A DNA stretch of 64,000 nucleotides, taken from positions 896,001-960,000 of the forward strand of contig CAWGZR010000005.1 in NCBI GenBank assembly GCA_963827165.1, in the 5' to 3' direction. Shown here piece by piece: positions 1 to 64,000 of this stretch. The stretch is from Candidatus Bathyarchaeota archaeon (GTDB lineage Archaea > Thermoproteota > Bathyarchaeia > Bathyarchaeales > Bathycorpusculaceae). Numbering within the stretch: the first letter of the stretch is position 1; every line of letters starts with the position of its first letter. Below the pieces are notes generated by a model. It was given only the letters and a program-made list of their open reading frames with translations, was not told the DNA's origin and made no database searches. The translations under genes were made by a program, and so were the position numbers.

Positions 1-70
1 AATTCAACTAAAACGCTGCTTTACCTTAAAAGGGATATTTCGAATCTCGTAATATATCTTGTTCAACGCG

Positions 71-355
71 TCAACATTTCAAAATATGCTCGATTTGGCT
101 TTTTGTCAAATTCTTAATAAGCAGTTGCTTTTTTCTTGAAGTGGCTCCAGTTCTAAGCTCAACTTTAACCTGTAAGAGCTTTGAAAATTCCTTCAAGATT
201 TCCTTGTTTACCTTGCCTTTCACTGGTTCTTCGGTGCTGTGGACAACAATCTCATCTCCATCAAGCTTCACAGAGAATTTTGGAGAGTTTGTTTTTACAA
301 AAATTGTAATGATGGTGCCGTCTTTGTTTTCTTTGATGCTCATGCAGTTATGCAC
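71..355 (-). CDS. DUF167/UPF0235 (YggU-like) protein
   Basis: IFVKTNS...EEPVKGKVNKEI...GATSRKK pattern typical of YggU; overlaps the 3' end of the topoisomerase gene; true start may be 343. Confidence 0.85.
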   Translation of the reverse strand: MHNCMSIKENKDGTIITIFVKTNSPKFSVKLDGDEIVVHSTEEPVKGKVNKEILKEFSKLLQVKVELRTGATSRKKQLLIKNLTKSQIEHILKC

Positions 356-2001
356 TCGGCTGCCTGCGGTTGAGTCTTGCTTTGGAGTGCCCAGCTGAAC
401 TTATTGCGTAAGGTTTTTGGGTAGAATTTTTCGATGTCGAATTTTACTTTTTTAGCCCATTTCACGTAAGCTGTCGGGTCAATGTATGATTTTAGCGAAG
501 TGCCAAGGTTGTATTCTCTGGTCAACTTGGTCAATTCAAGGTCAAGCTTTGCCTTGTCGATTCTTGCTTCGAGCGACTCAGTTTTTTTGCTTGCAGCCCT
601 CTTAACCTGCAACTGCGCTTCGAGCGATTTGACGTTGGCCTCTTTCTTTTCCAGCCGCTGCTCAAATGTCGGAGGTACCTTTTTCTTGTGGTTTGCCACA
701 ACGGCCACTTCATAGTTGGCTAGTTTTGCATAGTAGGTTTTTTTGTAGTCTGGCGACTCTTTTGTAACTTTTTTCTCGTCGGTTGCTTCTTTAAGCGACG
801 CTTCAAGTGTGGTGGTGCATTTCCATGTGCGGAAGACTTTGGCTGAGAGTTTCGGCACTTTTTCCGAGAGAAAACGGGCCACTTTTTTGGAGTCGACGCC
901 TTCGAAGAGGTACTCTTTGCTCGTTTGCATGTAGTTTTGTATGTTGCGAATGACTTCTGGTGGTGCTGGAAGAGTTTTGTCCCATTCTACGCTGTCTTTG
1001 CCAAGAAAATGGAAGTTCAGTTTGTTTCCATTAATTTTCACGTGTTCAGCACGGAGTGTGATTGCGCCCACGGTGTCTGCTTCATCAGGGTCTTTTTCGT
1101 CGCCAACCCTCATGTTAACGGCAAAAATAAGCCATGCAACTGTTGCTACCTTCCGTCTCTCTCCATCTTTGGAATCCAAATTTCTTTGAATATGCTGCTC
1201 TACGGTTTTGATTTGTTTGCCTAGATTTTCGGCTTTTTGGAATTTTTCTTTTTCCCGGTTCTGCTTCAGAAAAGCAGTGTCGCTGAACCAGACGTACTTT
1301 ATTTTTCCCGTTAGTTTGTCTTCCCATTTTGCAACATACATCTTTTCGGGTTCCCAAACAACCCCTTTCCAATGTCCCGATGGAACAGGCATGTCAGGTG
1401 GCAAATTCAAAACGATGTCTCCCTCGCTTGGTCCATCCTTCCATTTTCCCCGTTGCGGATGGTCACCGCGTCCAGCGAAAAGACAAGATGGCTCAGCTGT
1501 CCAGTTGGCAATCTCAAGCCGCTGCCCATCAACATCCGCGTAACCGAACTTTTCTTTAAATTCCAGCCGCTTGACTTTGCGTTCGTCAGCTTGCTGCTTT
1601 TTGATTTCTTTTGTCAAAGCTTCTTTCTTGGCTTTTTCTGTCTCGATAAAGGTGCAGACTTGGCTGAAGTCGATTTCGTTGGCTTCGCAGCCCCCGCCGC
1701 TTTGGGTTTCAGCTGGATGTTCGATACAATTTAGGTAGTTTGGAATGAATGTTTCTAGAAGCTTTGCTGAGGAATTTTCTTGTTTTAGTGTATTTAGGAA
1801 CTCGCGCATGAAGTTGTGTTTGAAAACTTTGTCTGGCGGGGACGCGGTTGAGAGACTTTTTTTTACCCATGCAACCGCCATCTGCTCGGTTTTAGGAGTC
1901 AGCTTGAAGGTTTGACCCTTGATTTTGACGCTGAAACCTTTGTAATCGTAAAGTGGAACGAATATGCCGTTATGTTTCAGAGTTTTCATAACGTGTCGCA
2001 T
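340..2001 (-). CDS. top1B: DNA topoisomerase IB (eukaryote-like)
   Basis: EPSCLFAGRGDHP..GKWK, MRVGDEKD, FLGKDSV, KVFRT, NHKK and catalytic GTSLKSYIDP motifs. Confidence 0.95.
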   Translation of the reverse strand: MRHVMKTLKHNGIFVPLYDYKGFSVKIKGQTFKLTPKTEQMAVAWVKKSLSTASPPDKVFKHNFMREFLNTLKQENSSAKLLETFIPNYLNCIEHPAETQSGGGCEANEIDFSQVCTFIETEKAKKEALTKEIKKQQADERKVKRLEFKEKFGYADVDGQRLEIANWTAEPSCLFAGRGDHPQRGKWKDGPSEGDIVLNLPPDMPVPSGHWKGVVWEPEKMYVAKWEDKLTGKIKYVWFSDTAFLKQNREKEKFQKAENLGKQIKTVEQHIQRNLDSKDGERRKVATVAWLIFAVNMRVGDEKDPDEADTVGAITLRAEHVKINGNKLNFHFLGKDSVEWDKTLPAPPEVIRNIQNYMQTSKEYLFEGVDSKKVARFLSEKVPKLSAKVFRTWKCTTTLEASLKEATDEKKVTKESPDYKKTYYAKLANYEVAVVANHKKKVPPTFEQRLEKKEANVKSLEAQLQVKRAASKKTESLEARIDKAKLDLELTKLTREYNLGTSLKSYIDPTAYVKWAKKVKFDIEKFYPKTLRNKFSWALQSKTQPQAAECITA

Positions 2002-2171
2002 TTCTAAACCTCTATGTTTCTTCGGTAAACGGCTTTTTTACTGTTAATCCGTTTCCCTTATTATTTAACTTTACAGCCTTAGCTATCTGCTGAAGCCGCA
2101 ACTTTCCATTACCGAGTTTCCGAAACTTAAAAAGATATGGCTAAAACGGCTAAGTTTTCTGGGATTTACTA

Positions 2172-2576
2172 CTAAAACAGGGTTTTTTGATTTTTAGCAT
2201 CCCTACTGTGGAGCAGCTTTTGGTAGACGGCTTCCACGTTTTTGCGTTCAACAAAACCTTTGTGAGGACGAAACCCGCCTCCGAAGCCACCTGGAATATG
2301 CATAAGCTCATGGATAAGCGTCTTTTCTTGGTCTTCAGGTCGCATTTTATCGTAGACTTCCGAGATGACCTCGATGGTGTAAGATGGGGGCAGGTTTAAA
2401 ACTCCTTGCCAAACTTTGCCAAGTCCATGGATACGTGCAATTGTGCGTCTTGCCTTGGACCCTCTGCTTCTGATGCAGAAGACGAATTGGGGCACAACAT
2501 GGTAAAACTCGCATTCTTCAGCTAATTCGTCAACATGTTTTTTGATTTCTGGAGCTTCAAAATACTTTATCGGCAA
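2172..2576 (-). CDS. Putative metallopeptidase (HExxH)
   Basis: LIHELMHIP motif; RS.GS...IARIHGL typical of the small archaeal predicted metallopeptidase family; TTG start. Confidence 0.75.
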   Translation of the reverse strand: MPIKYFEAPEIKKHVDELAEECEFYHVVPQFVFCIRSRGSKARRTIARIHGLGKVWQGVLNLPPSYTIEVISEVYDKMRPEDQEKTLIHELMHIPGGFGGGFRPHKGFVERKNVEAVYQKLLHSRDAKNQKTLF

Positions 2577-2769
2577 ACTGTTCCCTCTCTCTCCTAGACG
2601 GCTTAGTATATGATTTTCATGTTAAGAAGTTAAATGCTTTTCCCTGAAACCGTGTTTTCTGCGGGCTTTATTCAAGAGCTGGGAGCACCTAAAAGGAAGC
2701 CAAAGAGGCTAGACACGGATATTGACAAGGCTTTTATCGCTAACGAACCCATTTCTAATTGATGTTTTT

Positions 2770-3201
2770 ATGCCAGCGGTTAAAGATATTATGACCAAAA
2801 ACGTCGTTACCATCGACGTTGCACAAAGCGTTTTTGAAGCTGCTGAATTAATGTCTGAAAAAGGGGTAGGCTGCTTGGTCGTCACTAACAAGGTTGTTCC
2901 AGTTGGAATAGTCACTGAACGAGATTTCGTAAGGCGAATCGTGGCTAAACGAGCTTCATTTGACCTCAGCGTGTCTGAAATCATGACTAAGAGTCTCGTT
3001 ACGGTTGAACCTGACGCCTCAATTAGGGATGCAGCGCGGTTAATGTCGAATCACAAAATCAGGCGACTGCCCGTTCTAAAACAGAACCAGCTAATCGGAA
3101 TATTGGTAGCCACCGATTTAGTTCGAAACGTGGGCAAAAAAACCACGGCGGAAGAAATTATTGAGGCTATAGGACGGTACCCGGCAGGTTTGATCACATA
3201 A
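2770..3201 (+). CDS. CBS-pair domain protein (copy 1)
   Basis: VKDIMT...GIVTERD...IRRLPV; ATG at 2770 chosen by alignment with the paralog at 5668. Confidence 0.9.
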   Translation: MPAVKDIMTKNVVTIDVAQSVFEAAELMSEKGVGCLVVTNKVVPVGIVTERDFVRRIVAKRASFDLSVSEIMTKSLVTVEPDASIRDAARLMSNHKIRRLPVLKQNQLIGILVATDLVRNVGKKTTAEEIIEAIGRYPAGLIT

Positions 3202-3232
3202 AGCCACAACGTGTGAAACAATGTCGTTGATG

Positions 3233-3784
3233 CTACGTTTCAGCTAAAGAAATCCTTCTTCTTGTCGCAGTTTGCATTTTTCTAAGTTTTTTGATCATTT
3301 CATCGATTTCAGCGCTTTTTTCTTTGAGGGTATCGATTGAATCCTCAGGTTTTCCGGTTCTTGCTTCAAGAAACATAGCAAAAAGGTTCGGTGTCTTGGG
3401 CGTTTGGTCTGCGTGTAAATTTACGTCTAATACGCCTGTTAAGTATTCTTTGAATAATTCATGCATACTGTTGGCCAATTGGCTCTCTTTTGTTAGAGCG
3501 CGTTCCAGAATTGCGAGGCCTGTCCCCGTAATTTTGTATATCTTTCGTCTTCTTAGGTTTTGGCTATCCCATTCACCTTTGACATAGTTTGATTCTTCAA
3601 GGTCGTTTAGGATTCTGTAGATTCCGCCGCTAGTTAACTTGACTGTACCTTTTGTTTTCTCTTTGACTTCTTTCATTATTTCGTAGCCATGGCATGGCTT
3701 CTTGCTCAGCAATGTGAGTGCTATTAGCCGTATGTAGCCCTTACGCATCTCCTTAAGCCAGCCAACTGTGGCGTCTTTTTCCAT
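3233..3784 (-). CDS. PadR family transcriptional regulator
   Basis: HGYEIMK..GGIYRIL..LE...RRKIYKITGTG; divergent from the MFS gene. Confidence 0.9.
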   Translation of the reverse strand: MEKDATVGWLKEMRKGYIRLIALTLLSKKPCHGYEIMKEVKEKTKGTVKLTSGGIYRILNDLEESNYVKGEWDSQNLRRRKIYKITGTGLAILERALTKESQLANSMHELFKEYLTGVLDVNLHADQTPKTPNLFAMFLEARTGKPEDSIDTLKEKSAEIDEMIKKLRKMQTATRRRISLAET

Positions 3785-3906
3785 AGGTTTTTCCTTTTGT
3801 TCCTCTTAAGCATCAAAGCAATATTTATATTCTATTGAAACATATGCGACTAAAATATATCCGACGTATGCGAATGAAACTGATTAACTTGCGAGGCTGC
3901 TAAACA

Positions 3907-5586
3907 ATGGTTGAATATAAATGGGTCGCACTCTCAAACACAACTCTGGGTACTCTCATGGCTTCAATAGATGCCACTATTGTTTTGATTGCGCTGCCAG
4001 CTATCTTCCGCGGAATTAACATCAACCCTTTTTCATCTTTCCAGTACATGCTGTGGATATTGTTCGGGTACAGCATTGTAACCGCCACGCTGCTTGTTAC
4101 TTTCGGGAGGCTTTCAGACATGTTTGGTCGGGTGAAGCTTTACAACCTTGGATTCGCAATTTTCACAGTCGGCTCGATACTGCTCTCGATAACCCCGAGT
4201 CAAGGTGACGCAGGTGCCATCGAGTTAATAGTTTTCCGGATAGTCCAAGGCATCGGCGGCGCATTCTTATTTGCCAACAGTGCAGCGATAATAACAGATG
4301 CCTTTCCGAGTAATGAACGCGGAAAAGCCCTGGGAATAAATCAGATATCTTTTCTCGCAGGTTCCCTAGTGGGTTTGGTTCTGGGTGGAATTTTAGCAGT
4401 TTACGACTGGAGGCTCGTGTTCTTGGTAAGTGTGCCAGTAGGAGTGGTAGGAACAGTTTGGTCGTATCTGAAGTTGAAGGAGCAATGCACTATCCGAAAG
4501 AACCAAAAACTGGACATTTGGGGAAACATCGCTTTTGGCGGAGGCTTAACATTAATTTTGGCTGGTGTAATCTACGGCTTGATACCGTATGGAAGCTCAG
4601 TTATGGGCTGGGGCAATCCATGGGTCATTGCTTCGCTCGTAGCGGGGGCTGGTCTTCTCATTGCCTTTCCCTTTATTGAAAGTCGAGTCGCCGAGCCAAT
4701 GTTTAGGCTTGACCTATTTAAGATACGGGCTTTTAGCGCGGGCAATCTTGCTTCGCTTTTTAGTTCCATGTCAAGAGGTGGAGTGATGATAATGCTTATC
4801 ATTTTGCTTCAGGGAATTTGGCTTCCTTTACATGGGTACAGTTTTGATTCAACGCCATTTTGGGCTGGAATTTTTATGATTCCTATGTCTATTGGATTTG
4901 TCTTAACTGGACCGATCAGCGGTTGGTTGTCAGATAAACATGGAGCAAGGTTACTCGCCACCTCGGGCATGGTGATTTCAGCCGCCGCCTTTGTGGGGTT
5001 CGTTCTGCTTCCAGTCAATTTCATCTACACTGCCTTTGCAGCGGTACTTTTTATAATGGGCATTGGTGGCGGTATCTTCGCTTCCCCAAACATGGCGTCC
5101 ATTATGAATTCTGTTCCTGCCGAGTGTAGGGGTGCAGCGTCAGGAATGCGTGCCACCATTCAGAACAGTGCAAGCACAATAAGCCAAGCCGTCTTCTTCA
5201 CAATCATTATAGTTTCGTTGAGCGCGACTCTTCCAGGTGCACTTTCCTCTGCTGTCACAAACGCGGGTGCACCTCAGCTTGCTTCTGCCTTGAGCGCTAC
5301 CCCAGCCTCCGCTGCTCTCTTTGCCTCATTTCTAGGCTACAACCCAGTTGCAACTCTGATTCACAGCCTTCCCGCATCTCTGGCAAGTTCCATCCCTCAG
5401 GCGACGGCCAATTATCTTACAGGATCAAGCTTTTTTCCAACTGCGATTTCGTCGCCGTTCATGACTGCACTCAGGGAAGCGTTCGTTATCGGTGCGGTGA
5501 TGTGTGTTATAGCTGCAGTTTGCTCTGTGTTGAGAGGCGCAAAATACGTTCATGGACAAAAAGCTGATGCAAAAGGAAAAGAATAA
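3907..5586 (+). CDS. MFS drug:H+ antiporter (DHA2-like)
   Basis: ~14 hydrophobic segments, GRLSDMFGR motif [10 protein letters not shown] motif. Confidence 0.9.
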
Positions 5587-5667
5587 GCACGGCGCGGTAC
5601 AGGCGCCAAATCATTCTATGAAAATGCTTTTATCCGAAAACGATTTTTTCATATAGTTGGATGCTTT

Positions 5668-6099
5668 ATGCCAGCTGTTAAAGATATCATGACTAAAAAC
5701 GTCATGACTGTTGATGTTGACAAAACTGTCTTTGAAGCGGCTCAACTTATGTCAAAGAAGGGCATAGGTTGCTTAGTGGTCACTGTCGGTGACGTTCCCT
5801 CTGGTATAGTAACTGAACGGGATTTCGTGAGGAGAATAATTGCGCAGCGTGGCTCTTTTGACCTTAAAGTATCCGAGATTATGTCTAAATCTCTCGTTAC
5901 CGTGGACCCTGATGCTTCAGTTAAAGATGCAGCAAGGTTGATGTCAAGCCACAAGATTCGGCGGCTTCCAGTTTTGAAGCAAGGCAAGCTTGTCGGGATA
6001 GTGGTTGCTGCTGACTTGGTGCGTAATGTTGGGAAAAAGACCACGTCTGAGGAGATACTTGAGGCGATAGGGCGTTACCCTTCAGGACCAATTACATAG
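5668..6099 (+). CDS. CBS-pair domain protein (copy 2)
   Basis: Close paralog of 2770-3201 with the same length (143 aa). Confidence 0.9.
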   Translation: MPAVKDIMTKNVMTVDVDKTVFEAAQLMSKKGIGCLVVTVGDVPSGIVTERDFVRRIIAQRGSFDLKVSEIMSKSLVTVDPDASVKDAARLMSSHKIRRLPVLKQGKLVGIVVAADLVRNVGKKTTSEEILEAIGRYPSGPIT

Positions 6100-6260
6100 A
6101 ACGCTGTTTTCGAAATATGCTTTCATCTGAAAAAGGCTTCACCTGAGCTTTGGATAATCCTAATCATAGGATTTTATACTTCGCAGGCTTATTCTGCGCT
6201 GATTTAGCAAAACTTTATAACATCGCCAAACGTTTTGGATTCTAAAAAGGTAGAATCAAG

Positions 6261-7181
6261 ATGAAATTCGGCACATACATGTTTGAAGCTAAAAAAGTTC
6301 CAGGCTTCGACTTTGACCTTTTCCGAGTTAAACCAGAAGTAGGCAGACGATTACCACCGAAACCTGACATGTACAGCAACATCGCGATCTTTGGCGACAA
6401 CGTTACCGCACGGAACCACCCAGACTGGATTTCACAGTCAGATCTAGGCCCAGCATGGAGAACAAACGACAACTTCAACGTAAGATGGGACATTCTTTGC
6501 GCAACCCAGCCAGAACACCGCGCTGAACAATTAGACTACATGGAAGACGTTGCAAGGAAAAGCCCCGGAATATGGCTAAACAGCATCCACTTCGCAGATC
6601 ACGGACACTGCATATGCCCACGATGCAAAGAACTTCACGAAAAAAGCGGCTTAAGCTGGTATGAATGGCGACGAAAAGAAATCACCGAGTACATGGCGGC
6701 AACAAGCGAACGAGTACGTGACAGAGCAAAAAGCCAATTTGTAATCGGCGTCTTGCCTGACCCAGTTACAAACTACGAACGCTTCGGCGTAAACTTTGAC
6801 GACTTAGCTCCTCTGACCGACGAATTCCTCGTGGTCATGTTTAGCAAAAACTACGCTACTCCTTGGTACTGGGAAATGCTTACCCGCAACTTCAAGAAAC
6901 TCTTCAAAGACGTCAAGCTGAACATTGCATTGTACGTTATCGGACCCGGCGACGACCCACGTGAAACACCAACTGCAAGCGAACTTTTGACCGTTTCAGT
7001 GCGTATGGCAAGAGCGGGTGTAGATGGACTCCTGTACTTGACAGACAAGGCTGCACAGATGGTCGAGTTCCAGAAAGCCATGATAGCCCAAAAAGACGCT
7101 CGCGAGCGTTTGAAGAGCTACGGTGGCAAAGCAGGCCAAGAAGTCCTAGACTTAGTCACAAGCTGGGAAAAGATCGTATAA
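6261..7181 (+). CDS. Hypothetical protein, possible glycoside-hydrolase-like TIM barrel with HCxCxxC insert
   Basis: HPDW..S, LCATQPEHR, GHCICPRC resemble putative GH-like barrels; strongly C/A-ending codon use. Confidence 0.5.
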   Translation: MKFGTYMFEAKKVPGFDFDLFRVKPEVGRRLPPKPDMYSNIAIFGDNVTARNHPDWISQSDLGPAWRTNDNFNVRWDILCATQPEHRAEQLDYMEDVARKSPGIWLNSIHFADHGHCICPRCKELHEKSGLSWYEWRRKEITEYMAATSERVRDRAKSQFVIGVLPDPVTNYERFGVNFDDLAPLTDEFLVVMFSKNYATPWYWEMLTRNFKKLFKDVKLNIALYVIGPGDDPRETPTASELLTVSVRMARAGVDGLLYLTDKAAQMVEFQKAMIAQKDARERLKSYGGKAGQEVLDLVTSWEKIV

Positions 7182-7269
7182 TAAGCGCCCAAAACACATC
7201 AATGCAGGCATGAGTGGTAAAAAAAACCACCAGGCTGCCATTTTTTATATTAAATTATTTTTTGCTTTT

Positions 7270-7698
7270 TTATTTTATGTAGTCTAATGCTCGGGTTTTG
7301 GTTTCCCGTATTTCCTTCATGGATTCGTATTGTGCTTCTATTAGGATTTTTAGTGCGTCAATGTTCTTTTTCACTTCGTCAAGTTCACCGGTCTTAAGCA
7401 AAATACCCGACTTCACCAGTTGCTCATTCATCTTCTCAACCGTTACCTCAAGCACTTTGACTTTGAAAGCGAAAATCTGAAGCGTATAGAGTAGGCTTAA
7501 TTGGGAATTCAAAGTTTCCAGCTGATCCAAGTAACGAGTTTTCTTTATGAACGCCTTTATTTTCTGTTCATCTGAAGCCTCAGGTGCTTGCATAATTTGC
7601 TCGTAGATCGCTGACTGCTTCCATGTTGCCTCCTTTGTTTCATCAACAACTTTCTGAATCCGTTTAGCGGTCTTATCTAACATATCTAAGTACTTCAT
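7270..7698 (-). CDS. Hypothetical coiled-coil protein
   Basis: Helical, charged sequence; ATG at 7698 (MKYLDML) preferred over the long AT-rich upstream extension. Confidence 0.6.
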   Translation of the reverse strand: MKYLDMLDKTAKRIQKVVDETKEATWKQSAIYEQIMQAPEASDEQKIKAFIKKTRYLDQLETLNSQLSLLYTLQIFAFKVKVLEVTVEKMNEQLVKSGILLKTGELDEVKKNIDALKILIEAQYESMKEIRETKTRALDYIK

Positions 7699-8119
7699 CC
7701 AAACCCCATTCTCCCCCAAACAATCAATGATTATGGTTCCACCACTGTAATAACCATTATATATAGAATAACCTATTAAATCGCATGATTTTAGAGAGTT
7801 TGTAATTTCTACTATTAAATCGCAAACTCCGTTTTTTTGGTTGTTTTGGTTCATTTTTTCACGCTTCATATTTACTAAACTAAGTTTGCCTGTGCAACCT
7901 GTCGCCGGAACTTTTCTTCCCCTGAGAATTTGAATAAGAACCCTAAGTTGCCAGTTGGGAGAGGTTGCCCCGATTTTTTTCAAAAGCATCAAATTCAAAA
8001 GTTCTTGAAAAAATCTTTGCAGTCGACAGTTTTTTCCTTCCGAATCCCTTTTTTAGGCAAAGCATAAAAAATCATGGCGTCATTTTTATTATTAGTAGTG
8101 ATTTAGGACATGGGGGCAG

Positions 8120-9847
8120 TTGCGAATGAGTGGGCATGGGTTTGTTAGTGGAAAAGTTGTTTTGGGCGTAGCAGTTTTATGCGTTATTCTGCTGAGTGTT
8201 ACTGTTGGTCTTTTGGAGTTCCAAAATCGTGGTCTTCAAAGCCAGCTCGAGTCTAAAAACTCGGCGGTTTCTTTATTGAACTCGCAGTTAAACTCGACTA
8301 GTGATTCGCCGACGGAGTTGAAGGCAACGGTGGCTTCTCTTCAGAGTCAGTTGAATTCGGAGAACGCCACGAACCAAAATCTCAAGTCACAATTAACAAA
8401 TGAAACTAACTCAGCAAACTCCCAGGTTTCGCACCTTCAGACCTTGCTTTCATTTTCAAACGCTAACGAGAAAGATGATAAAAGCCAAATCTCTTCGGAG
8501 CAATCAACAGTCAACTCTTTGAAGTCACAGGTAGCCAATTTGAAGTCGACAATGGCGAACTGGGACGCGCCCGTCACTGATGGATTCAGCCTGATCCAGA
8601 TTACAGACACCCAATACCTTAGCGATAAAAACCCTGAATTATTCAACACCCTCACAAACTGGATAGTCGAAAACAGTAACGCATTGAATATCTCAATGGT
8701 TATCCACACTGGCGACATCGTGCAAAACCCCCTAAATCTGACCAACTGGCAAAATGCCAATGACGCCATGATGCAGCTGTACAACAACGGGGTACCCTAT
8801 TGCTGGGACGCCGGAAACCACGATTTCATCGGAGAAACAACTCCTGCCGGTAATAACAATGGCGCCTGGCTGGGTGGGAGCGGCTACTCCGCTTTTAATG
8901 TTGTCGCTATGCAGCAAGAACCATATTGGGTGGCAAGCATCTTCAACGGCACAAGTACCGCAGTACAATTTAGCTATGGTAACTACCGCTTCATGGTAAT
9001 CAACATCGCCTACGACTCGAATCAAACTGTCCTTGCCTGGATGCAAAGTCTTCTTAAATGTAACCCGAACGTAAACGTTATTGTCGCCACACATAATTTC
9101 CTAAATGGCGCCGGTGGCTACGGGTACGCTGTTAGTCCTCAAGATATCAGTTGGGCCAATAACTTTGAAAATGTAGTAGGCAATTACTCGAACGTTTTTA
9201 TGACTTTAAACGGGCACGACGTAGGCGAAGGGGCTGCATTTAACCAGAAATTGGGGAACCGAGAAGAGATCTTTTTTAACAGACAAGAAATTGACGGTGA
9301 GGCTGGTGCGGCATCCGCGAGAATTTACACATTCAACATGACCAACCCGGCACAAGCAACTGTAACCGCTTACACTTACCAAGCCTACTCAAACCCACAG
9401 GGTGGACCTTCATATTTAATCGATCAGATCAATCAATTTACCTTCACATCGAAAATGATCGCCTATTCCCCTCAAATTACGAACCTCGAAAGCAGCACAC
9501 CGTTTTTAGGAGCAAGCGGCTTTAGCACAAGCTTTTCAAACCCAATAACTTTGGCAAGCTATAACCAAACCGGCGACTTGCTCAGATTCTACAATTTGAC
9601 TTTGAACGATTTCACCTCGAACCTGACGGAAAGCTCAGTTGGCGCTAGCATCTCAATAAATACCCTTGACTCCAGCAGCATATCCTACACGGTCAGCGGT
9701 GGCGGCGGTACCCAGGCCTTTCTCGTTGACACACAGCCAACATCTGTAAACATAGATGGAACGCAGACCCTCATTGGCTGGACTTACTCAAACGGGGTTG
9801 TCACAGTTACGAACGCCACCAAAGCAGTAACAATAAACTTCACATAA
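8120..9847 (+). CDS. Membrane-anchored/secreted calcineurin-like metallophosphoesterase with coiled-coil stalk
   Basis: N-terminal TM, heptad region, TDTQ / HTGDIV / AGNHD / ATH / NGHD motifs. Confidence 0.85.
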   Translation: MRMSGHGFVSGKVVLGVAVLCVILLSVTVGLLEFQNRGLQSQLESKNSAVSLLNSQLNSTSDSPTELKATVASLQSQLNSENATNQNLKSQLTNETNSANSQVSHLQTLLSFSNANEKDDKSQISSEQSTVNSLKSQVANLKSTMANWDAPVTDGFSLIQITDTQYLSDKNPELFNTLTNWIVENSNALNISMVIHTGDIVQNPLNLTNWQNANDAMMQLYNNGVPYCWDAGNHDFIGETTPAGNNNGAWLGGSGYSAFNVVAMQQEPYWVASIFNGTSTAVQFSYGNYRFMVINIAYDSNQTVLAWMQSLLKCNPNVNVIVATHNFLNGAGGYGYAVSPQDISWANNFENVVGNYSNVFMTLNGHDVGEGAAFNQKLGNREEIFFNRQEIDGEAGAASARIYTFNMTNPAQATVTAYTYQAYSNPQGGPSYLIDQINQFTFTSKMIAYSPQITNLESSTPFLGASGFSTSFSNPITLASYNQTGDLLRFYNLTLNDFTSNLTESSVGASISINTLDSSSISYTVSGGGGTQAFLVDTQPTSVNIDGTQTLIGWTYSNGVVTVTNATKAVTINFT

Positions 9848-10003
9848 ATTTCTTCAAATTACATTTCCGCGCGAAATGGCTTTCTCATTTTTCAGGAAAT
9901 TTTCATGTTGCTAACTTTGTAGATAGCTACTTGTTTTTTTTGAATGCAGTCGTTTTAAACAAAAAAGTAAAACCCAAAGCTTAAGTCTAGTTCAAAAAAC
10001 CTG

Positions 10004-11806
10004 TCAGGATGGTTGTGCTTGCTCTTTTTTCAGAGCTGAAACCCACTCTTTTGCATTCATTAAGCACGGCGCAGTTGGGTGATTTTTGATGTAGGCGTGG
10101 CTGAGCCTTACTGCCATTGGAGGTATAATTCCCGATTTTTCCAGTAAATCGCCGTTTGCGAAGAATCCCCTGGTGGAGCCGTCGTAGAGCACTGAGCCAG
10201 AATGCATGACTATTACTCTTTTTGTATGTTCAGAAACCAGCGTCATATCATGCGTTATCGCTAAAATCGTTGTGCCTGCCTTGTTCAGCTCCTCAAGCAG
10301 GTCCATTATGTCTTCGGACATACGGAAGTCTTGACCCGTGGTGGGTTCGTCGACAATCATGATTTTCGGGTTCATTGCAAGAATAGACGCCACCGTCAAA
10401 CGTCGTTTTTCGCCTGTCCCCAGAAACATTGGGTCCTCATCGATCTTCGCCAGCAATCCTACGCTCTTGAGTGCCTCGTTGACTCTATGATCGATCTCCT
10501 GCTGCGGAACCTTGAGATTCTTCAAGCCGTAAGCGACTTCATCGTAAACTTTACGCATGAAAATCTGGTTGTCAGGATTCTGGAAAACGTATCCGACGTA
10601 ACAGGGGATTTTCTGAATCACTTTTTTGTCACGAAGGTTCAACCCCATGACTTTTGCTTCGCCCCCAAACTTCTTGTATAAACCGCTTATTACCTTAGAA
10701 ATAGTTGATTTGCCTGCCCCGTTTTGACCGATCAACCCTACGAACTCTCCCTTTTTTATGGCGAAAGTTACTCCCCTGAGCGCTTGGGTTCCATCATCAT
10801 AGGAGAATTCGAGGTTTTTGACACTTATTATTTCCTCAGCATCCTTGTCAAGCGGGTCATCTTCAACGCTTTCCGAAAGTTTCTTGTCTTCACATGCTTG
10901 GATCATTTCATCAACGGTGAAGGGAACTCTGCCATTGTAGTTTAAACCCGATTGCCACCCGATCCTTGCAATGTCCGAGGAATATAATCCATTTTCGGCA
11001 AACAGTTTAGGTTGGCAATATACTTCCTCGGTGGTTCCGTATGCAATTGTCTGCCCGTTGTTTATTGCAAGAACTTTATCTGCGTATCTTTGAATTACTT
11101 CTGGGTTGTGTTCCACAACAACTATTGTAATGTCGTATTCACTTCTTATCCTGTCAATCGCCCGAATAATACTGAACTTTCCTTCCGGATCAAGATTAGA
11201 CATAGGCTCATCCAAAACCAAAAGCTCGGGCCTCAAAGCTATGAAAGAAGCAATCGCTGCCCTTTGTTTTTGGCCGCCTGAAAGTTCGCTTGGATGAACG
11301 AGGTCCGCAATAGGCCAAAGAGACCCTAACCCGACTATTTCAAGTGCTTCTTTAGCCCGGTTCTCAATCTCCTTCTGAGGTAGCCCCAGAAGCTCCATTC
11401 CAAACGCGATTTCATGAAGCAGATCCATTCTTAAAAACTGGTTCTCAGGATCTTGAAGCAGCAATCCAACACGGGGGGCTGTCTGTTTTAGGCCAACAAT
11501 ATTTTCGATAACCTTGCCGGTTTTTTCGTCGGTTACCGCTTCGACTTTTGTGAGGGTTTGCCCGAAAAGTTTTATTTCGCCCCTAACGTGCTCACGCTCT
11601 TTTCCTCGGGGGACGGTAAAAACATGCGGTATGACTCCGGTCAATGCGTAGCAAAGCGTGGTTTTGCCGGCTCCGCTTGGACCAATAATTCCGAAGAATT
11701 CGCCCTTCTCAACCTTGAATGATAGACCCTTAAGCGTGAAGGGGTTCTCTACGCCTACGTAAGATCGGTATTTCCACCAAAAATCATTGACTTCCAATAC
11801 CGACAT
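10004..11806 (-). CDS. ECF transporter duplicated ATPase (EcfA-A' fusion)
   Basis: Two Walker A motifs (GPSGAGKT, GQNGAGKS), LQDPENQF / FQNPDNQI, LSGGQ, DEP. Confidence 0.9.
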   Translation of the reverse strand: MSVLEVNDFWWKYRSYVGVENPFTLKGLSFKVEKGEFFGIIGPSGAGKTTLCYALTGVIPHVFTVPRGKEREHVRGEIKLFGQTLTKVEAVTDEKTGKVIENIVGLKQTAPRVGLLLQDPENQFLRMDLLHEIAFGMELLGLPQKEIENRAKEALEIVGLGSLWPIADLVHPSELSGGQKQRAAIASFIALRPELLVLDEPMSNLDPEGKFSIIRAIDRIRSEYDITIVVVEHNPEVIQRYADKVLAINNGQTIAYGTTEEVYCQPKLFAENGLYSSDIARIGWQSGLNYNGRVPFTVDEMIQACEDKKLSESVEDDPLDKDAEEIISVKNLEFSYDDGTQALRGVTFAIKKGEFVGLIGQNGAGKSTISKVISGLYKKFGGEAKVMGLNLRDKKVIQKIPCYVGYVFQNPDNQIFMRKVYDEVAYGLKNLKVPQQEIDHRVNEALKSVGLLAKIDEDPMFLGTGEKRRLTVASILAMNPKIMIVDEPTTGQDFRMSEDIMDLLEELNKAGTTILAITHDMTLVSEHTKRVIVMHSGSVLYDGSTRGFFANGDLLEKSGIIPPMAVRLSHAYIKNHPTAPCLMNAKEWVSALKKEQAQPS

Positions 11807-11811
11807 GTTAT

Positions 11812-12879
11812 TTACCTCACGAATAAGGCGGTGATGGAGTGTCCAAGGAAAACCTCGTATATTAAGAATGCTGCTAAAATCACTATTATCGTTAAGTCAA
11901 CATAACTTAATCGTTTTGTCTCCTTGTAATCGGTCATTTTACTTGAAGCTTCAAAACCTCTGGCGTAAAGCGCTACACCCATCTCTGTGGATCGCCTAAT
12001 CATGTTTGCGACCAATGGAATTGAGAGGCGAGCAAGATCCATAACTTTTGTAAAGATGCTTTTCCGAATAACGCCTGATGCACGTGCTGTCTGAGCCATT
12101 CTTATGTCTTGGTAATCAATGAGTATGGCGTTAAGATTTCTAAACATTAGTGCGACGAAGAATGATTTCTTAAATGAAAGTTTCAGTTGCCGTAAGGCTC
12201 CAGCAATCTCCACATCTCTTGTTGTTAAAAGAAACAGAAATGAGGTGTAAATTAGTACTGCATAGCCAAGTGCTTTTGCAAAAGCGACTGTGGCTGCCCA
12301 CTGAGGTAACGAAAACGAGTAACCTGCGCCGATGGAAATTCTAGCCCATGTTGCAGCTGACGAGAAGCTAATTGCGGAAGGCATAATGGTAAACCACCAT
12401 AATAGTAGCCCAGCGACAAGTGACCAACCGATGCTTCGTGTCTTATAGTAGACGAGGCTGAACACGCCTACAAGAACCAAAGTGGATACGCCTATCGGTA
12501 AAAACCCTGGCCACAGGTAAAAAGTCATTTTTGCTCCTGGTTGCGAGCCATTGAAAAAAAGCCAATAGAAGAATTCACCAAAGATTATGGGCACTGCTAA
12601 TACCAGGTAAGAGCCTGCCAAGTACTTGGCTGTTCTCGAGATAATTAAGAGTGAAAATACAAGTCCCAACAACAAAATTAAGCCAATTACGTCTGGTCCG
12701 CCCTTTGACACGGGGATGTCAAACATGTAAAGCGTTAAAACGGACATGACTGCGATCATTAAGAATTTTGTTACAACATGTAATTTTTCAATTGGGGTTC
12801 CTATACGCATAGAAAAAATAAAGGTGCGCACGTACTTTTTGGAAGTACGGCGTGTTTCCGCGTCTGGACTTGCCAACAA
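11812..12879 (-). CDS. ecfT: ECF transporter transmembrane component T
   Basis: Multi-TM protein with AQTAR and ALYARGF coupling motifs; adjacent to the ECF ATPase. Confidence 0.85.
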   Translation of the reverse strand: MLASPDAETRRTSKKYVRTFIFSMRIGTPIEKLHVVTKFLMIAVMSVLTLYMFDIPVSKGGPDVIGLILLLGLVFSLLIISRTAKYLAGSYLVLAVPIIFGEFFYWLFFNGSQPGAKMTFYLWPGFLPIGVSTLVLVGVFSLVYYKTRSIGWSLVAGLLLWWFTIMPSAISFSSAATWARISIGAGYSFSLPQWAATVAFAKALGYAVLIYTSFLFLLTTRDVEIAGALRQLKLSFKKSFFVALMFRNLNAILIDYQDIRMAQTARASGVIRKSIFTKVMDLARLSIPLVANMIRRSTEMGVALYARGFEASSKMTDYKETKRLSYVDLTIIVILAAFLIYEVFLGHSITALFVR

Positions 12880-12917
12880 CTTTCCCCTTTAATCTATATA
12901 TTAAAGAAGAGTGGTTT

Positions 12918-13622
12918 TCAAGTTACCCAGCCGTGGTTGATTAATCCTTGCCTTTCGACAAGATTTGTGAGTCCTTTGACAAGCACTGGCGTTATGATCA
13001 CCATCGCTAGCAAGTCGCCTACGAACCAGCCTCCCCAGTAATACCAGAATAACCCGCTAGGAACTAAACCCATTGCGTTTTGTATTCCGATGCCAAGTTC
13101 TGCGCTGACGACGTTTATTATTACTCCATTGATGAGCACAAACCATACCCATGCGCCCACTCGCTTTGTTTTAACGCCTGCAATCTCTTTTTCAGTTAAG
13201 TCTCTCCACAGTGGATCATATCCTCTGTTTGCTAGCACTCCACGCCAAACGACGAATGCGACCAGCGGCGGAATGAAGTCACTTATAGAATAAGCTAATG
13301 ACGGAACTACGCCTAAGCCAACCATTAATCCTGCTCCAAGGACACAGCCAATGTATGCAGCGCCTATACCCCAGATTCCCCACCACATGGTGAAAACCAA
13401 GAAGAAGGGGTAAACAAAGTAGAACAGTGAGATGCCTGAGTAACTTAGCGGACCAAGCAAAGAGACGCTCAAATACGATAGGATTATAATTGCTGCGATC
13501 TGTACTGCGTAAAGAACATATTGTGTTGTAGAAACAGGTTCTCCTCTGCCCAATTTCAGTGTATAGTTGCTCCAAGGAAATTTTCCTTCAGTTTTGACTA
13601 CTGTATTTTCTCCTTCACTCAA
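12918..13622 (-). CDS. Integral membrane protein, probable ECF substrate-specific (S) component
   Basis: ~6 TM helices, 234 aa, first gene of the ecfT-ecfAA operon. Confidence 0.6.
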   Translation of the reverse strand: MSEGENTVVKTEGKFPWSNYTLKLGRGEPVSTTQYVLYAVQIAAIIILSYLSVSLLGPLSYSGISLFYFVYPFFLVFTMWWGIWGIGAAYIGCVLGAGLMVGLGVVPSLAYSISDFIPPLVAFVVWRGVLANRGYDPLWRDLTEKEIAGVKTKRVGAWVWFVLINGVIINVVSAELGIGIQNAMGLVPSGLFWYYWGGWFVGDLLAMVIITPVLVKGLTNLVERQGLINHGWVT

Positions 13623-13886
13623 ACGAAATCCCCGCTCCTTTTACTCGGAGGTATCAGTATTTAACTTTTTTCAACAATCTTGCGACTAAAGAAATGCTAG
13701 AATAACCAGAAAAAACGCAACACTTAGCGGTCGAAAACCTGTAAAAAGCCCATTTTAAGGTTTTTTCCACAATTTATTTTTTTAACCCTAACTTTTCAGG
13801 TATCTCAAATCAATAAATTTTGCTTTATTTGGCAGCGCTCCACCAAGTTATCTAGTTTAATTGGCACCCGAGCCGCCCTTTGAAGG

Positions 13887-14710
13887 TCAAGGTTTGTTTT
13901 CAACTATGAGTTTTATTTGGTAGAGGTTTGTCCAATCTTTTCCCGTTACAAAAAGCTTGTCGCCTTGAGGGTCATACGCGATGCCGTTGAGCACGGCGTT
14001 CATGTTTGTTTTGCTTGCCACGGAGGCCGGCAATCCGGTAAGGTCTATCCATGCCTTAACCTGCCCTGTGTCAGGGTTGATTATGGCGATTTTGTTTGTC
14101 ATCCAGACGTTGGCGTAGACGTCGCCGTTGATGTAATCCAACGAGTTAAGCATTGTAACGGATGAGTTTCCGTCGTGCACTTGGATTTCTCCTACGCGTT
14201 GGAAGGTCGTTGGGTTTAAAAAGTAAAGGTGGTCTGAGCCATCGCTCATAATCAAGTTTGTCCCGTTATAGGTTAAGCCCCAACCTTGAGTGGGGTAAGT
14301 AAAATTTCCTAAAGAGCAAATGTGGTTTTGTTGTAGATGAAGCCTACGTTCGATTGCCAAGTTAGCTGTATTATGGTGTCGTTGACGACAGCTATGCCCT
14401 CGCCGAAGTACTCGATTGGCAACGTGTACTCCTGGACGATTTTGCCAGTTGCTAAGTCAACCTGGCGTAAAGTTGATTGGTAATCAGGGCTGTTTCCGCT
14501 GCCGCTGCTTTCATACATGAAACCGTCTGAGTACCATAGCCCCTCCGTGAAAGAGTTTGTGTCATGAGGGTATGTGTTGAGAATCGAATAAGTGTAATAT
14601 GACGCAGTGGATCCTGTTGAATTATTCTTGTTGTTCAAAAAGATCAGTAGTGAAGCGCCAAGAATAACGGCTGCAATCAATACCACCGATAGGGCTATCC
14701 ACTTCTTCAT
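13887..14710 (-). CDS. Glutaminyl-peptide cyclotransferase (bacterial/plant type), one frameshift near 14310
   Basis: YPHD..SFTEGL, YFGEGI, QLTWQ in one frame; GWGLT, MSDGS, ANVW, VLNGIAY, VTGK.W in the other. Confidence 0.85.
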
Positions 14711-14758
14711 AACGCCCTCACTTTAGCAGTTCCCATTAATATGCAAAACGGAAAAACA

Positions 14759-16021
14759 TCAGTCTTCCGACACTTGCGGTTGCGAACCAAGAACCGGTTG
14801 CGGTAAAGTGGGGCAAGTAGGTATCTGGGCAGATGGTATTTGCTGTTCACCTAAGACACGGGTTTCTTTCGCTATTGGCTCAGGCGCATGCTGCTCCAAC
14901 AGTATTATTGGTTTGTCTGGCAGTCTTCTTTCTTCCAAGGCATTTCGCATGTCTTTAGGCTTGACTGCAAATAGGTTTTTGGCACCCATAATCTGGACGC
15001 ACATGAAGCTTACAAAGAGCGGGAACCAGAATGAAGCGGTCCTTACAATGATCGCTGCGATTCCGCTTGTTCCTGCGTTGATGCCATAGAGGATGAAGAT
15101 GGTTGCCAAGAGAATATCTAGTGAGCCCACTGAGAAGCTGGCTATGGCATCTTGAAACGCAGTGGCGACAAAGTAGACAACGATGTAGAAAACTGGAGAT
15201 GGCGCAGGAATTCCTAGCGCGTAGAATACAAAGACGTAAACTGAAAGCCCTAAAACATAGGCTGCAATGTGAAATACAAAAGGTTTTGCTAAACCTCTCG
15301 GGTTTTCCCGAAACACTCTGAAGCCTTGATAGAAACTGGAAAGTGTCTCTTGGATTTTCTTTTGGTCTTCCGGCGAATTCTTGTTCGGCCGTATGCGGCT
15401 AATGACCTTAAAATACAATTTTCCAAATATTTCTGCGGCGCCTTCGTAAAACGCCAAGAACAACAAAACTGCAAGGTAGGCTGCGGCTCCAACCACCAAA
15501 AGAATGAATAAATTCACAATCATAGGCGGAACATTTGCTTTTGAAAGAACGAATATTGAGCCGGCGGCTAAGCCCGTGGTGACTACGCTGTAGGCAACTA
15601 TTCGGTTAGTCACTGATGAAGCTGCTATAGCGCCATAGTTTTCGTTGGTTTCTTTTTGGACAAGGTAGAGCCGTGTGATTTCGCCACAGACTGTGGCACA
15701 TGGGACGATTAAATCAGCGAAATTACCAACCCAATAGTATAAGTACGATTTTTTGTAGGAAATTTTGATTGACAATTCTCTTAAAATACTGTTCCAAGCT
15801 GCCGACCAACAGAAAACACTTGCTAAAACCGACAAGATCGCGAGTGAGTAGTAGAGTGCGTATTGTGCAGGGTTGATGTTTCTTAAGACAAGCAGGATTT
15901 GGGGTGAGCCGATGAAGAAATATAAGTAAAAAACGAAAACTGCTAAACCTGCAATCATAAATAATAGCGATCTTTTAAAAGACAAGTACTTAGATGCGTA
16001 CAACTGGCTGCTTAACCCCAC
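14759..16021 (-). CDS. Lysylphosphatidylglycerol-synthase TM / UPF0104 flippase-like membrane protein
   Basis: Multi-TM; W..IL, GNF...IVP....GE..R and R..SFWFP patterns. Confidence 0.75.
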   Translation of the reverse strand: MGLSSQLYASKYLSFKRSLLFMIAGLAVFVFYLYFFIGSPQILLVLRNINPAQYALYYSLAILSVLASVFCWSAAWNSILRELSIKISYKKSYLYYWVGNFADLIVPCATVCGEITRLYLVQKETNENYGAIAASSVTNRIVAYSVVTTGLAAGSIFVLSKANVPPMIVNLFILLVVGAAAYLAVLLFLAFYEGAAEIFGKLYFKVISRIRPNKNSPEDQKKIQETLSSFYQGFRVFRENPRGLAKPFVFHIAAYVLGLSVYVFVFYALGIPAPSPVFYIVVYFVATAFQDAIASFSVGSLDILLATIFILYGINAGTSGIAAIIVRTASFWFPLFVSFMCVQIMGAKNLFAVKPKDMRNALEERRLPDKPIILLEQHAPEPIAKETRVLGEQQIPSAQIPTCPTLPQPVLGSQPQVSED

Positions 16022-16262
16022 TCACGGCTAAAATGTTTGCTTAATGCAATAGGTAGTATGGTTGTACTGTTGTCCCTTACTGGTTTAAGTAACTTACGCT
16101 TGGCTTTTTCGCCAGTTGCAGCGCTTTTTTGAGCAAGATTAATGGGAATTATTCTCTGCGACCGCAATATTTTGGCAATCCCCAAGTTCTCCCATTGGCT
16201 TCCAAAAAGAGATGTAAATTGTCTTACTTTAAAAGAGGAGATTTAGGCAATCTCCAAATGTT

Positions 16263-17051
16263 TTAGGTGTTATTTGTGATTATCTGCTGGGGCGTCGAAA
16301 CGGCAAGCTGGGATCCTGATGCGGAGGTCATAGTGAATGAAAATGTGTTTGAATCGATTGAGCCGCTGATGTTTAAATTAAAGGTTTGGCCGTTTCCTGT
16401 GGTCCCTTGAGCGTTCGCAGTAACTTGCGACCCCGAAGTTGTGCCGGCGAAATTGAAGATTGTGTCGCTTCCACCTGTTTGGATTGCTTGCGAAAGACTT
16501 CCAGAAACACTTGTCGGCGTCAAATCCAAGCTAAATTGTATCGTATTTCCAACTTGCTGAACTGGGACATTGATGTTTGCCGTTAACGTTCCCGAATATG
16601 ATGTTCCGTCGCTTTGCATTGAGACGTCAAATTGTCCGGTTCCGCCATAGCTTGCTGTCACGTTGTTTGGAGGCTGATTGTTATTGGTTATATTTGGACC
16701 TTGGTTTTGATTATTGTTATTGTTTTGGTTATTGCTGTTGTTTTGGTCGTTGGAGTTGTTATTGTTTGGATCGTTAGTGGTTGGATTATTGTTGTAATTA
16801 TTTTGATTATTGTTGTTCTGGTTGTTGTTATTATTGTTGTTATTGTTTTGATTATTGTTGTTTTGGTCGCCGCTGTTGTTGCCGTTTAGGGCTCCAAAGC
16901 TAATGTGGAGTTTCTCCAGTTCCGGTGCAACAACTGTGAAGCTTAGGTATCCCCCAAGTATCATCCCGACGAAAACACACAATAACGCGATGCCGACAAC
17001 TTTACCGAGACCCACTGAATGTCCTCTTTTTCTTGGTTTTTCTTCAACCAT
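16263..17051 (-). CDS. Membrane-anchored protein with Asn/Gln-rich low-complexity linker
   Basis: N-terminal TM, ~70 aa poly-N/Q tract, Ser/Thr/Gly-rich beta-type C-domain. Confidence 0.7.
   Translation of the reverse strand: MVEEKPRKRGHSVGLGKVVGIALLCVFVGMILGGYLSFTVVAPELEKLHISFGALNGNNSGDQNNNNQNNNNNNNNNQNNNNQNNYNNNPTTNDPNNNNSNDQNNSNNQNNNNNQNQGPNITNNNQPPNNVTASYGGTGQFDVSMQSDGTSYSGTLTANINVPVQQVGNTIQFSLDLTPTSVSGSLSQAIQTGGSDTIFNFAGTTSGSQVTANAQGTTGNGQTFNLNISGSIDSNTFSFTMTSASGSQLAVSTPQQIITNNT
16675..16886. repeat. Imperfect (TTG/TTA)n trinucleotide tract encoding poly-Asn
   Basis: ttgttgttattattgttg-type runs seen directly. Confidence 0.8.
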
Positions 17052-17306
17052 TTAAGTTAACCTTCTTTTCTTTGTTTGTAAACTTAGCTTGTCGGCTTTT
17101 GCGAGTATAAGACTTTCATGAAAGATGTCTTTTCCCAAATTTCTCATCCCAAATCGTTGCTGTAGCCTGCTTGTTGGCAGACGCAATCCGAGACAGAACT
17201 GTTCCTCTTGAACTTAAGTCGTGTGAATTGGTGATTAGAATTTAGGATAAACTGAGTTACTTTTTAATTACTCGACAATACAATATGTCTGCAAAGGCTA
17301 AGCGCC

Positions 17307-18152
17307 GTGGCTAAAATCAAAGGTTTAATCAGGCTGATCCGGCCAATAAACTGTGTAGTTATGAGTTTCGCTGTTCTTGTAGGGGCAAGCCTAGCTGGTT
17401 TTGGCAGCCTTCATTGGTTGAATCTGGTTTATGGCGCAGTAACTGCCTTCACATTATGTGGGGCTTCAATGGCGATCAATGACTACTACGATTTTGATAT
17501 CGATAGAATAAACGAGCCGCAGCGTCCGATCCCAAGCGGCGCAGTATCGTTGCGGGAGGCTTTGGTGTTAACTGGGTTTCTAACAGCTCTAGGTTTGGTT
17601 TCCGCGCTCTTGGTAAGCGCTTATTGTCTTTTGTTTGCTTTTGCCGCGTGGGCAATCATGGTGGCTTATGTAACCGTCGGGAAGCGAAGCGGGTTTGCCG
17701 GCAACTTGCTGGTCAGCGCCTGTGTCGCAGCACCTTTCCTATACGGAAGCTTAGTAGCCGTCAACTTTGTTAGAATCAACATTTTGCTTTTTGCTTCGAT
17801 GGCGTTTCTTTCAAACACAGGTCGAGAAATTGCCAAAGGCGTTGTTGACGTTCAAGGCGACAGCTCACATAAAATCAAAACTCTCGCGGTAATCTTTGGA
17901 GAAAGAAAAGCAGCTTACGCAGCGTCGGCTTTCTTCATTTTGGCCGTAAGCCTCTCACCTCTTCCACTAATTTTCAATTTAGTGTCCCTATGGTTTGTTC
18001 CATTCGTGCTTGTGACTGACTTTGGTTTAGTTTGGTGTTCAGCGCGGTTGATCAGGAATCCTTCGCGGGAAAATGCACGTCAAATAAAGAAAATCGTTCT
18101 TTTCCTATTCGTCTTCGGTTTGCTTTCCTTCATTTTCGGAATGTTCAGATAA
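17307..18152 (+). CDS. UbiA prenyltransferase, likely digeranylgeranylglyceryl phosphate synthase
   Basis: LIRP.N, INDYYDFDIDRINEP.RPIPSG, REIAK...DV.GD. Confidence 0.85.
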   Translation: MAKIKGLIRLIRPINCVVMSFAVLVGASLAGFGSLHWLNLVYGAVTAFTLCGASMAINDYYDFDIDRINEPQRPIPSGAVSLREALVLTGFLTALGLVSALLVSAYCLLFAFAAWAIMVAYVTVGKRSGFAGNLLVSACVAAPFLYGSLVAVNFVRINILLFASMAFLSNTGREIAKGVVDVQGDSSHKIKTLAVIFGERKAAYAASAFFILAVSLSPLPLIFNLVSLWFVPFVLVTDFGLVWCSARLIRNPSRENARQIKKIVLFLFVFGLLSFIFGMFR

Positions 18153-18207
18153 CCGTCGAGCTGACAACCCTAAATCCCAAAAGATTTTGCTTTAGCCGCT
18201 CGGTTGG

Positions 18208-18830
18208 TCATGAAACTTCCCAAACGTTTGAATTTGAAAGTTGCTTTGTTGTCGTCAACTGTATTTCTGGGTTTGTAAAGAATTCGCTTCGGGTTAGGTG
18301 GTCAAGCATTTCTGTTTGTTTGTCGAAGGTGACGGCGATGTAGTCGTAGCGAACGGTGTTGCCTGTTTGGTCGGCAGTGTCGAGGAACTCGTCTTCAGTT
18401 GCCTAATAGTTTGTTGTTCTAGTTTAATGCGCGTATTGCTGGGTGCTCGTGCTGTTGACGATAAGTCTCCTAGTTTCCTGCGGGTAAAGCGGATCTGGAA
18501 CGTTGAGGTTTGTAGCGTAAAGGTAGTGAACCCGCCGAGTTCAGCGCATGATCCAATGGATAAATCGATCACTTGGGGGTTTGTAGTTTGCGTGCCGTTC
18601 TTGTATTGCTCTACTGTTTCAAGAGTCACTTGGTTGCCTTGGATTGCTGTCCTTCCTCCTGATAGTAGTTTGTACGTTGTATTGCATGAACTCTTGTGGC
18701 CGTAACTGCCCCGTCGCTGCCTAAAACTGTGGAACCGGCCAGCTCGTAAGTGAAAGTGTCGCCCACCAAAAGAGGCTGGTCAGGAGCGGACGTTTGGGTT
18801 TTTGGTGCATTTATGCCCTTGAAATAAACC
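18208..18830 (-). pseudogene. Multiply frameshifted secreted-protein gene remnant
   Basis: Frame-hopping translation gives ..VGDTFTYELAG..GNQVTLET..FDKQTEML..SNSNVWEVS*; needs several indels; 5' boundary approximate. Confidence 0.5.
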
Positions 18831-19005
18831 GAGGTAAATCCTGCCGACCATTCGAAGTCACGCTCTCATTCTATGCGAGCCCATGGTGCCTTAAGAAAAT
18901 AAGTTTTGAAGTAAAACAACGGGCATCCCTCTTCTTCAAAGGAAAAAGCCGAGTTTTTAACCTCAAATATATGCTTGCTCCCCTTCGACGATTTTTATGA
19001 CAGTT

Positions 19006-19765
19006 TTAAGAATCTGGTGAAAAAGCCTGTCTGAATTTTTTCTGGGCAGCGTCGTATCCTTGTTTGATGGAGTCGTTCGTTGAGGTTTGAACTGATTCTT
19101 CTTCTCCAGCCTCATTTTTTACTTTCAGTACTTTGTCTGCACAAATTTTTGCCTCTTCTTTTCGACCCATTTTTCCCAGGATTATCCCCTTCGCAATCAA
19201 AGCATTTGTGAAATCAGGTTTCAACCTTAACGCTTCATCAAAGGATTCGAGAGCCCTCACAGAATCACCCGTATTGCTAAACGTAATTCCAATCAAGTAG
19301 TAAATTTTTGGATCGCCAGGCTTTTGTTTGAGTATCTCTTGGTAGCATTTGAGGGCATCTTCAAATTTCTTGAGTTTCTGAAAAATGGCCGCCAGTCTTT
19401 CTTGAAGCTCAAAATCGTTGGGGTCTAACTCAACTGCCTTACCGAGGCATTCAGCAGCCTTTTCTTAGTTTGTTCAATGAAACTAATGTTGCTCCCTTTA
19501 GGCGGTACGCATCTATATAGGTTGGTTTGATCTCGATTATTTTGTCGAAACATTTCATTGCTTCATCGCATTTTCCAAATTTATCCAAAAGGATACCCTT
19601 GAAAACCCAGGCATCAATGTAGTCTTTTTGAAGCGTCAGGGCTTCTTCGGTAGATGTTAAAGCGCTTTCATGTTTGCCAGACGCCTCAAAAGCAACTGCC
19701 ATCTTCAACTTTTTCGAAGCATCTGAGACTGCTGAAGATTCGTTATTTGTTTCTTTTCCGAACAT
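19006..19765 (-). CDS. TPR-repeat protein, frameshift near 19455
   Basis: Repeated AW..KG..L...G...EA..CFDK units across two ORFs; break in an A-run. Confidence 0.8.
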
Positions 19766-19789
19766 ACTTTCATTTCCCCTATAGATAGA

Positions 19790-21367
19790 TTATGTGGATG
19801 GCGTCATCGTGTGGCGGTGATTGCTCCTTTGAAGCGCCTTTTTTATGGCATCAACCAATGGTTTGTAACGGATCGTGTCCATGGGTTCATTGGAAAGTTC
19901 ATTCGCCACTGAAACGTACCAATCCCTTAATGTGCCTTTTCCGAAAGCCGTTTCAACTAAAACACCCTTTAAATCCTCTGCATCCAGAGAACTTTCGTGT
20001 CCGCTACGATGTTCTCTTAAGATGGGCCGCATTTTCGCTTCTTCAACTATACTTTCTATGTCGGACGCGGAGCAACCCTCAGTTTCTTCCGCTAAACTTC
20101 CGAAATCAACTTTGCTGACTACGCAATTCCCAATGTAATATTTGAAAAGTTGCCGTCTATCCTCGCAAGAAGGAGCCGGAATGTAGATGCATTCACCGAA
20201 CCTTCCGCTCCGCTTTAAGGCAGCATCGATATCCCATGGCCTGTTTGAAGCCGCGATAACAACCAAGCCTTCCGGGTTCTTAAGGGCACCGTCCAGCTCC
20301 ATAAGCAGTTGATTAACAGCCCTATGTGCTCCGCTGTCATGGGTAACTAAACCTCGGTTTACTCCAAGAGCGTCAAGTTCGTCGAGGAAGACAATGCAGG
20401 ATCCATTGCCTTTAAGATTCGTTCGGGCATTCTCGAAAATCTGATGCATTTTCTTTTCTGTTTCCCCTTGCCACATATCCATAATCTCATGAAGATTCGC
20501 TAAAACCAACGATGAACCTGTTTCGCCAGCCAATGCTCTCGCTAACAGTGTCTTTCCACAGCCAGGCGGACCATAAAGAAGAATTGCGAAACTTCTTTTT
20601 TTATTGTATTTCGTAAATAAATCGGGCCTCTTCAATGGAAGTACAATGTTATTCCAAAGTTTCTCCTTTACATTTTCCAGACCTTGGACATCTGAGAGTC
20701 TGATTATATTTTTGCGCTTTTCATTTTTTTGAGTAAAAGCCTCTTTTTCCGTTGATTCAAAACGATGAGCCAAAAATTTTTCAGCCTCCTCCAAATCGGC
20801 GAGGCTCCGCGGGTTCATTTTGGCGTCTTCCACTTCTTTTTCAGTTACGCTACTTTCCTGCTGCTTCAATGCTCTTTCTAAAGTTTGTTTCACGTTTTCT
20901 GCACCTTCCTGTTCGTTTAAGAAAGGGTCGAAGGTTTCTCGGAGAGATTTTCCAAGGTCTTGGAATTCAAACATTGCCTCAAAAAACTCCCCGCTTTCCG
21001 GGATGGCTTGACGAATTGAGGACGTGTCAGTTTGTTGATTTTTGTTTTCTAAAATATTTTGTTTATACAGGTAAGCTTCTTTCAGGAACCTTTGAAGTAA
21101 AACTGAGCTTAAATCATTAAGGCAGCTCTCAGTGTTTTTGAGTAAGCCGTGGGTCAGTCCTCGTTTGAAAAGAACATTCTCGTTTGATGGTTCCAGTCTT
21201 AAGCATTCGCTATATGCATCCAATGCTTCTTCGTAACGAAGTGAATCGAAGAGTTTCTCTGCCCAAGCAAAGAAGTTTCCCGCGGAAGGCGGCGGAAGAG
21301 CAGGACAAAACTTGCCTGGGCTAAGCTGGAATGCAGAAGCGCTGGGTTTCGGGTTTAATTCATTCAT
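19790..21367 (-). CDS. TPR-fused AAA+ ATPase (CDC48/Vps4-like single AAA module)
   Basis: N-terminal TPR; GPPGCGKT, FLDELD, AASNRPWDIDAALKRSGRF. Confidence 0.85.
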   Translation of the reverse strand: MNELNPKPSASAFQLSPGKFCPALPPPSAGNFFAWAEKLFDSLRYEEALDAYSECLRLEPSNENVLFKRGLTHGLLKNTESCLNDLSSVLLQRFLKEAYLYKQNILENKNQQTDTSSIRQAIPESGEFFEAMFEFQDLGKSLRETFDPFLNEQEGAENVKQTLERALKQQESSVTEKEVEDAKMNPRSLADLEEAEKFLAHRFESTEKEAFTQKNEKRKNIIRLSDVQGLENVKEKLWNNIVLPLKRPDLFTKYNKKRSFAILLYGPPGCGKTLLARALAGETGSSLVLANLHEIMDMWQGETEKKMHQIFENARTNLKGNGSCIVFLDELDALGVNRGLVTHDSGAHRAVNQLLMELDGALKNPEGLVVIAASNRPWDIDAALKRSGRFGECIYIPAPSCEDRRQLFKYYIGNCVVSKVDFGSLAEETEGCSASDIESIVEEAKMRPILREHRSGHESSLDAEDLKGVLVETAFGKGTLRDWYVSVANELSNEPMDTIRYKPLVDAIKKALQRSNHRHTMTPST

Positions 21368-21786
21368 GTTCTAACCTCGTAGCACCCTAACGTAATCTTC
21401 TTCACCCATTCTTGAAGATAACCTAAAAGATGCAAAGGTTTTGTCGACTCCGGGGGACTTAACCCTTGACAGCGAATTCTATTTAAAACTAATTACCTGA
21501 AAAATGCCCATTCACAGCTCAATATTAGCACGGATTGAATTAAGACTGCAACAAAAGACTCAAACTTCCTTTTAGCCAACAAACTTCTCCATTCCAGAAT
21601 ACTCTTTTTCTTTTTACAGTTTATTAGTTGGCTTCGCTGAATAGGTATTTTGAGTTCAAATTATAGGCTGCAATAAACAAGAACACGATTTCGAAGTAAT
21701 TGAAACTGAAGAACCGCAAATTCAATTGCGAATTCAGCGTGAATTATGGAAACCGCTGTTTTATAATTCCAAGTCTATTGATGGGT

Positions 21787-22243
21787 TCAACGATTGAGAA
21801 GCAGATTTCTTCTGAGTGTACCTGTCAATATTGAGAACGCGATCAAAGCTGCTAGCAGCGAAAAACTGTAAATGGCTAAATGCTGAATAACTGAAACAGC
21901 CGCTATGGCTATAGGAACAGCACTTAGCAAGAGGTACACGAATGGGAATAGTTTGAGTGCTTTCCTGTTTATGTTTAGGTTGTCTATCGTATGTTTTTGT
22001 GAAGAATAATTCGGGCAGTTTTCCCATTCCAATCGTGCATGTCTTGCAGAAGAAGCAGGATACGCAGCCTTTTTTGCCTAACTCGTAAAAAACCAGAAAA
22101 CCCGCAAAAGCCAGAAAGATGATTGCGCCAAACGAAAAAATCAACCAGCAAGCAGCTGTTCCCAACAGTATCCACACTAATATTGCAAAGTTACCGAAAA
22201 CTAACTCGGTTTTTGTGTATTCCCGTTTTTTTCTTTGACACAT
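21787..22243 (-). CDS. Cys-motif membrane protein, frameshift near 21990
   Basis: MCQRKK start, TM pair, C-x2-C-x2-C-x2-C ([11 protein letters not shown]), further TMs in a second frame. Confidence 0.55.
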
Positions 22244-23554
22244 ATCCAATTTCCTGTTGCCTGTTTTCTCTTCCACGATCTTTTTTGTGACTTTCAACGC
22301 TAAAGCTGCTGCCGTAAGCATAGTCGGCAAGCCTTGGGAACGCGGCATAAGTGAGAGGTCAGCAACCCACAGGTTTTTCGGCAGCCCAGCGGGATGCATA
22401 GTTTCTACATCGGTTTTTGTTAGCGGTACTGTGCCTCCGAGGTGGCCGCCATGAATCATGCCGTCGACGAATGGACCAGTGACGCCTGAGGCTTCCATGA
22501 TTTCTTTGGCTTTCATTTTGGCTTCGTCTAAACGTTCCTTATCAACTTCGGTAAGCGACTTGGTGACAGTTCCATCCGCAGCGACAGAGCCTTGTTCGCT
22601 GTCTGCAAGTTTAATCATCATGCCTACTCGGTTCTCTGCTGGCACGTCTTTCCAGGGTTTATGGAACCAGTAGGACAATAGGTCAAAGTAGGGTGACAGG
22701 ATGTAGTTTTCCTTCTTTGATAAACCACACCATAGGCGGCTCATTCAGCATCCGCGAATTCTTGGAGATCCCTCCCACAGTCAAAACAACGTCTATCCAA
22801 AGATTGTCATGAACAGGCAGGTCGGATCCACGCAGAATTTGAGCGGTTCCAATCCCTCCCGCCGATAAAACGACTACGTCAGCGTCAAATCGCTCAAGCG
22901 AAGACCCATGCGAAACCAAAACTCCAACCGCAGACCCATTTTCCACAACCACCTTCTTAACAGGCGATTCCTGTTTTCAAAGAGACGCCTTCGCCAAGAT
23001 ATTCCTTGTATAATTGACGGCTATCCCATTTTGCCCCTGTAACACATCCCAGCTCGCAGTAACCGCAGCCGACGCATTTCTTCAAATCAACAGCTTTCGG
23101 GGTAGGCTTGGGCTTATATCCCAGTTTTTCGGCTTCATCAAACATTTTTTGGCTCAGAGGACGCCATTTTTCTCTTGGGATAGGATTGATTGTTAAGTTT
23201 TTTTCTATTTCTTGGTATTCTGGCGTTAAGTCAAGTCCGATTTCTGCCAATCCGTTTTCAGCCCTGACCATGTTGCCGCAGGATATCGAGGTGCATCCGC
23301 CCTCTGTGACTCCATAGAAAATTGCGAGGTCTTCGCTTGAACGGGTGGTTTTGTAATGCGAAAATACATGTTTTAGTGAGCCTTCATCTTTAAGCAGCAG
23401 GGTGCCTCGAAGTGGGCTTAGCCACGTAATCCTGTGACTGAGTGGATTGAACCTTTGCCCAGCCTTCCAACATTAAAACTTCGAAACCTTTGCTTGCAAG
23501 CTCGCGAGCGGCTGTTGCTCCTCCCGCTCCTGTTCCAACTACAATTGCTTTCAT
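22244..23554 (-). CDS. GMC family FAD oxidoreductase with several frameshifts
   Basis: [15 protein letters not shown] motif at the start (ATGA overlap with upstream gene), [41 protein letters not shown]; 3' end approximate. Confidence 0.8.
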
Positions 23555-24171
23555 TCTTGACGGCTCCTTTCTATTTTTGCGGTGCAGAACTTGCAGCCGC
23601 CTGTTATTCTTTGTTCAAACTTCATGTGCATGTTGGGGTTTAATCCGTTTACTACCCCTTCGTCAGTCGCACTTAAAACTTCGCAGGTTAACTCTGAATA
23701 GTTCCTCGCCAACGCGCAACGGTTAACAGTGAGTTTAGCTTGTTCTGGTCCTAGCCATTCAACTTTGAAGTTGATGCCTAAGACACGGTACATTATTCGG
23801 GCTGCCCTGACCAAATCGCCCTTGCTATCCCCTACGCCCAGCCTAACCCGATTTTGCCTTCCCAACTGCTCACCAACCTTAAACAAAGCTTCTCTTCCCA
23901 CCTTTACCGCGGTCTCCCGCCCCAAAGCCTCCACCAACGCATCAACCATAATGGTGTGCTGCCTCGCCATAGCTGCCCTTTTCCCACATATGGCTCCGAG
24001 TGATTTTCCATCGTCGACCGCTACTCTGACTGAACTGATTGAAGCATGGGCAAAAAGCACATCTTCAAGTGCCTTTGTGGTTGCAGCTGAGACCGCATCA
24101 AGTTGGCGGCTAATAATGAATTTCGGCGTCCACCACGACAAGAGCGCAAGTTTCAAACCCATCATAATCAC
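23551..24171 (-). CDS. V4R / ATC-hydrolase-like small-molecule-binding protein
   Basis: LVEALG.E.A...GREALF..G, RCAL...TC......D.G...G, I..GC..C. Confidence 0.65.
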
Positions 24172-26970
24172 TCCGGTTTGCCTGCTCCGCCTAAGTGGAT
24201 GTCTCCTTGAGGAATTGTGCCTCCGTACAATGCATCGATGACGATCTGGTAACGTTGACTCAAAACATTGTGTTTCAACTTAAGATTCGGGGTTAAGTCT
24301 CCAGCCTCTATGCTCAAAGTGTTGGCAAGCAACGCCCATTTTTTGATTTTTTCTGGGTTTGACAGTCGCTTATTCATTTCTTCTATGGCGCGGTCAATTG
24401 TCTCGCAGGTATTTTTCGTTCCAGCGGTCTTTTTGCACCCAAATCAAGGCGCTACAGTAAGGCTTAGATTCGCCTAAAAGCATCGCTTCTGCAACGCCGC
24501 TTATTTCCCGAATCATGTCTTCTATTTTGCATGAGTAAATGCATTTGCCATAGGAAGTTTTGATAAGTTCCTTTTTCCTGCCAAGGATAACTAGGCTTCC
24601 CTCAGGGGTGAGGTTTCCCATGTCTCCCGTCATTAACCATCCGTCCTTAAACGGAGGATCAAGGGTTTTATCAAAATATCCGGCGGTGACTTGGGGTCCT
24701 TTAACTTTTATTTCGCCATCTTCACAGATCTGAACTTGGGTCTGCGGCAAGGGTTCTCCAACAGTGCCTAACCTGTTTTTGCCAACTCGATTAATGGTTA
24801 CCAACGGAGCCTCAGTCAGGCCATAGGCGTTGTGAATTTCGATTCCTAAGTCTCGGAAGTTCTCAAGCAAATCTTCATCCGAACTCGCTGAACCCGCGAT
24901 GAGCTGCGTACACTTGTCCAACCCAGCCCTCTTAAGCGTTGCATTCCTCACGAAACGACTAATCAAATGCTTAAGCGGTCCTTTTCTGTGACTTAGATAA
25001 AATCTTCCCACGCTGCTGTTCCCCAGACCTTCCCAGATTTTTTCGTAAATCCGTGGAACAGAGAAGAAGATTGTTGGTTTCACTTTGGGGATTGCATGTT
25101 GGAGTTTATGGAAGTCTTCCAGGAAACAAATTGTAAGAGGCGCGGGATAGTAGTAGGGTGAGTATGTGGCCAAAATCCCTTCAACTACGTGTCCCATTGG
25201 GAGAAATGACAGGTAAGTTCCTTTTCGGGTTCTGAATTTCCATGGCGTAATGGAAACAATGGATTCAGCCATGAAGCGTAGATTGTCTTGCCTAAAGATT
25301 GCGCCTTTAGGTTTTCCCGTCGTGCCTGAGGAATACCGCAGCGTGGCTACGTCGCCGAACCCAACGGGTGCATTTTGAGGCGGTGCATTTGATGAAGCTT
25401 TAGATAGGAAATCCTTCCAAGGAATCACTTTGCTGTTTTGAGGATTGGGACCTCGGCAAAAAGAAATTAACTGGGTATCAGCTGTCAATTCTCCCACTCT
25501 TTGCAGCAGGCTGGGCACGCCGATGAAGAAAAGTTTGCTTCCACTTGCCTTCAAAACTTGGTCTATGTCAGATGGAGGAGTAGTGTAGTACAGGGGGACG
25601 CTTATGGCGCCTACTAGACCGATAGCTACGTCTACGGCGAGATAATTTGTAGAGTTAAGGCCTGTTATAGCTATGCGGTCACTAACTGAGACATCCATAG
25701 CTCGCAGCGCAGCGGCGGCGGACAAAATTTCTTCTCGCATTTGAGCAGCAGTTTTCTCAACAAGCCTGTCCTCGATAATGTCGTAGTAGGTTACTGGCAG
25801 GCTTTTGCTCTCCAGCCTGTACAGCACCTGCTCATGCACAGTGCGTTCTGAACGGTGAAGAAATCCATGGTAAACGGCGTATTCGAGAAGCCGAGGCAAA
25901 ACCTTCTGCCAATTCAACTCGTAAGTTCCAAGCAACTCATCCATGTTGCTTCGTTGGAACAGGCGGTTCTCGCTAAAATACGGCGCCAACGAAATCAATG
26001 CATCCGCTGTTTTGCGGTCACTTAGCCCGATTACCTCTTGTAAGTGCACCAAGTTTTTCATTGACGATACAGACATGCCAACCGTAAAGAACCTCGGCAG
26101 CTTAACACCCAAATTTGTCTCTGCCCATTTCTCAACGAACCTAAGCATTTCTCCAAGTTTAGGCAGGGATTCGCCGGGGGCGACAAGGTGAAAGTTAAGT
26201 CCTTTAGCTTTCGGATGGAAGGTGAGTTTAACCACTGAGGCGGCAACGTAGTCTACGGGGACGATATTGATTTTTAAGTTTCGGCTGACTGGGAGGATTC
26301 GAAGTTTACCCGTCAGGTAAAGCCGCAGGGGAAAGTAGATTGTGTTGAATGTTTTGATGGCTCCCGTTTGAGAATCGCCCACAACCATGGCCGGTCGAAA
26401 AACTGAGATTGGGAGCTCTTTTTTTGCTTCTTGTACAAGCAGTTCCCCTTCGTATTTGCTCTGCTCGTAAGCTGTGAAAAAACCAAATTTGTCTGTTAAC
26501 GCGTCTTCGCGTACCGTTCCCGTTCTTCCGCCTGCCACGTACGCGGTGGAAATGTGGGAAAATCGCATAAGCCCATGATCCACATTTGCTTTTCTTGCAA
26601 GCTCAAGGACATTTTGGGTTCCTTGAACGTTTGTTTTTCTTAGCTCTTCGAGCGAAACAAGACGCCAGTCAGCAGCTGTATGAATGATATGGGTTATTCG
26701 TTTGGCTAAATCGCTGTAGGCTTTCTCATTTAACCCTAAATTACGCTGACAAACGTCGCCGCAGACCACTTCAACTTTGCCTTTTAACGCTCCGATAAGT
26801 TCAGGCCAGTCCCACCACTCTCTCGCCAGTCTGCGTTCCGAATTATCGGCGTCGGCTGCTCTGACTAAAGCGAGAACGGTGACATCGTCATCTAGGAGTT
26901 TGCGGGCTATTTGCGTGCCGATAAAACCCGTTGCGCCAGTTAACAAAACCGTTGTTTTCAATGCAGCCAC
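24168..26970 (-). CDS. Fusion of thioester-reductase-type SDR (NAD_binding_4) and AMP-dependent long-chain acyl-CoA synthetase; frameshift near 24390
   Basis: LLTGATGFIG, STAYVAG, YEQSK, RPAMVVGDS, IVPVDYV; then YSSGTTGKPKG, YGLTE, TGD, GRKK, LTPNLKLK. Confidence 0.85.
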
Positions 26971-28232
26971 TCCGGATGATTCTTTTCCAAAAACTCTTTG
27001 AGAAGCAACGGATTGAGTTTTTCTTTTTCTCTATACGCTTCATAGCCTTCCCGCAATTTTGCCTTCATAGATTTGGTTTCAGAAAAAAGTTTTGAAACAT
27101 TATCGCTCAAAAGTTTGTATCTGTCTGGGTCTTCGTGGTCCACAAATAAATCGCTGATTCCTAAGTCGCCATAAAAGTCTTTTATTCTTAAGTCGTGACC
27201 GATCGCTGTCTGTGGAACTTGATTAGCTAAGGAAAGGACCCCTGCGTGATAACGTGAGGTAACCAAAGCATCTAAACTCCGCAGTATGCTTGTCATCTGG
27301 GAAGCGTTATACTGTGACGAAGTGAAAACCTTAGTTCTATCTGCATGCTTCATCAGGCTTTGAACTTTGTTAGCGAAGGTTGCGTCGAGGCCTTCCATGC
27401 TGAGCAAAGCAACAGATTTATCATAATCCTCAATAATTTCATCAGCTTGCACAGCTAAAACGTCGGCAAGCAACTCGCTCTTATTGCAGCTCGACTTTGA
27501 ATGCGTGTAATAGTAGGGCCATCGGTAACAGTATTTTCTTGGACCCCACGGGCGAACAACAACAGGCCATTTATAGATGTCTTCCGCGGCTACACCCACA
27601 ACATGCGACTCTTCAGGCCAAATACGCTTCAATGTACCCTCGTCTTCAGGGTTAGGATTAAAAGCAAACGCGTTGTCCGCCGTCACTTCGATTGGCGCGG
27701 TTACTTTCCATTTTTTAAGGCGTTCAGCGGCTTTTTGGGTTCGCGCTAATATAAGGTTGGTTTTGCTGGCTTCTCTGTGTATTAGCCAGCTATTGAACCG
27801 TGAAGCTTCGCCAGCATCCACTGAATAAGCCACGCAGGGTTTTCTCATTGAATGGGCGTTTCTTGTGGCCAACAAATAATACCACAGCAATGCAGAACCC
27901 CATGTGTCCATGTAGCAGCTTCCCTCAACGATCAAAACGAAATCGGTTTTTTTCACGAACTTTCGGATATCCCAAAAGAAAACAGATGGTCTGACGGGTT
28001 CGATTTGAAGGGTTGGGGTTTCTTTGAGGTACCTGCGCAAATTATCTTCATTCAAGGACGGCACAAGGAGTTTGGCTTCCGGACCCATAACTGAGCGTAC
28101 TTCATCGATTATACTGAGGAGCTTTGCTTCAGCTCCCGTGTTGTTTGCCCCGTTGTAGCCAACGAGCAAAATCCTTGGCTTCACATCTAACACCCATACT
28201 CTTTGGCTTTTTGCGCCAGGTTCCTGGCCCAA
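26958..28232 (-). CDS. Polysaccharide pyruvyl transferase family protein
   Basis: LVGYNGANNTG.EA, ADNAF, TSRYHAGVLS; true start probably somewhat internal. Confidence 0.75.
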   Translation of the reverse strand: MGQEPGAKSQRVWVLDVKPRILLVGYNGANNTGAEAKLLSIIDEVRSVMGPEAKLLVPSLNEDNLRRYLKETPTLQIEPVRPSVFFWDIRKFVKKTDFVLIVEGSCYMDTWGSALLWYYLLATRNAHSMRKPCVAYSVDAGEASRFNSWLIHREASKTNLILARTQKAAERLKKWKVTAPIEVTADNAFAFNPNPEDEGTLKRIWPEESHVVGVAAEDIYKWPVVVRPWGPRKYCYRWPYYYTHSKSSCNKSELLADVLAVQADEIIEDYDKSVALLSMEGLDATFANKVQSLMKHADRTKVFTSSQYNASQMTSILRSLDALVTSRYHAGVLSLANQVPQTAIGHDLRIKDFYGDLGISDLFVDHEDPDRYKLLSDNVSKLFSETKSMKAKLREGYEAYREKEKLNPLLLKEFLEKNHPEWLH

Positions 28233-28753
28233 CTTCGAATTTCATCCCAATTGCGAAGATCATTAACGCCGGGCTCAACTTCTTTGAACCCGCCATTTTG
28301 AAGCTGCGACTTATAACCTACTTCCATAACTTTCCGCGTAAGAAAGCTCATTCTGTTATAATCTAAGACTCCGCCGAAGAACCCAATCGAAATAGGGCTC
28401 AAATGATATTTTAAGATTTTGTCCTCCAAGCCAACTCTCTGAGTTCTAGCGACCGCACCAGTTTTTCTCGCTTTCTTCTCAATTGGTTTCAAGGACGAAA
28501 TAAACAGGGCTACCCTCTTGTTTTCAAGATCTTTCTGGAATTTTTTCACAAAATCTGCTTGGCCGACCCAATTCTCCATCGCCATGCCGCTTCCGACAAC
28601 GACCAACTCGTAGTCGGCGATATCCTTTACGTTTTTATCTTTCGCATTCACAATTTTCACTTTGGCGCCCTCTTCTTGAAGAATTATAGCGATTTCATCG
28701 GCTGTTCTTTTTGTTGCGCCATAGCGTGTAGCGTAAATGATCAACGCGTTCAA
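28187..28753 (-). CDS. Flavodoxin (HemG/Flavodoxin_5-like)
   Basis: IIYATRYGAT...A..IA, VVVGS, FFGG.L, DLRNWDEI..WA. Confidence 0.85.
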   Translation of the reverse strand: MNALIIYATRYGATKRTADEIAIILQEEGAKVKIVNAKDKNVKDIADYELVVVGSGMAMENWVGQADFVKKFQKDLENKRVALFISSLKPIEKKARKTGAVARTQRVGLEDKILKYHLSPISIGFFGGVLDYNRMSFLTRKVMEVGYKSQLQNGGFKEVEPGVNDLRNWDEIRSWARNLAQKAKEYGC

Positions 28754-28977
28754 GGTTTTTCCTCCGAAGTGCCAATTTCGTTTTTTCTAACGTTTAGCCT
28801 CAGAACCCCGCAATCGCCTTTTATTTCGAGTATCTCTGGTTCAACAAATGAAGCGTTTAGCAGTTTTCCCAGAGTGCCTTCTATTAGGATACCGCCGTTC
28901 GATGAGAACCGTGTGAGATTTTTGCTGGAAATTAATTCCACCGAGAAGTCCCGTCCACCTTTATCTATTGCAGTCAT
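28750..28977 (-). CDS. Small hypothetical protein, first gene of operon
   Basis: FSVEL.S..L...LIEGTLG.L....F.E...LEI.G..GVLR; overlaps the flavodoxin start. Confidence 0.6.
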   Translation of the reverse strand: MTAIDKGGRDFSVELISSKNLTRFSSNGGILIEGTLGKLLNASFVEPEILEIKGDCGVLRLNVRKNEIGTSEEKP

Positions 28978-29331
28978 TCTTTTACCGAATCCTAATGTGG
29001 TAAAATGTGGAGATAAAATTTATTTGTCATTAACACGAATTAATTAGCATTGAACCAAAATAATTCGCATCAATTATTTGTTAAATGTTAGCTATACTGG
29101 GGATAATGAAGTGCGCGTGAATGCTAAAGGCACTGGGGCTTAATTGGAAGCAAGTATATCCAAAGAATCGTCGTCGCACTCGTGATTAACGAAAAAGAAG
29201 CTACTGTATTTTTCCGTGGGGATAATGGGTCTGAGCATTTCTATTTGAATCCGATAAAAATAAGAACCTGACTACCAATAAATTAAGTGCGTATTATTCA
29301 ATCGCTGAAATTCTGCAGAGGTGATTTTGAA

Positions 29332-29661
29332 TTGAAGAAATTTATGGTTTTATACATGGCGCCGGTATCCGCCGAAGTGCAAATGAACGTGAGTCCTGAA
29401 GAGATGAAGAAAGGAATGGAGCCATGGAATGTATGGTACAAGAAATGTGAGAAAGCCATCGTTGATTTTGGAGCGCCGTTAGGTAAAGGCACGTGTTTTA
29501 GCAAAAAAGGAAGTTCGAAAGGACCGACAGAAGTAACTGGGTACAGTATTATTCAGGCCAAAGACATGGATGCCGTAAAAGCAATTGTTGCCGATCACCC
29601 ACATTTAATGATGCCTAAAGCAAGCATAGAAGTCCTAGAAATAATGCCGATGACAATGTAG
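29332..29661 (+). CDS. YciI/DGPF-like dimeric alpha-beta barrel protein
   Basis: KKFMVLY...W..W...D.GAPL...VTGYSII.A.D...HPH; GAGGTGA SD before TTG. Confidence 0.75.
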   Translation: MKKFMVLYMAPVSAEVQMNVSPEEMKKGMEPWNVWYKKCEKAIVDFGAPLGKGTCFSKKGSSKGPTEVTGYSIIQAKDMDAVKAIVADHPHLMMPKASIEVLEIMPMTM

Positions 29662-29975
29662 AAAAAAACCGAAAAACAACATTTAACTTTTTTCTCTCTT
29701 CAAGGCAAGAAAGCATAAGAAAATATTTCAGCGGAAAAAAACGACGCGTCCTTTGAGTCCGCCTGATGTATGAAAACCCGCAGCAACTAATCAAGCAAAG
29801 TTCTTTTCGGTTATTGCGGTTTTCTCAATTGCAGTCGTGATAGCGCTTTAGCAATTGCCTGGACCCAAAGAAAACAGAGAAATGCAAAGCCTTTGCAACA
29901 TTTTTGTGACTTCAAATCGACAATCACACATTATTAATAACTTGGTGGAGTTTTTTTAGGGTTGGATGTGATTTT

Positions 29976-30608
29976 TTGTCTGGGTCACTCGAAATAGTGT
30001 TTTCGTTGCATAAAGCGTTTCGCCGCGATGCTTTTCAAATTGATAGTACCGCTTTCAAAATAGCCCGCGACGGCGGGGATTTAACTTTGGTTTTGGATAG
30101 GCTTCGGTTGATGGGTGAGATTTTGGATTATCATGCCAAGGGTGAGGAGGCGGCGGTTTTTCCAGCAGTTGACAATGTGGCGCCTCTTGTAGCACAATCT
30201 TATTTGTTTGACCATCGAGAACTCGATATCATGGTTAATGGATTGGAAGCAATGAGAAAGGCACTTGACCCACTTACCGTGGCACGGGCGACGGCAGTTC
30301 TGAATTCGCATTTACGGATTCATTTAGATAAGGAAGACGCTTATCTTTACCCGATTCTCAAAGAGCGAACAACCGAATCTGAACAATCCTCCATTGTCAG
30401 CGTAATGTCACAAAAAGTGCCCTCCGACAAATTCCCCACCCTAGTTAAATGGCTTTTTCCCTTGCTTGACTTCCAAGATCAAGTCGCAGTTACAAAAGGT
30501 TGGATGACAAGGATGCCTCCGCAGGTTTTTGCGAACCTCAAGCCATTAATAAAAAAGAGCGTTCCCGAGAACTGGGTCGAATTAACTCGACAAATCCCGG
30601 GCCTATAA
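29976..30608 (+). CDS. Hemerythrin domain protein
   Basis: HKAFRRD, HAKGEE..VFP, DH, HLDKED..LYP. Confidence 0.85.
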   Translation: MSGSLEIVFSLHKAFRRDAFQIDSTAFKIARDGGDLTLVLDRLRLMGEILDYHAKGEEAAVFPAVDNVAPLVAQSYLFDHRELDIMVNGLEAMRKALDPLTVARATAVLNSHLRIHLDKEDAYLYPILKERTTESEQSSIVSVMSQKVPSDKFPTLVKWLFPLLDFQDQVAVTKGWMTRMPPQVFANLKPLIKKSVPENWVELTRQIPGL

Positions 30609-31037
30609 GACAACCAAATTCAGCCGAGTTACCATTTCTCTCAATGTTAGCTGAACTATACAATAGACTGCTCATTTCCATCATAATTGTAATTTAAATT
30701 CACTATTAGAAAACGGCCAAAAAATAATTTATAATTTAGAAAACCCTTTTTTAACCAAATAAAACAAAATTCAATCGTTTTAATTCGCTTTTTGAGGAAC
30801 TGCTTAAAGCGTGTGCTTTCTTAATTCAAGTTTTTTTGAGAGGCGGCTAAAGTTAGCAGATCAGTGCTTAATAACTTGCAAAAACATAAAATAATTTCTT
30901 CGTAATTACCAATTTTGCATTTTTTGTTGTTTGACTATTTTAGAGAAAGCGCTAACTTTGACAAATCCTAAATACTACTAGTTACAAACGCTTAAACCGC
31001 TCAAGATAAAAATCTTGAGAATAAGGAGAAACTAAAA

Positions 31038-33620
31038 ATGCAAACAAAAAATCGTTTGTTAGCTTTAGTTCTTATGATAGTTTTAACAGCCCCAATGATA
31101 ATGATGATAGAACAAGCATCTGCACAAACAACATCAACTGCGAACCTGCCAACCTTTCTTTACGTCAATGCGTCGCCTAGCCCCGTCGGCGTCGGACAAA
31201 CAGTGTACATAACGCTCTTCTTTACAAAACCAGTACCAACACTTACCGGCGGTTACTCCATGGGACAAGATTTCCTAGGCCTTAAAGTCAACATAATTAA
31301 GCCAGACGGAACCAACCAGACGCTCGGGCCATACGAATCGGACACTACTGGAGGTGTGCCAGCAATTGACTTCACCCCCCAAACAGCAGGAAACTACACC
31401 TTCCAAGGAATATATCCAGGACAAAAACTAGGAACTTCGGCTGGCGTAACCTTCTACATGAATTCCGCAATGAGCCCTGCAGTGACAATAACCGTACAAG
31501 AAACTCCAGTATCATACTGGCCTAGCACTCCTCTACCAACAGCCTACTGGACAACACCCATATACGCATCAAACTATTGGTGGGCGCAAGCGGTCGGCGG
31601 AAACTGGTACGGTTTAGGAAGACCAGGATTCGACAACACAGGCGGATACGATGGTTCAAACAACAACTTCCAACCCTACAGCACAGCACCAACAACAGCA
31701 CACATAGTCTGGACGAAACTAATCACAACCGGGGGCCAACCCGGCGGCGAAACCCCTGCAAACGAAATGAGTTCATTCGCAGCGAACTCACCACTCTACC
31801 ACACCTTTGAACCTATAATTCTGAACGGAATTCTTTTCTACAGTTGGTATCCCGCACAAACCGACTATGCAGGCATCGTTGCAGTTGATCTCTTCACCGG
31901 ACAAACATTGTGGGTAAAAAATACTACCGACACATTGGTATACGGTCAAGTGTTAACATTCCACACAGTCGAAGAATTCGGCTCTCAAGCATTCTTGTGG
32001 GTGTACAATCCTACAACTGGAAACTATGACATATTAGACCCAGTCACAGGAAACTATATGGCATCGGTAACAAGCATACCAAGTACCATAGCAGGACTAT
32101 TTTCAACATCAACAACCGCACTAATAGACAGCAACGAACCCTGCTGCGCAGGATCAATACTAATCTACTACACAACAACAGATTCCAAAGGCAATAACTA
32201 CCTGAACATGTGGAATTCATCACTATGTCTTGCTGGTCCAGGAGCAGTTGGTCCTAATGCGGAATTTATGACAGGTGACTTTAAGCCTTCGGGAAACTAC
32301 AACTGGACAGTAGGCATCGAATGGAAAGTGGCTGTTCCGGCAGCAAATCCTAGCTTTGGCATAACTTCAGAAACCAACCAGGGAATACTTATGACCTCAC
32401 AGCCAAAAAGTGTTTTTGCTAGCTCTTTCGGAGAAATGTTCTCACAGTGGAGTGGATCATATGAAACAGATATGGCTTTTAATCCAATCACTGGCGCAGT
32501 TCTTTTCGGACCGACAAACCAGACACTAACAATGAACCATGATTACGCCATACTGGCATGCGGCGATGGCGTGTATGTGAGTCAAGACAAAGATACGGAT
32601 CAAGCATATGGTTACTCGCTGACAACTGGCACGAAGCTTTGGGGACCAACACAACTGATAGGCAATGGACTCAGCACAATCTACTCAGGAGGAGCTATCG
32701 CATATGGTCAATGCTACATCTGGGACATCGGAGGCTACGTAAACGCTCTCAACCTTACAACTGGAAAACTCGATTGGACATGGACTAGAGGAAGTGCAGG
32801 TTACAACACTCCCTACGGAGTATATCCGAATTGGGTCTTTGGCACACAAAGCATCGCTGATGGAATGCTATTCCTGTCTGAAGGACGCTGCTACGATCCA
32901 CCGCTGTTTCCAGGAGGAGAAAAAGTCGCTATAGACTGCACGACCGGCAAAGAAGTCTGGGAAATAAACGGCGCTTTCCAAAGAGACCCATGTCCCATTG
33001 CTGACAGTGAACAATTAGGATGGAATGGCTACGACGGACAAATATACGCTTTCGGCCAGGGACCTAGCCAGACAACTATTACAGCACCTAACGTCGGCGT
33101 CACAACCGCTACTCCAATAACTATCTCAGGGCGAGTCACTGATATTTCCTCGGGCTCAGACCAAGTTGCTGTTGCAAAGAACTTTCCCAACGGATTACCA
33201 TGCGTTTCCGACGCAAGCATGACACAGTTCATGGAAGCAGTTTACGAACAACAGCCAATGCCAACCAATACAACGGGAGTACAAGTTGCAATCTTGGTCA
33301 CAGACTCTAACCACAACACTAGAACAATCGCTACAACGACGACAAACGCTATGGGTGACTACGGTATTTCGTGGACACCGGACATTGCAGGCAACTTCAC
33401 TGTTACCGCTGTCTTTGCAGGAACACAATCATACTATGGATCGTCAGCTATGACATACTTCTACGCTAACTCACCAGTTGCAACGCAACCAGCAACATCA
33501 ACGCCAATTAGCAATCTTCCAACTCAAAGCGCTCTCGAATATGGAGTTGTGGCAATAATCATCGTGATAGTCATAATCGGCGCGGTACTTGCATTGCTCG
33601 TCACAAGAAAACGACCATAA
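31038..33620 (+). CDS. Secreted, C-terminally anchored PQQ-like beta-propeller protein (paralog 1)
   Basis: Signal peptide, PSPVGVGQTV, repeated A.D..TG...W units, FPNGLPCVSDASM, TM + RKRP. Confidence 0.85.
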   Translation: MQTKNRLLALVLMIVLTAPMIMMIEQASAQTTSTANLPTFLYVNASPSPVGVGQTVYITLFFTKPVPTLTGGYSMGQDFLGLKVNIIKPDGTNQTLGPYESDTTGGVPAIDFTPQTAGNYTFQGIYPGQKLGTSAGVTFYMNSAMSPAVTITVQETPVSYWPSTPLPTAYWTTPIYASNYWWAQAVGGNWYGLGRPGFDNTGGYDGSNNNFQPYSTAPTTAHIVWTKLITTGGQPGGETPANEMSSFAANSPLYHTFEPIILNGILFYSWYPAQTDYAGIVAVDLFTGQTLWVKNTTDTLVYGQVLTFHTVEEFGSQAFLWVYNPTTGNYDILDPVTGNYMASVTSIPSTIAGLFSTSTTALIDSNEPCCAGSILIYYTTTDSKGNNYLNMWNSSLCLAGPGAVGPNAEFMTGDFKPSGNYNWTVGIEWKVAVPAANPSFGITSETNQGILMTSQPKSVFASSFGEMFSQWSGSYETDMAFNPITGAVLFGPTNQTLTMNHDYAILACGDGVYVSQDKDTDQAYGYSLTTGTKLWGPTQLIGNGLSTIYSGGAIAYGQCYIWDIGGYVNALNLTTGKLDWTWTRGSAGYNTPYGVYPNWVFGTQSIADGMLFLSEGRCYDPPLFPGGEKVAIDCTTGKEVWEINGAFQRDPCPIADSEQLGWNGYDGQIYAFGQGPSQTTITAPNVGVTTATPITISGRVTDISSGSDQVAVAKNFPNGLPCVSDASMTQFMEAVYEQQPMPTNTTGVQVAILVTDSNHNTRTIATTTTNAMGDYGISWTPDIAGNFTVTAVFAGTQSYYGSSAMTYFYANSPVATQPATSTPISNLPTQSALEYGVVAIIIVIVIIGAVLALLVTRKRP

Positions 33621-33639
33621 ATTCAAGAAAAAGCAACAA

Positions 33640-33669
33640 AAACTTTCCTTTCTTTTTTTTAAATTTTTT
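33640..33669 (+). terminator. Archaeal oligo-T terminator
   Basis: ctttcctttcttttttt after the stop; same pattern after all four paralogs (also ~42421, ~49287, ~61535). Confidence 0.6.
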
Positions 33670-33846
33670 AGAAAATGATGAGAAAAAGAATACTGCGGCT
33701 GAATAGGCTCAGGTTATATTCGATTATTCGGGATCTTTTGCCTCATATTTTTCTGCATACCTTATGTCTAATTAATTTTTTCTTCCGAATTAAGTCATAC
33801 TCTGGACTGTTCCAATTCTTCGCCGACTGTATTCTAGTTTCTGTCT

Positions 33847-34743
33847 TTAAACCGTAGCTTTTCTTCCTCCACGTGTACTGAGTCGCCACACAAGAAGTGC
33901 TTCAACAAATAAAACCAAACTTGAAGCGAAAACAAAAGTGGGATTTAACGGAAACATGTAGCGGAGAATTCCATTAATTGACAGCGCAATCGATAAAACA
34001 AAGAAAACAATGCCAACAATGAAAAATGTGAGATACAACTTTCTGTTCCTCTTGTTCTTTTTGATCCAGCCTCCTAGAAAAAACAGCACTATACCCGTTA
34101 AAAGACTCATAGGAGGGATGATTTGGGTGGAAAGAAGAAGGTTCCTGGCAGCCAACGCAAAACTATGGTTCAATAAAGCATAGAGGGCAAACAATGAAAA
34201 AGAAGCCAGTGCTAACCATTTATCAAGAAGTTGCCCATTCGTTGCAGGCCCATAGGTTCTACGCCAAGGAACAGCCTTATACTCCTTCAAATCAGGATCG
34301 GAAAGCTTTGTAGCTTCGGGAGAATCTTCATTAATGAAAACAACGCGATCAGGCGGTTTCGTATCTACCAATTCCAGATTGCACCCGCCACCTTTCGAAT
34401 TTGCAGCCAAAGTAAAGCGACCCCGCTTCACTAACCTTGAAAATGGAAAAAGCCACTCTACACCCCTGTCTTTTTCTGTTGTGAAAGAATCTAAGAAACT
34501 GTGAAGGAACGCACCAAGTGCAAGCCAAACATTAACTAAGAATAAACCGGACAGAAAAAGAAGATTGTGGAAAAGTGCCCGATGAAACTGTTCTTCACGA
34601 AAAGTCATAGAGCTCACAAATATGTATTCTCTGTCAAGGTCGGGAATGAAGCTTCCAATGCCTGCTAAAAGAGCGAAGTAGGGATTGCCTGTAAAGACAG
34701 CAGTGACGACACCAGCGAAAAAAATGTGACTGGCAAGATTCAA
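33847..34743 (-). CDS. Membrane-bound metal-dependent hydrolase (YdjM-like)
   Basis: SH, GS.IPDLD, HRALFHN, H..LD..T..GV.WLFPF. Confidence 0.8.
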   Translation of the reverse strand: MNLASHIFFAGVVTAVFTGNPYFALLAGIGSFIPDLDREYIFVSSMTFREEQFHRALFHNLLFLSGLFLVNVWLALGAFLHSFLDSFTTEKDRGVEWLFPFSRLVKRGRFTLAANSKGGGCNLELVDTKPPDRVVFINEDSPEATKLSDPDLKEYKAVPWRRTYGPATNGQLLDKWLALASFSLFALYALLNHSFALAARNLLLSTQIIPPMSLLTGIVLFFLGGWIKKNKRNRKLYLTFFIVGIVFFVLSIALSINGILRYMFPLNPTFVFASSLVLFVEALLVWRLSTRGGRKATV

Positions 34744-34944
34744 AAATAAGACCTAATTAAGGGTAGTTGGTACTGAAATAAAAAGATTCATAATTTAGAC
34801 TTTTATTTTGAGCGTTGGATTGACATTCACTTTTTGGCTTTTCTTAAAAGGTTCTTTTAGCAGAGATGAAAATATTGTTTGGTGTAGTCGAAGTATAGCA
34901 GCGACGGTTCACGTAAAACGAGCCAAGTATAACAATTTGTAAAG

Positions 34945-35304
34945 TTATTTTTTGTCAACAGGTTTTTCGGGAGGCCTCAACTGGTTTCTTATTATTACGT
35001 AAAGCGCTAAAAAGAGCCCGCCAGCTATGACACCTGAAGTGATGCCCATGATGTAAAATGCTTCCCACGCCGGCATAGAGTTGCTGAGGTATTTGAACGA
35101 CCCGATAAGTATGAAGAGGGAAGCTGATCCGAGGAACGAAATTCCCAGAGCCATTAAAACACTGCCAACAATGCTTACAATGAGAAGTTTCTTAATGCGT
35201 TTCTTAAAAGCAGTTTCCGCTTCATTCAAGTATTCTTTGAGCAGAGCTTTTATCTCATTTAGAATTACACCGAGCAATTCCCTTAAAGAAATCTTTTCTG
35301 ACAT
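34945..35304 (-). CDS. Small two-TM membrane protein (holin-superfamily-like topology)
   Basis: Amphipathic N-helix, 2 TM, basic tail. Confidence 0.5.
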   Translation of the reverse strand: MSEKISLRELLGVILNEIKALLKEYLNEAETAFKKRIKKLLIVSIVGSVLMALGISFLGSASLFILIGSFKYLSNSMPAWEAFYIMGITSGVIAGGLFLALYVIIRNQLRPPEKPVDKK

Positions 35305-35588
35305 TTAATATTCACTCACTCACTTTCAAAAACAAATCAATCGAATCTCAAAATCCAATATTTCACGCAGGCTGGCGGAGTATCGGTATTTCAACATCCT
35401 TATATTTAGTTTATCTTGAAAGCTTATTTTAAGATTGTGAAAAAGGATAAACATCTAAAACAAATTTTTTTTAAGAGTTGTAACCAAATGCTTTTTTGGG
35501 CGCCGTTAAATTAGTAATTACGGTCTTGAGGTGCGATAAAATCAATTATTCTTTTGATTGCTCTTGTTTATGGGAGAGATAGTTTGTT

Positions 35589-36089
35589 TTGTCAAAACGT
35601 GTTCTATACATCTTGGATTCGTTAAGACTGCGAGTTATAAGGTTGACAGGTCACCGACGGACTAAAATTAACATCGATGTGTTTGCTAATCCGGAAAAAT
35701 ATTTAGTGCGTTTGCCGATCGATAAAATCGTTGCTGACACAAAAGTCGACCCAGAAACCATAGCGATGTATAAGAAGAAAATCGAAAACGGAGAAAGAAT
35801 TGCCCCCTTAATCGTTGTTAAGCATCCTAAATATGATGTATACGCAGTTTTAGATGGTCACCATAGGTATTACGCACTCTTAGAATTGGGAAAGAAAGAA
35901 ATTGATTGTGCCCTGGCAGGAGATTTCTCCAGCGTAGTGTTTTATATGACTGAGCACGGTTATTTCCAACCTAAACCTGAAACCAAGGAAGAGGATCAAA
36001 AAAAGATTATCCATTTACATGAAAATGTCCAAGATTTTCTTCACAATTTTTTGAAAGATCCTAACAAACCTAAGACTCCTTATAGGTAA
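35589..36089 (+). CDS. ParB/Sulfiredoxin N-terminal domain protein
   Basis: PLIVV....Y.VLDGHHRY.AL..LG. Confidence 0.8.
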   Translation: MSKRVLYILDSLRLRVIRLTGHRRTKINIDVFANPEKYLVRLPIDKIVADTKVDPETIAMYKKKIENGERIAPLIVVKHPKYDVYAVLDGHHRYYALLELGKKEIDCALAGDFSSVVFYMTEHGYFQPKPETKEEDQKKIIHLHENVQDFLHNFLKDPNKPKTPYR

Positions 36090-36161
36090 AAATCAAATTG
36101 AAGCTTCAGTTCCAAGTTTTCCATTGCGAAAAAATAAAAAAAGAAGTGGCGTTGGTGATAA

Positions 36162-38336
36162 CTAATTTAGCTCTACTTTGGCTAGTAGGCTTAGGTCGCT
36201 GAGATTGTTTAGCTGCACTCTGTTTTGGCTGATGGTGTATAGGACATTATTGATGTACAGTGAACGGGTGATGAAGTATTGGCTTTCACTCCACGGATAC
36301 TGTCCTGCTGCTGCAAGAGACGGGTTCGCGAGATAAGTTGCGGCATTGTCTAACTGTGTTATGTTGCCTTGAATTGTAATGCCGTTTGTGAGGTCAATCT
36401 TGAATACGTATGCTCCTTGCCAAACGAATTGCGGATAATTAGTTTCAGATGGTATCATCGGGGCGGGGGCGGGAATTGCTATCCCACTGCCGGTCCCTGT
36501 TGATCCCGATGACGCGTTAGTTGTGCTGTTTGCTGTTTCGTACAGTTCAACTGGAAGGACTAGGAGGTTGCGAGATGCGTCAAAGAGGATAGCTTTAGGG
36601 TCGGTGAGAGCTTCGGATGTTGTGCCACTGTCGCCTATAACGATGCTTGAAGTTTCCTTCGGGCTTGCGACATTACTTACGTCGAATAGGGAAATTTTCA
36701 AACCTAAAACTGCGGTGTAATATACGTCTCCTGGAATTTCGACTTTGTTTGCATCAATGCTGGCGTTTACATCTTGGCCGATTCCTATCAGATGTGTTGC
36801 GTCGTAGGGCTGAAGGAAATCTGAATATCCGGGGATCGTAAGATTGCCAAGAACCATGGGGTTGGTGGGTTGACTTAAGTCGACAACAAACAGCGGATCA
36901 ATTTGGTTGAAGGTAACTAAGTAACATCGATCGCCTATGAATCGGGCTGAATGCAGTTCTTCTCCGCTAGCCAGATTTTCGAGTTTTCCCACGACTTGCA
37001 AGTTCGAATCTAAAACATACAGGTTATTCTCTTGAGTTGACGTTGTTGAGGTGTAATCGTAGGAGGTAGTGGCTATGCGGAAGTTACCGTTGTATTCATC
37101 CATCGAGTACTGGTTCATGACAGTGCCTGTAACGTTTCCTGTTGCTGCAAGCGTAAAAGATGGACCTGAGATTGCGATGCGGTAAATCTCGGTTCCCTGC
37201 GAATAAAGCTGCACCGGCATAATAGGCATTGGCACAATGGCTGTTCCCTGTTGATTCGTCGTTGTCGAAGTGCTTTGATAGGTGGATACTTCGTCAGTCA
37301 GATAGATGTTGCTTTGGGAAACGTATATCGACCCCGCACTGCCCATGAGGATAGTTGTGCTTACTGCTTGTTCTTGAGCGTTTTCGATGTTTACTGCCAT
37401 TATAGTTGTGTACATGTAGGCTGAATCCGAATTGTTAACGTAGTAAATGTTTGTAGCCGCTACCGTAGATGCTGCTTGCCCCGAGAAAACTGTCGGAAGC
37501 AAAACGGTCCCATTTAACAGGTAAGCGTTCTCAGAGATTATATCGTAAACATAATTACCAATCATTCGACTGTCAACGTAGCTGCCGCTCATTGTAATAT
37601 TCCGTGTTAGCACTGGATTAGCTTTGTTGGAAACATCATATACGTAAACAAAGTTTGTGCTGGTGGTCCAACTTGGAAACATGACGTTGGTCGGATATAA
37701 CCCGTGAAAGCTTCCGTAAACCGCGTAGGGTATATAGTTGCTCCCTAGAACGGCAAGTTCGTTGCCGTCTGCGCTAAGATAAATTCCCATTGGGCTACTG
37801 TTGTCAAAAGATATTTTGCTGAGAACTTTAGCATTTTGTGGGTTTTGCGAGCTGGCATCTAAAATGTATACAACTTGGCTATTGTTGCCTATGGTGTAGA
37901 TGTATTGACCATCAGTTTTTACTGTGTCTGCTTCATCAACGCCTGCAACTTGGATGTTAGTTGTTGAATAATCATTTGTAGCCCCTTGTGAAGTTGAAGA
38001 TGCTGCTGTAGGCGCTGGCACTGCTGCAGGTGCCATCTCATTAAAAGTTCCTGTGGTATACATCAAATTACCCGAAGTGTCCAGGTTTGAGCTGCTGCTT
38101 TGGTTTAGGTAGTTTTTGAGTTCATCATATGAAGCAAAAGTTTTCAGGGAGGTTTGTGTTCCTAGCGTTTGAGTTCCAAGCGTCTGTGCTGCCTGAGATG
38201 ACCCTGGCTGTCTGGATGCAGCAGGAGAAATCCCTGGGGTGTCGTAAGCGTAAATCATCGCCACAAGGACAATAGCTAAAAGTAACGCAATTAAACCATA
38301 AGTTTTTGTTTTCTTCATAACTTCTTTCTGAACCAT
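36162..38336 (-). CDS. Secreted beta-propeller domain protein (Beta_propel family)
   Basis: YSTTNIQVAGVDEADTVKTDG, NQYSMDEY, VTF.QIDPLFVVDL, IPGYSD.LQP. Confidence 0.9.
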   Translation of the reverse strand: MVQKEVMKKTKTYGLIALLLAIVLVAMIYAYDTPGISPAASRQPGSSQAAQTLGTQTLGTQTSLKTFASYDELKNYLNQSSSSNLDTSGNLMYTTGTFNEMAPAAVPAPTAASSTSQGATNDYSTTNIQVAGVDEADTVKTDGQYIYTIGNNSQVVYILDASSQNPQNAKVLSKISFDNSSPMGIYLSADGNELAVLGSNYIPYAVYGSFHGLYPTNVMFPSWTTSTNFVYVYDVSNKANPVLTRNITMSGSYVDSRMIGNYVYDIISENAYLLNGTVLLPTVFSGQAASTVAATNIYYVNNSDSAYMYTTIMAVNIENAQEQAVSTTILMGSAGSIYVSQSNIYLTDEVSTYQSTSTTTNQQGTAIVPMPIMPVQLYSQGTEIYRIAISGPSFTLAATGNVTGTVMNQYSMDEYNGNFRIATTSYDYTSTTSTQENNLYVLDSNLQVVGKLENLASGEELHSARFIGDRCYLVTFNQIDPLFVVDLSQPTNPMVLGNLTIPGYSDFLQPYDATHLIGIGQDVNASIDANKVEIPGDVYYTAVLGLKISLFDVSNVASPKETSSIVIGDSGTTSEALTDPKAILFDASRNLLVLPVELYETANSTTNASSGSTGTGSGIAIPAPAPMIPSETNYPQFVWQGAYVFKIDLTNGITIQGNITQLDNAATYLANPSLAAAGQYPWSESQYFITRSLYINNVLYTISQNRVQLNNLSDLSLLAKVELN

Positions 38337-38528
38337 TTTTCTCTTCGCCTGAAGAGTGTTAAGTCAACGGTTTATATGATGCTATATCTAAGAACAGGCT
38401 GTCCAGTTTTCAGAACGGACGCATTTATTGTAAAATCCATAGCCTCAGCAAACTCCAAATTACAAGAAAAAGAACTTTCAATTGAAAAGATCAAGCAGTC
38501 ACATTTGAAGTTGGCTTTTAAAACTTAA

Positions 38529-39507
38529 TTAGAGAAGGAATGCGAAGCGGTTTAGCGGCCATGCTGGGAAGTTTGGCGTTACGAAGATGTCTAACTGCTC
38601 AATATTCTGTATTTTTTTGATGTTCTCAACCAATTTAAAGTATTGCTGGAAATCCTCAAAAACCACGTGTGCGAACAAGTCGTAAATTCCGATGTATTTG
38701 ACAAGGACTATTAGGTTGGGTATATTTAGCAGCTCTGCTGCTACCTCTGACGTCGTACCTTTGTTTGCGAGTTTTATAAAGAAATAAGCCCCCGCGGCAT
38801 AACCAAGTTTATCCAGATCAATGGTAATTGTGGAAAGGTACAGCAGGTTTTCTCTTAGCTTTTTGTATCTTTTGATTACGTTTTTAGGTGAAGTACCAAG
38901 CTGCTCCGCAATTTTTCTAAATGAGGTTCTCGATTTCTGAGTCAATATCTTCGCGATTTTTCTATCCATTTCATCTAGTTCAACTTCTGATTCTTTCATT
39001 TCCACGGTTGCAGATTTGGGTCCGATCTTTCCGCTGGAAGGTTTAACTATCAAGTTTTCCGGATGCTCTATTATTACTTCATTGACCAAAATTAGAGAAT
39101 CAACACGTTTTATTAACTGGCTTTCTTCCAACTCTTGCTGCATTTTACTTAATTTGTCAATATTGCGTAAAGCAACTTGAGTGCCGATACTGTATTTTCC
39201 GAAATTTTTAAAGACTCGTGGTATGTAGGGCTTGCTTGCTAGAAAGTCCATAGCTTTGTCTTCATTTTCTGAATTAACCACCATTCCAATGAGGCAAATA
39301 TAGCGATACCCTAAGGCGTAAGGGTTTACTAGGCATGGTTTCTCCATTGATTATTCCTATTTTCCATAGGTGTTTGTATCGCATTCTTATTGCTGCCACA
39401 CTAATTTTGCAGTCTTTGGCAATTTTACTAAAGCTGGTGCGCGATTCGCTTAGAAGGGTTTTTATGATTATAGCGTCGATTTCATCAATGGTTGTTCCGC
39501 AGGCCAT
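38529..39507 (-). CDS. Tandem (double) Lrp/AsnC regulator, frameshift near 39335
   Basis: Two HTH-RAM modules (IDEID..I...L....R.SF..IA twice); divergent from propeller paralog 2. Confidence 0.85.
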
Positions 39508-39638
39508 TTTTAGCACTTGTCGCATTCTAAAGAGTTGTGATCATGTTAAGCTTTACTATCTTTTTCTTTAGCACATTATGAATGTATCACTGTAAATTTA
39601 GTTTAATTTGTGTCGAATATTTGGTCATTTAAGTAAGA

Positions 39639-39650
39639 TTATAAATACTT
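39639..39650 (+). promoter_or_regulatory. TATA box of propeller paralog 2
   Basis: ttataaatac ~45 nt upstream of the ATG, followed by an AAGGAG SD; same TTATAAAT at 46440 and 58479. Confidence 0.55.
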
Positions 39651-39687
39651 GAATCTCTGAGAATGGTTTTCACAGTAAAGGAGAAAA

Positions 39688-42396
39688 ATGAAAAATATGC
39701 TTAAACCAAAAAGCAAAATTGTAACTATCGTAATTGCGATGTTTTTGATGCTTTCAATGGCAGCTTCAATGATGCTAATACCAAACGCCAAAGCACAATC
39801 CAGTTCAACAGTAGTTACCTCATATGCTTACATTGCCGCGTTTCCAAATCCAGTAGGCGTCGGCCAAACAGTATCAGTCGACATGTGGCTAAGCAGAGTA
39901 ATTCCAGGAGCAGACTTAAGCAATAATATTCGATGGCACAACTACCAGCTCACAATTACAGCACCCGACGGGACAAACACAACCCAAAGCTGGGCTGCAG
40001 TCTTAGACACAACATCAAACCAAGACTATTCGTTTACTCCCTCTCAAACAGGCACGTACACTTTAACTTTCCACTTTCCAGGGCAAACATACACTTGGCC
40101 GCCATTCATGAGTATGTTCGGACCAGAAAATTACCAGGGCACCGTTTATGGAAGTGCCTCTGCGGTAACAACAGTCACAGTACAGCAGACACCACTAAGC
40201 TACTATCCAACAACCCCACTTCCGACACAGTATTGGACAAGACCAATATACGGCTTGAATTCTAATTGGGACACGATCTCTTCAAACTGGCTTGGTCAAG
40301 GTTCGCCTGGCTACTCGAATGGCTTGCTAGGTGCCAGCGCTCCCGCTGACGCAGTGGGATCACTGACTAGCCACGTGATGTGGACACAGCCAATGGAAAT
40401 GGGCGGCGTTGTAGGAGGAAACATCTTCTCTGCAGAACAAGGAGCGACATACTTCGAGGGATCCGCATATCAAAACAGATTCATAAACCCGATAATAGTT
40501 GACGGCTACCTGTACTTCACTGAACCATTATCATTCTCTGGACCAAGCTCAGGAGCAACGGTCTGCGAAAACCTGCAAACGGGGCAAATCGTTTGGAGCA
40601 GCACCAGTGTACCCGCACTTTCCTTTGCCTACCTGTACAACGTTGAAAGCCCTAACCAACACGGAGTTTATCCACCAATTCTAGTTCAAACCGTTGGAGG
40701 ATCATTCCTTGGACCCCCAGTGCCTCTAAAATGGAACTGTTTTGATGGCTTCACAGGAGACTTCATGTTCAGCGTAACTGGCGTTCCCACTGGCACAGCA
40801 GTGCTTGGCCCCGAAGGTGAATACTTGATAGTCAGCTTAGTAAACTTGGGTACCATGGCGAAGCCGAACTACTATCTGCAAGAATGGAACTCATCAAGAC
40901 TATGGGGAAACAACTATTCAGGGTCATCCACATCTCCCCCAGTGATCCCACCGATTAGTGATCAAGGCGACAATCTAACCGCAACCTGGGCTGGAGGCAT
41001 GGTCGGCACGGGCTTCGCAGCTACCTATGTTCCAAGTATGTATGACTGGAATGTTTCAGTTTCTGCGCTAAACACACTCACTTCAACGCCAACAATAGAG
41101 AACGCTTACTACAACAACATCGCGATACTCGAGGCTGGGGTATTGCCAAATGCGGGTAACAACCCATTTGGTGCACCAAGTTCGACCCCCTATGAGTACG
41201 TCGGCATAAACCTTAACCAGAACACTGGCAAAATCGGAGATACGCTTTGGACAAACACCGTTAACCCACCAACCGGCAACCTAACCGTTGGATACACTGG
41301 AGCAGACCCAACAGCAAACGGCGGAAAAGGAGTCTTCACCGAATACTATACAGAAACGATGCAGTTTGTAGGATACAGTATGGCAACAGGCAAACAAATC
41401 TGGGGTCCGACAACACCACAGGACGCATACAACTTCTTCGCAATGGGATACGGCGGTCAAGGACCTACTTTGGCTTACGGCAAAATGTACGAAGGCGGAT
41501 ACGGTGGAGTAGTATACTGCTATGACCTAGCAACTGGAAACATACTGTGGACCTACGGTAATGGCGACGCCGGCAACAGCACTAACGCTGGCCTTACCTT
41601 TGCTCGTCCATACCCAACTATCATATCAGCAATCGGCAACGGAGTAGTTTATACAATCACTAGCGAACACACCACCACAAACCCAATCTACAAAGGAGCA
41701 TTAGCCCGAGCCATAAACGCCACTACTGGAGCAGAAATTTGGACACTTTCCAACGACAATAACGGCGGCCCACAAGCATACGCTATCGCAGACGGCTACT
41801 GCACTACGTTCAACGGCTATGATGACCAAGTCTACGTTATGGGCAGAGGACCCAGCGCCACCACTGCAAACGCTCAAGCCTTCGGCGACTCGGTAGTTAT
41901 TAGCGGTACAGTCACTGATATTTCTGCGGGCACAAAACAGAACCAGCAAGCAGCTGACTTTCCAAACGGCGTCCCAGTAGCATCTGACTCAATCATGCAG
42001 GACTGGATGGCATATGTTTATCAACAGCAGCCAATGCCAACCAACTTCAAAGGAGTCCAAGTTGACATTTAGCGTCTTAGACTCTAACAACAACTACAGG
42101 CAAATAGTCTGAGCCATAGCCAACGAAATGGAATGTACACCCTAACTTGGAAACCTGACATATCAGGCAACTACACAGTTTATGCAAGCTTCGCTGGAAC
42201 CAATGGTTACTGGCCATCATCCGACACAGCAGCCTTCTACGCAAGCGCCGCAGCGCCAACAACAGCACCAACAGCGACACCTATCGCCGGCTTAGCCTCA
42301 AATAACACACTGATGTACGGGCTCGTAACGATAATCGTTGTGATAGTCATAATCGGCGCAGTGCTATCTATCCTCGTCACACGAAAGCATCCATAA
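39688..42396 (+). CDS. PQQ-like beta-propeller surface protein (paralog 2), indels near 42070-42125
   Basis: PNPVGVGQTV, YFEGSAY..RF.NPII, FPNGVPVASD, TM + RKHP. Confidence 0.85.
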
Positions 42397-42703
42397 GCTA
42401 AACAAAGCCAATCAACAAATCCTTTCCTTTTTTTAGTCCCTAAAAATCATTTATACAGTTCTTATTTTCTTCAAGATTAAATCAATCTTGACTCTAATCC
42501 TAAAACAATTTTCTCCATTTGCAGGGGAAGTATTCGAACCCAAACCGGATAAAGACCGCCTCTATAGAATTTGAGCATCTCAAGGTACGATGAAGCGGAA
42601 GGCGGGAAATTAAGCGGGAAGTTTATGAAGTTCTTATCCGCTACTGAGTCATTATTAAGAAAATAACCTCGTATTCGGTTAAGGTGTCGAGATCCGCGGT
42701 TAA

Positions 42704-44284
42704 ATGGAGAGAGGAGTTGAAGTAATCATGCCTACGATAGTGGAAATGCTTGAAAAGAATGCCCGCAAATATCCCAATGATGTGGCATTGATTGAGCTAA
42801 CACCTAGCCAAAACTGCCGCAAACAAATTACTTGGAAAGAATTTGACAATGAAGCTAATCGTATTGCGAATTATCTGCTTCAAAAAGGTATTAAAAAAGA
42901 CGACAAAGTAATCCATTGGATGCGTAATTCTATCTCCTGGCTTGTAGCCTATTTCGGCATCATTAAAACCGGTGCCTGGGCAGTCCCTCTAAACTATCGT
43001 TTCAACGCAAAGGATTTCAAATACTGCTCTGAAATAGCAGAAGCCAAAACGATTATCTTCGAGGATTTTTTCCTGAAAACTGTTCAGGAAGTAAAACCTC
43101 CTACCATTATAGAGTACATCTATCTGGGACCAAATCTCCCGTCAGGAATGACCAGTTACGACGATATTCTAAAAGCAACCAATGCGGCTGCTCCCGAAAT
43201 CAAGCTGAAGCCCAATGATGAATGTGGCTTATATTTTACATCAGGTACTACGGGGGACCCCAAACCGGTTCTCTTAACACACAAAAACATGACATTCACA
43301 GCTAAAGTTGAGCAAATACATCATCACCAGACTCACGACGACAATTTTATTCTTCTGCCACCTCTCTATCATACTGGTGCCAAGATGCACTGGTTCGGCA
43401 GCCTCATAACCGGAGCTAAGTGCACTATTTTAACCGAAGTTAGTCCGAAAAACGTGTTGGATGCGGTCAGTAAGGAACGGGGAACCATCGTTTGGCTGCT
43501 TGTCCCATGGGTCCACGATATTTTGGTGGCTCTTGATACAGGTGCTCTAAAGCTGAACGAATACGACTTAACCTCTTGGCGTTTAATGCACATTGGTGCT
43601 CAACCGGTTCCTCCAGCTCTTGTGCAGCATTGGCTGAATTATTTCCCCAATATGGCTTACGACAATAATTATGGCCTCAGCGAATCCACTGGACCCGGTT
43701 CAGTGCACCTGGGATTGGAAAACGAGTTCCGGGCTGGCGCTGTCGGTAAAGTAGGATGTGGTTGGCATCTTAAGATCGTAACTGAGGATGACCGTGATAT
43801 TCCACCTGGGATGATTGGGGAACTGTGCGTCAAGGGTGACGGTGTGATGCGTGAATATTACAAAAATCCTGAATTAACAGCGAAAACTGTCGTTGAGGGC
43901 TGGCTGCATACTGGTGATATGGCACGCATAGATGAAGATGGCTATGTTTATCTGGTTGACCGCAAGAAAGACCTGATTATTGTGGGCGGTGAGAATATTT
44001 ATCCCATAGAGATTGAAGACGCCATTCATAACCATCCTAAAGTATATGACGTAGCCGTGATCGGCATCCCCGATGATCGTCTGGGAGAAATAATCGGTGC
44101 AGTCATCGACGTTAAACCTGGAGAAACCTTAACTGAAAAAGAAATCATGACACTTATTGAAGGTCTACTGCCCAAGTATAAGCGACCCCGCAAGATCATT
44201 TTTGATAAAGTGCCACGCAATCCCACCGGAAAGATCGAAAAAACCAAACTACGACTCAAACACGGAAAACAAAATCAAGGTTAA
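42704..44284 (+). CDS. Class I adenylate-forming enzyme (acyl-CoA synthetase)
   Basis: FTSGTTGDPK, YGLSE, WLHTGD, DRKKDLI..GGENIYP.EIE, NPTGKI. Confidence 0.9.
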   Translation: MERGVEVIMPTIVEMLEKNARKYPNDVALIELTPSQNCRKQITWKEFDNEANRIANYLLQKGIKKDDKVIHWMRNSISWLVAYFGIIKTGAWAVPLNYRFNAKDFKYCSEIAEAKTIIFEDFFLKTVQEVKPPTIIEYIYLGPNLPSGMTSYDDILKATNAAAPEIKLKPNDECGLYFTSGTTGDPKPVLLTHKNMTFTAKVEQIHHHQTHDDNFILLPPLYHTGAKMHWFGSLITGAKCTILTEVSPKNVLDAVSKERGTIVWLLVPWVHDILVALDTGALKLNEYDLTSWRLMHIGAQPVPPALVQHWLNYFPNMAYDNNYGLSESTGPGSVHLGLENEFRAGAVGKVGCGWHLKIVTEDDRDIPPGMIGELCVKGDGVMREYYKNPELTAKTVVEGWLHTGDMARIDEDGYVYLVDRKKDLIIVGGENIYPIEIEDAIHNHPKVYDVAVIGIPDDRLGEIIGAVIDVKPGETLTEKEIMTLIEGLLPKYKRPRKIIFDKVPRNPTGKIEKTKLRLKHGKQNQG

Positions 44285-44367
44285 CTCGCGCTCATACGTG
44301 ATTTTGCCACAAACAAGCGGTTCCACAAAAAGTAGCCGCCAAAGGACCTGATGCTTGGAAGTTATTC

Positions 44368-44392
44368 TGGTGGATTGGGCGATTTGAACCCC
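44368..44392 (-). repeat. tRNA 3'-end-like fragment (T-arm + acceptor strand + CCA)
   Basis: Minus strand reads GGGGTTCAAATCGCCCAATCCACCA; no 5' tRNA half adjacent. Confidence 0.6.
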
Positions 44393-44466
44393 AACCTTTT
44401 AGGAGATCGCAATGTGCAGATTATTTATATCAGCGATAAACTTTAGCATAAGTTAGGTGTCGATTT

Positions 44467-45417
44467 TTGGGTCTTTATTCTTTCAAGAGCATACTTGATC
44501 CTCTTGCTCCTTTTGATTTCTCACAGTCACTTGCCTACTTATCCGACTTTAGCCCCCTGAAAAATGAGCAAGTTGTCAGCAACAACTCGTTTTCGAAAGC
44601 GGTTGAAATCAAAGGAAAAACAATTGCGTTTGAAGTTACCGAATTAGGAAATGTCGAAAACCCAAAACTACAATTTACTGCCTACTCAGAAACAAGATTT
44701 ACCTCTGAAATTGAACAGTTGGTCGCTGACAGGATCAGCTTCTTTCTAAGCCTTCAAGATGACCTGAGAGAATTCTATAAAATCGCTGATCAGGATGAAT
44801 GTTTTAAACCTATAATAAAACGGTTTTACGGTCATAAGCAAGTAAAGTTTTTGACCCCTTTTGAGATAACTTGCTGGGCAATTCTGGGCCAAAGAATACC
44901 TATGGCTGTGGCACACAAAATGAAAGAGCGGCTAGTTGAAAAATTCGGCGGTCACATCAACATGAACGATAATGAATACCGAACGTTTCCTGAGCCAGCA
45001 ACAATAAACGAGGCTGAGTTTTCAAAACTGCTTGAAACGATTCATATCGAGAAAAAAGCTGAATGGATTTCAGGAGCAGCAAAAGCGTTTAACCATATGG
45101 ATGAACAATGGCTAAGAACCGCACCTTACGACGACGTTTATGTTTGGTTAACAAATATCAAAGGCATCGGCGAATGGTCAGCCAACTTCATTATGATAAG
45201 GGGATTGGGAAGAATGGAAAAACTCTCAAGTCTTGGCCCCGAGATTGCAACAAGTGCCTCAAAAATCTACACTGGAAATGATGAAGTAATGCCCGATCAA
45301 GAATTATGCGAGATAGCTGACAAATATGGTCAATGGAAAGGCTACTGGGCATATTACCTTAGAATCTATGCCGAATTTCTTTACGTCTTTGAGGTCGGCA
45401 AAAAACAACTTAATTGA
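44467..45417 (+). CDS. alkA: DNA-3-methyladenine glycosylase II (AlkA, HhH-GPD)
   Basis: PFE....AILGQ, FPEP, IKGIGEWSA..I.IRGLGR, W.GY.AYYL. Confidence 0.85.
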   Translation: MGLYSFKSILDPLAPFDFSQSLAYLSDFSPLKNEQVVSNNSFSKAVEIKGKTIAFEVTELGNVENPKLQFTAYSETRFTSEIEQLVADRISFFLSLQDDLREFYKIADQDECFKPIIKRFYGHKQVKFLTPFEITCWAILGQRIPMAVAHKMKERLVEKFGGHINMNDNEYRTFPEPATINEAEFSKLLETIHIEKKAEWISGAAKAFNHMDEQWLRTAPYDDVYVWLTNIKGIGEWSANFIMIRGLGRMEKLSSLGPEIATSASKIYTGNDEVMPDQELCEIADKYGQWKGYWAYYLRIYAEFLYVFEVGKKQLN

Positions 45418-45461
45418 ATAAATGCAAACTTTTCAGAAACAATGAGTTTGATGATTCGAGA

Positions 45462-45484
45462 TGTGGACTGGTGATTTGAACACG
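45462..45484 (-). repeat. Degenerate tRNA 3'-end-like fragment
   Basis: Minus strand CGTGTTCAAATCACCAGTCCACA. Confidence 0.5.
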
Positions 45485-45879
45485 TACCTGCTGGTAATTT
45501 CACCGTATTGCCTTTTTCTTTTTTTAGCCTAGAAATTGCTTCAATCAGAATACAAATGGGCGTAAGTTATTCTTTTATCTCATTGTCTGATCCTTTCGTG
45601 GCGCAACGTACGCGACTATTTTATTTAACAGCCTGCACTAGAGCATGTTGCCTGTGAAGAAAAAACACGTTAATCGGAGAAAGGATTGGTTAGTCCTTTT
45701 GATGATGACAGTTAACAAATTCTGAGGCACACTAACTGGGGAAATTCAGAGTTACGTATGCTGTGACTGCGTTCGCAGGTTTTCGTTATCAGCCATTTTT
45801 CTTTTGTTCTTGCCCTTTATAATTGAACTCGTAAGATATAATAGACAAGACTTGCATAACGTATAAAAACACAAATCTG

Positions 45880-46399
45880 AGCGGAGGTGGAGAACTTAGG
45901 TCAAGGCAAAGGTGGCAGACGCCGAGCAAAAATCCAGGCAATCCTTCGGCCGGCGGAAGTGCTAACAACCTTAAAGTAAATCAAGATTCGCCCAAAGGAT
46001 GTAAAGCTAAAAAAGTACATTATTCGAAAAAACTCGAACACCAAGGTGCCCAATAGGGCAGCCGAAGAAACAACATAAAACGGACGTGAACCGGACAAAC
46101 CCCGACTTACCGCTGCTAAGACTGTGGTCCCAGGTTTTCATGAAATCCAGAGAGGAATGATCCCTTTCCCTATAGAGAATTCACCCAAAAATCATTTTTT
46201 TCCCGCTTGTTTTTGTAACAGGCTTAGTAGGTTTCTGCTGCCGCGGATTCGAGCACATGTGAGGTGAGTCCTCCATGGTTTTGGAGTTCAGGAACAATTT
46301 CATCGTCGACCCCTTTATTCCCGATTAAGGCCTGAAAGAGGCAACTGAGCGGCGAAAGCCAAGTGCCCCACCGTCAAAAGCGCCTTTTTTAGCGTTTTT
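45880..46399 (+). ncRNA. Candidate large structured ncRNA
   Basis: No credible ORF; successive closed domains, GAAA-capped hairpins, TATA-like boxes upstream and a hairpin/oligo-T end (see findings). Confidence 0.4.
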
Positions 46400-46470
46400 A
46401 AGCAAAATTTCAGACGCAAATCTATGTTTGACAAAAATCTTATAAATAAAACGGGTAGGATATTAGCGGC

Positions 46471-46570
46471 ATTGGGCAAGGGGTACAAACGTGTCGGCAG
46501 TGTTTTGCTTAACTCAGTCCCTTGATTGCTATTAGTCCACTCCATATCTTGTCTGTGCCTTTTGCTCAAT
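46471..46570 (+). promoter_or_regulatory. Long 5'-leader hairpin of propeller paralog 3
   Basis: 46471-46487 pairs with 46554-46570 over 17 contiguous bp including 4 G-U; lies between TATA (46440) and ATG (46604). Confidence 0.6.
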
Positions 46571-46603
46571 AGAAAAATAAAACTGAATGGAGAAAAAAGA
46601 AAA

Positions 46604-49262
46604 ATGAAATTATCAAACAAAAACCAAAAAACTCTAACAATTGCTTTGATATTCACCCTCTCAATTTCCGCAGCATTCGCAATCATGCCAAGTACCAAAG
46701 CGCGCGACATTCAAGGAACAATCGCAACTTACGCGTATCTCCAAGCTGTCCCTCAGCAAGTAGGCATAGGTCAAAACGTCTTCCTCGTAATGTGGGTCGA
46801 CAAACCTCCAACCACTGCCTTCGGACCGTTAGGCGATCGATGGGTAGGCCTTACTGTCACTATAACGCAGCCAGACGGCAAACAAGTGGTCTTGGGGCCA
46901 TACCAGTCTGATGATGCAGGCGGCTACACCGCTACTCTATACTCCGACCGAACTAGGTAACTACACTGCAGTCTTTAACTTCCCTGGAGAGACACTGACA
47001 GGTGACCAGGGAAACCCAGGCGGCATGACGTTTTCCAATACCCAGGCAATCGGCGACGTTTTTGGTCCTTCTACTAGCGCAGCTGAGACCATCATGGTTA
47101 CGCAAACTCCCGCAAGCACTCTTCCAGAGAATCCGCTTCCAACTAGTTACTGGCAGAATCCAGTCGAAGCATTCAATCACAATTGGTATGCAATAGATGG
47201 CAACTGGCTCGGATTAGGAGATGTAGAATTCGCAAACACTGGCGACTATGCAGTCACCGGGAACTATAACCCATACACAACCGCACCAACCTCTGCACAC
47301 ATACTTTGGACTTCTCCCTTAATTCCAGGTTCACCAGGCGGTCAAATGGGCGGAGAATTCGGTGCCAGCGAGCAAGGCAACTACTACTCAGGATTCCAAT
47401 ATCAACCCAAGTTTTCACCGATAATCATCAACGGAATTCTCTACTATGATGCTGTCCCTACCTACTCAAGTGGTGGAAGCTACCAAGGATGGGTTGCCAG
47501 AGACCTAAGAACAGGGCAAATTCTTTGGACAAAGAACTACATGAACTACTTCGCACCAGGCTCCTATGACCTCCTGATGTGCGGACAAGTATACGTGTAT
47601 AAGTCACCGAACACTTACGGCGGACAAAGCTACCTATGGGCAACTAGAACAACAGGCGGAATAAACTACCTTGACCTATTTCGACGCGGCAACAGGAAAC
47701 TACATACTAAGTATTAACGGCTCAGGACAGCGTCAGGATCTTTCGGCGTTACAAACATCGAAGGGGACAACGGCATCCTGTTGCAGTACTACACAAGTGT
47801 ACAACGCCACTGGGGCTCAAACACTGAATTTCTGGAACTCTAGCGTTTGCCTAATAGGCGGAGGAGTTGATTTGGGATTCTCGACGCTAACACAAAACGA
47901 AGTAGTTCCCTACTCTAAAGGAGTAGTCTGGTCAATACCACTGCCAAACAGCTATCAAGGAGTTGCTTTCCCTGCAGGAGTTAGCTGGATACTTGACGAA
48001 GTCGGACACGCGGCAATAGATCCCAGACAATAACATAGCCATCTTAGGCGCAGGCGCTGGTGAGTATTCCATGTACTCATTTGCCACAGGCTGGGTTATG
48101 CGAGCAGCCTATAACCTGAATACTGGAGCGCAACTTTGGATGAAGAACCAAACCGAAACCCCCTATTCAACAGTAATGGCCATACCAGGAGCTAACGATG
48201 GAGTCTACGTTGAGTATACCAAAGAAACGACAACATTTTCAGGTTACAGCACAACTACAGGACAGCAAGTGTGGGGTCCAACAACACCCTTCCAGAATCC
48301 TTTAGGCTACTACGACCAAACAAGTGGAGTATGCGCAGGCGGAGCTTTATACGCATGGACATTCGGTGGTTGGATCTACAAATATAACATGACCACTGGC
48401 AGCCTCATCTGGAGCTTCACTGATGGAACCGCTGGAGAAAACACACCCTACGGCGTCAATCCCTTCTGGATCATCGGCGACTACGAAGCCACACTTGCAG
48501 GCGGCATGCTCTTTGCAGAATCTGGACACTGCTACGGTCCGCCATTATTTAGCGGAGCACGGCTTTACGCAATCAACGCAACAACTGGAAAACTAGTTTG
48601 GAGCATAATCAACTTCGACACTGGTTCATGCCCAGCAGTAGTCGACGGGCAACTCTTGGCTTTCAACGCATACGACAACCAAATATACTCATACGGCGTA
48701 GGCCCCAGCAAAACAACAATTAGCGCACCTTCCGTCGGAGCAACAACATCCACTCCAGTAACCCTTACTGGAAGAGTCACCGACATCTCTTCAGGTTCGC
48801 AGCAGACAGCAGTCGCAGCAAACTTCCCCAATGGATTGCCATGTAGTCTCAGACGCTAGCATGGAACAGTTTATGGAAGCCGTTTATGAGCAAGAACCAA
48901 TGCCGAGCAACACAACTGGAGTTCCAGTTACTTTCACAGTCTTAGACAGCAATAATAACCTCCGATCAATAGGCTCGACAACCACAAACGCTCTAGGCGA
49001 CTACTCATTCACGTGGAAACCTGACATTGCAGGCAACTACACCATATACGCAACCTTTGCCGGCACACCATCATACTATGGATCATCTGCCTCCACAGGA
49101 TTCTATGCAAGCTCACCAGCAGCAACAACCGCACCAACATCAACACCTCTAACTGGCTTAGCCTCAAACAACACAGTCATGTACGGAATCGTAGCGGTAA
49201 TCATCGTGATAATCATTATCGGCGCTGCAATCATGTTGATGCTCAGCAGAAAACGACCATAA
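46604..49262 (+). CDS. PQQ-like beta-propeller surface protein (paralog 3), at least 4 frameshifts
   Basis: Five ORF pieces collinear with paralog 1; FPNGLPC, FMEAVYEQ, TM + RKRP. Confidence 0.8.
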
Positions 49263-49442
49263 ACTTAAGAAGCAAAAACAAACCAACCCTTTTTTTCTTT
49301 TTTAATGACTTAAACCAGAATTCAAACAATCAAATTTAACCTTTTTCATCCGGCTTTAGGTGCTTGATCTCTCGTTATAATTCTGTCTTTGCAAAAAAAA
49401 AACTGAACAGGAATCACCTGCTCTTAGCAATAATGTTCACGT

Positions 49443-49460
49443 GAAGGGGATTTGAAACCT
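49443..49460 (-). repeat. Degenerate tRNA T-arm-like fragment
   Basis: Minus strand AGGTTTCAAATCCCCTTC. Confidence 0.4.
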
Positions 49461-49604
49461 TGGGCTGTCCGAGTGACCCCGTGAGTCAATCCGTGTTTTC
49501 AAAAAATGTTAATACCTAATAGTGGTTACTTGATTGCATTCAACTGGTCCATCGCATTTGTGATGCACCGGTGCCTACAGAGAAACGGAGAGTTTCTTTA
49601 TGAT

Positions 49605-49736
49605 TTAACTTTTGCAGTCAACTAAATGGGCTGTGCCGTCTGGACAAAAGACTTTTTCGCCTACGCAAACACGTGTGAAACGTCGTTTGCATTCAGAGAG
49701 TTGGTTTTCGCATCCGTCACAATCACGAGATAGCAT
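49605..49736 (-). CDS. 43-aa Cys-rich microprotein
   Basis: MLSRDCDGCENQLSECKRRFTRVCVGEKVFCPDGTAHLVDCKS; GGGGTGA SD upstream. Confidence 0.6.
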   Translation of the reverse strand: MLSRDCDGCENQLSECKRRFTRVCVGEKVFCPDGTAHLVDCKS

Positions 49737-49982
49737 CCTGTCACCCCACATTAGTATGAATTCGTAAGTAATGTTATATCTGAGAGATAAAGATTGCCCT
49801 ACGCCGGATTCATTCCGGAAAAACAAAGAGCATTGACGATCTTGGAATCGATGAGCTCAAGATCCAAATGAGGCATCAAATGCAAAATTAGAATGCCATC
49901 AAGAACTCGACAATAATTGAATAGCAAACTTTAAAACGCTCATCTAAACAAAGCAAACCCAATTCGAGGAAAATCGCGAGAT

Positions 49983-50210
49983 TGTAGTATAAGTGGCTTG
50001 TGCTGACGGTAACTACAATCGGCGTCCTCTGGCTGGGATAGACGCGAGAATCGTAATCATAGGGTTACCGTAGGTTATTCACGCCCTTGTCGCCGATGCA
50101 GAGCAAGTAATCTGGATAAGCCAAGCATACATGCTGGGCACAATAACGATTCTGCTGTTGGTGGGGCACTTCGCAGACCTCTTCCGAAGCAAACGCGTCT
50201 ATTCAAGAAC
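49983..50210 (+). pseudogene. 5' fragment of a DHA2 MFS transporter
   Basis: Frame-shifting translation YKWLVLTVTTIGVL/AGIDARIVIIGLP*VIHAL..WISQAYMLG..GHFADLFRSKRVY parallels the N-terminus of the 3907 MFS; contains an in-frame stop and is truncated. Confidence 0.7.
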
Positions 50211-50620
50211 TTCTTTTTTAGAATTCTTAAACCACAGCAAGCATGAGTGGACTGAACCGAAACGTGCCAAGCCTCGACACGCAATATCTCAGCACTTATG
50301 CGCTCGTTTAAGCGCCAATACAATAATCGTAATTGAATGTCGCTGTAGCTTCACAGTCACATAATCTTAAATATATTTTTTAGCAAGAATAATGATCGTC
50401 GGAGAGCAAGTTAAGGATTAAAAAATTCCGCCGCTATCATAATAAGTCTATCATTCTTCTGGGCATTGCAAAGTTAAGAGAACATGGAAATAATGATCGA
50501 TTTGAAGCGTGATTCAGCGAATCCGTGTGACTCAAATCAGCACATTTTAGTTCTACAGCTTTTCCTTGCCTTCAAACGAATCAAATAAGCTAATTCAAAA
50601 AGAAATATTAGGAAAAAACC

Positions 50621-51961
50621 ATGAAGAAACTACAAATTCTAATAACTGTATTATTAATTTCGCTATTAATCTGCGCCTTCTCGAGTTGTGTTTTGAAGGG
50701 TCCAGTTACGGTAACTGGTGCGGGTGCGCCAGCGGCGACTTCAACTCCAAGTCCCTCGTCGTCTCCAACTCCAACGCCATCTCCTACTCCCTCTGCTACT
50801 CCTATTCCCTCTGCTACTCCTTCTCCCTCTTCTACTCCTACGGCTAGCCCTAAGCCATCCTCAACGCCAACTCCAACTCCCTCGCCGTCCCCGACTCCTT
50901 CACCATCTCCTACCCCTACGTCTACTCCTAAGCCAACTCCAACACCATCATCATCTCCAACCCCTTCGCCCTCTCCCATTCCTACGTCTACTCCTAAGCC
51001 GACTCCATCCCCCTCTCCAACTCCTTCTCTCTCTCCTACTCCTACAGCTAGTCCTAAGCCATCTTCAACTCCAACTCCATCTCCTACTCCTTCACCATCT
51101 CCCTCTCCAACTCCCTCGGCTACTCCTAAGCCGACTCCATCTCCCTCTCCAACTCCTTCTCCATCTCCTACGGCTAGTCCTAAGCCATCTCCAACGCCAA
51201 CTCCGACTCCCTCGCCGTCTCCCACTCCCTCCGCTAGTCCTAAGCCAACCCCAACATCAACTACAACTCCAACCCCACCAACGCCAACACCAACAGCAAG
51301 CTCTAACCCAACACAAACGCCAGCACCAACACCATCCCCATCTCCAATTTCAACGCCGTCTCCTACCCCCTCTGTTACTCCTTCTCCCTCTCCGACTCCT
51401 TCGCCGTCTCCTACTCCTACGGCTAGTCCTAAGCCATCATCAACGCCAACTCCAACTCCTTCTCCATCTCCGACTCCTTCGGCAACAATTGTACCAGTGA
51501 CGATAGTAGGAGGTGCTACCATTGAGGTCGCCGTCAGTGGGAATATAACCAGTCCACAAATATCTCATGCCACCATCACCTCAAACCAACCCACCAAAAC
51601 AACTACAATGGCTTTCACAATAACAGGACCAGACGGAACAGCAGGCCTCGGCAATATTACCATTCCAAAAACCGACATTTCTTATGGGATAAACCCAGTC
51701 GTATACATAAACGGTCGGCAGGCTCTAAACCAGGGTTATACGCAAGACGTCAATAACTTCTACATATGGTATACAACTTTCTTTGACACAAATCTCGTAA
51801 ATGGAGTTTCTCAAGTGACAGTGCAATTCTTTTTGCCCTCACCGTTGGCATCTAGCTCAATGGGACCTGCACTTGCCATGGGCATAGTTGTCCCCGAAAT
51901 CATTCTAATCTTCGCGGTTATAGCGGTAACGCGTTTTAGACGAAAACCTGAAGAATTATAA
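50621..51961 (+). CDS. Mucin-like Pro/Ser/Thr-rich membrane-anchored surface protein
   Basis: Signal peptide, ~250 aa PST repeats, ~120 aa beta domain, C-terminal TM + RRKP. Confidence 0.8.
50737..51486 (+). repeat. Tandem PST-coding repeats ([21 protein letters not shown]-like units)
   Basis: Recurring cctacggctagtcctaagcc / actcctaagcc units. Confidence 0.85.
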
Positions 51962-52213
51962 TCACGCTGCCTTTCGTCGATATTGTTTAATTTGTAAGAG
52001 AATCGGCGTTAATCCGTCGAATTGATTTTGCGAATCTTTGGTTGGGCAAAGGGCACTTCTTTTGGAAGTTCAAGTTGGAACCGTCTACGGAAAAGGGGGC
52101 CCAGAATGGGTCTGCTGCAGAATTAACCCCAGCATTCCCGAGATGTTTAGACTACTTTGGCTGACAGCAAAAACTGAAGAATTGAGGAAACATAGCAACG
52201 AGTTTAGACTGCC

Positions 52214-52413
52214 TTGTTGACTGGGGGGATTTGAACCCCGAGAAAATGGAGATATTACCCGCAAAACCCCTTTTTCCCTTTTGGTCTTCTAAAATCATGG
52301 AAAAATGACGAGATGGAAGGAATGGGCGCTGATAGGGCTCTGGTTAAATTCAATACAACTGCAATTAAAGAGCTTCCGTTTTCTTCTTTAGTTTCTAGAA
52401 CCTCAGCAAACCG
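52214..52413 (-). repeat. ~200 bp dispersed repeat: tRNA 3'-end head + body + inverted-repeat module
   Basis: Minus strand CGGGGTTCAAATCCCCCCAGTCAACAA; collinear similarity to 63412-63630. Confidence 0.75.
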
Positions 52414-52833
52414 ACAAATCTACTGTTTTGTTTTTGACTGATTGCTTTTCAGATTCAAGAATTATCCCAATATCACTGTTTTTTCTATGATGAAGCGATG
52501 GTGCTTGAAAATCGCTAAAGCTCACGTATATCGCTGCGTATTAAGAACATTTAAAAGGCAAAAATAAACCTAAACGGGATAAGGACAAGTGAGTGGTTTG
52601 GCTTCTTTTAATCTCCCTTCTCCCCCATCCAAACCACTTTCTTGCTCCATTTACTATATCCCGCTGCAGATTTAAGATTTATCATCCATGAAAAAAAGGC
52701 CAAATTTTCTTGCTTCAGGATGGAAATGGAAGTTACGTGGCCTTTTCGATCTGCTTTTTGTCTCGAAAAGGTTCATATGGTAAGAAAGCAGTTAAAAAAG
52801 CAATGACCATTGATAATGCTGATGCAAGCCCAA

Positions 52834-52989
52834 TTATGCTTTAAATGCTTGACAATAGCAACCCTTGATTTGACAACTTCCATTCTTGCTATGCCCCTTA
52901 TACCTATGACCGCAATTTGAACATTTGTCAAAAGGTCGCCCATCATCACTATTGTTCAAAACAAGATAATCTAACATAGCGTTTGCCAT
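52834..52989 (-). CDS. 51-aa Cys/His zinc-finger microprotein (absent from ORF track)
   Basis: MANAMLDYLVLNNSDDGRPFDKCSNCGHRYKGHSKNGSCQIKGCYCQAFKA. Confidence 0.65.
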   Translation of the reverse strand: MANAMLDYLVLNNSDDGRPFDKCSNCGHRYKGHSKNGSCQIKGCYCQAFKA

Positions 52990-53324
52990 CTATAATTCCC
53001 TTATTATTCCAAGTTCTATAATCTATTTCATTTTGTGGATTTAAAAGGTTTAAGCCAAGTAGATAACAAGAAGCATTGGCTAAGGACTAACTCTTTTAGA
53101 AATTGCTCAAGAGTTTATGTTTCAGTGAGTGAAGATTTGACATAATCCACTTTAGAAATATGCCTTTTATGTCGTGGAATCAACTTTCTTATTTGAGGAG
53201 AAAGGAGAGCTTCTCAGAAAGGAGAAAGGGGAAATTCCCCATCATTACTTTTAGCAATTAGAAGTCTTTAGACTATCATAAGAAGGTGAAGCTAGACAAA
53301 ACCTTTGCTTGTCAGCTGCTTTCT

Positions 53325-54017
53325 CTAAGTAGAGTTTACAGTAAAATTAGCTGACCCTGCTTCATTTGCGTGGTCAATGTGTTGATTTGCCTCCGTCACT
53401 ACAAAAACTCCCAAGTTGTAAGAACCATTTGACAATCCATCGATTGTTGTATTGCCTTGGAACCAAGTCCAGTTTCCTCCATTCAGCTTATAATAAGAGT
53501 AAATGATCTTGGAATTGGTGTAATAAGTTATGTTTATTTTATTGGTGTTGTAGGTTTGGTTTTCTGGAGAAATTATGGTAAGCATCGGATACTTGAATGA
53601 AGTATCGATTGTAAATGTTTCGTTTTCAGGTGTACGTATGCTTCCATCGGCATAATGGTCTGTTATAGTGAATGCGTAATTTCCATTAGATAGGTTTGTT
53701 AAAGTTTTATCAATAATATATTCAGAAGAAAAAGGAATATGCGTCATAACTGAACTGTCAACCACCTTATGATCGCTATTAGTTACTATGTAGGTACAAT
53801 AGAGTACCATCCCTCGGGCAGGGGTATAACCCATTGAAATGTGTACTGTTGTTGAATTAGTGGTATGGAATGGCTCGCTGTACATGTCAAATTCATCTCC
53901 ACCATAACCCGGACCTGTACCACCAGTTGAAAAATCAATGATGAAACCAAGGAAAGCGACAAGAACACTTAAAATAATTAATAGTGCTAATGCGATAATA
54001 GCTTCTTTCTTTTTCAA
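53325..54017 (-). CDS. Membrane-anchored protein with Ig-like repeats
   Basis: N-terminal TM; I.SPEN.TY, GLSNGSY.L.V units; AT-rich. Confidence 0.7.
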   Translation of the reverse strand: MKKKEAIIALALLIILSVLVAFLGFIIDFSTGGTGPGYGGDEFDMYSEPFHTTNSTTVHISMGYTPARGMVLYCTYIVTNSDHKVVDSSVMTHIPFSSEYIIDKTLTNLSNGNYAFTITDHYADGSIRTPENETFTIDTSFKYPMLTIISPENQTYNTNKINITYYTNSKIIYSYYKLNGGNWTWFQGNTTIDGLSNGSYNLGVFVVTEANQHIDHANEAGSANFTVNST

Positions 54018-54329
54018 AGGGACTAATTGTTTGTATGCGTGTTTTCTTAATTAGATTTTCCTTGCTAATAGCAGGATTGCCGGTTGGTTTGTTAGCTTTT
54101 AGGTTTAAGCCTACCACGTAACTAGTAAATTCAATTAGGGGCTAATGCATTTGCCGGATTAGACTAGGCTTTCCTTCTTGCACAACAGTTAGAACAGAAA
54201 ATAGATGTTTGGGGCATTAATCCAGTGCAATAAGAACCTGATATCAAAACAATCTCGAACAGCCTCTTTGACATGAGTGTTGAAACTATTGGTTTTTTGA
54301 TTATAACATTATAGCTTCCACCGTTATTT

Positions 54330-54503
54330 TCAGAAAACGTCTGCCTTAGCAAGAGTAAGGTCCTCAAAGATTCTTTCTACTGTTTCTTTCCGTACTCCCT
54401 TTCGTTCTAAAATTTCAGATAATTGTTCTAAACTAAAGTAGTTATTACACCTAGGGCACTCCACAAAAATATCCTTATAATTAGTTTTTAATCCCTTTTT
54501 CAA
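54330..54503 (-). CDS. 57-aa CPxC microprotein (absent from ORF track)
   Basis: TTG start after AGGTGGTGA SD; MKKGLKTNYKDIFVECPRCNNYFSLEQLSEILERKGVRKETVERIFEDLTLAKADVF. Confidence 0.5.
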   Translation of the reverse strand: MKKGLKTNYKDIFVECPRCNNYFSLEQLSEILERKGVRKETVERIFEDLTLAKADVF

Positions 54504-54681
54504 AAACTCACCACCTTCTAAATATCCTTTGTTAACTTAAGCTATTACGCTTTTTCTTGAACGTCAGACAACAAAGGTTATCCGCACGCGCTCGGTATGC
54601 TCTTTTTGAATTGTGTGGGCTTTCTTTGGGGAATCCCTTAAATCAAGAATGAACAATATTTTTCTGTTCAGGGCTGTCTTG

Positions 54682-54990
54682 ATGGCTGTCAATGTTCGCC
54701 AATTGAAATACCTACTCGGATGGTTAATTGCGGGTTCAAGAGGCGGCCCGATGCGTGCCAAAGTAATTGAGATTCTAAGGCAAACCCCACAAAACGCAAA
54801 TCAGCTTGCTGACACCCTAAATGTTGACTACAAAACAATTCGGCATCACGTAGGACTTTTAGAAAAAAACAATATGATTACATCATCAGGAGCATCGGGT
54901 GGATATGCTGTAACATATTTTTTGTCTCCCGCTTTAGAAGACAATTATGCAGTGTTTGAAGATATTAGGAAAAGAATGGGGCAAAAGTAG
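54682..54990 (+). CDS. ArsR-like winged-helix regulator
   Basis: WLIAGSRGG..R..I...L...P.NANQLA..L..DYKTIRHH..LL. Confidence 0.85.
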   Translation: MAVNVRQLKYLLGWLIAGSRGGPMRAKVIEILRQTPQNANQLADTLNVDYKTIRHHVGLLEKNNMITSSGASGGYAVTYFLSPALEDNYAVFEDIRKRMGQK

Positions 54991-55008
54991 AAAAGGGAGA
55001 AAAAGAAC

Positions 55009-55479
55009 ATGCAAAAACGTATGTACAGAAACTCGAAAATCATTTTCCTAATGGCAGTTGTAATTGCAGTAATTATAGGGACTGCCCTTTTGGCATCGTA
55101 TGCGTTTATCAAGCCATTTAGCCCCTTCACTCCAATCCCACCGCCTACTTTTGGTCAAGGTAATCAACCTCCTGCTCAGGGTTTGCCAGGGGATCTTCAA
55201 CTGTTTTATGCTGTAGAAGTCGTAATCTCCTCAGTTAACATTACGCTTCTTGTGTTTCTCCTATTCACTAATGCGGACATTTTTAGGAAGAGTCGGTCGA
55301 AATTCACATTTGGGCTGCTCATTTTCTCAGCTGCCTTCCTTTTCAAAGATCTAACTTCCAGCCCATTAGTAATTAGGGCTTTTGGGTTTCATCAAGTGGG
55401 TTTAGGTCCTTTCGCGTTTGTGCCAGACTTGTTTGAGTTGGTTGTCTTGGTTGCCCTGGTTTATCTTAGCAACGAATAG
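55009..55479 (+). CDS. Membrane protein, partner of the HTH gene
   Basis: 4 TM; .NI.LL..LL...F....SKFT.GL..F pattern. Confidence 0.7.
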   Translation: MQKRMYRNSKIIFLMAVVIAVIIGTALLASYAFIKPFSPFTPIPPPTFGQGNQPPAQGLPGDLQLFYAVEVVISSVNITLLVFLLFTNADIFRKSRSKFTFGLLIFSAAFLFKDLTSSPLVIRAFGFHQVGLGPFAFVPDLFELVVLVALVYLSNE

Positions 55480-55779
55480 GCCAGCTCCCAGTTTCGATTA
55501 ATTTGTGGTTTCCTATGATTCCCCAGTGATGTCTTGTTAGCAAGCAAAATTAATGAAAAGATTTAGTTAGTTAACGTAATTGTACCGTTGAGATACGTCT
55601 CTCAGTTTATCGATCATTATCTCAAAGTTTTTGTCATTAATTGTTGCTATATTTGGAAGTGAGTTGGAAACGAGTTAGAATACTTGTGGTTCGGATGTTG
55701 AAAAATCGTTTAATAAAAGATTGAGCCAGTTGTCTTTTCAGACAATAAACGGAGGCGACAAAAAATAGAACGAAAAAAT

Positions 55780-56388
55780 TTGGCGTTGGCATTGCTGTTA
55801 ATAACAGCATGCGCCACAATCATCGGTGGATTCATAGTGACAGCACACGCAAATAACGCAAACTCAACCACTTCTTCAACAACAAGCTCTACAAACGCCA
55901 TCGCATCAGAAATCAATGCCACTAACCCCCAACAACTGGGAATGAATGGCATGAACAATGGTAATCAGGGATTTGGCGGACCAATGGGACAGAACGGAAA
56001 CATGGGGCAGTCAATGAGCGGACCAATGGGAACAGGCGATAACATGAATGGATTCATGGGCAGCATGAGTGGCTTCGAAGTCAGCTCAGCCTACACAGCT
56101 AACGTAACAGCTATATTGGACAGCGACACAAACGTTGCGAAATTAATTTCGGAAGGCTATAACGTAACATCAATCAACCCCATAATACAAAATGTCATCA
56201 ACGGCGACGGAACAATCACAATGCAGGCAACCACAGCGATAGTCACATTGCAAGATGGCACCTCTGGATACGCAACAGCGCACGTAGACCTTACCTCTGG
56301 AACAGTCACCAAAATAGTCATCATCACCAGAACTGAAATAGACAATACAACCACCAGCACAACCAATTCAACAAACACCACCAGCTAG
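55780..56388 (+). CDS. Secreted protein with Gly/Met/Asn-rich linker
   Basis: Signal peptide, GM-rich tract, C-terminal domain EVSS.Y..NV..IL..D; start uncertain. Confidence 0.7.
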   Translation: MALALLLITACATIIGGFIVTAHANNANSTTSSTTSSTNAIASEINATNPQQLGMNGMNNGNQGFGGPMGQNGNMGQSMSGPMGTGDNMNGFMGSMSGFEVSSAYTANVTAILDSDTNVAKLISEGYNVTSINPIIQNVINGDGTITMQATTAIVTLQDGTSGYATAHVDLTSGTVTKIVIITRTEIDNTTTSTTNSTNTTS

Positions 56389-56404
56389 ACGTGAAACTCA
56401 ATTG

Positions 56405-56436
56405 GAAGGGATAGTTCGACTACAACTATCTCCTTC
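56405..56436 (+). terminator. Hairpin downstream of 56388
   Basis: gaagggatagtt / aactatctccttc, 12 bp with one bulge. Confidence 0.45.
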
Positions 56437-56478
56437 TCAACCATTTCTGCCTGATGACAAAAACGCTAACTAAGAAGT

Positions 56479-56587
56479 GGGGGGCTGACAAGACTCCAGA
56501 TAAATTACGATTAACGCAATCGTGATGGCGCTTTTGCATTTGCGCTCTTTTCTCCTTAAAATTTTTTGGAGTCTCAGCAAACCCTCT
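56479..56587. repeat. Inverted-repeat module of the dispersed repeat (MITE-like)
   Basis: ggggctgacaagactccaga ... tttggagtctcagcaaaccc. Confidence 0.6.
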
Positions 56588-56846
56588 ACCACCTTACTTT
56601 TTCTTTGGAACAATAGCGGTTATCGTTCAAGCAAAAAATATTCCAAAAAAGGAAAAACCCTTCTGTGATTAAAAATCAGGCGTTCTTTTTTAGGGTATTC
56701 TATCACAATACTTCTGGCTTTTCAATCAAGTTCTTATGGAGCTTGCCTTAGAATAGTTGATACTCTTTCTATACTATTCTTAGAACAGCACGTTAAACAG
56801 CAAGGCAAATATATTCAACCCTTCCTTGAATTGTTGAGGTTATAGC

Positions 56847-57008
56847 ATGAAAGTGAAAGCTCTTCCTGACGGACCTTATTTAGTTGAATCTGAGGCAAAA
56901 GGGAAAGTCGCTCTATGTCGTTGTGGACTATCAAAAAACAAGCCATACTGTGATGGCGCACATGTTAAAGGCAATTTTAAAGCAGAGAAAACTGAAATCG
57001 ACCTCTAG
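56847..57008 (+). CDS. CDGSH iron-sulfur domain microprotein, 53 aa (absent from ORF track)
   Basis: MKVKALPDGPYLV...LCRCGLSKNKPYCDGAH; GAGGT SD. Confidence 0.9.
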   Translation: MKVKALPDGPYLVESEAKGKVALCRCGLSKNKPYCDGAHVKGNFKAEKTEIDL

Positions 57009-57346
57009 AAACAGAAGGAAAAGTACCTCCCAAGATTTTCTTTTTTTAGAAGAATTTCTAAATTTTTCGATGCATCGTCTAAAGGGCGATTTTGGCAAAG
57101 TTCTTAAAACGGGGAAAAAGCAAATATTGTTAAGACAACCCAAAATTATTTGGATCTGTGCATCGTAAAGCCTGTAGAGGAGATATCACCCGAATTCCCT
57201 CTTTTTTCTGAATTCTTGCGCTTAAAAATTATCGAAAATAAGAGTTCGCTATGCAAAAGTTTTTGTGCCAATCTGATGCTCGAAATCTTGCGCAGGTTTC
57301 CCGCCCTTTGTTTTAGTATCTTTGCCGCTAAATCCACCTGGCATTT

Positions 57347-58318
57347 TCAGAATGTTGTGATATATTGAAGCGGGGTTGGCCATGCGTTTGGCATGGGCCT
57401 AAGATTCGTCTCGATTCCTTTTATGTTTGGAATTTTCATTATCTGATCATTAATCTCATAGATGCTCTTGCAATCTTTAACAAGACCCACAAAGGACAAG
57501 TCGTGGGCTCCACTCATCTTCAGAATGTAGCTAACCCCCGGGATCACACTCAACTTGTCAGCCACATCATTTGCTTCATTGGGATCACAGAGAAGCAGAT
57601 TCGCGCTAAAAATTCCCTGGTAACCGAGTTTCACAAAGTCTATTTGGATTGAGATCTTTATGAGGTTCTTGCTCCTAAGCTCTTCATATTTTCTGGCTAC
57701 AGTTGCTGTAGAGGAACCGACCTCTCGGGCAATTTTGCTAAAAGCAAGTCGACCGTCTTTGGCGAGCAAATCAATGATCTTCACGTCGGTCTCATTAAAA
57801 TCCGTTGAAACGTCGGTTTGGTCACCTGTTATAACCAATTGGTTGGATTCCAGGATAGTTGTTGTAATACCGAGCGTGTTTTCAGGAATATTTCTGACGT
57901 CAGTCCAAATGTAAGTTCGGATATTGTTTATTCGATTTTTTTTGCAGACTTCCTGCTTGACTCGTTCCAAGTCGCTAAGACCTTTCAACGTGAAAATGAC
58001 CTGGATGTTAAAGGGTGAGTTGTACAAAATTCTGACATTTCGAATGTCCGGAATACTTCGAAGCCGGTCATACGTTTCCGCTAAGTATTGCGAATCGACG
58101 TTTATCATGGTTAAAGATACGCCAGAGTAACCGAACCTTTTGAAGTTGTATTGAACAGTGGCACCTACGATGATGCCTGCTTTTCTCAGTTCTTCAAACC
58201 TGGATCTTATCACATTTTCATTCAATTGGCACTTTTGTGCAATGGCTCGAAAACTCTTTCTTCCATCTTTTAGCAGTTCCTGAAGGATTTTAATGTCGAC
58301 AGCGTCAGGCTCTTTCAT
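57347..58318 (-). CDS. Tandem (double) Lrp/AsnC regulator
   Basis: Two HTH-RAM modules; divergent from propeller paralog 4. Confidence 0.9.
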   Translation of the reverse strand: MKEPDAVDIKILQELLKDGRKSFRAIAQKCQLNENVIRSRFEELRKAGIIVGATVQYNFKRFGYSGVSLTMINVDSQYLAETYDRLRSIPDIRNVRILYNSPFNIQVIFTLKGLSDLERVKQEVCKKNRINNIRTYIWTDVRNIPENTLGITTTILESNQLVITGDQTDVSTDFNETDVKIIDLLAKDGRLAFSKIAREVGSSTATVARKYEELRSKNLIKISIQIDFVKLGYQGIFSANLLLCDPNEANDVADKLSVIPGVSYILKMSGAHDLSFVGLVKDCKSIYEINDQIMKIPNIKGIETNLRPMPNAWPTPLQYITTF

Positions 58319-58521
58319 GTCATTAATTCCAAGAGGTGTCTCGTCGTTGTGCTAAATAAACTGAACTGTTTTGTTAGTTTAGAATCATTATCGGAAACTT
58401 TGTTGTGCTGATACGATTATTGAACTTTAAGGTGATATTAATCGTTTATTTTAGTTATTTCTCTTTTTGTGAAAAAACTTATAAATGATCAACAATAATT
58501 GCTAGAGCCAGGGAGAAAAAT

Positions 58522-61509
58522 ATGAAAATACCAAAAAATAAAATGGCGTCGCTAATTATCGCTTTGATTTTAACAATTATCCTAGGAGGTTCATCGTTAC
58601 TTGTACCTAGTGCATATGCGCACAACCCAGGGTGGAATATTCCAACATACGCTTACATCAGCATCTCACCAAATCCAGACGGTGTTGGCCAATCCGTAAT
58701 AGTTTACATGTGGCTCGACTGCGTTTACGGAGCTGCCGGCGGCACCGCTGCTGCAGTTGGGACCAACGGTTACACAGCAAGCGCGGCATTGTTGTCAAAC
58801 GACTATAGATTCCACGACTATCAACTGACCATCACTGCTCCCGATAGCACAAAAACAAAAAACACTTTTTCGATCATCTCAGACCCAACTTCTGATCAAT
58901 CCACAACTTTTACTCCCACACAGGCTGGTACATACACTTTCAATTTCACCTTTTCCGGTCAAGTTTACGGAGCAAACGGCGATGGCTACTCTGCTTCGTC
59001 ATTAGTCAACGATACTTATCTCCCAAGTTCAGCATCAGCGACTCTTACAGTGCAACAATCTCCAATCCCTTCGCTAGTAACCAACGAACCGCTTCCAACC
59101 GCTTTCTGGGAAACCCCAATTTACGGTGAAAACTCAAACTGGTACACGATCTCGTCAAACTGGCTTGGCCCAGGTTCACCAACTCTGTCAGGCTACACGG
59201 TTAATTCTGGCTCCTATCAACTTTACCACCCGGACGCAACGGGTCCTTTGACTTCACACATCATGTGGACAAGCCAACTTCAATTCGGGGGAGTCGTCGG
59301 CGGAAACATGTACCCTGCTGGGGGCTCAGATCCCAACGGAGCCGGCATAGGCGTATCCTATTTTGAAGGCTCTTCATACGAACCCAGATTCGTCAACCCC
59401 ATAATAATTGACGGATATCTCTTCTACACTGAACCAGTATCCTTCTCAGGTGGATCTAGTGGACCAACAGTCTGCGTTAACCTTGAAACAGACCAACAAC
59501 TCTGGTCGTCAACCGCAGTGCCTCAATTATCGTTCGCTTACATCTACAATCTGTGGGATCCAGATCAACACGGAGTTTACCCGCCAATCCTTGTCGCTAC
59601 AAACCCTGAAAACGGTAACTGGCAACTCTATGATGCTTACACTGGTGATTCACTTTTCAACGTGACAGGTGTCCCCTCAGGCACCGTAGTCGCAGGCCCT
59701 AATGGCGAACAATTGAGATACGTAATAGCCAACGATGGCACGGCAACAAATCCGCAATGGTACTTATCCGAATGGAACTCCTCTAAGCTATGGCAATACG
59801 ACATTAACCCATATACCGGAACCGGAAGCTTATCTCCAGCCGTCATAAATGAAACAAACGGTTACCTAATCGGAGGCGCCGTTGGCAGCGCAACTAGCCC
59901 TGGAGCTCTTCCTCCACCAAACACAGGCGTTGATAGCGCCGTCAGTCCAAGTGGTAAAACAGTAAATGTGCCAGCTGGTTCAACCATACTTGTAAACGCA
60001 AACATCCCCATCCATGACACTGCGGATGCGCCAGGAACGACAACGCCTATCTACGAGTTTAACCAGGATTCATTAACTACATACGACTGGAACATCTCCA
60101 TTCCGTGGCTAAACACTATGCCTGTGCAACCCGCCTTCAATAGCGTTACAGGAATCTACACACCCGCGGCCCCAGGAACCAATCCAGTATCTGTGGTTGC
60201 AGCTGATTATGGAGATTTAATGCTTTGCAGAAACGGCTCCTTACCAACGGGCTTTGCGGCAGATGACACCGGCAGTTTCGATCAGCCATACACAATGTTC
60301 GCTGTCAACTTGAACTCTTCCGTCGGCACGGTAGGATCAATATTGTGGATGAAGACCTACAACCCACCTCTTGGCAACATCACTCTCCAATTACCAATCG
60401 TCGACTTCCAAACTCGCGTTTTCGTCTTCCAATACTACGAGACCATGCAATGGGTAGGCTTCAGCTTAACCAATGGCAATCCGATATGGGGTCCCACGCC
60501 AAGCGAAGTGGCTTTCAACTACTACGACTGGAGCGGCTACAACCCTGGCGTAATGGCTTACGGTAACCTTTACAGTGGTGGATTCGGAGGAGTAACTTAC
60601 TGCTTTAACGACAAGACTGGAGCGCTGGAATGGACTTGGGGCAACGGACTGGCGAGCTCAGACAACAGTACTTACGCCGGCGTGAACACGCCTTACGGTG
60701 ACTATCCAACATTCATTCAATCGGTTTCAAATGGAATTGTATACTTAGCTACTGATGAGCACACCATTCCCAATCCGCTTTTCGAGGGCGCCACATACGA
60801 TGCCATAAATGCGACAACAGGCAAAATGATATGGCAACTTTCAGGCTATCCTAGTGAATGGGCGTACAGTGGCAGTCAATGGGCAACCGCAGACGGCTAC
60901 TTAGCTTGCATGAACGGCTACAACAACCAAATCTACAGCGTAGGCCAAGGACCAAGCAAAACCACAGTTTCGGCACCTGACCTCGGAGTGACAACAGCCA
61001 CGCCAGTAACGATAAAGGGCACAGTAATGGATATTTCCGCCGGAACAACACAAAGTCAACAAGCAGCTGACTTTCCAAATGGAGTCCCAGTCGCATCGGA
61101 CAAGAGCATGACAGGATGGATGGGCTACGTTTACCAGCAGCAACCAGAACCAGCAAACTTCACAGGTGTTCAAGTTACGCTATCGGTCTTAGACTCGAAT
61201 GGCAACCACAGGACTATCGGTACTACCACGACCAACGCTCAGGGTGAATATGGCTTCGCATGGACTCCTGATATCCCAGGCAACTACACTGTGTACGCTA
61301 GCTTTGCAGGCACAAACGCATACTTCGGATCCTCAGCTTCAACTTTCTTCTATGCTAGCTCACCACCATCAACATCTGCCCCGACAGTATCACCAGTCAG
61401 CGACTTAGCCTCAAACACAACAGTCATGTACGCAGTCGTCGCAATGATCATTGTCTTCATCGTAGGCATCACCGTAGTCGCATTGCTCGTGACGAGAAAA
61501 CATCCATAA
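58522..61509 (+). CDS. PQQ-like beta-propeller surface protein (paralog 4)
   Basis: PNPDGVGQSV, YFEGSSY.PRF.NPII, FPNGVPVASD, TM + RKHP. Confidence 0.85.
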   Translation: MKIPKNKMASLIIALILTIILGGSSLLVPSAYAHNPGWNIPTYAYISISPNPDGVGQSVIVYMWLDCVYGAAGGTAAAVGTNGYTASAALLSNDYRFHDYQLTITAPDSTKTKNTFSIISDPTSDQSTTFTPTQAGTYTFNFTFSGQVYGANGDGYSASSLVNDTYLPSSASATLTVQQSPIPSLVTNEPLPTAFWETPIYGENSNWYTISSNWLGPGSPTLSGYTVNSGSYQLYHPDATGPLTSHIMWTSQLQFGGVVGGNMYPAGGSDPNGAGIGVSYFEGSSYEPRFVNPIIIDGYLFYTEPVSFSGGSSGPTVCVNLETDQQLWSSTAVPQLSFAYIYNLWDPDQHGVYPPILVATNPENGNWQLYDAYTGDSLFNVTGVPSGTVVAGPNGEQLRYVIANDGTATNPQWYLSEWNSSKLWQYDINPYTGTGSLSPAVINETNGYLIGGAVGSATSPGALPPPNTGVDSAVSPSGKTVNVPAGSTILVNANIPIHDTADAPGTTTPIYEFNQDSLTTYDWNISIPWLNTMPVQPAFNSVTGIYTPAAPGTNPVSVVAADYGDLMLCRNGSLPTGFAADDTGSFDQPYTMFAVNLNSSVGTVGSILWMKTYNPPLGNITLQLPIVDFQTRVFVFQYYETMQWVGFSLTNGNPIWGPTPSEVAFNYYDWSGYNPGVMAYGNLYSGGFGGVTYCFNDKTGALEWTWGNGLASSDNSTYAGVNTPYGDYPTFIQSVSNGIVYLATDEHTIPNPLFEGATYDAINATTGKMIWQLSGYPSEWAYSGSQWATADGYLACMNGYNNQIYSVGQGPSKTTVSAPDLGVTTATPVTIKGTVMDISAGTTQSQQAADFPNGVPVASDKSMTGWMGYVYQQQPEPANFTGVQVTLSVLDSNGNHRTIGTTTTNAQGEYGFAWTPDIPGNYTVYASFAGTNAYFGSSASTFFYASSPPSTSAPTVSPVSDLASNTTVMYAVVAMIIVFIVGITVVALLVTRKHP

Positions 61510-61576
61510 AACGACAAAACAACAAAACAAATTACCTTTTTTCCTTTTTTTAAAATTTTTAGAAAATACTGACGTC

Positions 61577-61696
61577 AGGGGCTGAGAAGGCTCGGGTTAC
61601 ACTCAAAAATAGCTGCAATTGAAGAGTTTGTATTTTTCTTTTTCTCCTAAAGAAAAAACTTTTCTTCCTTAGTTTCCGGAGCCTCAGCAAACCCCT
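61577..61696. repeat. Inverted-repeat module of the dispersed repeat (MITE-like)
   Basis: aggggctgagaaggctcggg ... tccggagcctcagcaaacccct; internal gctgcaattgaa shared with the 63412-63630 copy. Confidence 0.7.
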
Positions 61697-61755
61697 AATG
61701 CTCTAAGATTTTACTATTTTTTTTTTAAAAAAACATGCCTTAGTATAGCAAGTTT

Positions 61756-61778
61756 TGACGCCGGGAGGGATTCGAACC
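61756..61778 (-). repeat. tRNA 3'-end-like fragment
   Basis: Minus strand GGTTCGAATCCCTCCCGGCGTCA. Confidence 0.6.
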
Positions 61779-61830
61779 AAAAACTGGATTAAATCTTTAT
61801 GAAATTGAACTTCAACAAATTCAAGATCAA

Positions 61831-61895
61831 GCGGTCTGAGGGGATTTGAACCCCCTGCAAAAATGGAGAAATCATCCGGGCCTTCCCATTTTTCT
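61831..61895 (-). repeat. tRNA 3'-end-like fragment with repeat body
   Basis: Minus strand GGGGGTTCAAATCCCCTCAGACCGC; followed on + by aaatggagaaatcatccg as at 52244. Confidence 0.65.
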
Positions 61896-62047
61896 TTAAA
61901 TTATGCGAAAAAATATGCAAAATGAGGCGGATGCATGAGTAGGACTTGAATTCATCTGGTTTGTAAATATCCTATAGATAATTGCTTTTGAATTTAGGCC
62001 CAGTTGATTTATATTTCATGATGGTGCATGAAACATCTGAAATTCAA

Positions 62048-62203
62048 ATGTCAAAAAAGAATCAGCTGGAAAAACTTTGCCCTGAATGCGAAGAAGATAT
62101 GAATCCTGTTTTTGACAAAAACAAGGTACTCGTTTGTTGGGAATGCACAGAGTGTGGTACAATTGTTTTAGCAACAAAAGAAGTCAAACAAGAAAAGCCT
62201 TAG
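62048..62203 (+). CDS. 51-aa zinc-ribbon microprotein
   Basis: CPECEEDM...WECTECG. Confidence 0.65.
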   Translation: MSKKNQLEKLCPECEEDMNPVFDKNKVLVCWECTECGTIVLATKEVKQEKP

Positions 62204-62703
62204 CCCAGCACATTAGGACCAAACTCGCAGGAACAAAAGCTAAACCTGGTTCAACTTCAAACCAAGCATTGGAATTTATAGCTAAATCCGTTCTCCCCAT
62301 CTGCGATAAGCTTTCCCGATTTGACGCTAGGCGTTAATTTGATCGGTTAAAAAAGGCATAGAGCAAATGTATGCAAGTTTTATCTTATTGCGTCTCCATT
62401 TATGCAGCACTGTCTGGTTGAGTTTTTGATAATGATTTGTGCCTTTTGTATAACCGATTTGAGCTATCTCTTTTTTGGTTTAACCCCTGTCTAATTTAGG
62501 TAAAGGTAAACTTGAACCCAGGCGAAAGTGGAGATGACATCCAATATATCCATTTTTCTTTTGGCTCTTTCAGTTTCCGCTTTCTATGATTTTTTTCCGC
62601 TTTTTGTCGAATAATGCTTCTGGGTTGTTGCTTCTGTAAGTACACCTGCGATAGATTCTCAACTAAAGAAATTACTTGAGAACCTTGCGAATGTTTACTT
62701 GTT

Positions 62704-63099
62704 TTAGAATGCATCGACTATATTTTCCATAACTTGCTTTTCGGCTGTCCTGCTTTCTCCTCTGTTTTTTATGAGCATTTCCAGAGACTTTGCAGTTTTT
62801 AAGTAAAGTTTTTTTTCTGCTATAAAGTCGTTTGGCACTCCGCCAACATACCAAGAATGGAAATGATAGCACTGATAGAAGAGCTGATTGTAGACTTCTC
62901 CCCTTTTTGCAGCTGCCGACTTTAGTGCGTGGACGTTATCATTTTTCAGGTTTGAATCCTGCGATATATCAGTTTTCACACATTCCCAGAGCAGTTCCCC
63001 AGCTTCAGCCAAATCATCACTTATGCCATTCTCCAAGTATTTACAGTATTCTTCCTTGCTTTGACCCAACAACTTCTTCAAAAAAATGTTATCGACCAT
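62704..63099 (-). CDS. PaREP1/HEPN-like protein
   Basis: YLE.G..DL..AGE.LW..V and FH..Y patterns resemble PaREP1. Confidence 0.5.
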   Translation of the reverse strand: MVDNIFLKKLLGQSKEEYCKYLENGISDDLAEAGELLWECVKTDISQDSNLKNDNVHALKSAAAKRGEVYNQLFYQCYHFHSWYVGGVPNDFIAEKKLYLKTAKSLEMLIKNRGESRTAEKQVMENIVDAF

Positions 63100-63411
63100 T
63101 TTACTTCGTGAACTGAACAAATGGAGAAGGTAAAAACCTTTCCTCCTCAAAAAAAAATTTAGCTCATCAATACCCGCTAATTTGAATATTTGCTCTCTTG
63201 TGACTCTATTTTTGCTGCTTTTGGTTTATTCACCAAAGTGCACCTACAATTCCTTCGAAGACTATAATTAGAACGGCGCATTCAACTTCAACGATGCACT
63301 GCATTTCGCGGGCTATTACATCGCTTATTCCAACGCAAACAGCTAGATGGTCTCCCTCTTAAAAAAAAAGAATGCATCTCAATGTAGCGATAATGCCGGG
63401 GTTTATTTGAA

Positions 63412-63630
63412 CCGACTGGAGAGGATTTGAACCCAAGAGGAAGTGAAGATATCACCCGCCAATCTTCCTTTTTCGTTTGTTTTATCCCATGGAAACAAAC
63501 GAAGAAGAAAAGAATTGGGCTGAAAAGGTTCTGGTTAAACGCGAGATTGCTGCAATTGAAGGATTTGCATTTTCTTTTTTCTGTTTAAAGAAATTTTCTT
63601 TCTTAATTTCCTGATCCTAAGCAGATTCCT
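63412..63630 (-). repeat. ~220 bp dispersed repeat, second full-length copy
   Basis: Minus strand GGGTTCAAATCCTCTCCAGTCGG head; collinear with 52214-52413. Confidence 0.75.
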
Positions 63631-63851
63631 AATTTTCTTAAGGCAGCAGGGTTTTAATTTTTTGCGGACGCTGCACGCTTAATTTAGTTCCAAGCTCCAA
63701 TATACTCGAACCGAGTGATTCTTATGAAAAAGATGCATTGGCATTAGTGGCTTTGTTAACAATCGAGTCCGCGTTATCGAACCAGATTTGAAGCCGCGTC
63801 AATGGAAGAGCTTATAGGGGAAATGATGGTACTGGCATATGGTGATTCCAT

Positions 63852-64000
63852 TTGGAAGTCGCAATCGACAAGCAAGGACGAATAGTTATACCTAAAGAAA
63901 TCAGGGAGAAATACGGTCTTTCGCAGGAAGGCAAATTAGCACTAGTAGCCCGCGAAGACGCTATCGAGCTGATTCCGCTAACTGAAGAAGATGATTTGGC
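63852..64000 (+). CDS. AbrB/MazE/SpoVT-type DNA-binding protein (truncated by window end)
   Basis: MEVAIDKQGRIVIPKEIREKYGL; GGTGA SD before TTG. Confidence 0.8.
   Translation, partial: MEVAIDKQGRIVIPKEIREKYGLSQEGKLALVAREDAIELIPLTEEDDL

Follow-up and report, generated by a model that had tools for sequence, protein, structure and literature searches.

A surface-protein island in Candidatus Bathyarchaeota archaeon (genome G000) was probably built behind a tRNA-Ala gene by serial tRNA-targeted integration, followed by decay and some duplication. The window analysed here comprises 64,000 nt of contig CAWGZR010000005.1 (C5; positions 896,001-960,000), and its minus strand carries a series of tRNA 3' fragments that are best read as attR-type junctions, in which an element-side arm would meet the 3' part of a tRNA. 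The junction anatomy is established, as are the source tRNA and a tyrosine integrase beside it on a second contig of the genome, C10.

A preliminary description had located nine tRNA 3' fragments in the window, and we found all nine where it had placed them, all on the minus strand. ARAGORN detected 41 tRNAs in the genome, and each site was aligned to their parts from the T-arm to the 3' end, with 2000 random window 31-mers as background (mean score 7.7, 99th percentile 12, maximum 16). Clearly above chance were the sites at 61756 (score 20, tRNA-Ser(CGA)), 52214 (18), 63412 (17) and 61831 (16), the last three matching tRNA-Ala(TGC) best, and 44368 (16, Ala). Two more lay beyond the 99th percentile, 45462 (14, Ala-TGC) and 42521 (14, Ser-CGA), and those at 49443 (13) and 21446 (12) were marginal. 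Most listed sites thus exceed chance and two or three do not; the proposed tRNA origin holds, with Ala the source for most and, as a correction, tRNA-Ser for two. The exact T-arm word GGTTCRAATC occurs five times in the window (44381, 52228, 61769, 61843 and 63424), always on the minus strand and only between 44 and 63.5 kb, against 0.29 expected, and none of 100 shuffles reached five.

Because ARAGORN detected no tRNA genes and Rfam no families at gathering score in the window, it contains no 5' tRNA halves, in agreement with the preliminary description. The sites are indeed intergenic, all outside ORFs of at least 80 aa, and lie 45-290 nt past plus-strand genes. The CCA(G/A)TC strand that had been noted in several fragments is explained by tRNA-Ala(TGC), whose 3' acceptor strand reads CCAGTC, although its 5' acceptor strand is GGGCTGG, with G3:U70, and not the predicted GGACTGG. 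The fragment at 44368 and its flank match the tRNA-Ala(TGC) locus of another Bathyarchaeota MAG (L052) to 13 nt beyond the discriminator. This flank belongs to a tRNA-Ala locus of another type and the fragment at 61756 is Ser-like, so the fragments do not all share one origin, which counts in favour of serial integration.

Most fragments are preceded by a conserved arm of about 50 nt, the preface, in which an A-run leads to a GAYATC palindrome that stands 15 nt ahead of the T-loop. The spacer was 15 nt in 31 of the 33 matches that had both exact motifs, out of 78 profile matches in total. Profile R1 gave six matches in the window at E < 1e-4, all on the minus strand, four of which belonged to the training set of the model. 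Three units were absent from the earlier list: one with a degenerate T-arm (62491-62571), one that consists of a preface alone (57172-57216) and one that has decayed (46158-46213). The junctions and fragments in the window are as follows.

63410-63486, minus strand: preface and tRNA-Ala-like T-arm/acceptor fragment, a putative attR-type junction (R1 57.6 bits, E 3.7e-17, in training set; Ala-TGC 17)
62491-62571, minus strand: preface and degenerate T-arm, paralogue of C10:411512 with a derived T-arm common to both (R1 52.1 bits)
61828-61905, minus strand: preface and tRNA-Ala-like fragment (R1 51.4 bits; Ala-TGC 16)
61756-61778, minus strand: tRNA-Ser(CGA)-like 3' fragment without preface (score 20 against tRNA-Ser(CGA) at C5:452278; exact GGTTCGAATC)
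57172-57216, minus strand: preface alone, without T-arm, past the AsnC-type regulator gene (R1 26.6 bits, E 1.9e-7; outside training set)
52213-52289, minus strand: preface and tRNA-Ala-like fragment (R1 61.5 bits; Ala-TGC 18)
49439-49460, minus strand: weak T-arm-like site, membership uncertain (R1 E 0.46; score 13)
46158-46213, minus strand: decayed preface and decayed T-arm (R1 20.6 bits, E 1.4e-5; outside training set)
45462-45525, minus strand: decayed preface and tRNA-Ala-like fragment, CCAGTCCAC (Ala-TGC 14; R1 weak, E 1)
44368-44440, minus strand: tRNA-Ala fragment ending in CCA, with flank CCAGAATAACT and decayed preface (match to the L052 tRNA-Ala(TGC) and its downstream flank)
42521-42541, minus strand: weak tRNA-Ser-like fragment, membership uncertain (Ser-CGA 14, random 99th percentile 12; no R1 match)

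A profile search of the genome placed prefaces with fragments in two co-oriented runs, C10:407-423 kb (plus strand) and C5:948-962 kb (minus strand), in keeping with the uniform orientation described earlier. R1 scores drop distally, from 51-68 bits in seven of the eight proximal junctions to 20.6, 5.0, 7.8 and none in the last four, a gradient in which most high scorers served as training sequences. Conservation of the arm with fixed spacing across the order is established. A short preface adjoins an integrase or integrase remnant in L086, L100 and G003 (tRNA-Cys), and we infer that the integrase binds it. Fragments mirror the host's own tRNA variant, with CCGGTCCA in G003, CCAGTCCA in G000 and CCCCACC in L086. 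In the closed genome G003, a matching tRNA lies within 19 kb upstream for only about 5-6 of the 16 listed matches, which counts against serial integration.

The source is tRNA-Ala(TGC) at C10:392660-392734, whose 3' end reads CCCCCCCAGTCCA, and the tyrosine integrase lies 56 nt from it (C10:392791-394020; PF00589, E 2e-24). Two intact elements were found, both outside the window, whose fragments duplicate the 3' end of either tRNA-Ala(TGC) or tRNA-Leu(TAG). In the first, the tRNA-Ala(TGC) gene at C10:392660 and a copy at C10:407451 share the block GGGTTCAAATCCCCCCCAGTCCACTTCAA; the 14.7 kb between them include the integrase, next to the tRNA, and the distal copy carries a preface. In the second, tRNA-Leu(TAG) at C5:314726 and its copy at C5:333122, again with a preface, enclose 18 kb and a frameshifted integrase. 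The integrase family, found in Bathyarchaeia, combines an N-terminal zinc-ribbon DUF7838 with a Phage_integrase catalytic domain, and a convergent tRNA gene lies within 400 nt at 59 of 70 usable loci; among loci with at least 60% identity, 12 of 13 are at tRNA-Ala(TGC). Only the tRNA-proximal module of the island has an integrase; a tblastn search of the remainder, with E values up to 10 allowed, returned no integrase remnant, only chance matches of 13-23 residues, which counts against serial integration. No conjugation genes were seen.

On this basis, we propose that such integrases would act on circular elements and insert them in tRNA genes, within the 3' half, with an identity block from the T-stem/T-loop to a few bases beyond the tRNA 3' end and a crossover that may fall within the T-loop. 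Every insertion would regenerate the tRNA. The T-arm and acceptor strand would be duplicated at the far end of the element, behind the preface, which is the arm that the element itself contributes. Further rounds of insertion at the regenerated tRNA-Ala(TGC) would displace older modules outward, so that all scars would point in the same direction. The older modules would have lost their integrases and, in some cases, been additionally duplicated inside the array; they now hold one to three genes, namely PQQ-propeller surface proteins with TrmB/AsnC regulators, the ligase, the glycosylase and small ORFs.

C10 ends in an overlap with the window's contig, C10:423260-423515 matching C5:962578-962323 at 99.6% identity; the basis of this join is the 256-bp overlap and synteny, with no spanning read. 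From tRNA-Ala, the array runs through the 14.7-kb integrase-bearing element and three more junctions to the end of C10, and in the best reading would continue, reversed, on C5 to about window 30-42 kb, which makes at least 13 junctions in about 65 kb. In three relatives (G001, G003 and G016), the core genes upstream of tRNA-Ala(TGC) are the same as at C10:377.8-391.9 kb, downstream lie preface-fragment arrays of 2.4, 9.5 and 8.7 kb, respectively, with different content, and beyond these follow orthologues of the genes at window 542-29652. Variable content between conserved flanks is thereby established, and the window therefore appears to hold the distal section of an accretion island of roughly 65 kb. 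The source tRNA, the adjoining integrase, the contig overlap and the flanks in relatives together place the integrase at the edge of the island and beyond the window, as had been predicted. The earlier proposal of repeated tandem integration gains from the tRNA, the integrase and the relatives, with the amendment that some junctions are paralogues and not independent events: the unit at window 62491 is 86% identical over 65 nt to C10:411554-411618, and shares its derived T-arm with C10:411512.

The cargo genes of the window, and a conserved non-coding element (Xpart), are listed below.

39688-42072, plus strand: propeller surface gene, beyond the most distal fragment that can still be recognised (PQQ_2 E 1.1e-10)
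42704-44284, plus strand: AMP-binding acyl-CoA ligase (PF00501 E 3.3e-73)
44467-45417, plus strand: HhH-GPD glycosylase-like gene, single-gene module of ~1.07 kb (PF00730 E 8.4e-7)
46526-49262, plus strand: PQQ-like propeller surface gene, divided among several ORFs in the window (PQQ_2 and Ig matches)
50621-51961, plus strand: 446-aa ORF without Pfam family
52308-52412, plus strand: Xpart copy directly adjoining a preface (cargo-free module)
57347-58318, minus strand: double-HTH AsnC/Lrp-type regulator, divergent from a propeller gene (PF13404 E 7.4e-21)
58522-61509, plus strand: secreted propeller/Ig protein of 995 aa, from a family of about 24 paralogue loci
61579-61699, plus strand: Xpart, conserved ~125-nt non-coding element after a propeller gene, with 12-bp terminal stem
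61982-62203, plus strand: small CxxC...CxxC zinc-ribbon ORF, single-gene module of ~0.58 kb
62704-63150, minus strand: 148-aa ORF, 0.84-kb module
63517-63633, plus strand: Xpart copy directly adjoining a preface, partly decayed

Single bases are missing from the propeller gene at 46526-49262 in contigs of X1, X2 and X3. Xpart has 12 copies in the genome; each pair of its stem is kept in 9-14 of 14 sequences, with a double change at one pair. In relatives, homologues of the ligase occupy other, unlinked contexts, those of the glycosylase are found in relatives that mostly differ from those with the ligase, and the zinc-ribbon ORF has 80-86% nucleotide identity in many genus genomes, away from prefaces in all eight relatives examined. 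None of these homologues in relatives lies beside a preface, which counts against serial integration, and entry of the three genes as mobile modules is therefore hypothetical; each module of the window may have entered by integration.

Propeller genes and Xpart are repeated families, which counts against serial integration and invites the reading that the array is mostly a paralogue expansion of the surface-protein family: unequal crossing-over and rearrangement would have multiplied one or a few old scars together with the adjacent propeller genes, regulators and Xpart. About 24 propeller loci in the genome, 9-10 of them within the island, many matches of 70-86% identity between the C10 and C5 parts, and the degenerate T-arm and flank common to C10:411512 and window 62491 point in this direction, as do the identical 256-bp block in two different upstream contexts, with identity starting exactly at the preface edge, and two G003 copies with the same downstream flank at sites 200 kb apart. 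We nonetheless consider it unlikely, since one array mixes Ala and Ser fragments with a different tRNA-Ala flank type, the cargo includes the non-paralogous ligase, glycosylase and zinc-ribbon gene, the same flanks enclose unrelated genes in the arrays of relatives, and the fragments of each host match its own tRNA variant. A selected regulatory site or small RNA whose tRNA likeness is secondary, such as a TrmB/AsnC operator, a terminator for convergent genes or a tRNA-like RNA, would suit a palindromic preface that is kept across the order, stands directly past a regulator gene at four junctions (C10:411512, C10:419214, C5:962578 and window 57172) and has an A-run that is a T-run on the gene strand. 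This is highly improbable given that neither a 5' acceptor strand nor a consensus structure is present, many copies have no nearby regulator, integrase-bearing elements are bracketed by exact repeat pairs, and preface subtypes follow tRNA type, three Arg-CCT-linked copies (G000, G002) forming one subtype.

It is likewise unlikely that the island is a cassette platform, in which a short preface and T-arm on integrase-less modules would play the role of attC, the tRNA gene that of attI, and a single trans-acting integrase would insert, excise and shuffle modules of one to three genes. Such a platform would account for the small modules of 0.58-1.07 kb with one gene apiece, for a preface nearly identical between families of the order at fixed spacing, for up to 18 R1 matches per genome, and for the single intact integrase of its family found in this genome. 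It would also fit the orientation of the large cargo genes counted in array ORF maps (seven in the window, four on C10 and one at C5:963.6-966.2 kb): all 12 are antiparallel to the fragments, with the 3' end toward the upstream fragment, as is the integrase in the intact elements. However, contigs of four runs, which cannot show rare forms, contained no joint at any fragment and no excision or shuffling junction, the same module was never found at two places, and cargo homologues elsewhere lack prefaces. A conserved second arm 3' of the fragments was not found, which, like the lack of joints in the contigs, counts against serial integration as well, RNAalifold gave no consensus hairpin in the preface, and integrase loss is equally well explained by decay of full elements. 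The earlier suggestion of independently mobile cassettes, one per block, is not borne out by the contigs or by the search for a second arm.

Integrons have a tyrosine recombinase at the edge, an insertion point and short gene modules that end in a recombination-site repeat, with genes mostly in one orientation. The island resembles them in all of these respects, but its repeat is a tRNA 3' part plus arm rather than a folded attC with a hairpin, its insertion point is a tRNA gene, and cassette excision is only hypothetical; an integron in the strict sense is unsupported. Williams reportedly described, in 2002, a T-loop sublocation class of tRNA integration sites in which the symmetric T-arm can act as core site. 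The identity block here likewise runs from the T-stem/T-loop to the tRNA 3' end or slightly past, the crossover position being deduced from where identity starts.

Work on SSV-type 'suicidal' integrases of hyperthermophilic archaea describes tRNA-targeted integration that leaves tRNA 3' fragments (PMC7253208), as in the island; unlike in that system, the integrase gene next to the tRNA is intact and unsplit, the preface is non-coding and no integrase pieces flank the fragments. Archaeal tandem arrays at one tRNA gene, and integrated elements without integrase, are known from two papers (PMC6563490, PMC8371274), the latter a 2021 review whose text makes no mention of Bathyarchaeota. The island shares with tandem tyrosine-recombinase arrays the re-use of a regenerated site and co-oriented att repeats behind a tRNA gene, but extends over about 65 kb with at least 13 junctions and an integrase only in the first element, modules that are often single-gene, and an element-side arm that is an order-wide conserved motif. 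In bacterial accretion, as outlined in PMC5704250, integration is followed by decay to an att-flanked integrase-less element (CIME, cis-mobilizable element) and by new integration alongside. The anatomy of the island matches this three-step scheme; unlike in bacterial CIMEs, the host is an archaeon, conjugation genes were not seen, cis-mobilisation of the decayed modules is hypothetical and one surface-protein family dominates the cargo. The kind of process is thus already known, from archaeal tandem arrays and from bacterial accretion with integrase-less CIMEs, and its new details here are a conserved arm motif and modules with a single gene.

The preliminary description had listed nine tRNA 3'-end fragments in the window, and all nine do lie on the minus strand where it placed them, but two are at or near chance. 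Each was scored by alignment to the T-arm-to-3'-end parts of the 41 tRNA genes that ARAGORN calls in this genome, for which the 99th percentile of random 31-mers is 12. Named by start coordinate, the fragments are:

Fragment 61756, minus strand: score 20, tRNA-Ser(CGA); clearly tRNA-derived
Fragment 52214, minus strand: score 18, tRNA-Ala(TGC); clearly tRNA-derived
Fragment 63412, minus strand: score 17, tRNA-Ala(TGC); clearly tRNA-derived
Fragment 61831, minus strand: score 16, tRNA-Ala(TGC); clearly tRNA-derived
Fragment 44368, minus strand: score 16, tRNA-Ala; clearly tRNA-derived
Fragments 45462 and 42521, minus strand: score 14 each; weaker
Fragments 49443 and 21446, minus strand: scores 13 and 12; at or near chance

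The window copies are diverged, scoring 14-18 against tRNA-Ala(TGC) versus 12 for the random 99th percentile, and their common CCAGTC corresponds to the 3' acceptor strand of this tRNA. The T-arm word GGTTCRAATC occurs five times in the window, at 44.4-63.4 kb and always on the minus strand, against 0.29 expected, and none of 100 shuffles reached five. The absence of 5' tRNA halves also held: ARAGORN calls no tRNA gene in the window, and no Rfam family reaches its gathering score there.

A similar stretch of about 50 nt, overlooked in the first reading, precedes each of fragments 52214, 61831 and 63412, and a genome-wide scan found it on other contigs as well, again ahead of orphan tRNA 3' ends. 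This preface, as we call it, starts with an A-run, followed by a palindrome centred on GAYATC, and a profile search puts its copies in the genome at about 17-20. R1, a covariance model without structure built on preface plus fragment, has six matches in the window at E <1e-4, all on the minus strand. Two of the six were outside its training set, 57172-57216 (preface only) and 46158-46213 (decayed), and decayed prefaces are readable ahead of 45462 and 44368 too. The spacer from GAYATC to the T-loop is nearly fixed, at 15 nt in 31 and 14 nt in two of the 33 copies with an exact GAYATC and T-loop start, these being drawn from 78 profile matches in this genome and the fetched loci. R1 matches were present in 38 of the 41 genomes searched, this one included. 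Within the genus, 22 of the other 24 genomes had them, as did most sampled families of the order, with a maximum of 18 matches in one genome; the core of the preface is nearly identical between different families.

We considered whether the preface is a structured RNA and rejected this, since RNAalifold predicted no pairs on 12 aligned prefaces with their fragments and a helix scan showed only the T-arm hairpin and the short palindrome. A split or permuted tRNA, or one with odd introns, was likewise rejected on the lack of a 5' half by ARAGORN, of an Rfam hit and of a pairing leader; the preface holds no strand complementary to the 3' acceptor strand.

What kind of junction these sequences form can be read from two intact elements elsewhere in the genome. 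A tRNA-Ala(TGC) gene lies at 392660-392734 of contig C10, and a convergent 409-aa ORF (C10:392791-394020) lies 56 nt away, carrying DUF7838 and Phage_integrase domains (PF00589, E 2e-24; only these two Pfam domains were scored). Beyond this integrase are a primase-like gene, a wHTH gene and a protein with a tail-fibre-chaperone-like domain, and at C10:407378-407480 a long-form preface is followed by a copy of the tRNA-Ala, reaching from the T-stem to six bases past the 3' end (exact repeat block, C10:392712 and 407451). On C5, the contig that contains the window, tRNA-Leu(TAG) at 314726 and its copy at 333122 similarly enclose 18 kb, in which an integrase belonging to the same family is frameshifted (exact repeat block, C5:314789 and 333122). 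In both cases the 3' part of the tRNA is thus directly repeated at the far end of the inserted DNA, and we therefore conclude that a preface with its fragment forms the distal junction of an integrated element, in which the preface is element DNA and the fragment the common core. A source tRNA with an adjoining integrase, which had been proposed as a check, is accordingly found in tRNA-Ala(TGC) on C10; as had been stated, no integrase lies in the window, and a tyrosine recombinase adjoins this intact tRNA instead.

Related integrases are common in Bathyarchaeia metagenome-assembled genomes (MAGs). We kept 80 such loci, 70 of which include the whole 3' end of the integrase with 200 nt or more of sequence after it, and in 59 of these 70 a convergent tRNA gene was called within 400 nt by ARAGORN in a per-locus linear run. 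Among the 13 loci with integrases of at least 60% identity, tRNA-Ala(TGC) is the site in 12. The short form of the preface, as in the window, adjoins an integrase or integrase remnant at loci L086 and L100 and at tRNA-Cys in the relative G003. Only about 5-6 of the 16 matches listed for G003 have a matching tRNA within 19 kb upstream; for the others, rearrangement, larger elements, tRNAs that ARAGORN missed or a different mode of spread are possible explanations. In the source genome, the ARAGORN set of just 41 tRNA genes lacks several anticodon families, and at least two tRNA-like sequences were not called (C1:54200 and C11:762, both Arg-CCT-like), so that counts of tRNA-paired junctions are lower bounds. 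At locus L140 (G003, C1:1532214-1532450) a 3'-end copy of tRNA-Lys(TTT), a tRNA whose gene is located 7 kb upstream, is preceded at a distance of about 200 nt by an Ala-type preface-fragment; here a junction of one tRNA type sits at the end of an element that integrated at a different tRNA. A scan of IMG/VR with the pattern GCGGGTGAYATCTCCAC returned 10 matches, which we take as chance because they lack A-run and T-arm context and have neither an integrase match nor a tRNA close by; IMG/VR thus holds no true match to the preface pattern, and a free viral attP was rejected as far as that database extends.

The preface-fragments form two co-oriented runs, one on the plus strand at C10:407-423 kb, directly following the tRNA-Ala element, and one at C5:948-962 kb, on the minus strand, to which the part in the window belongs. 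The final 256 bases of C10 (423260-423515) match C5:962578-962323 at 99.6% identity; the match sets in precisely with the first base of a preface A-run, upstream of which the two sequences are unrelated. In three relatives, G001, G003 (a single-contig genome) and G016, the genes upstream of tRNA-Ala(TGC) are orthologous to C10:377.8-391.9 kb, preface-fragment arrays of 2.4, 9.5 and 8.7 kb, respectively, with other content lie downstream of it, and beyond these are orthologues of C5:896.5-925.6 kb (window 542-29652). The relatives therefore carry variable content between conserved flanks. From the overlap and these flanks, we read the end of C10 as one that would continue, in reverse, into C5, and the island as extending from C10:392735 to about 30-42 kb of the window, a length of roughly 65 kb that holds at least 13 junctions. 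A stretch of 8 kb, C5:962.6-970.5 kb, contains a TrmB gene, a further propeller gene and a decayed tRNA-Ala copy of 64 nt, and is either a strain variant or a second copy context. That tRNA-Ala(TGC) copy (C5:967449-967511, minus strand, 87.5% identity) runs from the D-arm to the 3' end, has no 5' acceptor strand and is followed by a Ser-like fragment at C5:967377-967399. Other contigs also end in tRNA-linked repeats, the end of C1 matching the start of C11 at a tRNA-Arg(CCT)-like sequence and the end of C7 matching C8 near tRNA-Ser(GCT), and preface-fragment arrays seem to break the assembly.

Modules within the arrays share a common anatomy. In tRNA orientation, a typical module consists of an upstream fragment, a main gene on the opposite strand, sometimes a regulator, a preface and the next fragment. 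The 3' end of the main gene lies 45-290 nt from the upstream fragment, the same placement as that of the integrase in intact elements, and some modules have a divergent TrmB or AsnC regulator between main gene and preface. By ORF maps, all 12 large cargo genes in this genome's array are in module orientation, and in G016 the same arrangement directly follows the tRNA-Ala. Cargo in the window includes an AMP-binding ligase, an HhH-GPD protein, two propeller genes, a 446-aa ORF with no Pfam family, a zinc-ribbon ORF and a 148-aa ORF; three modules measure just 0.58-1.07 kb with a single gene each. For the ligase and glycosylase, homologues in relatives match by the genes alone, neighbours differ in every genome examined, and the 1.5-kb flanks hold no T-arm word; gene order in the genus is too scrambled, so these neighbours neither support nor refute entry at the motifs. 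The zinc-ribbon ORF (window 61982-62203, plus strand, CPEC...CTEC), alone between two junctions here, has 80-86% nucleotide identity in many genomes of the genus, often beside a ~162-aa ORF to which tblastn found no match in this genome; a preface was near the gene in none of eight relatives. In the propeller gene at window 46593-49393, one or two bases are missing at 8 listed places from contigs of the comparison runs X1, X2 and X3, which also differ at ~59 positions, so that the split of the gene into 5-6 ORFs may represent an assembly error or strain variant rather than a true pseudogene.

The preliminary description is largely right in what it observed, and repeated tandem integration, which it put forward, is well supported by this anatomy and by the comparison with relatives. 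Several observations point to independent events. Fragment 44368 matches the tRNA-Ala and flank of another locus type (L052) and not this genome's own, 61756 and perhaps 42521 are Ser-like, and fragments track each host's tRNA variant; three prefaces linked to tRNA-Arg(CCT), in this genome and the relative G002, are of one subtype, and distal junctions are the most decayed. Other observations point to copying: a derived T-arm is common to C10:411512 and window 62491, the propeller genes make up about 24 paralogue loci, and two copies in G003 have a flank in common. Integration and copying thus both seem to have acted.

Xpart is a non-coding repeat of ~125 nt with 12 copies in the genome, mostly just after propeller genes, and also present in G016:

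Window 52308-52412, Xpart copy
Window 61579-61699, Xpart copy
Window 63517-63633, Xpart copy
Nine further copies on C4, C5, C10, C12 and C13

Its ends form a 12-bp stem (GCTGA..GGCTC.GG / CC.GAGCC..TCAGC) with a double change in one pair only. An RNA, a terminator and a MITE-like repeat are candidates; a peptide gene was rejected since indels between copies break the frame. Among the 80 integrase loci, Xpart matches occur in four and propeller matches in five, and in those checked (L042 and L044) they are off the array position. Two other non-coding sequences were observed. The ~80 nt at window 42572-42650 (plus strand), also at C10:88820-88899 (minus strand), have 73-83% identity in most genus genomes searched, with C/D-box-like words (ATGAAG twice, terminal CTGA) and no Rfam hit there; this is probably a C/D box sRNA gene. 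At window 45649-45729 (plus strand), in the module between fragments 45462 and 46158, lies a weak Rfam match of C/D-box snoRNA type below gathering score (snoU61, 26.9 bits, E 0.037).

Among known systems, the island resembles accretion islands with cis-mobilizable elements (CIMEs), in which att-flanked modules without integration genes stand in tandem with an integrase-bearing element; here, too, the junctions are co-oriented, and no integrase homology was detected in the island beyond the first element (C10:394.1-423.5 kb and C5:926-970.5 kb). In SSV-type elements, by contrast, integration splits the integrase ORF, with the att core inside it. The 409-aa integrase is intact beside the tRNA, the preface is non-coding and upstream of a divergent operon, and no integrase pieces lie near fragments in the same searched island, so a split integrase was rejected as the origin of the preface. 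Integrons have folded attC-type sites at cassette ends, unlike the prefaces, in which RNAalifold found no pairs. We nevertheless considered an archaeal counterpart of the integron in Bathyarchaeia, in which integrase-less modules of 1-3 genes, each with a conserved arm-plus-T-arm site, would be inserted at a tRNA gene, excised and reshuffled by just one DUF7838 tyrosine integrase acting in trans, diversifying PQQ-propeller surface proteins; we regard this as unlikely. In the covered parts of window 44001-64000, contigs of runs X1, X2, X3 and X5, a form of data that drops rare forms, had no joint at any fragment. The joints seen, 52355 to 61614 (X2, side 39) and 56567 to 61678 (X5), look like paralogue or repeat effects, with 52355, 61614 and 61678 falling within Xpart copies.

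Passages in the archaeal literature describe arrays from re-use of one integration site and integrase-less integrated elements (PMC6563490, PMC8371274), and for bacteria a passage of PMC5704250 describes accretion in which decayed elements remain flanked by att sites. For genomes of the Bathy-6 subgroup, section 13 of PMC11697101 reports numerous PQQ-domain genes and unexplained genomic islands, and gives no tRNA-integration mechanism. Neither the preface motif nor arrays of tRNA fragments are described for Bathyarchaeia in the portions of the literature covered; supplementary text S6 and the tables of PMC11697101, which deal with further genomic regions, may bear on whether such islands had been noted earlier. 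Because several integrase relatives come from Bathy-6 MAGs, our guess is that the source genome belongs to this subgroup.

Bathyarchaeia are abundant, uncultured archaea of soil and sediment. Our analysis ties one of their genomic islands to a concrete mechanism, with a source tRNA, an integrase family and a conserved arm motif at fixed spacing, and raises the question of whether its integrase-less single-gene modules are still mobile. The arm motif provides a marker for such islands and for misassembly-prone contig ends across the order, as well as a defined DNA substrate for an archaeal integrase.
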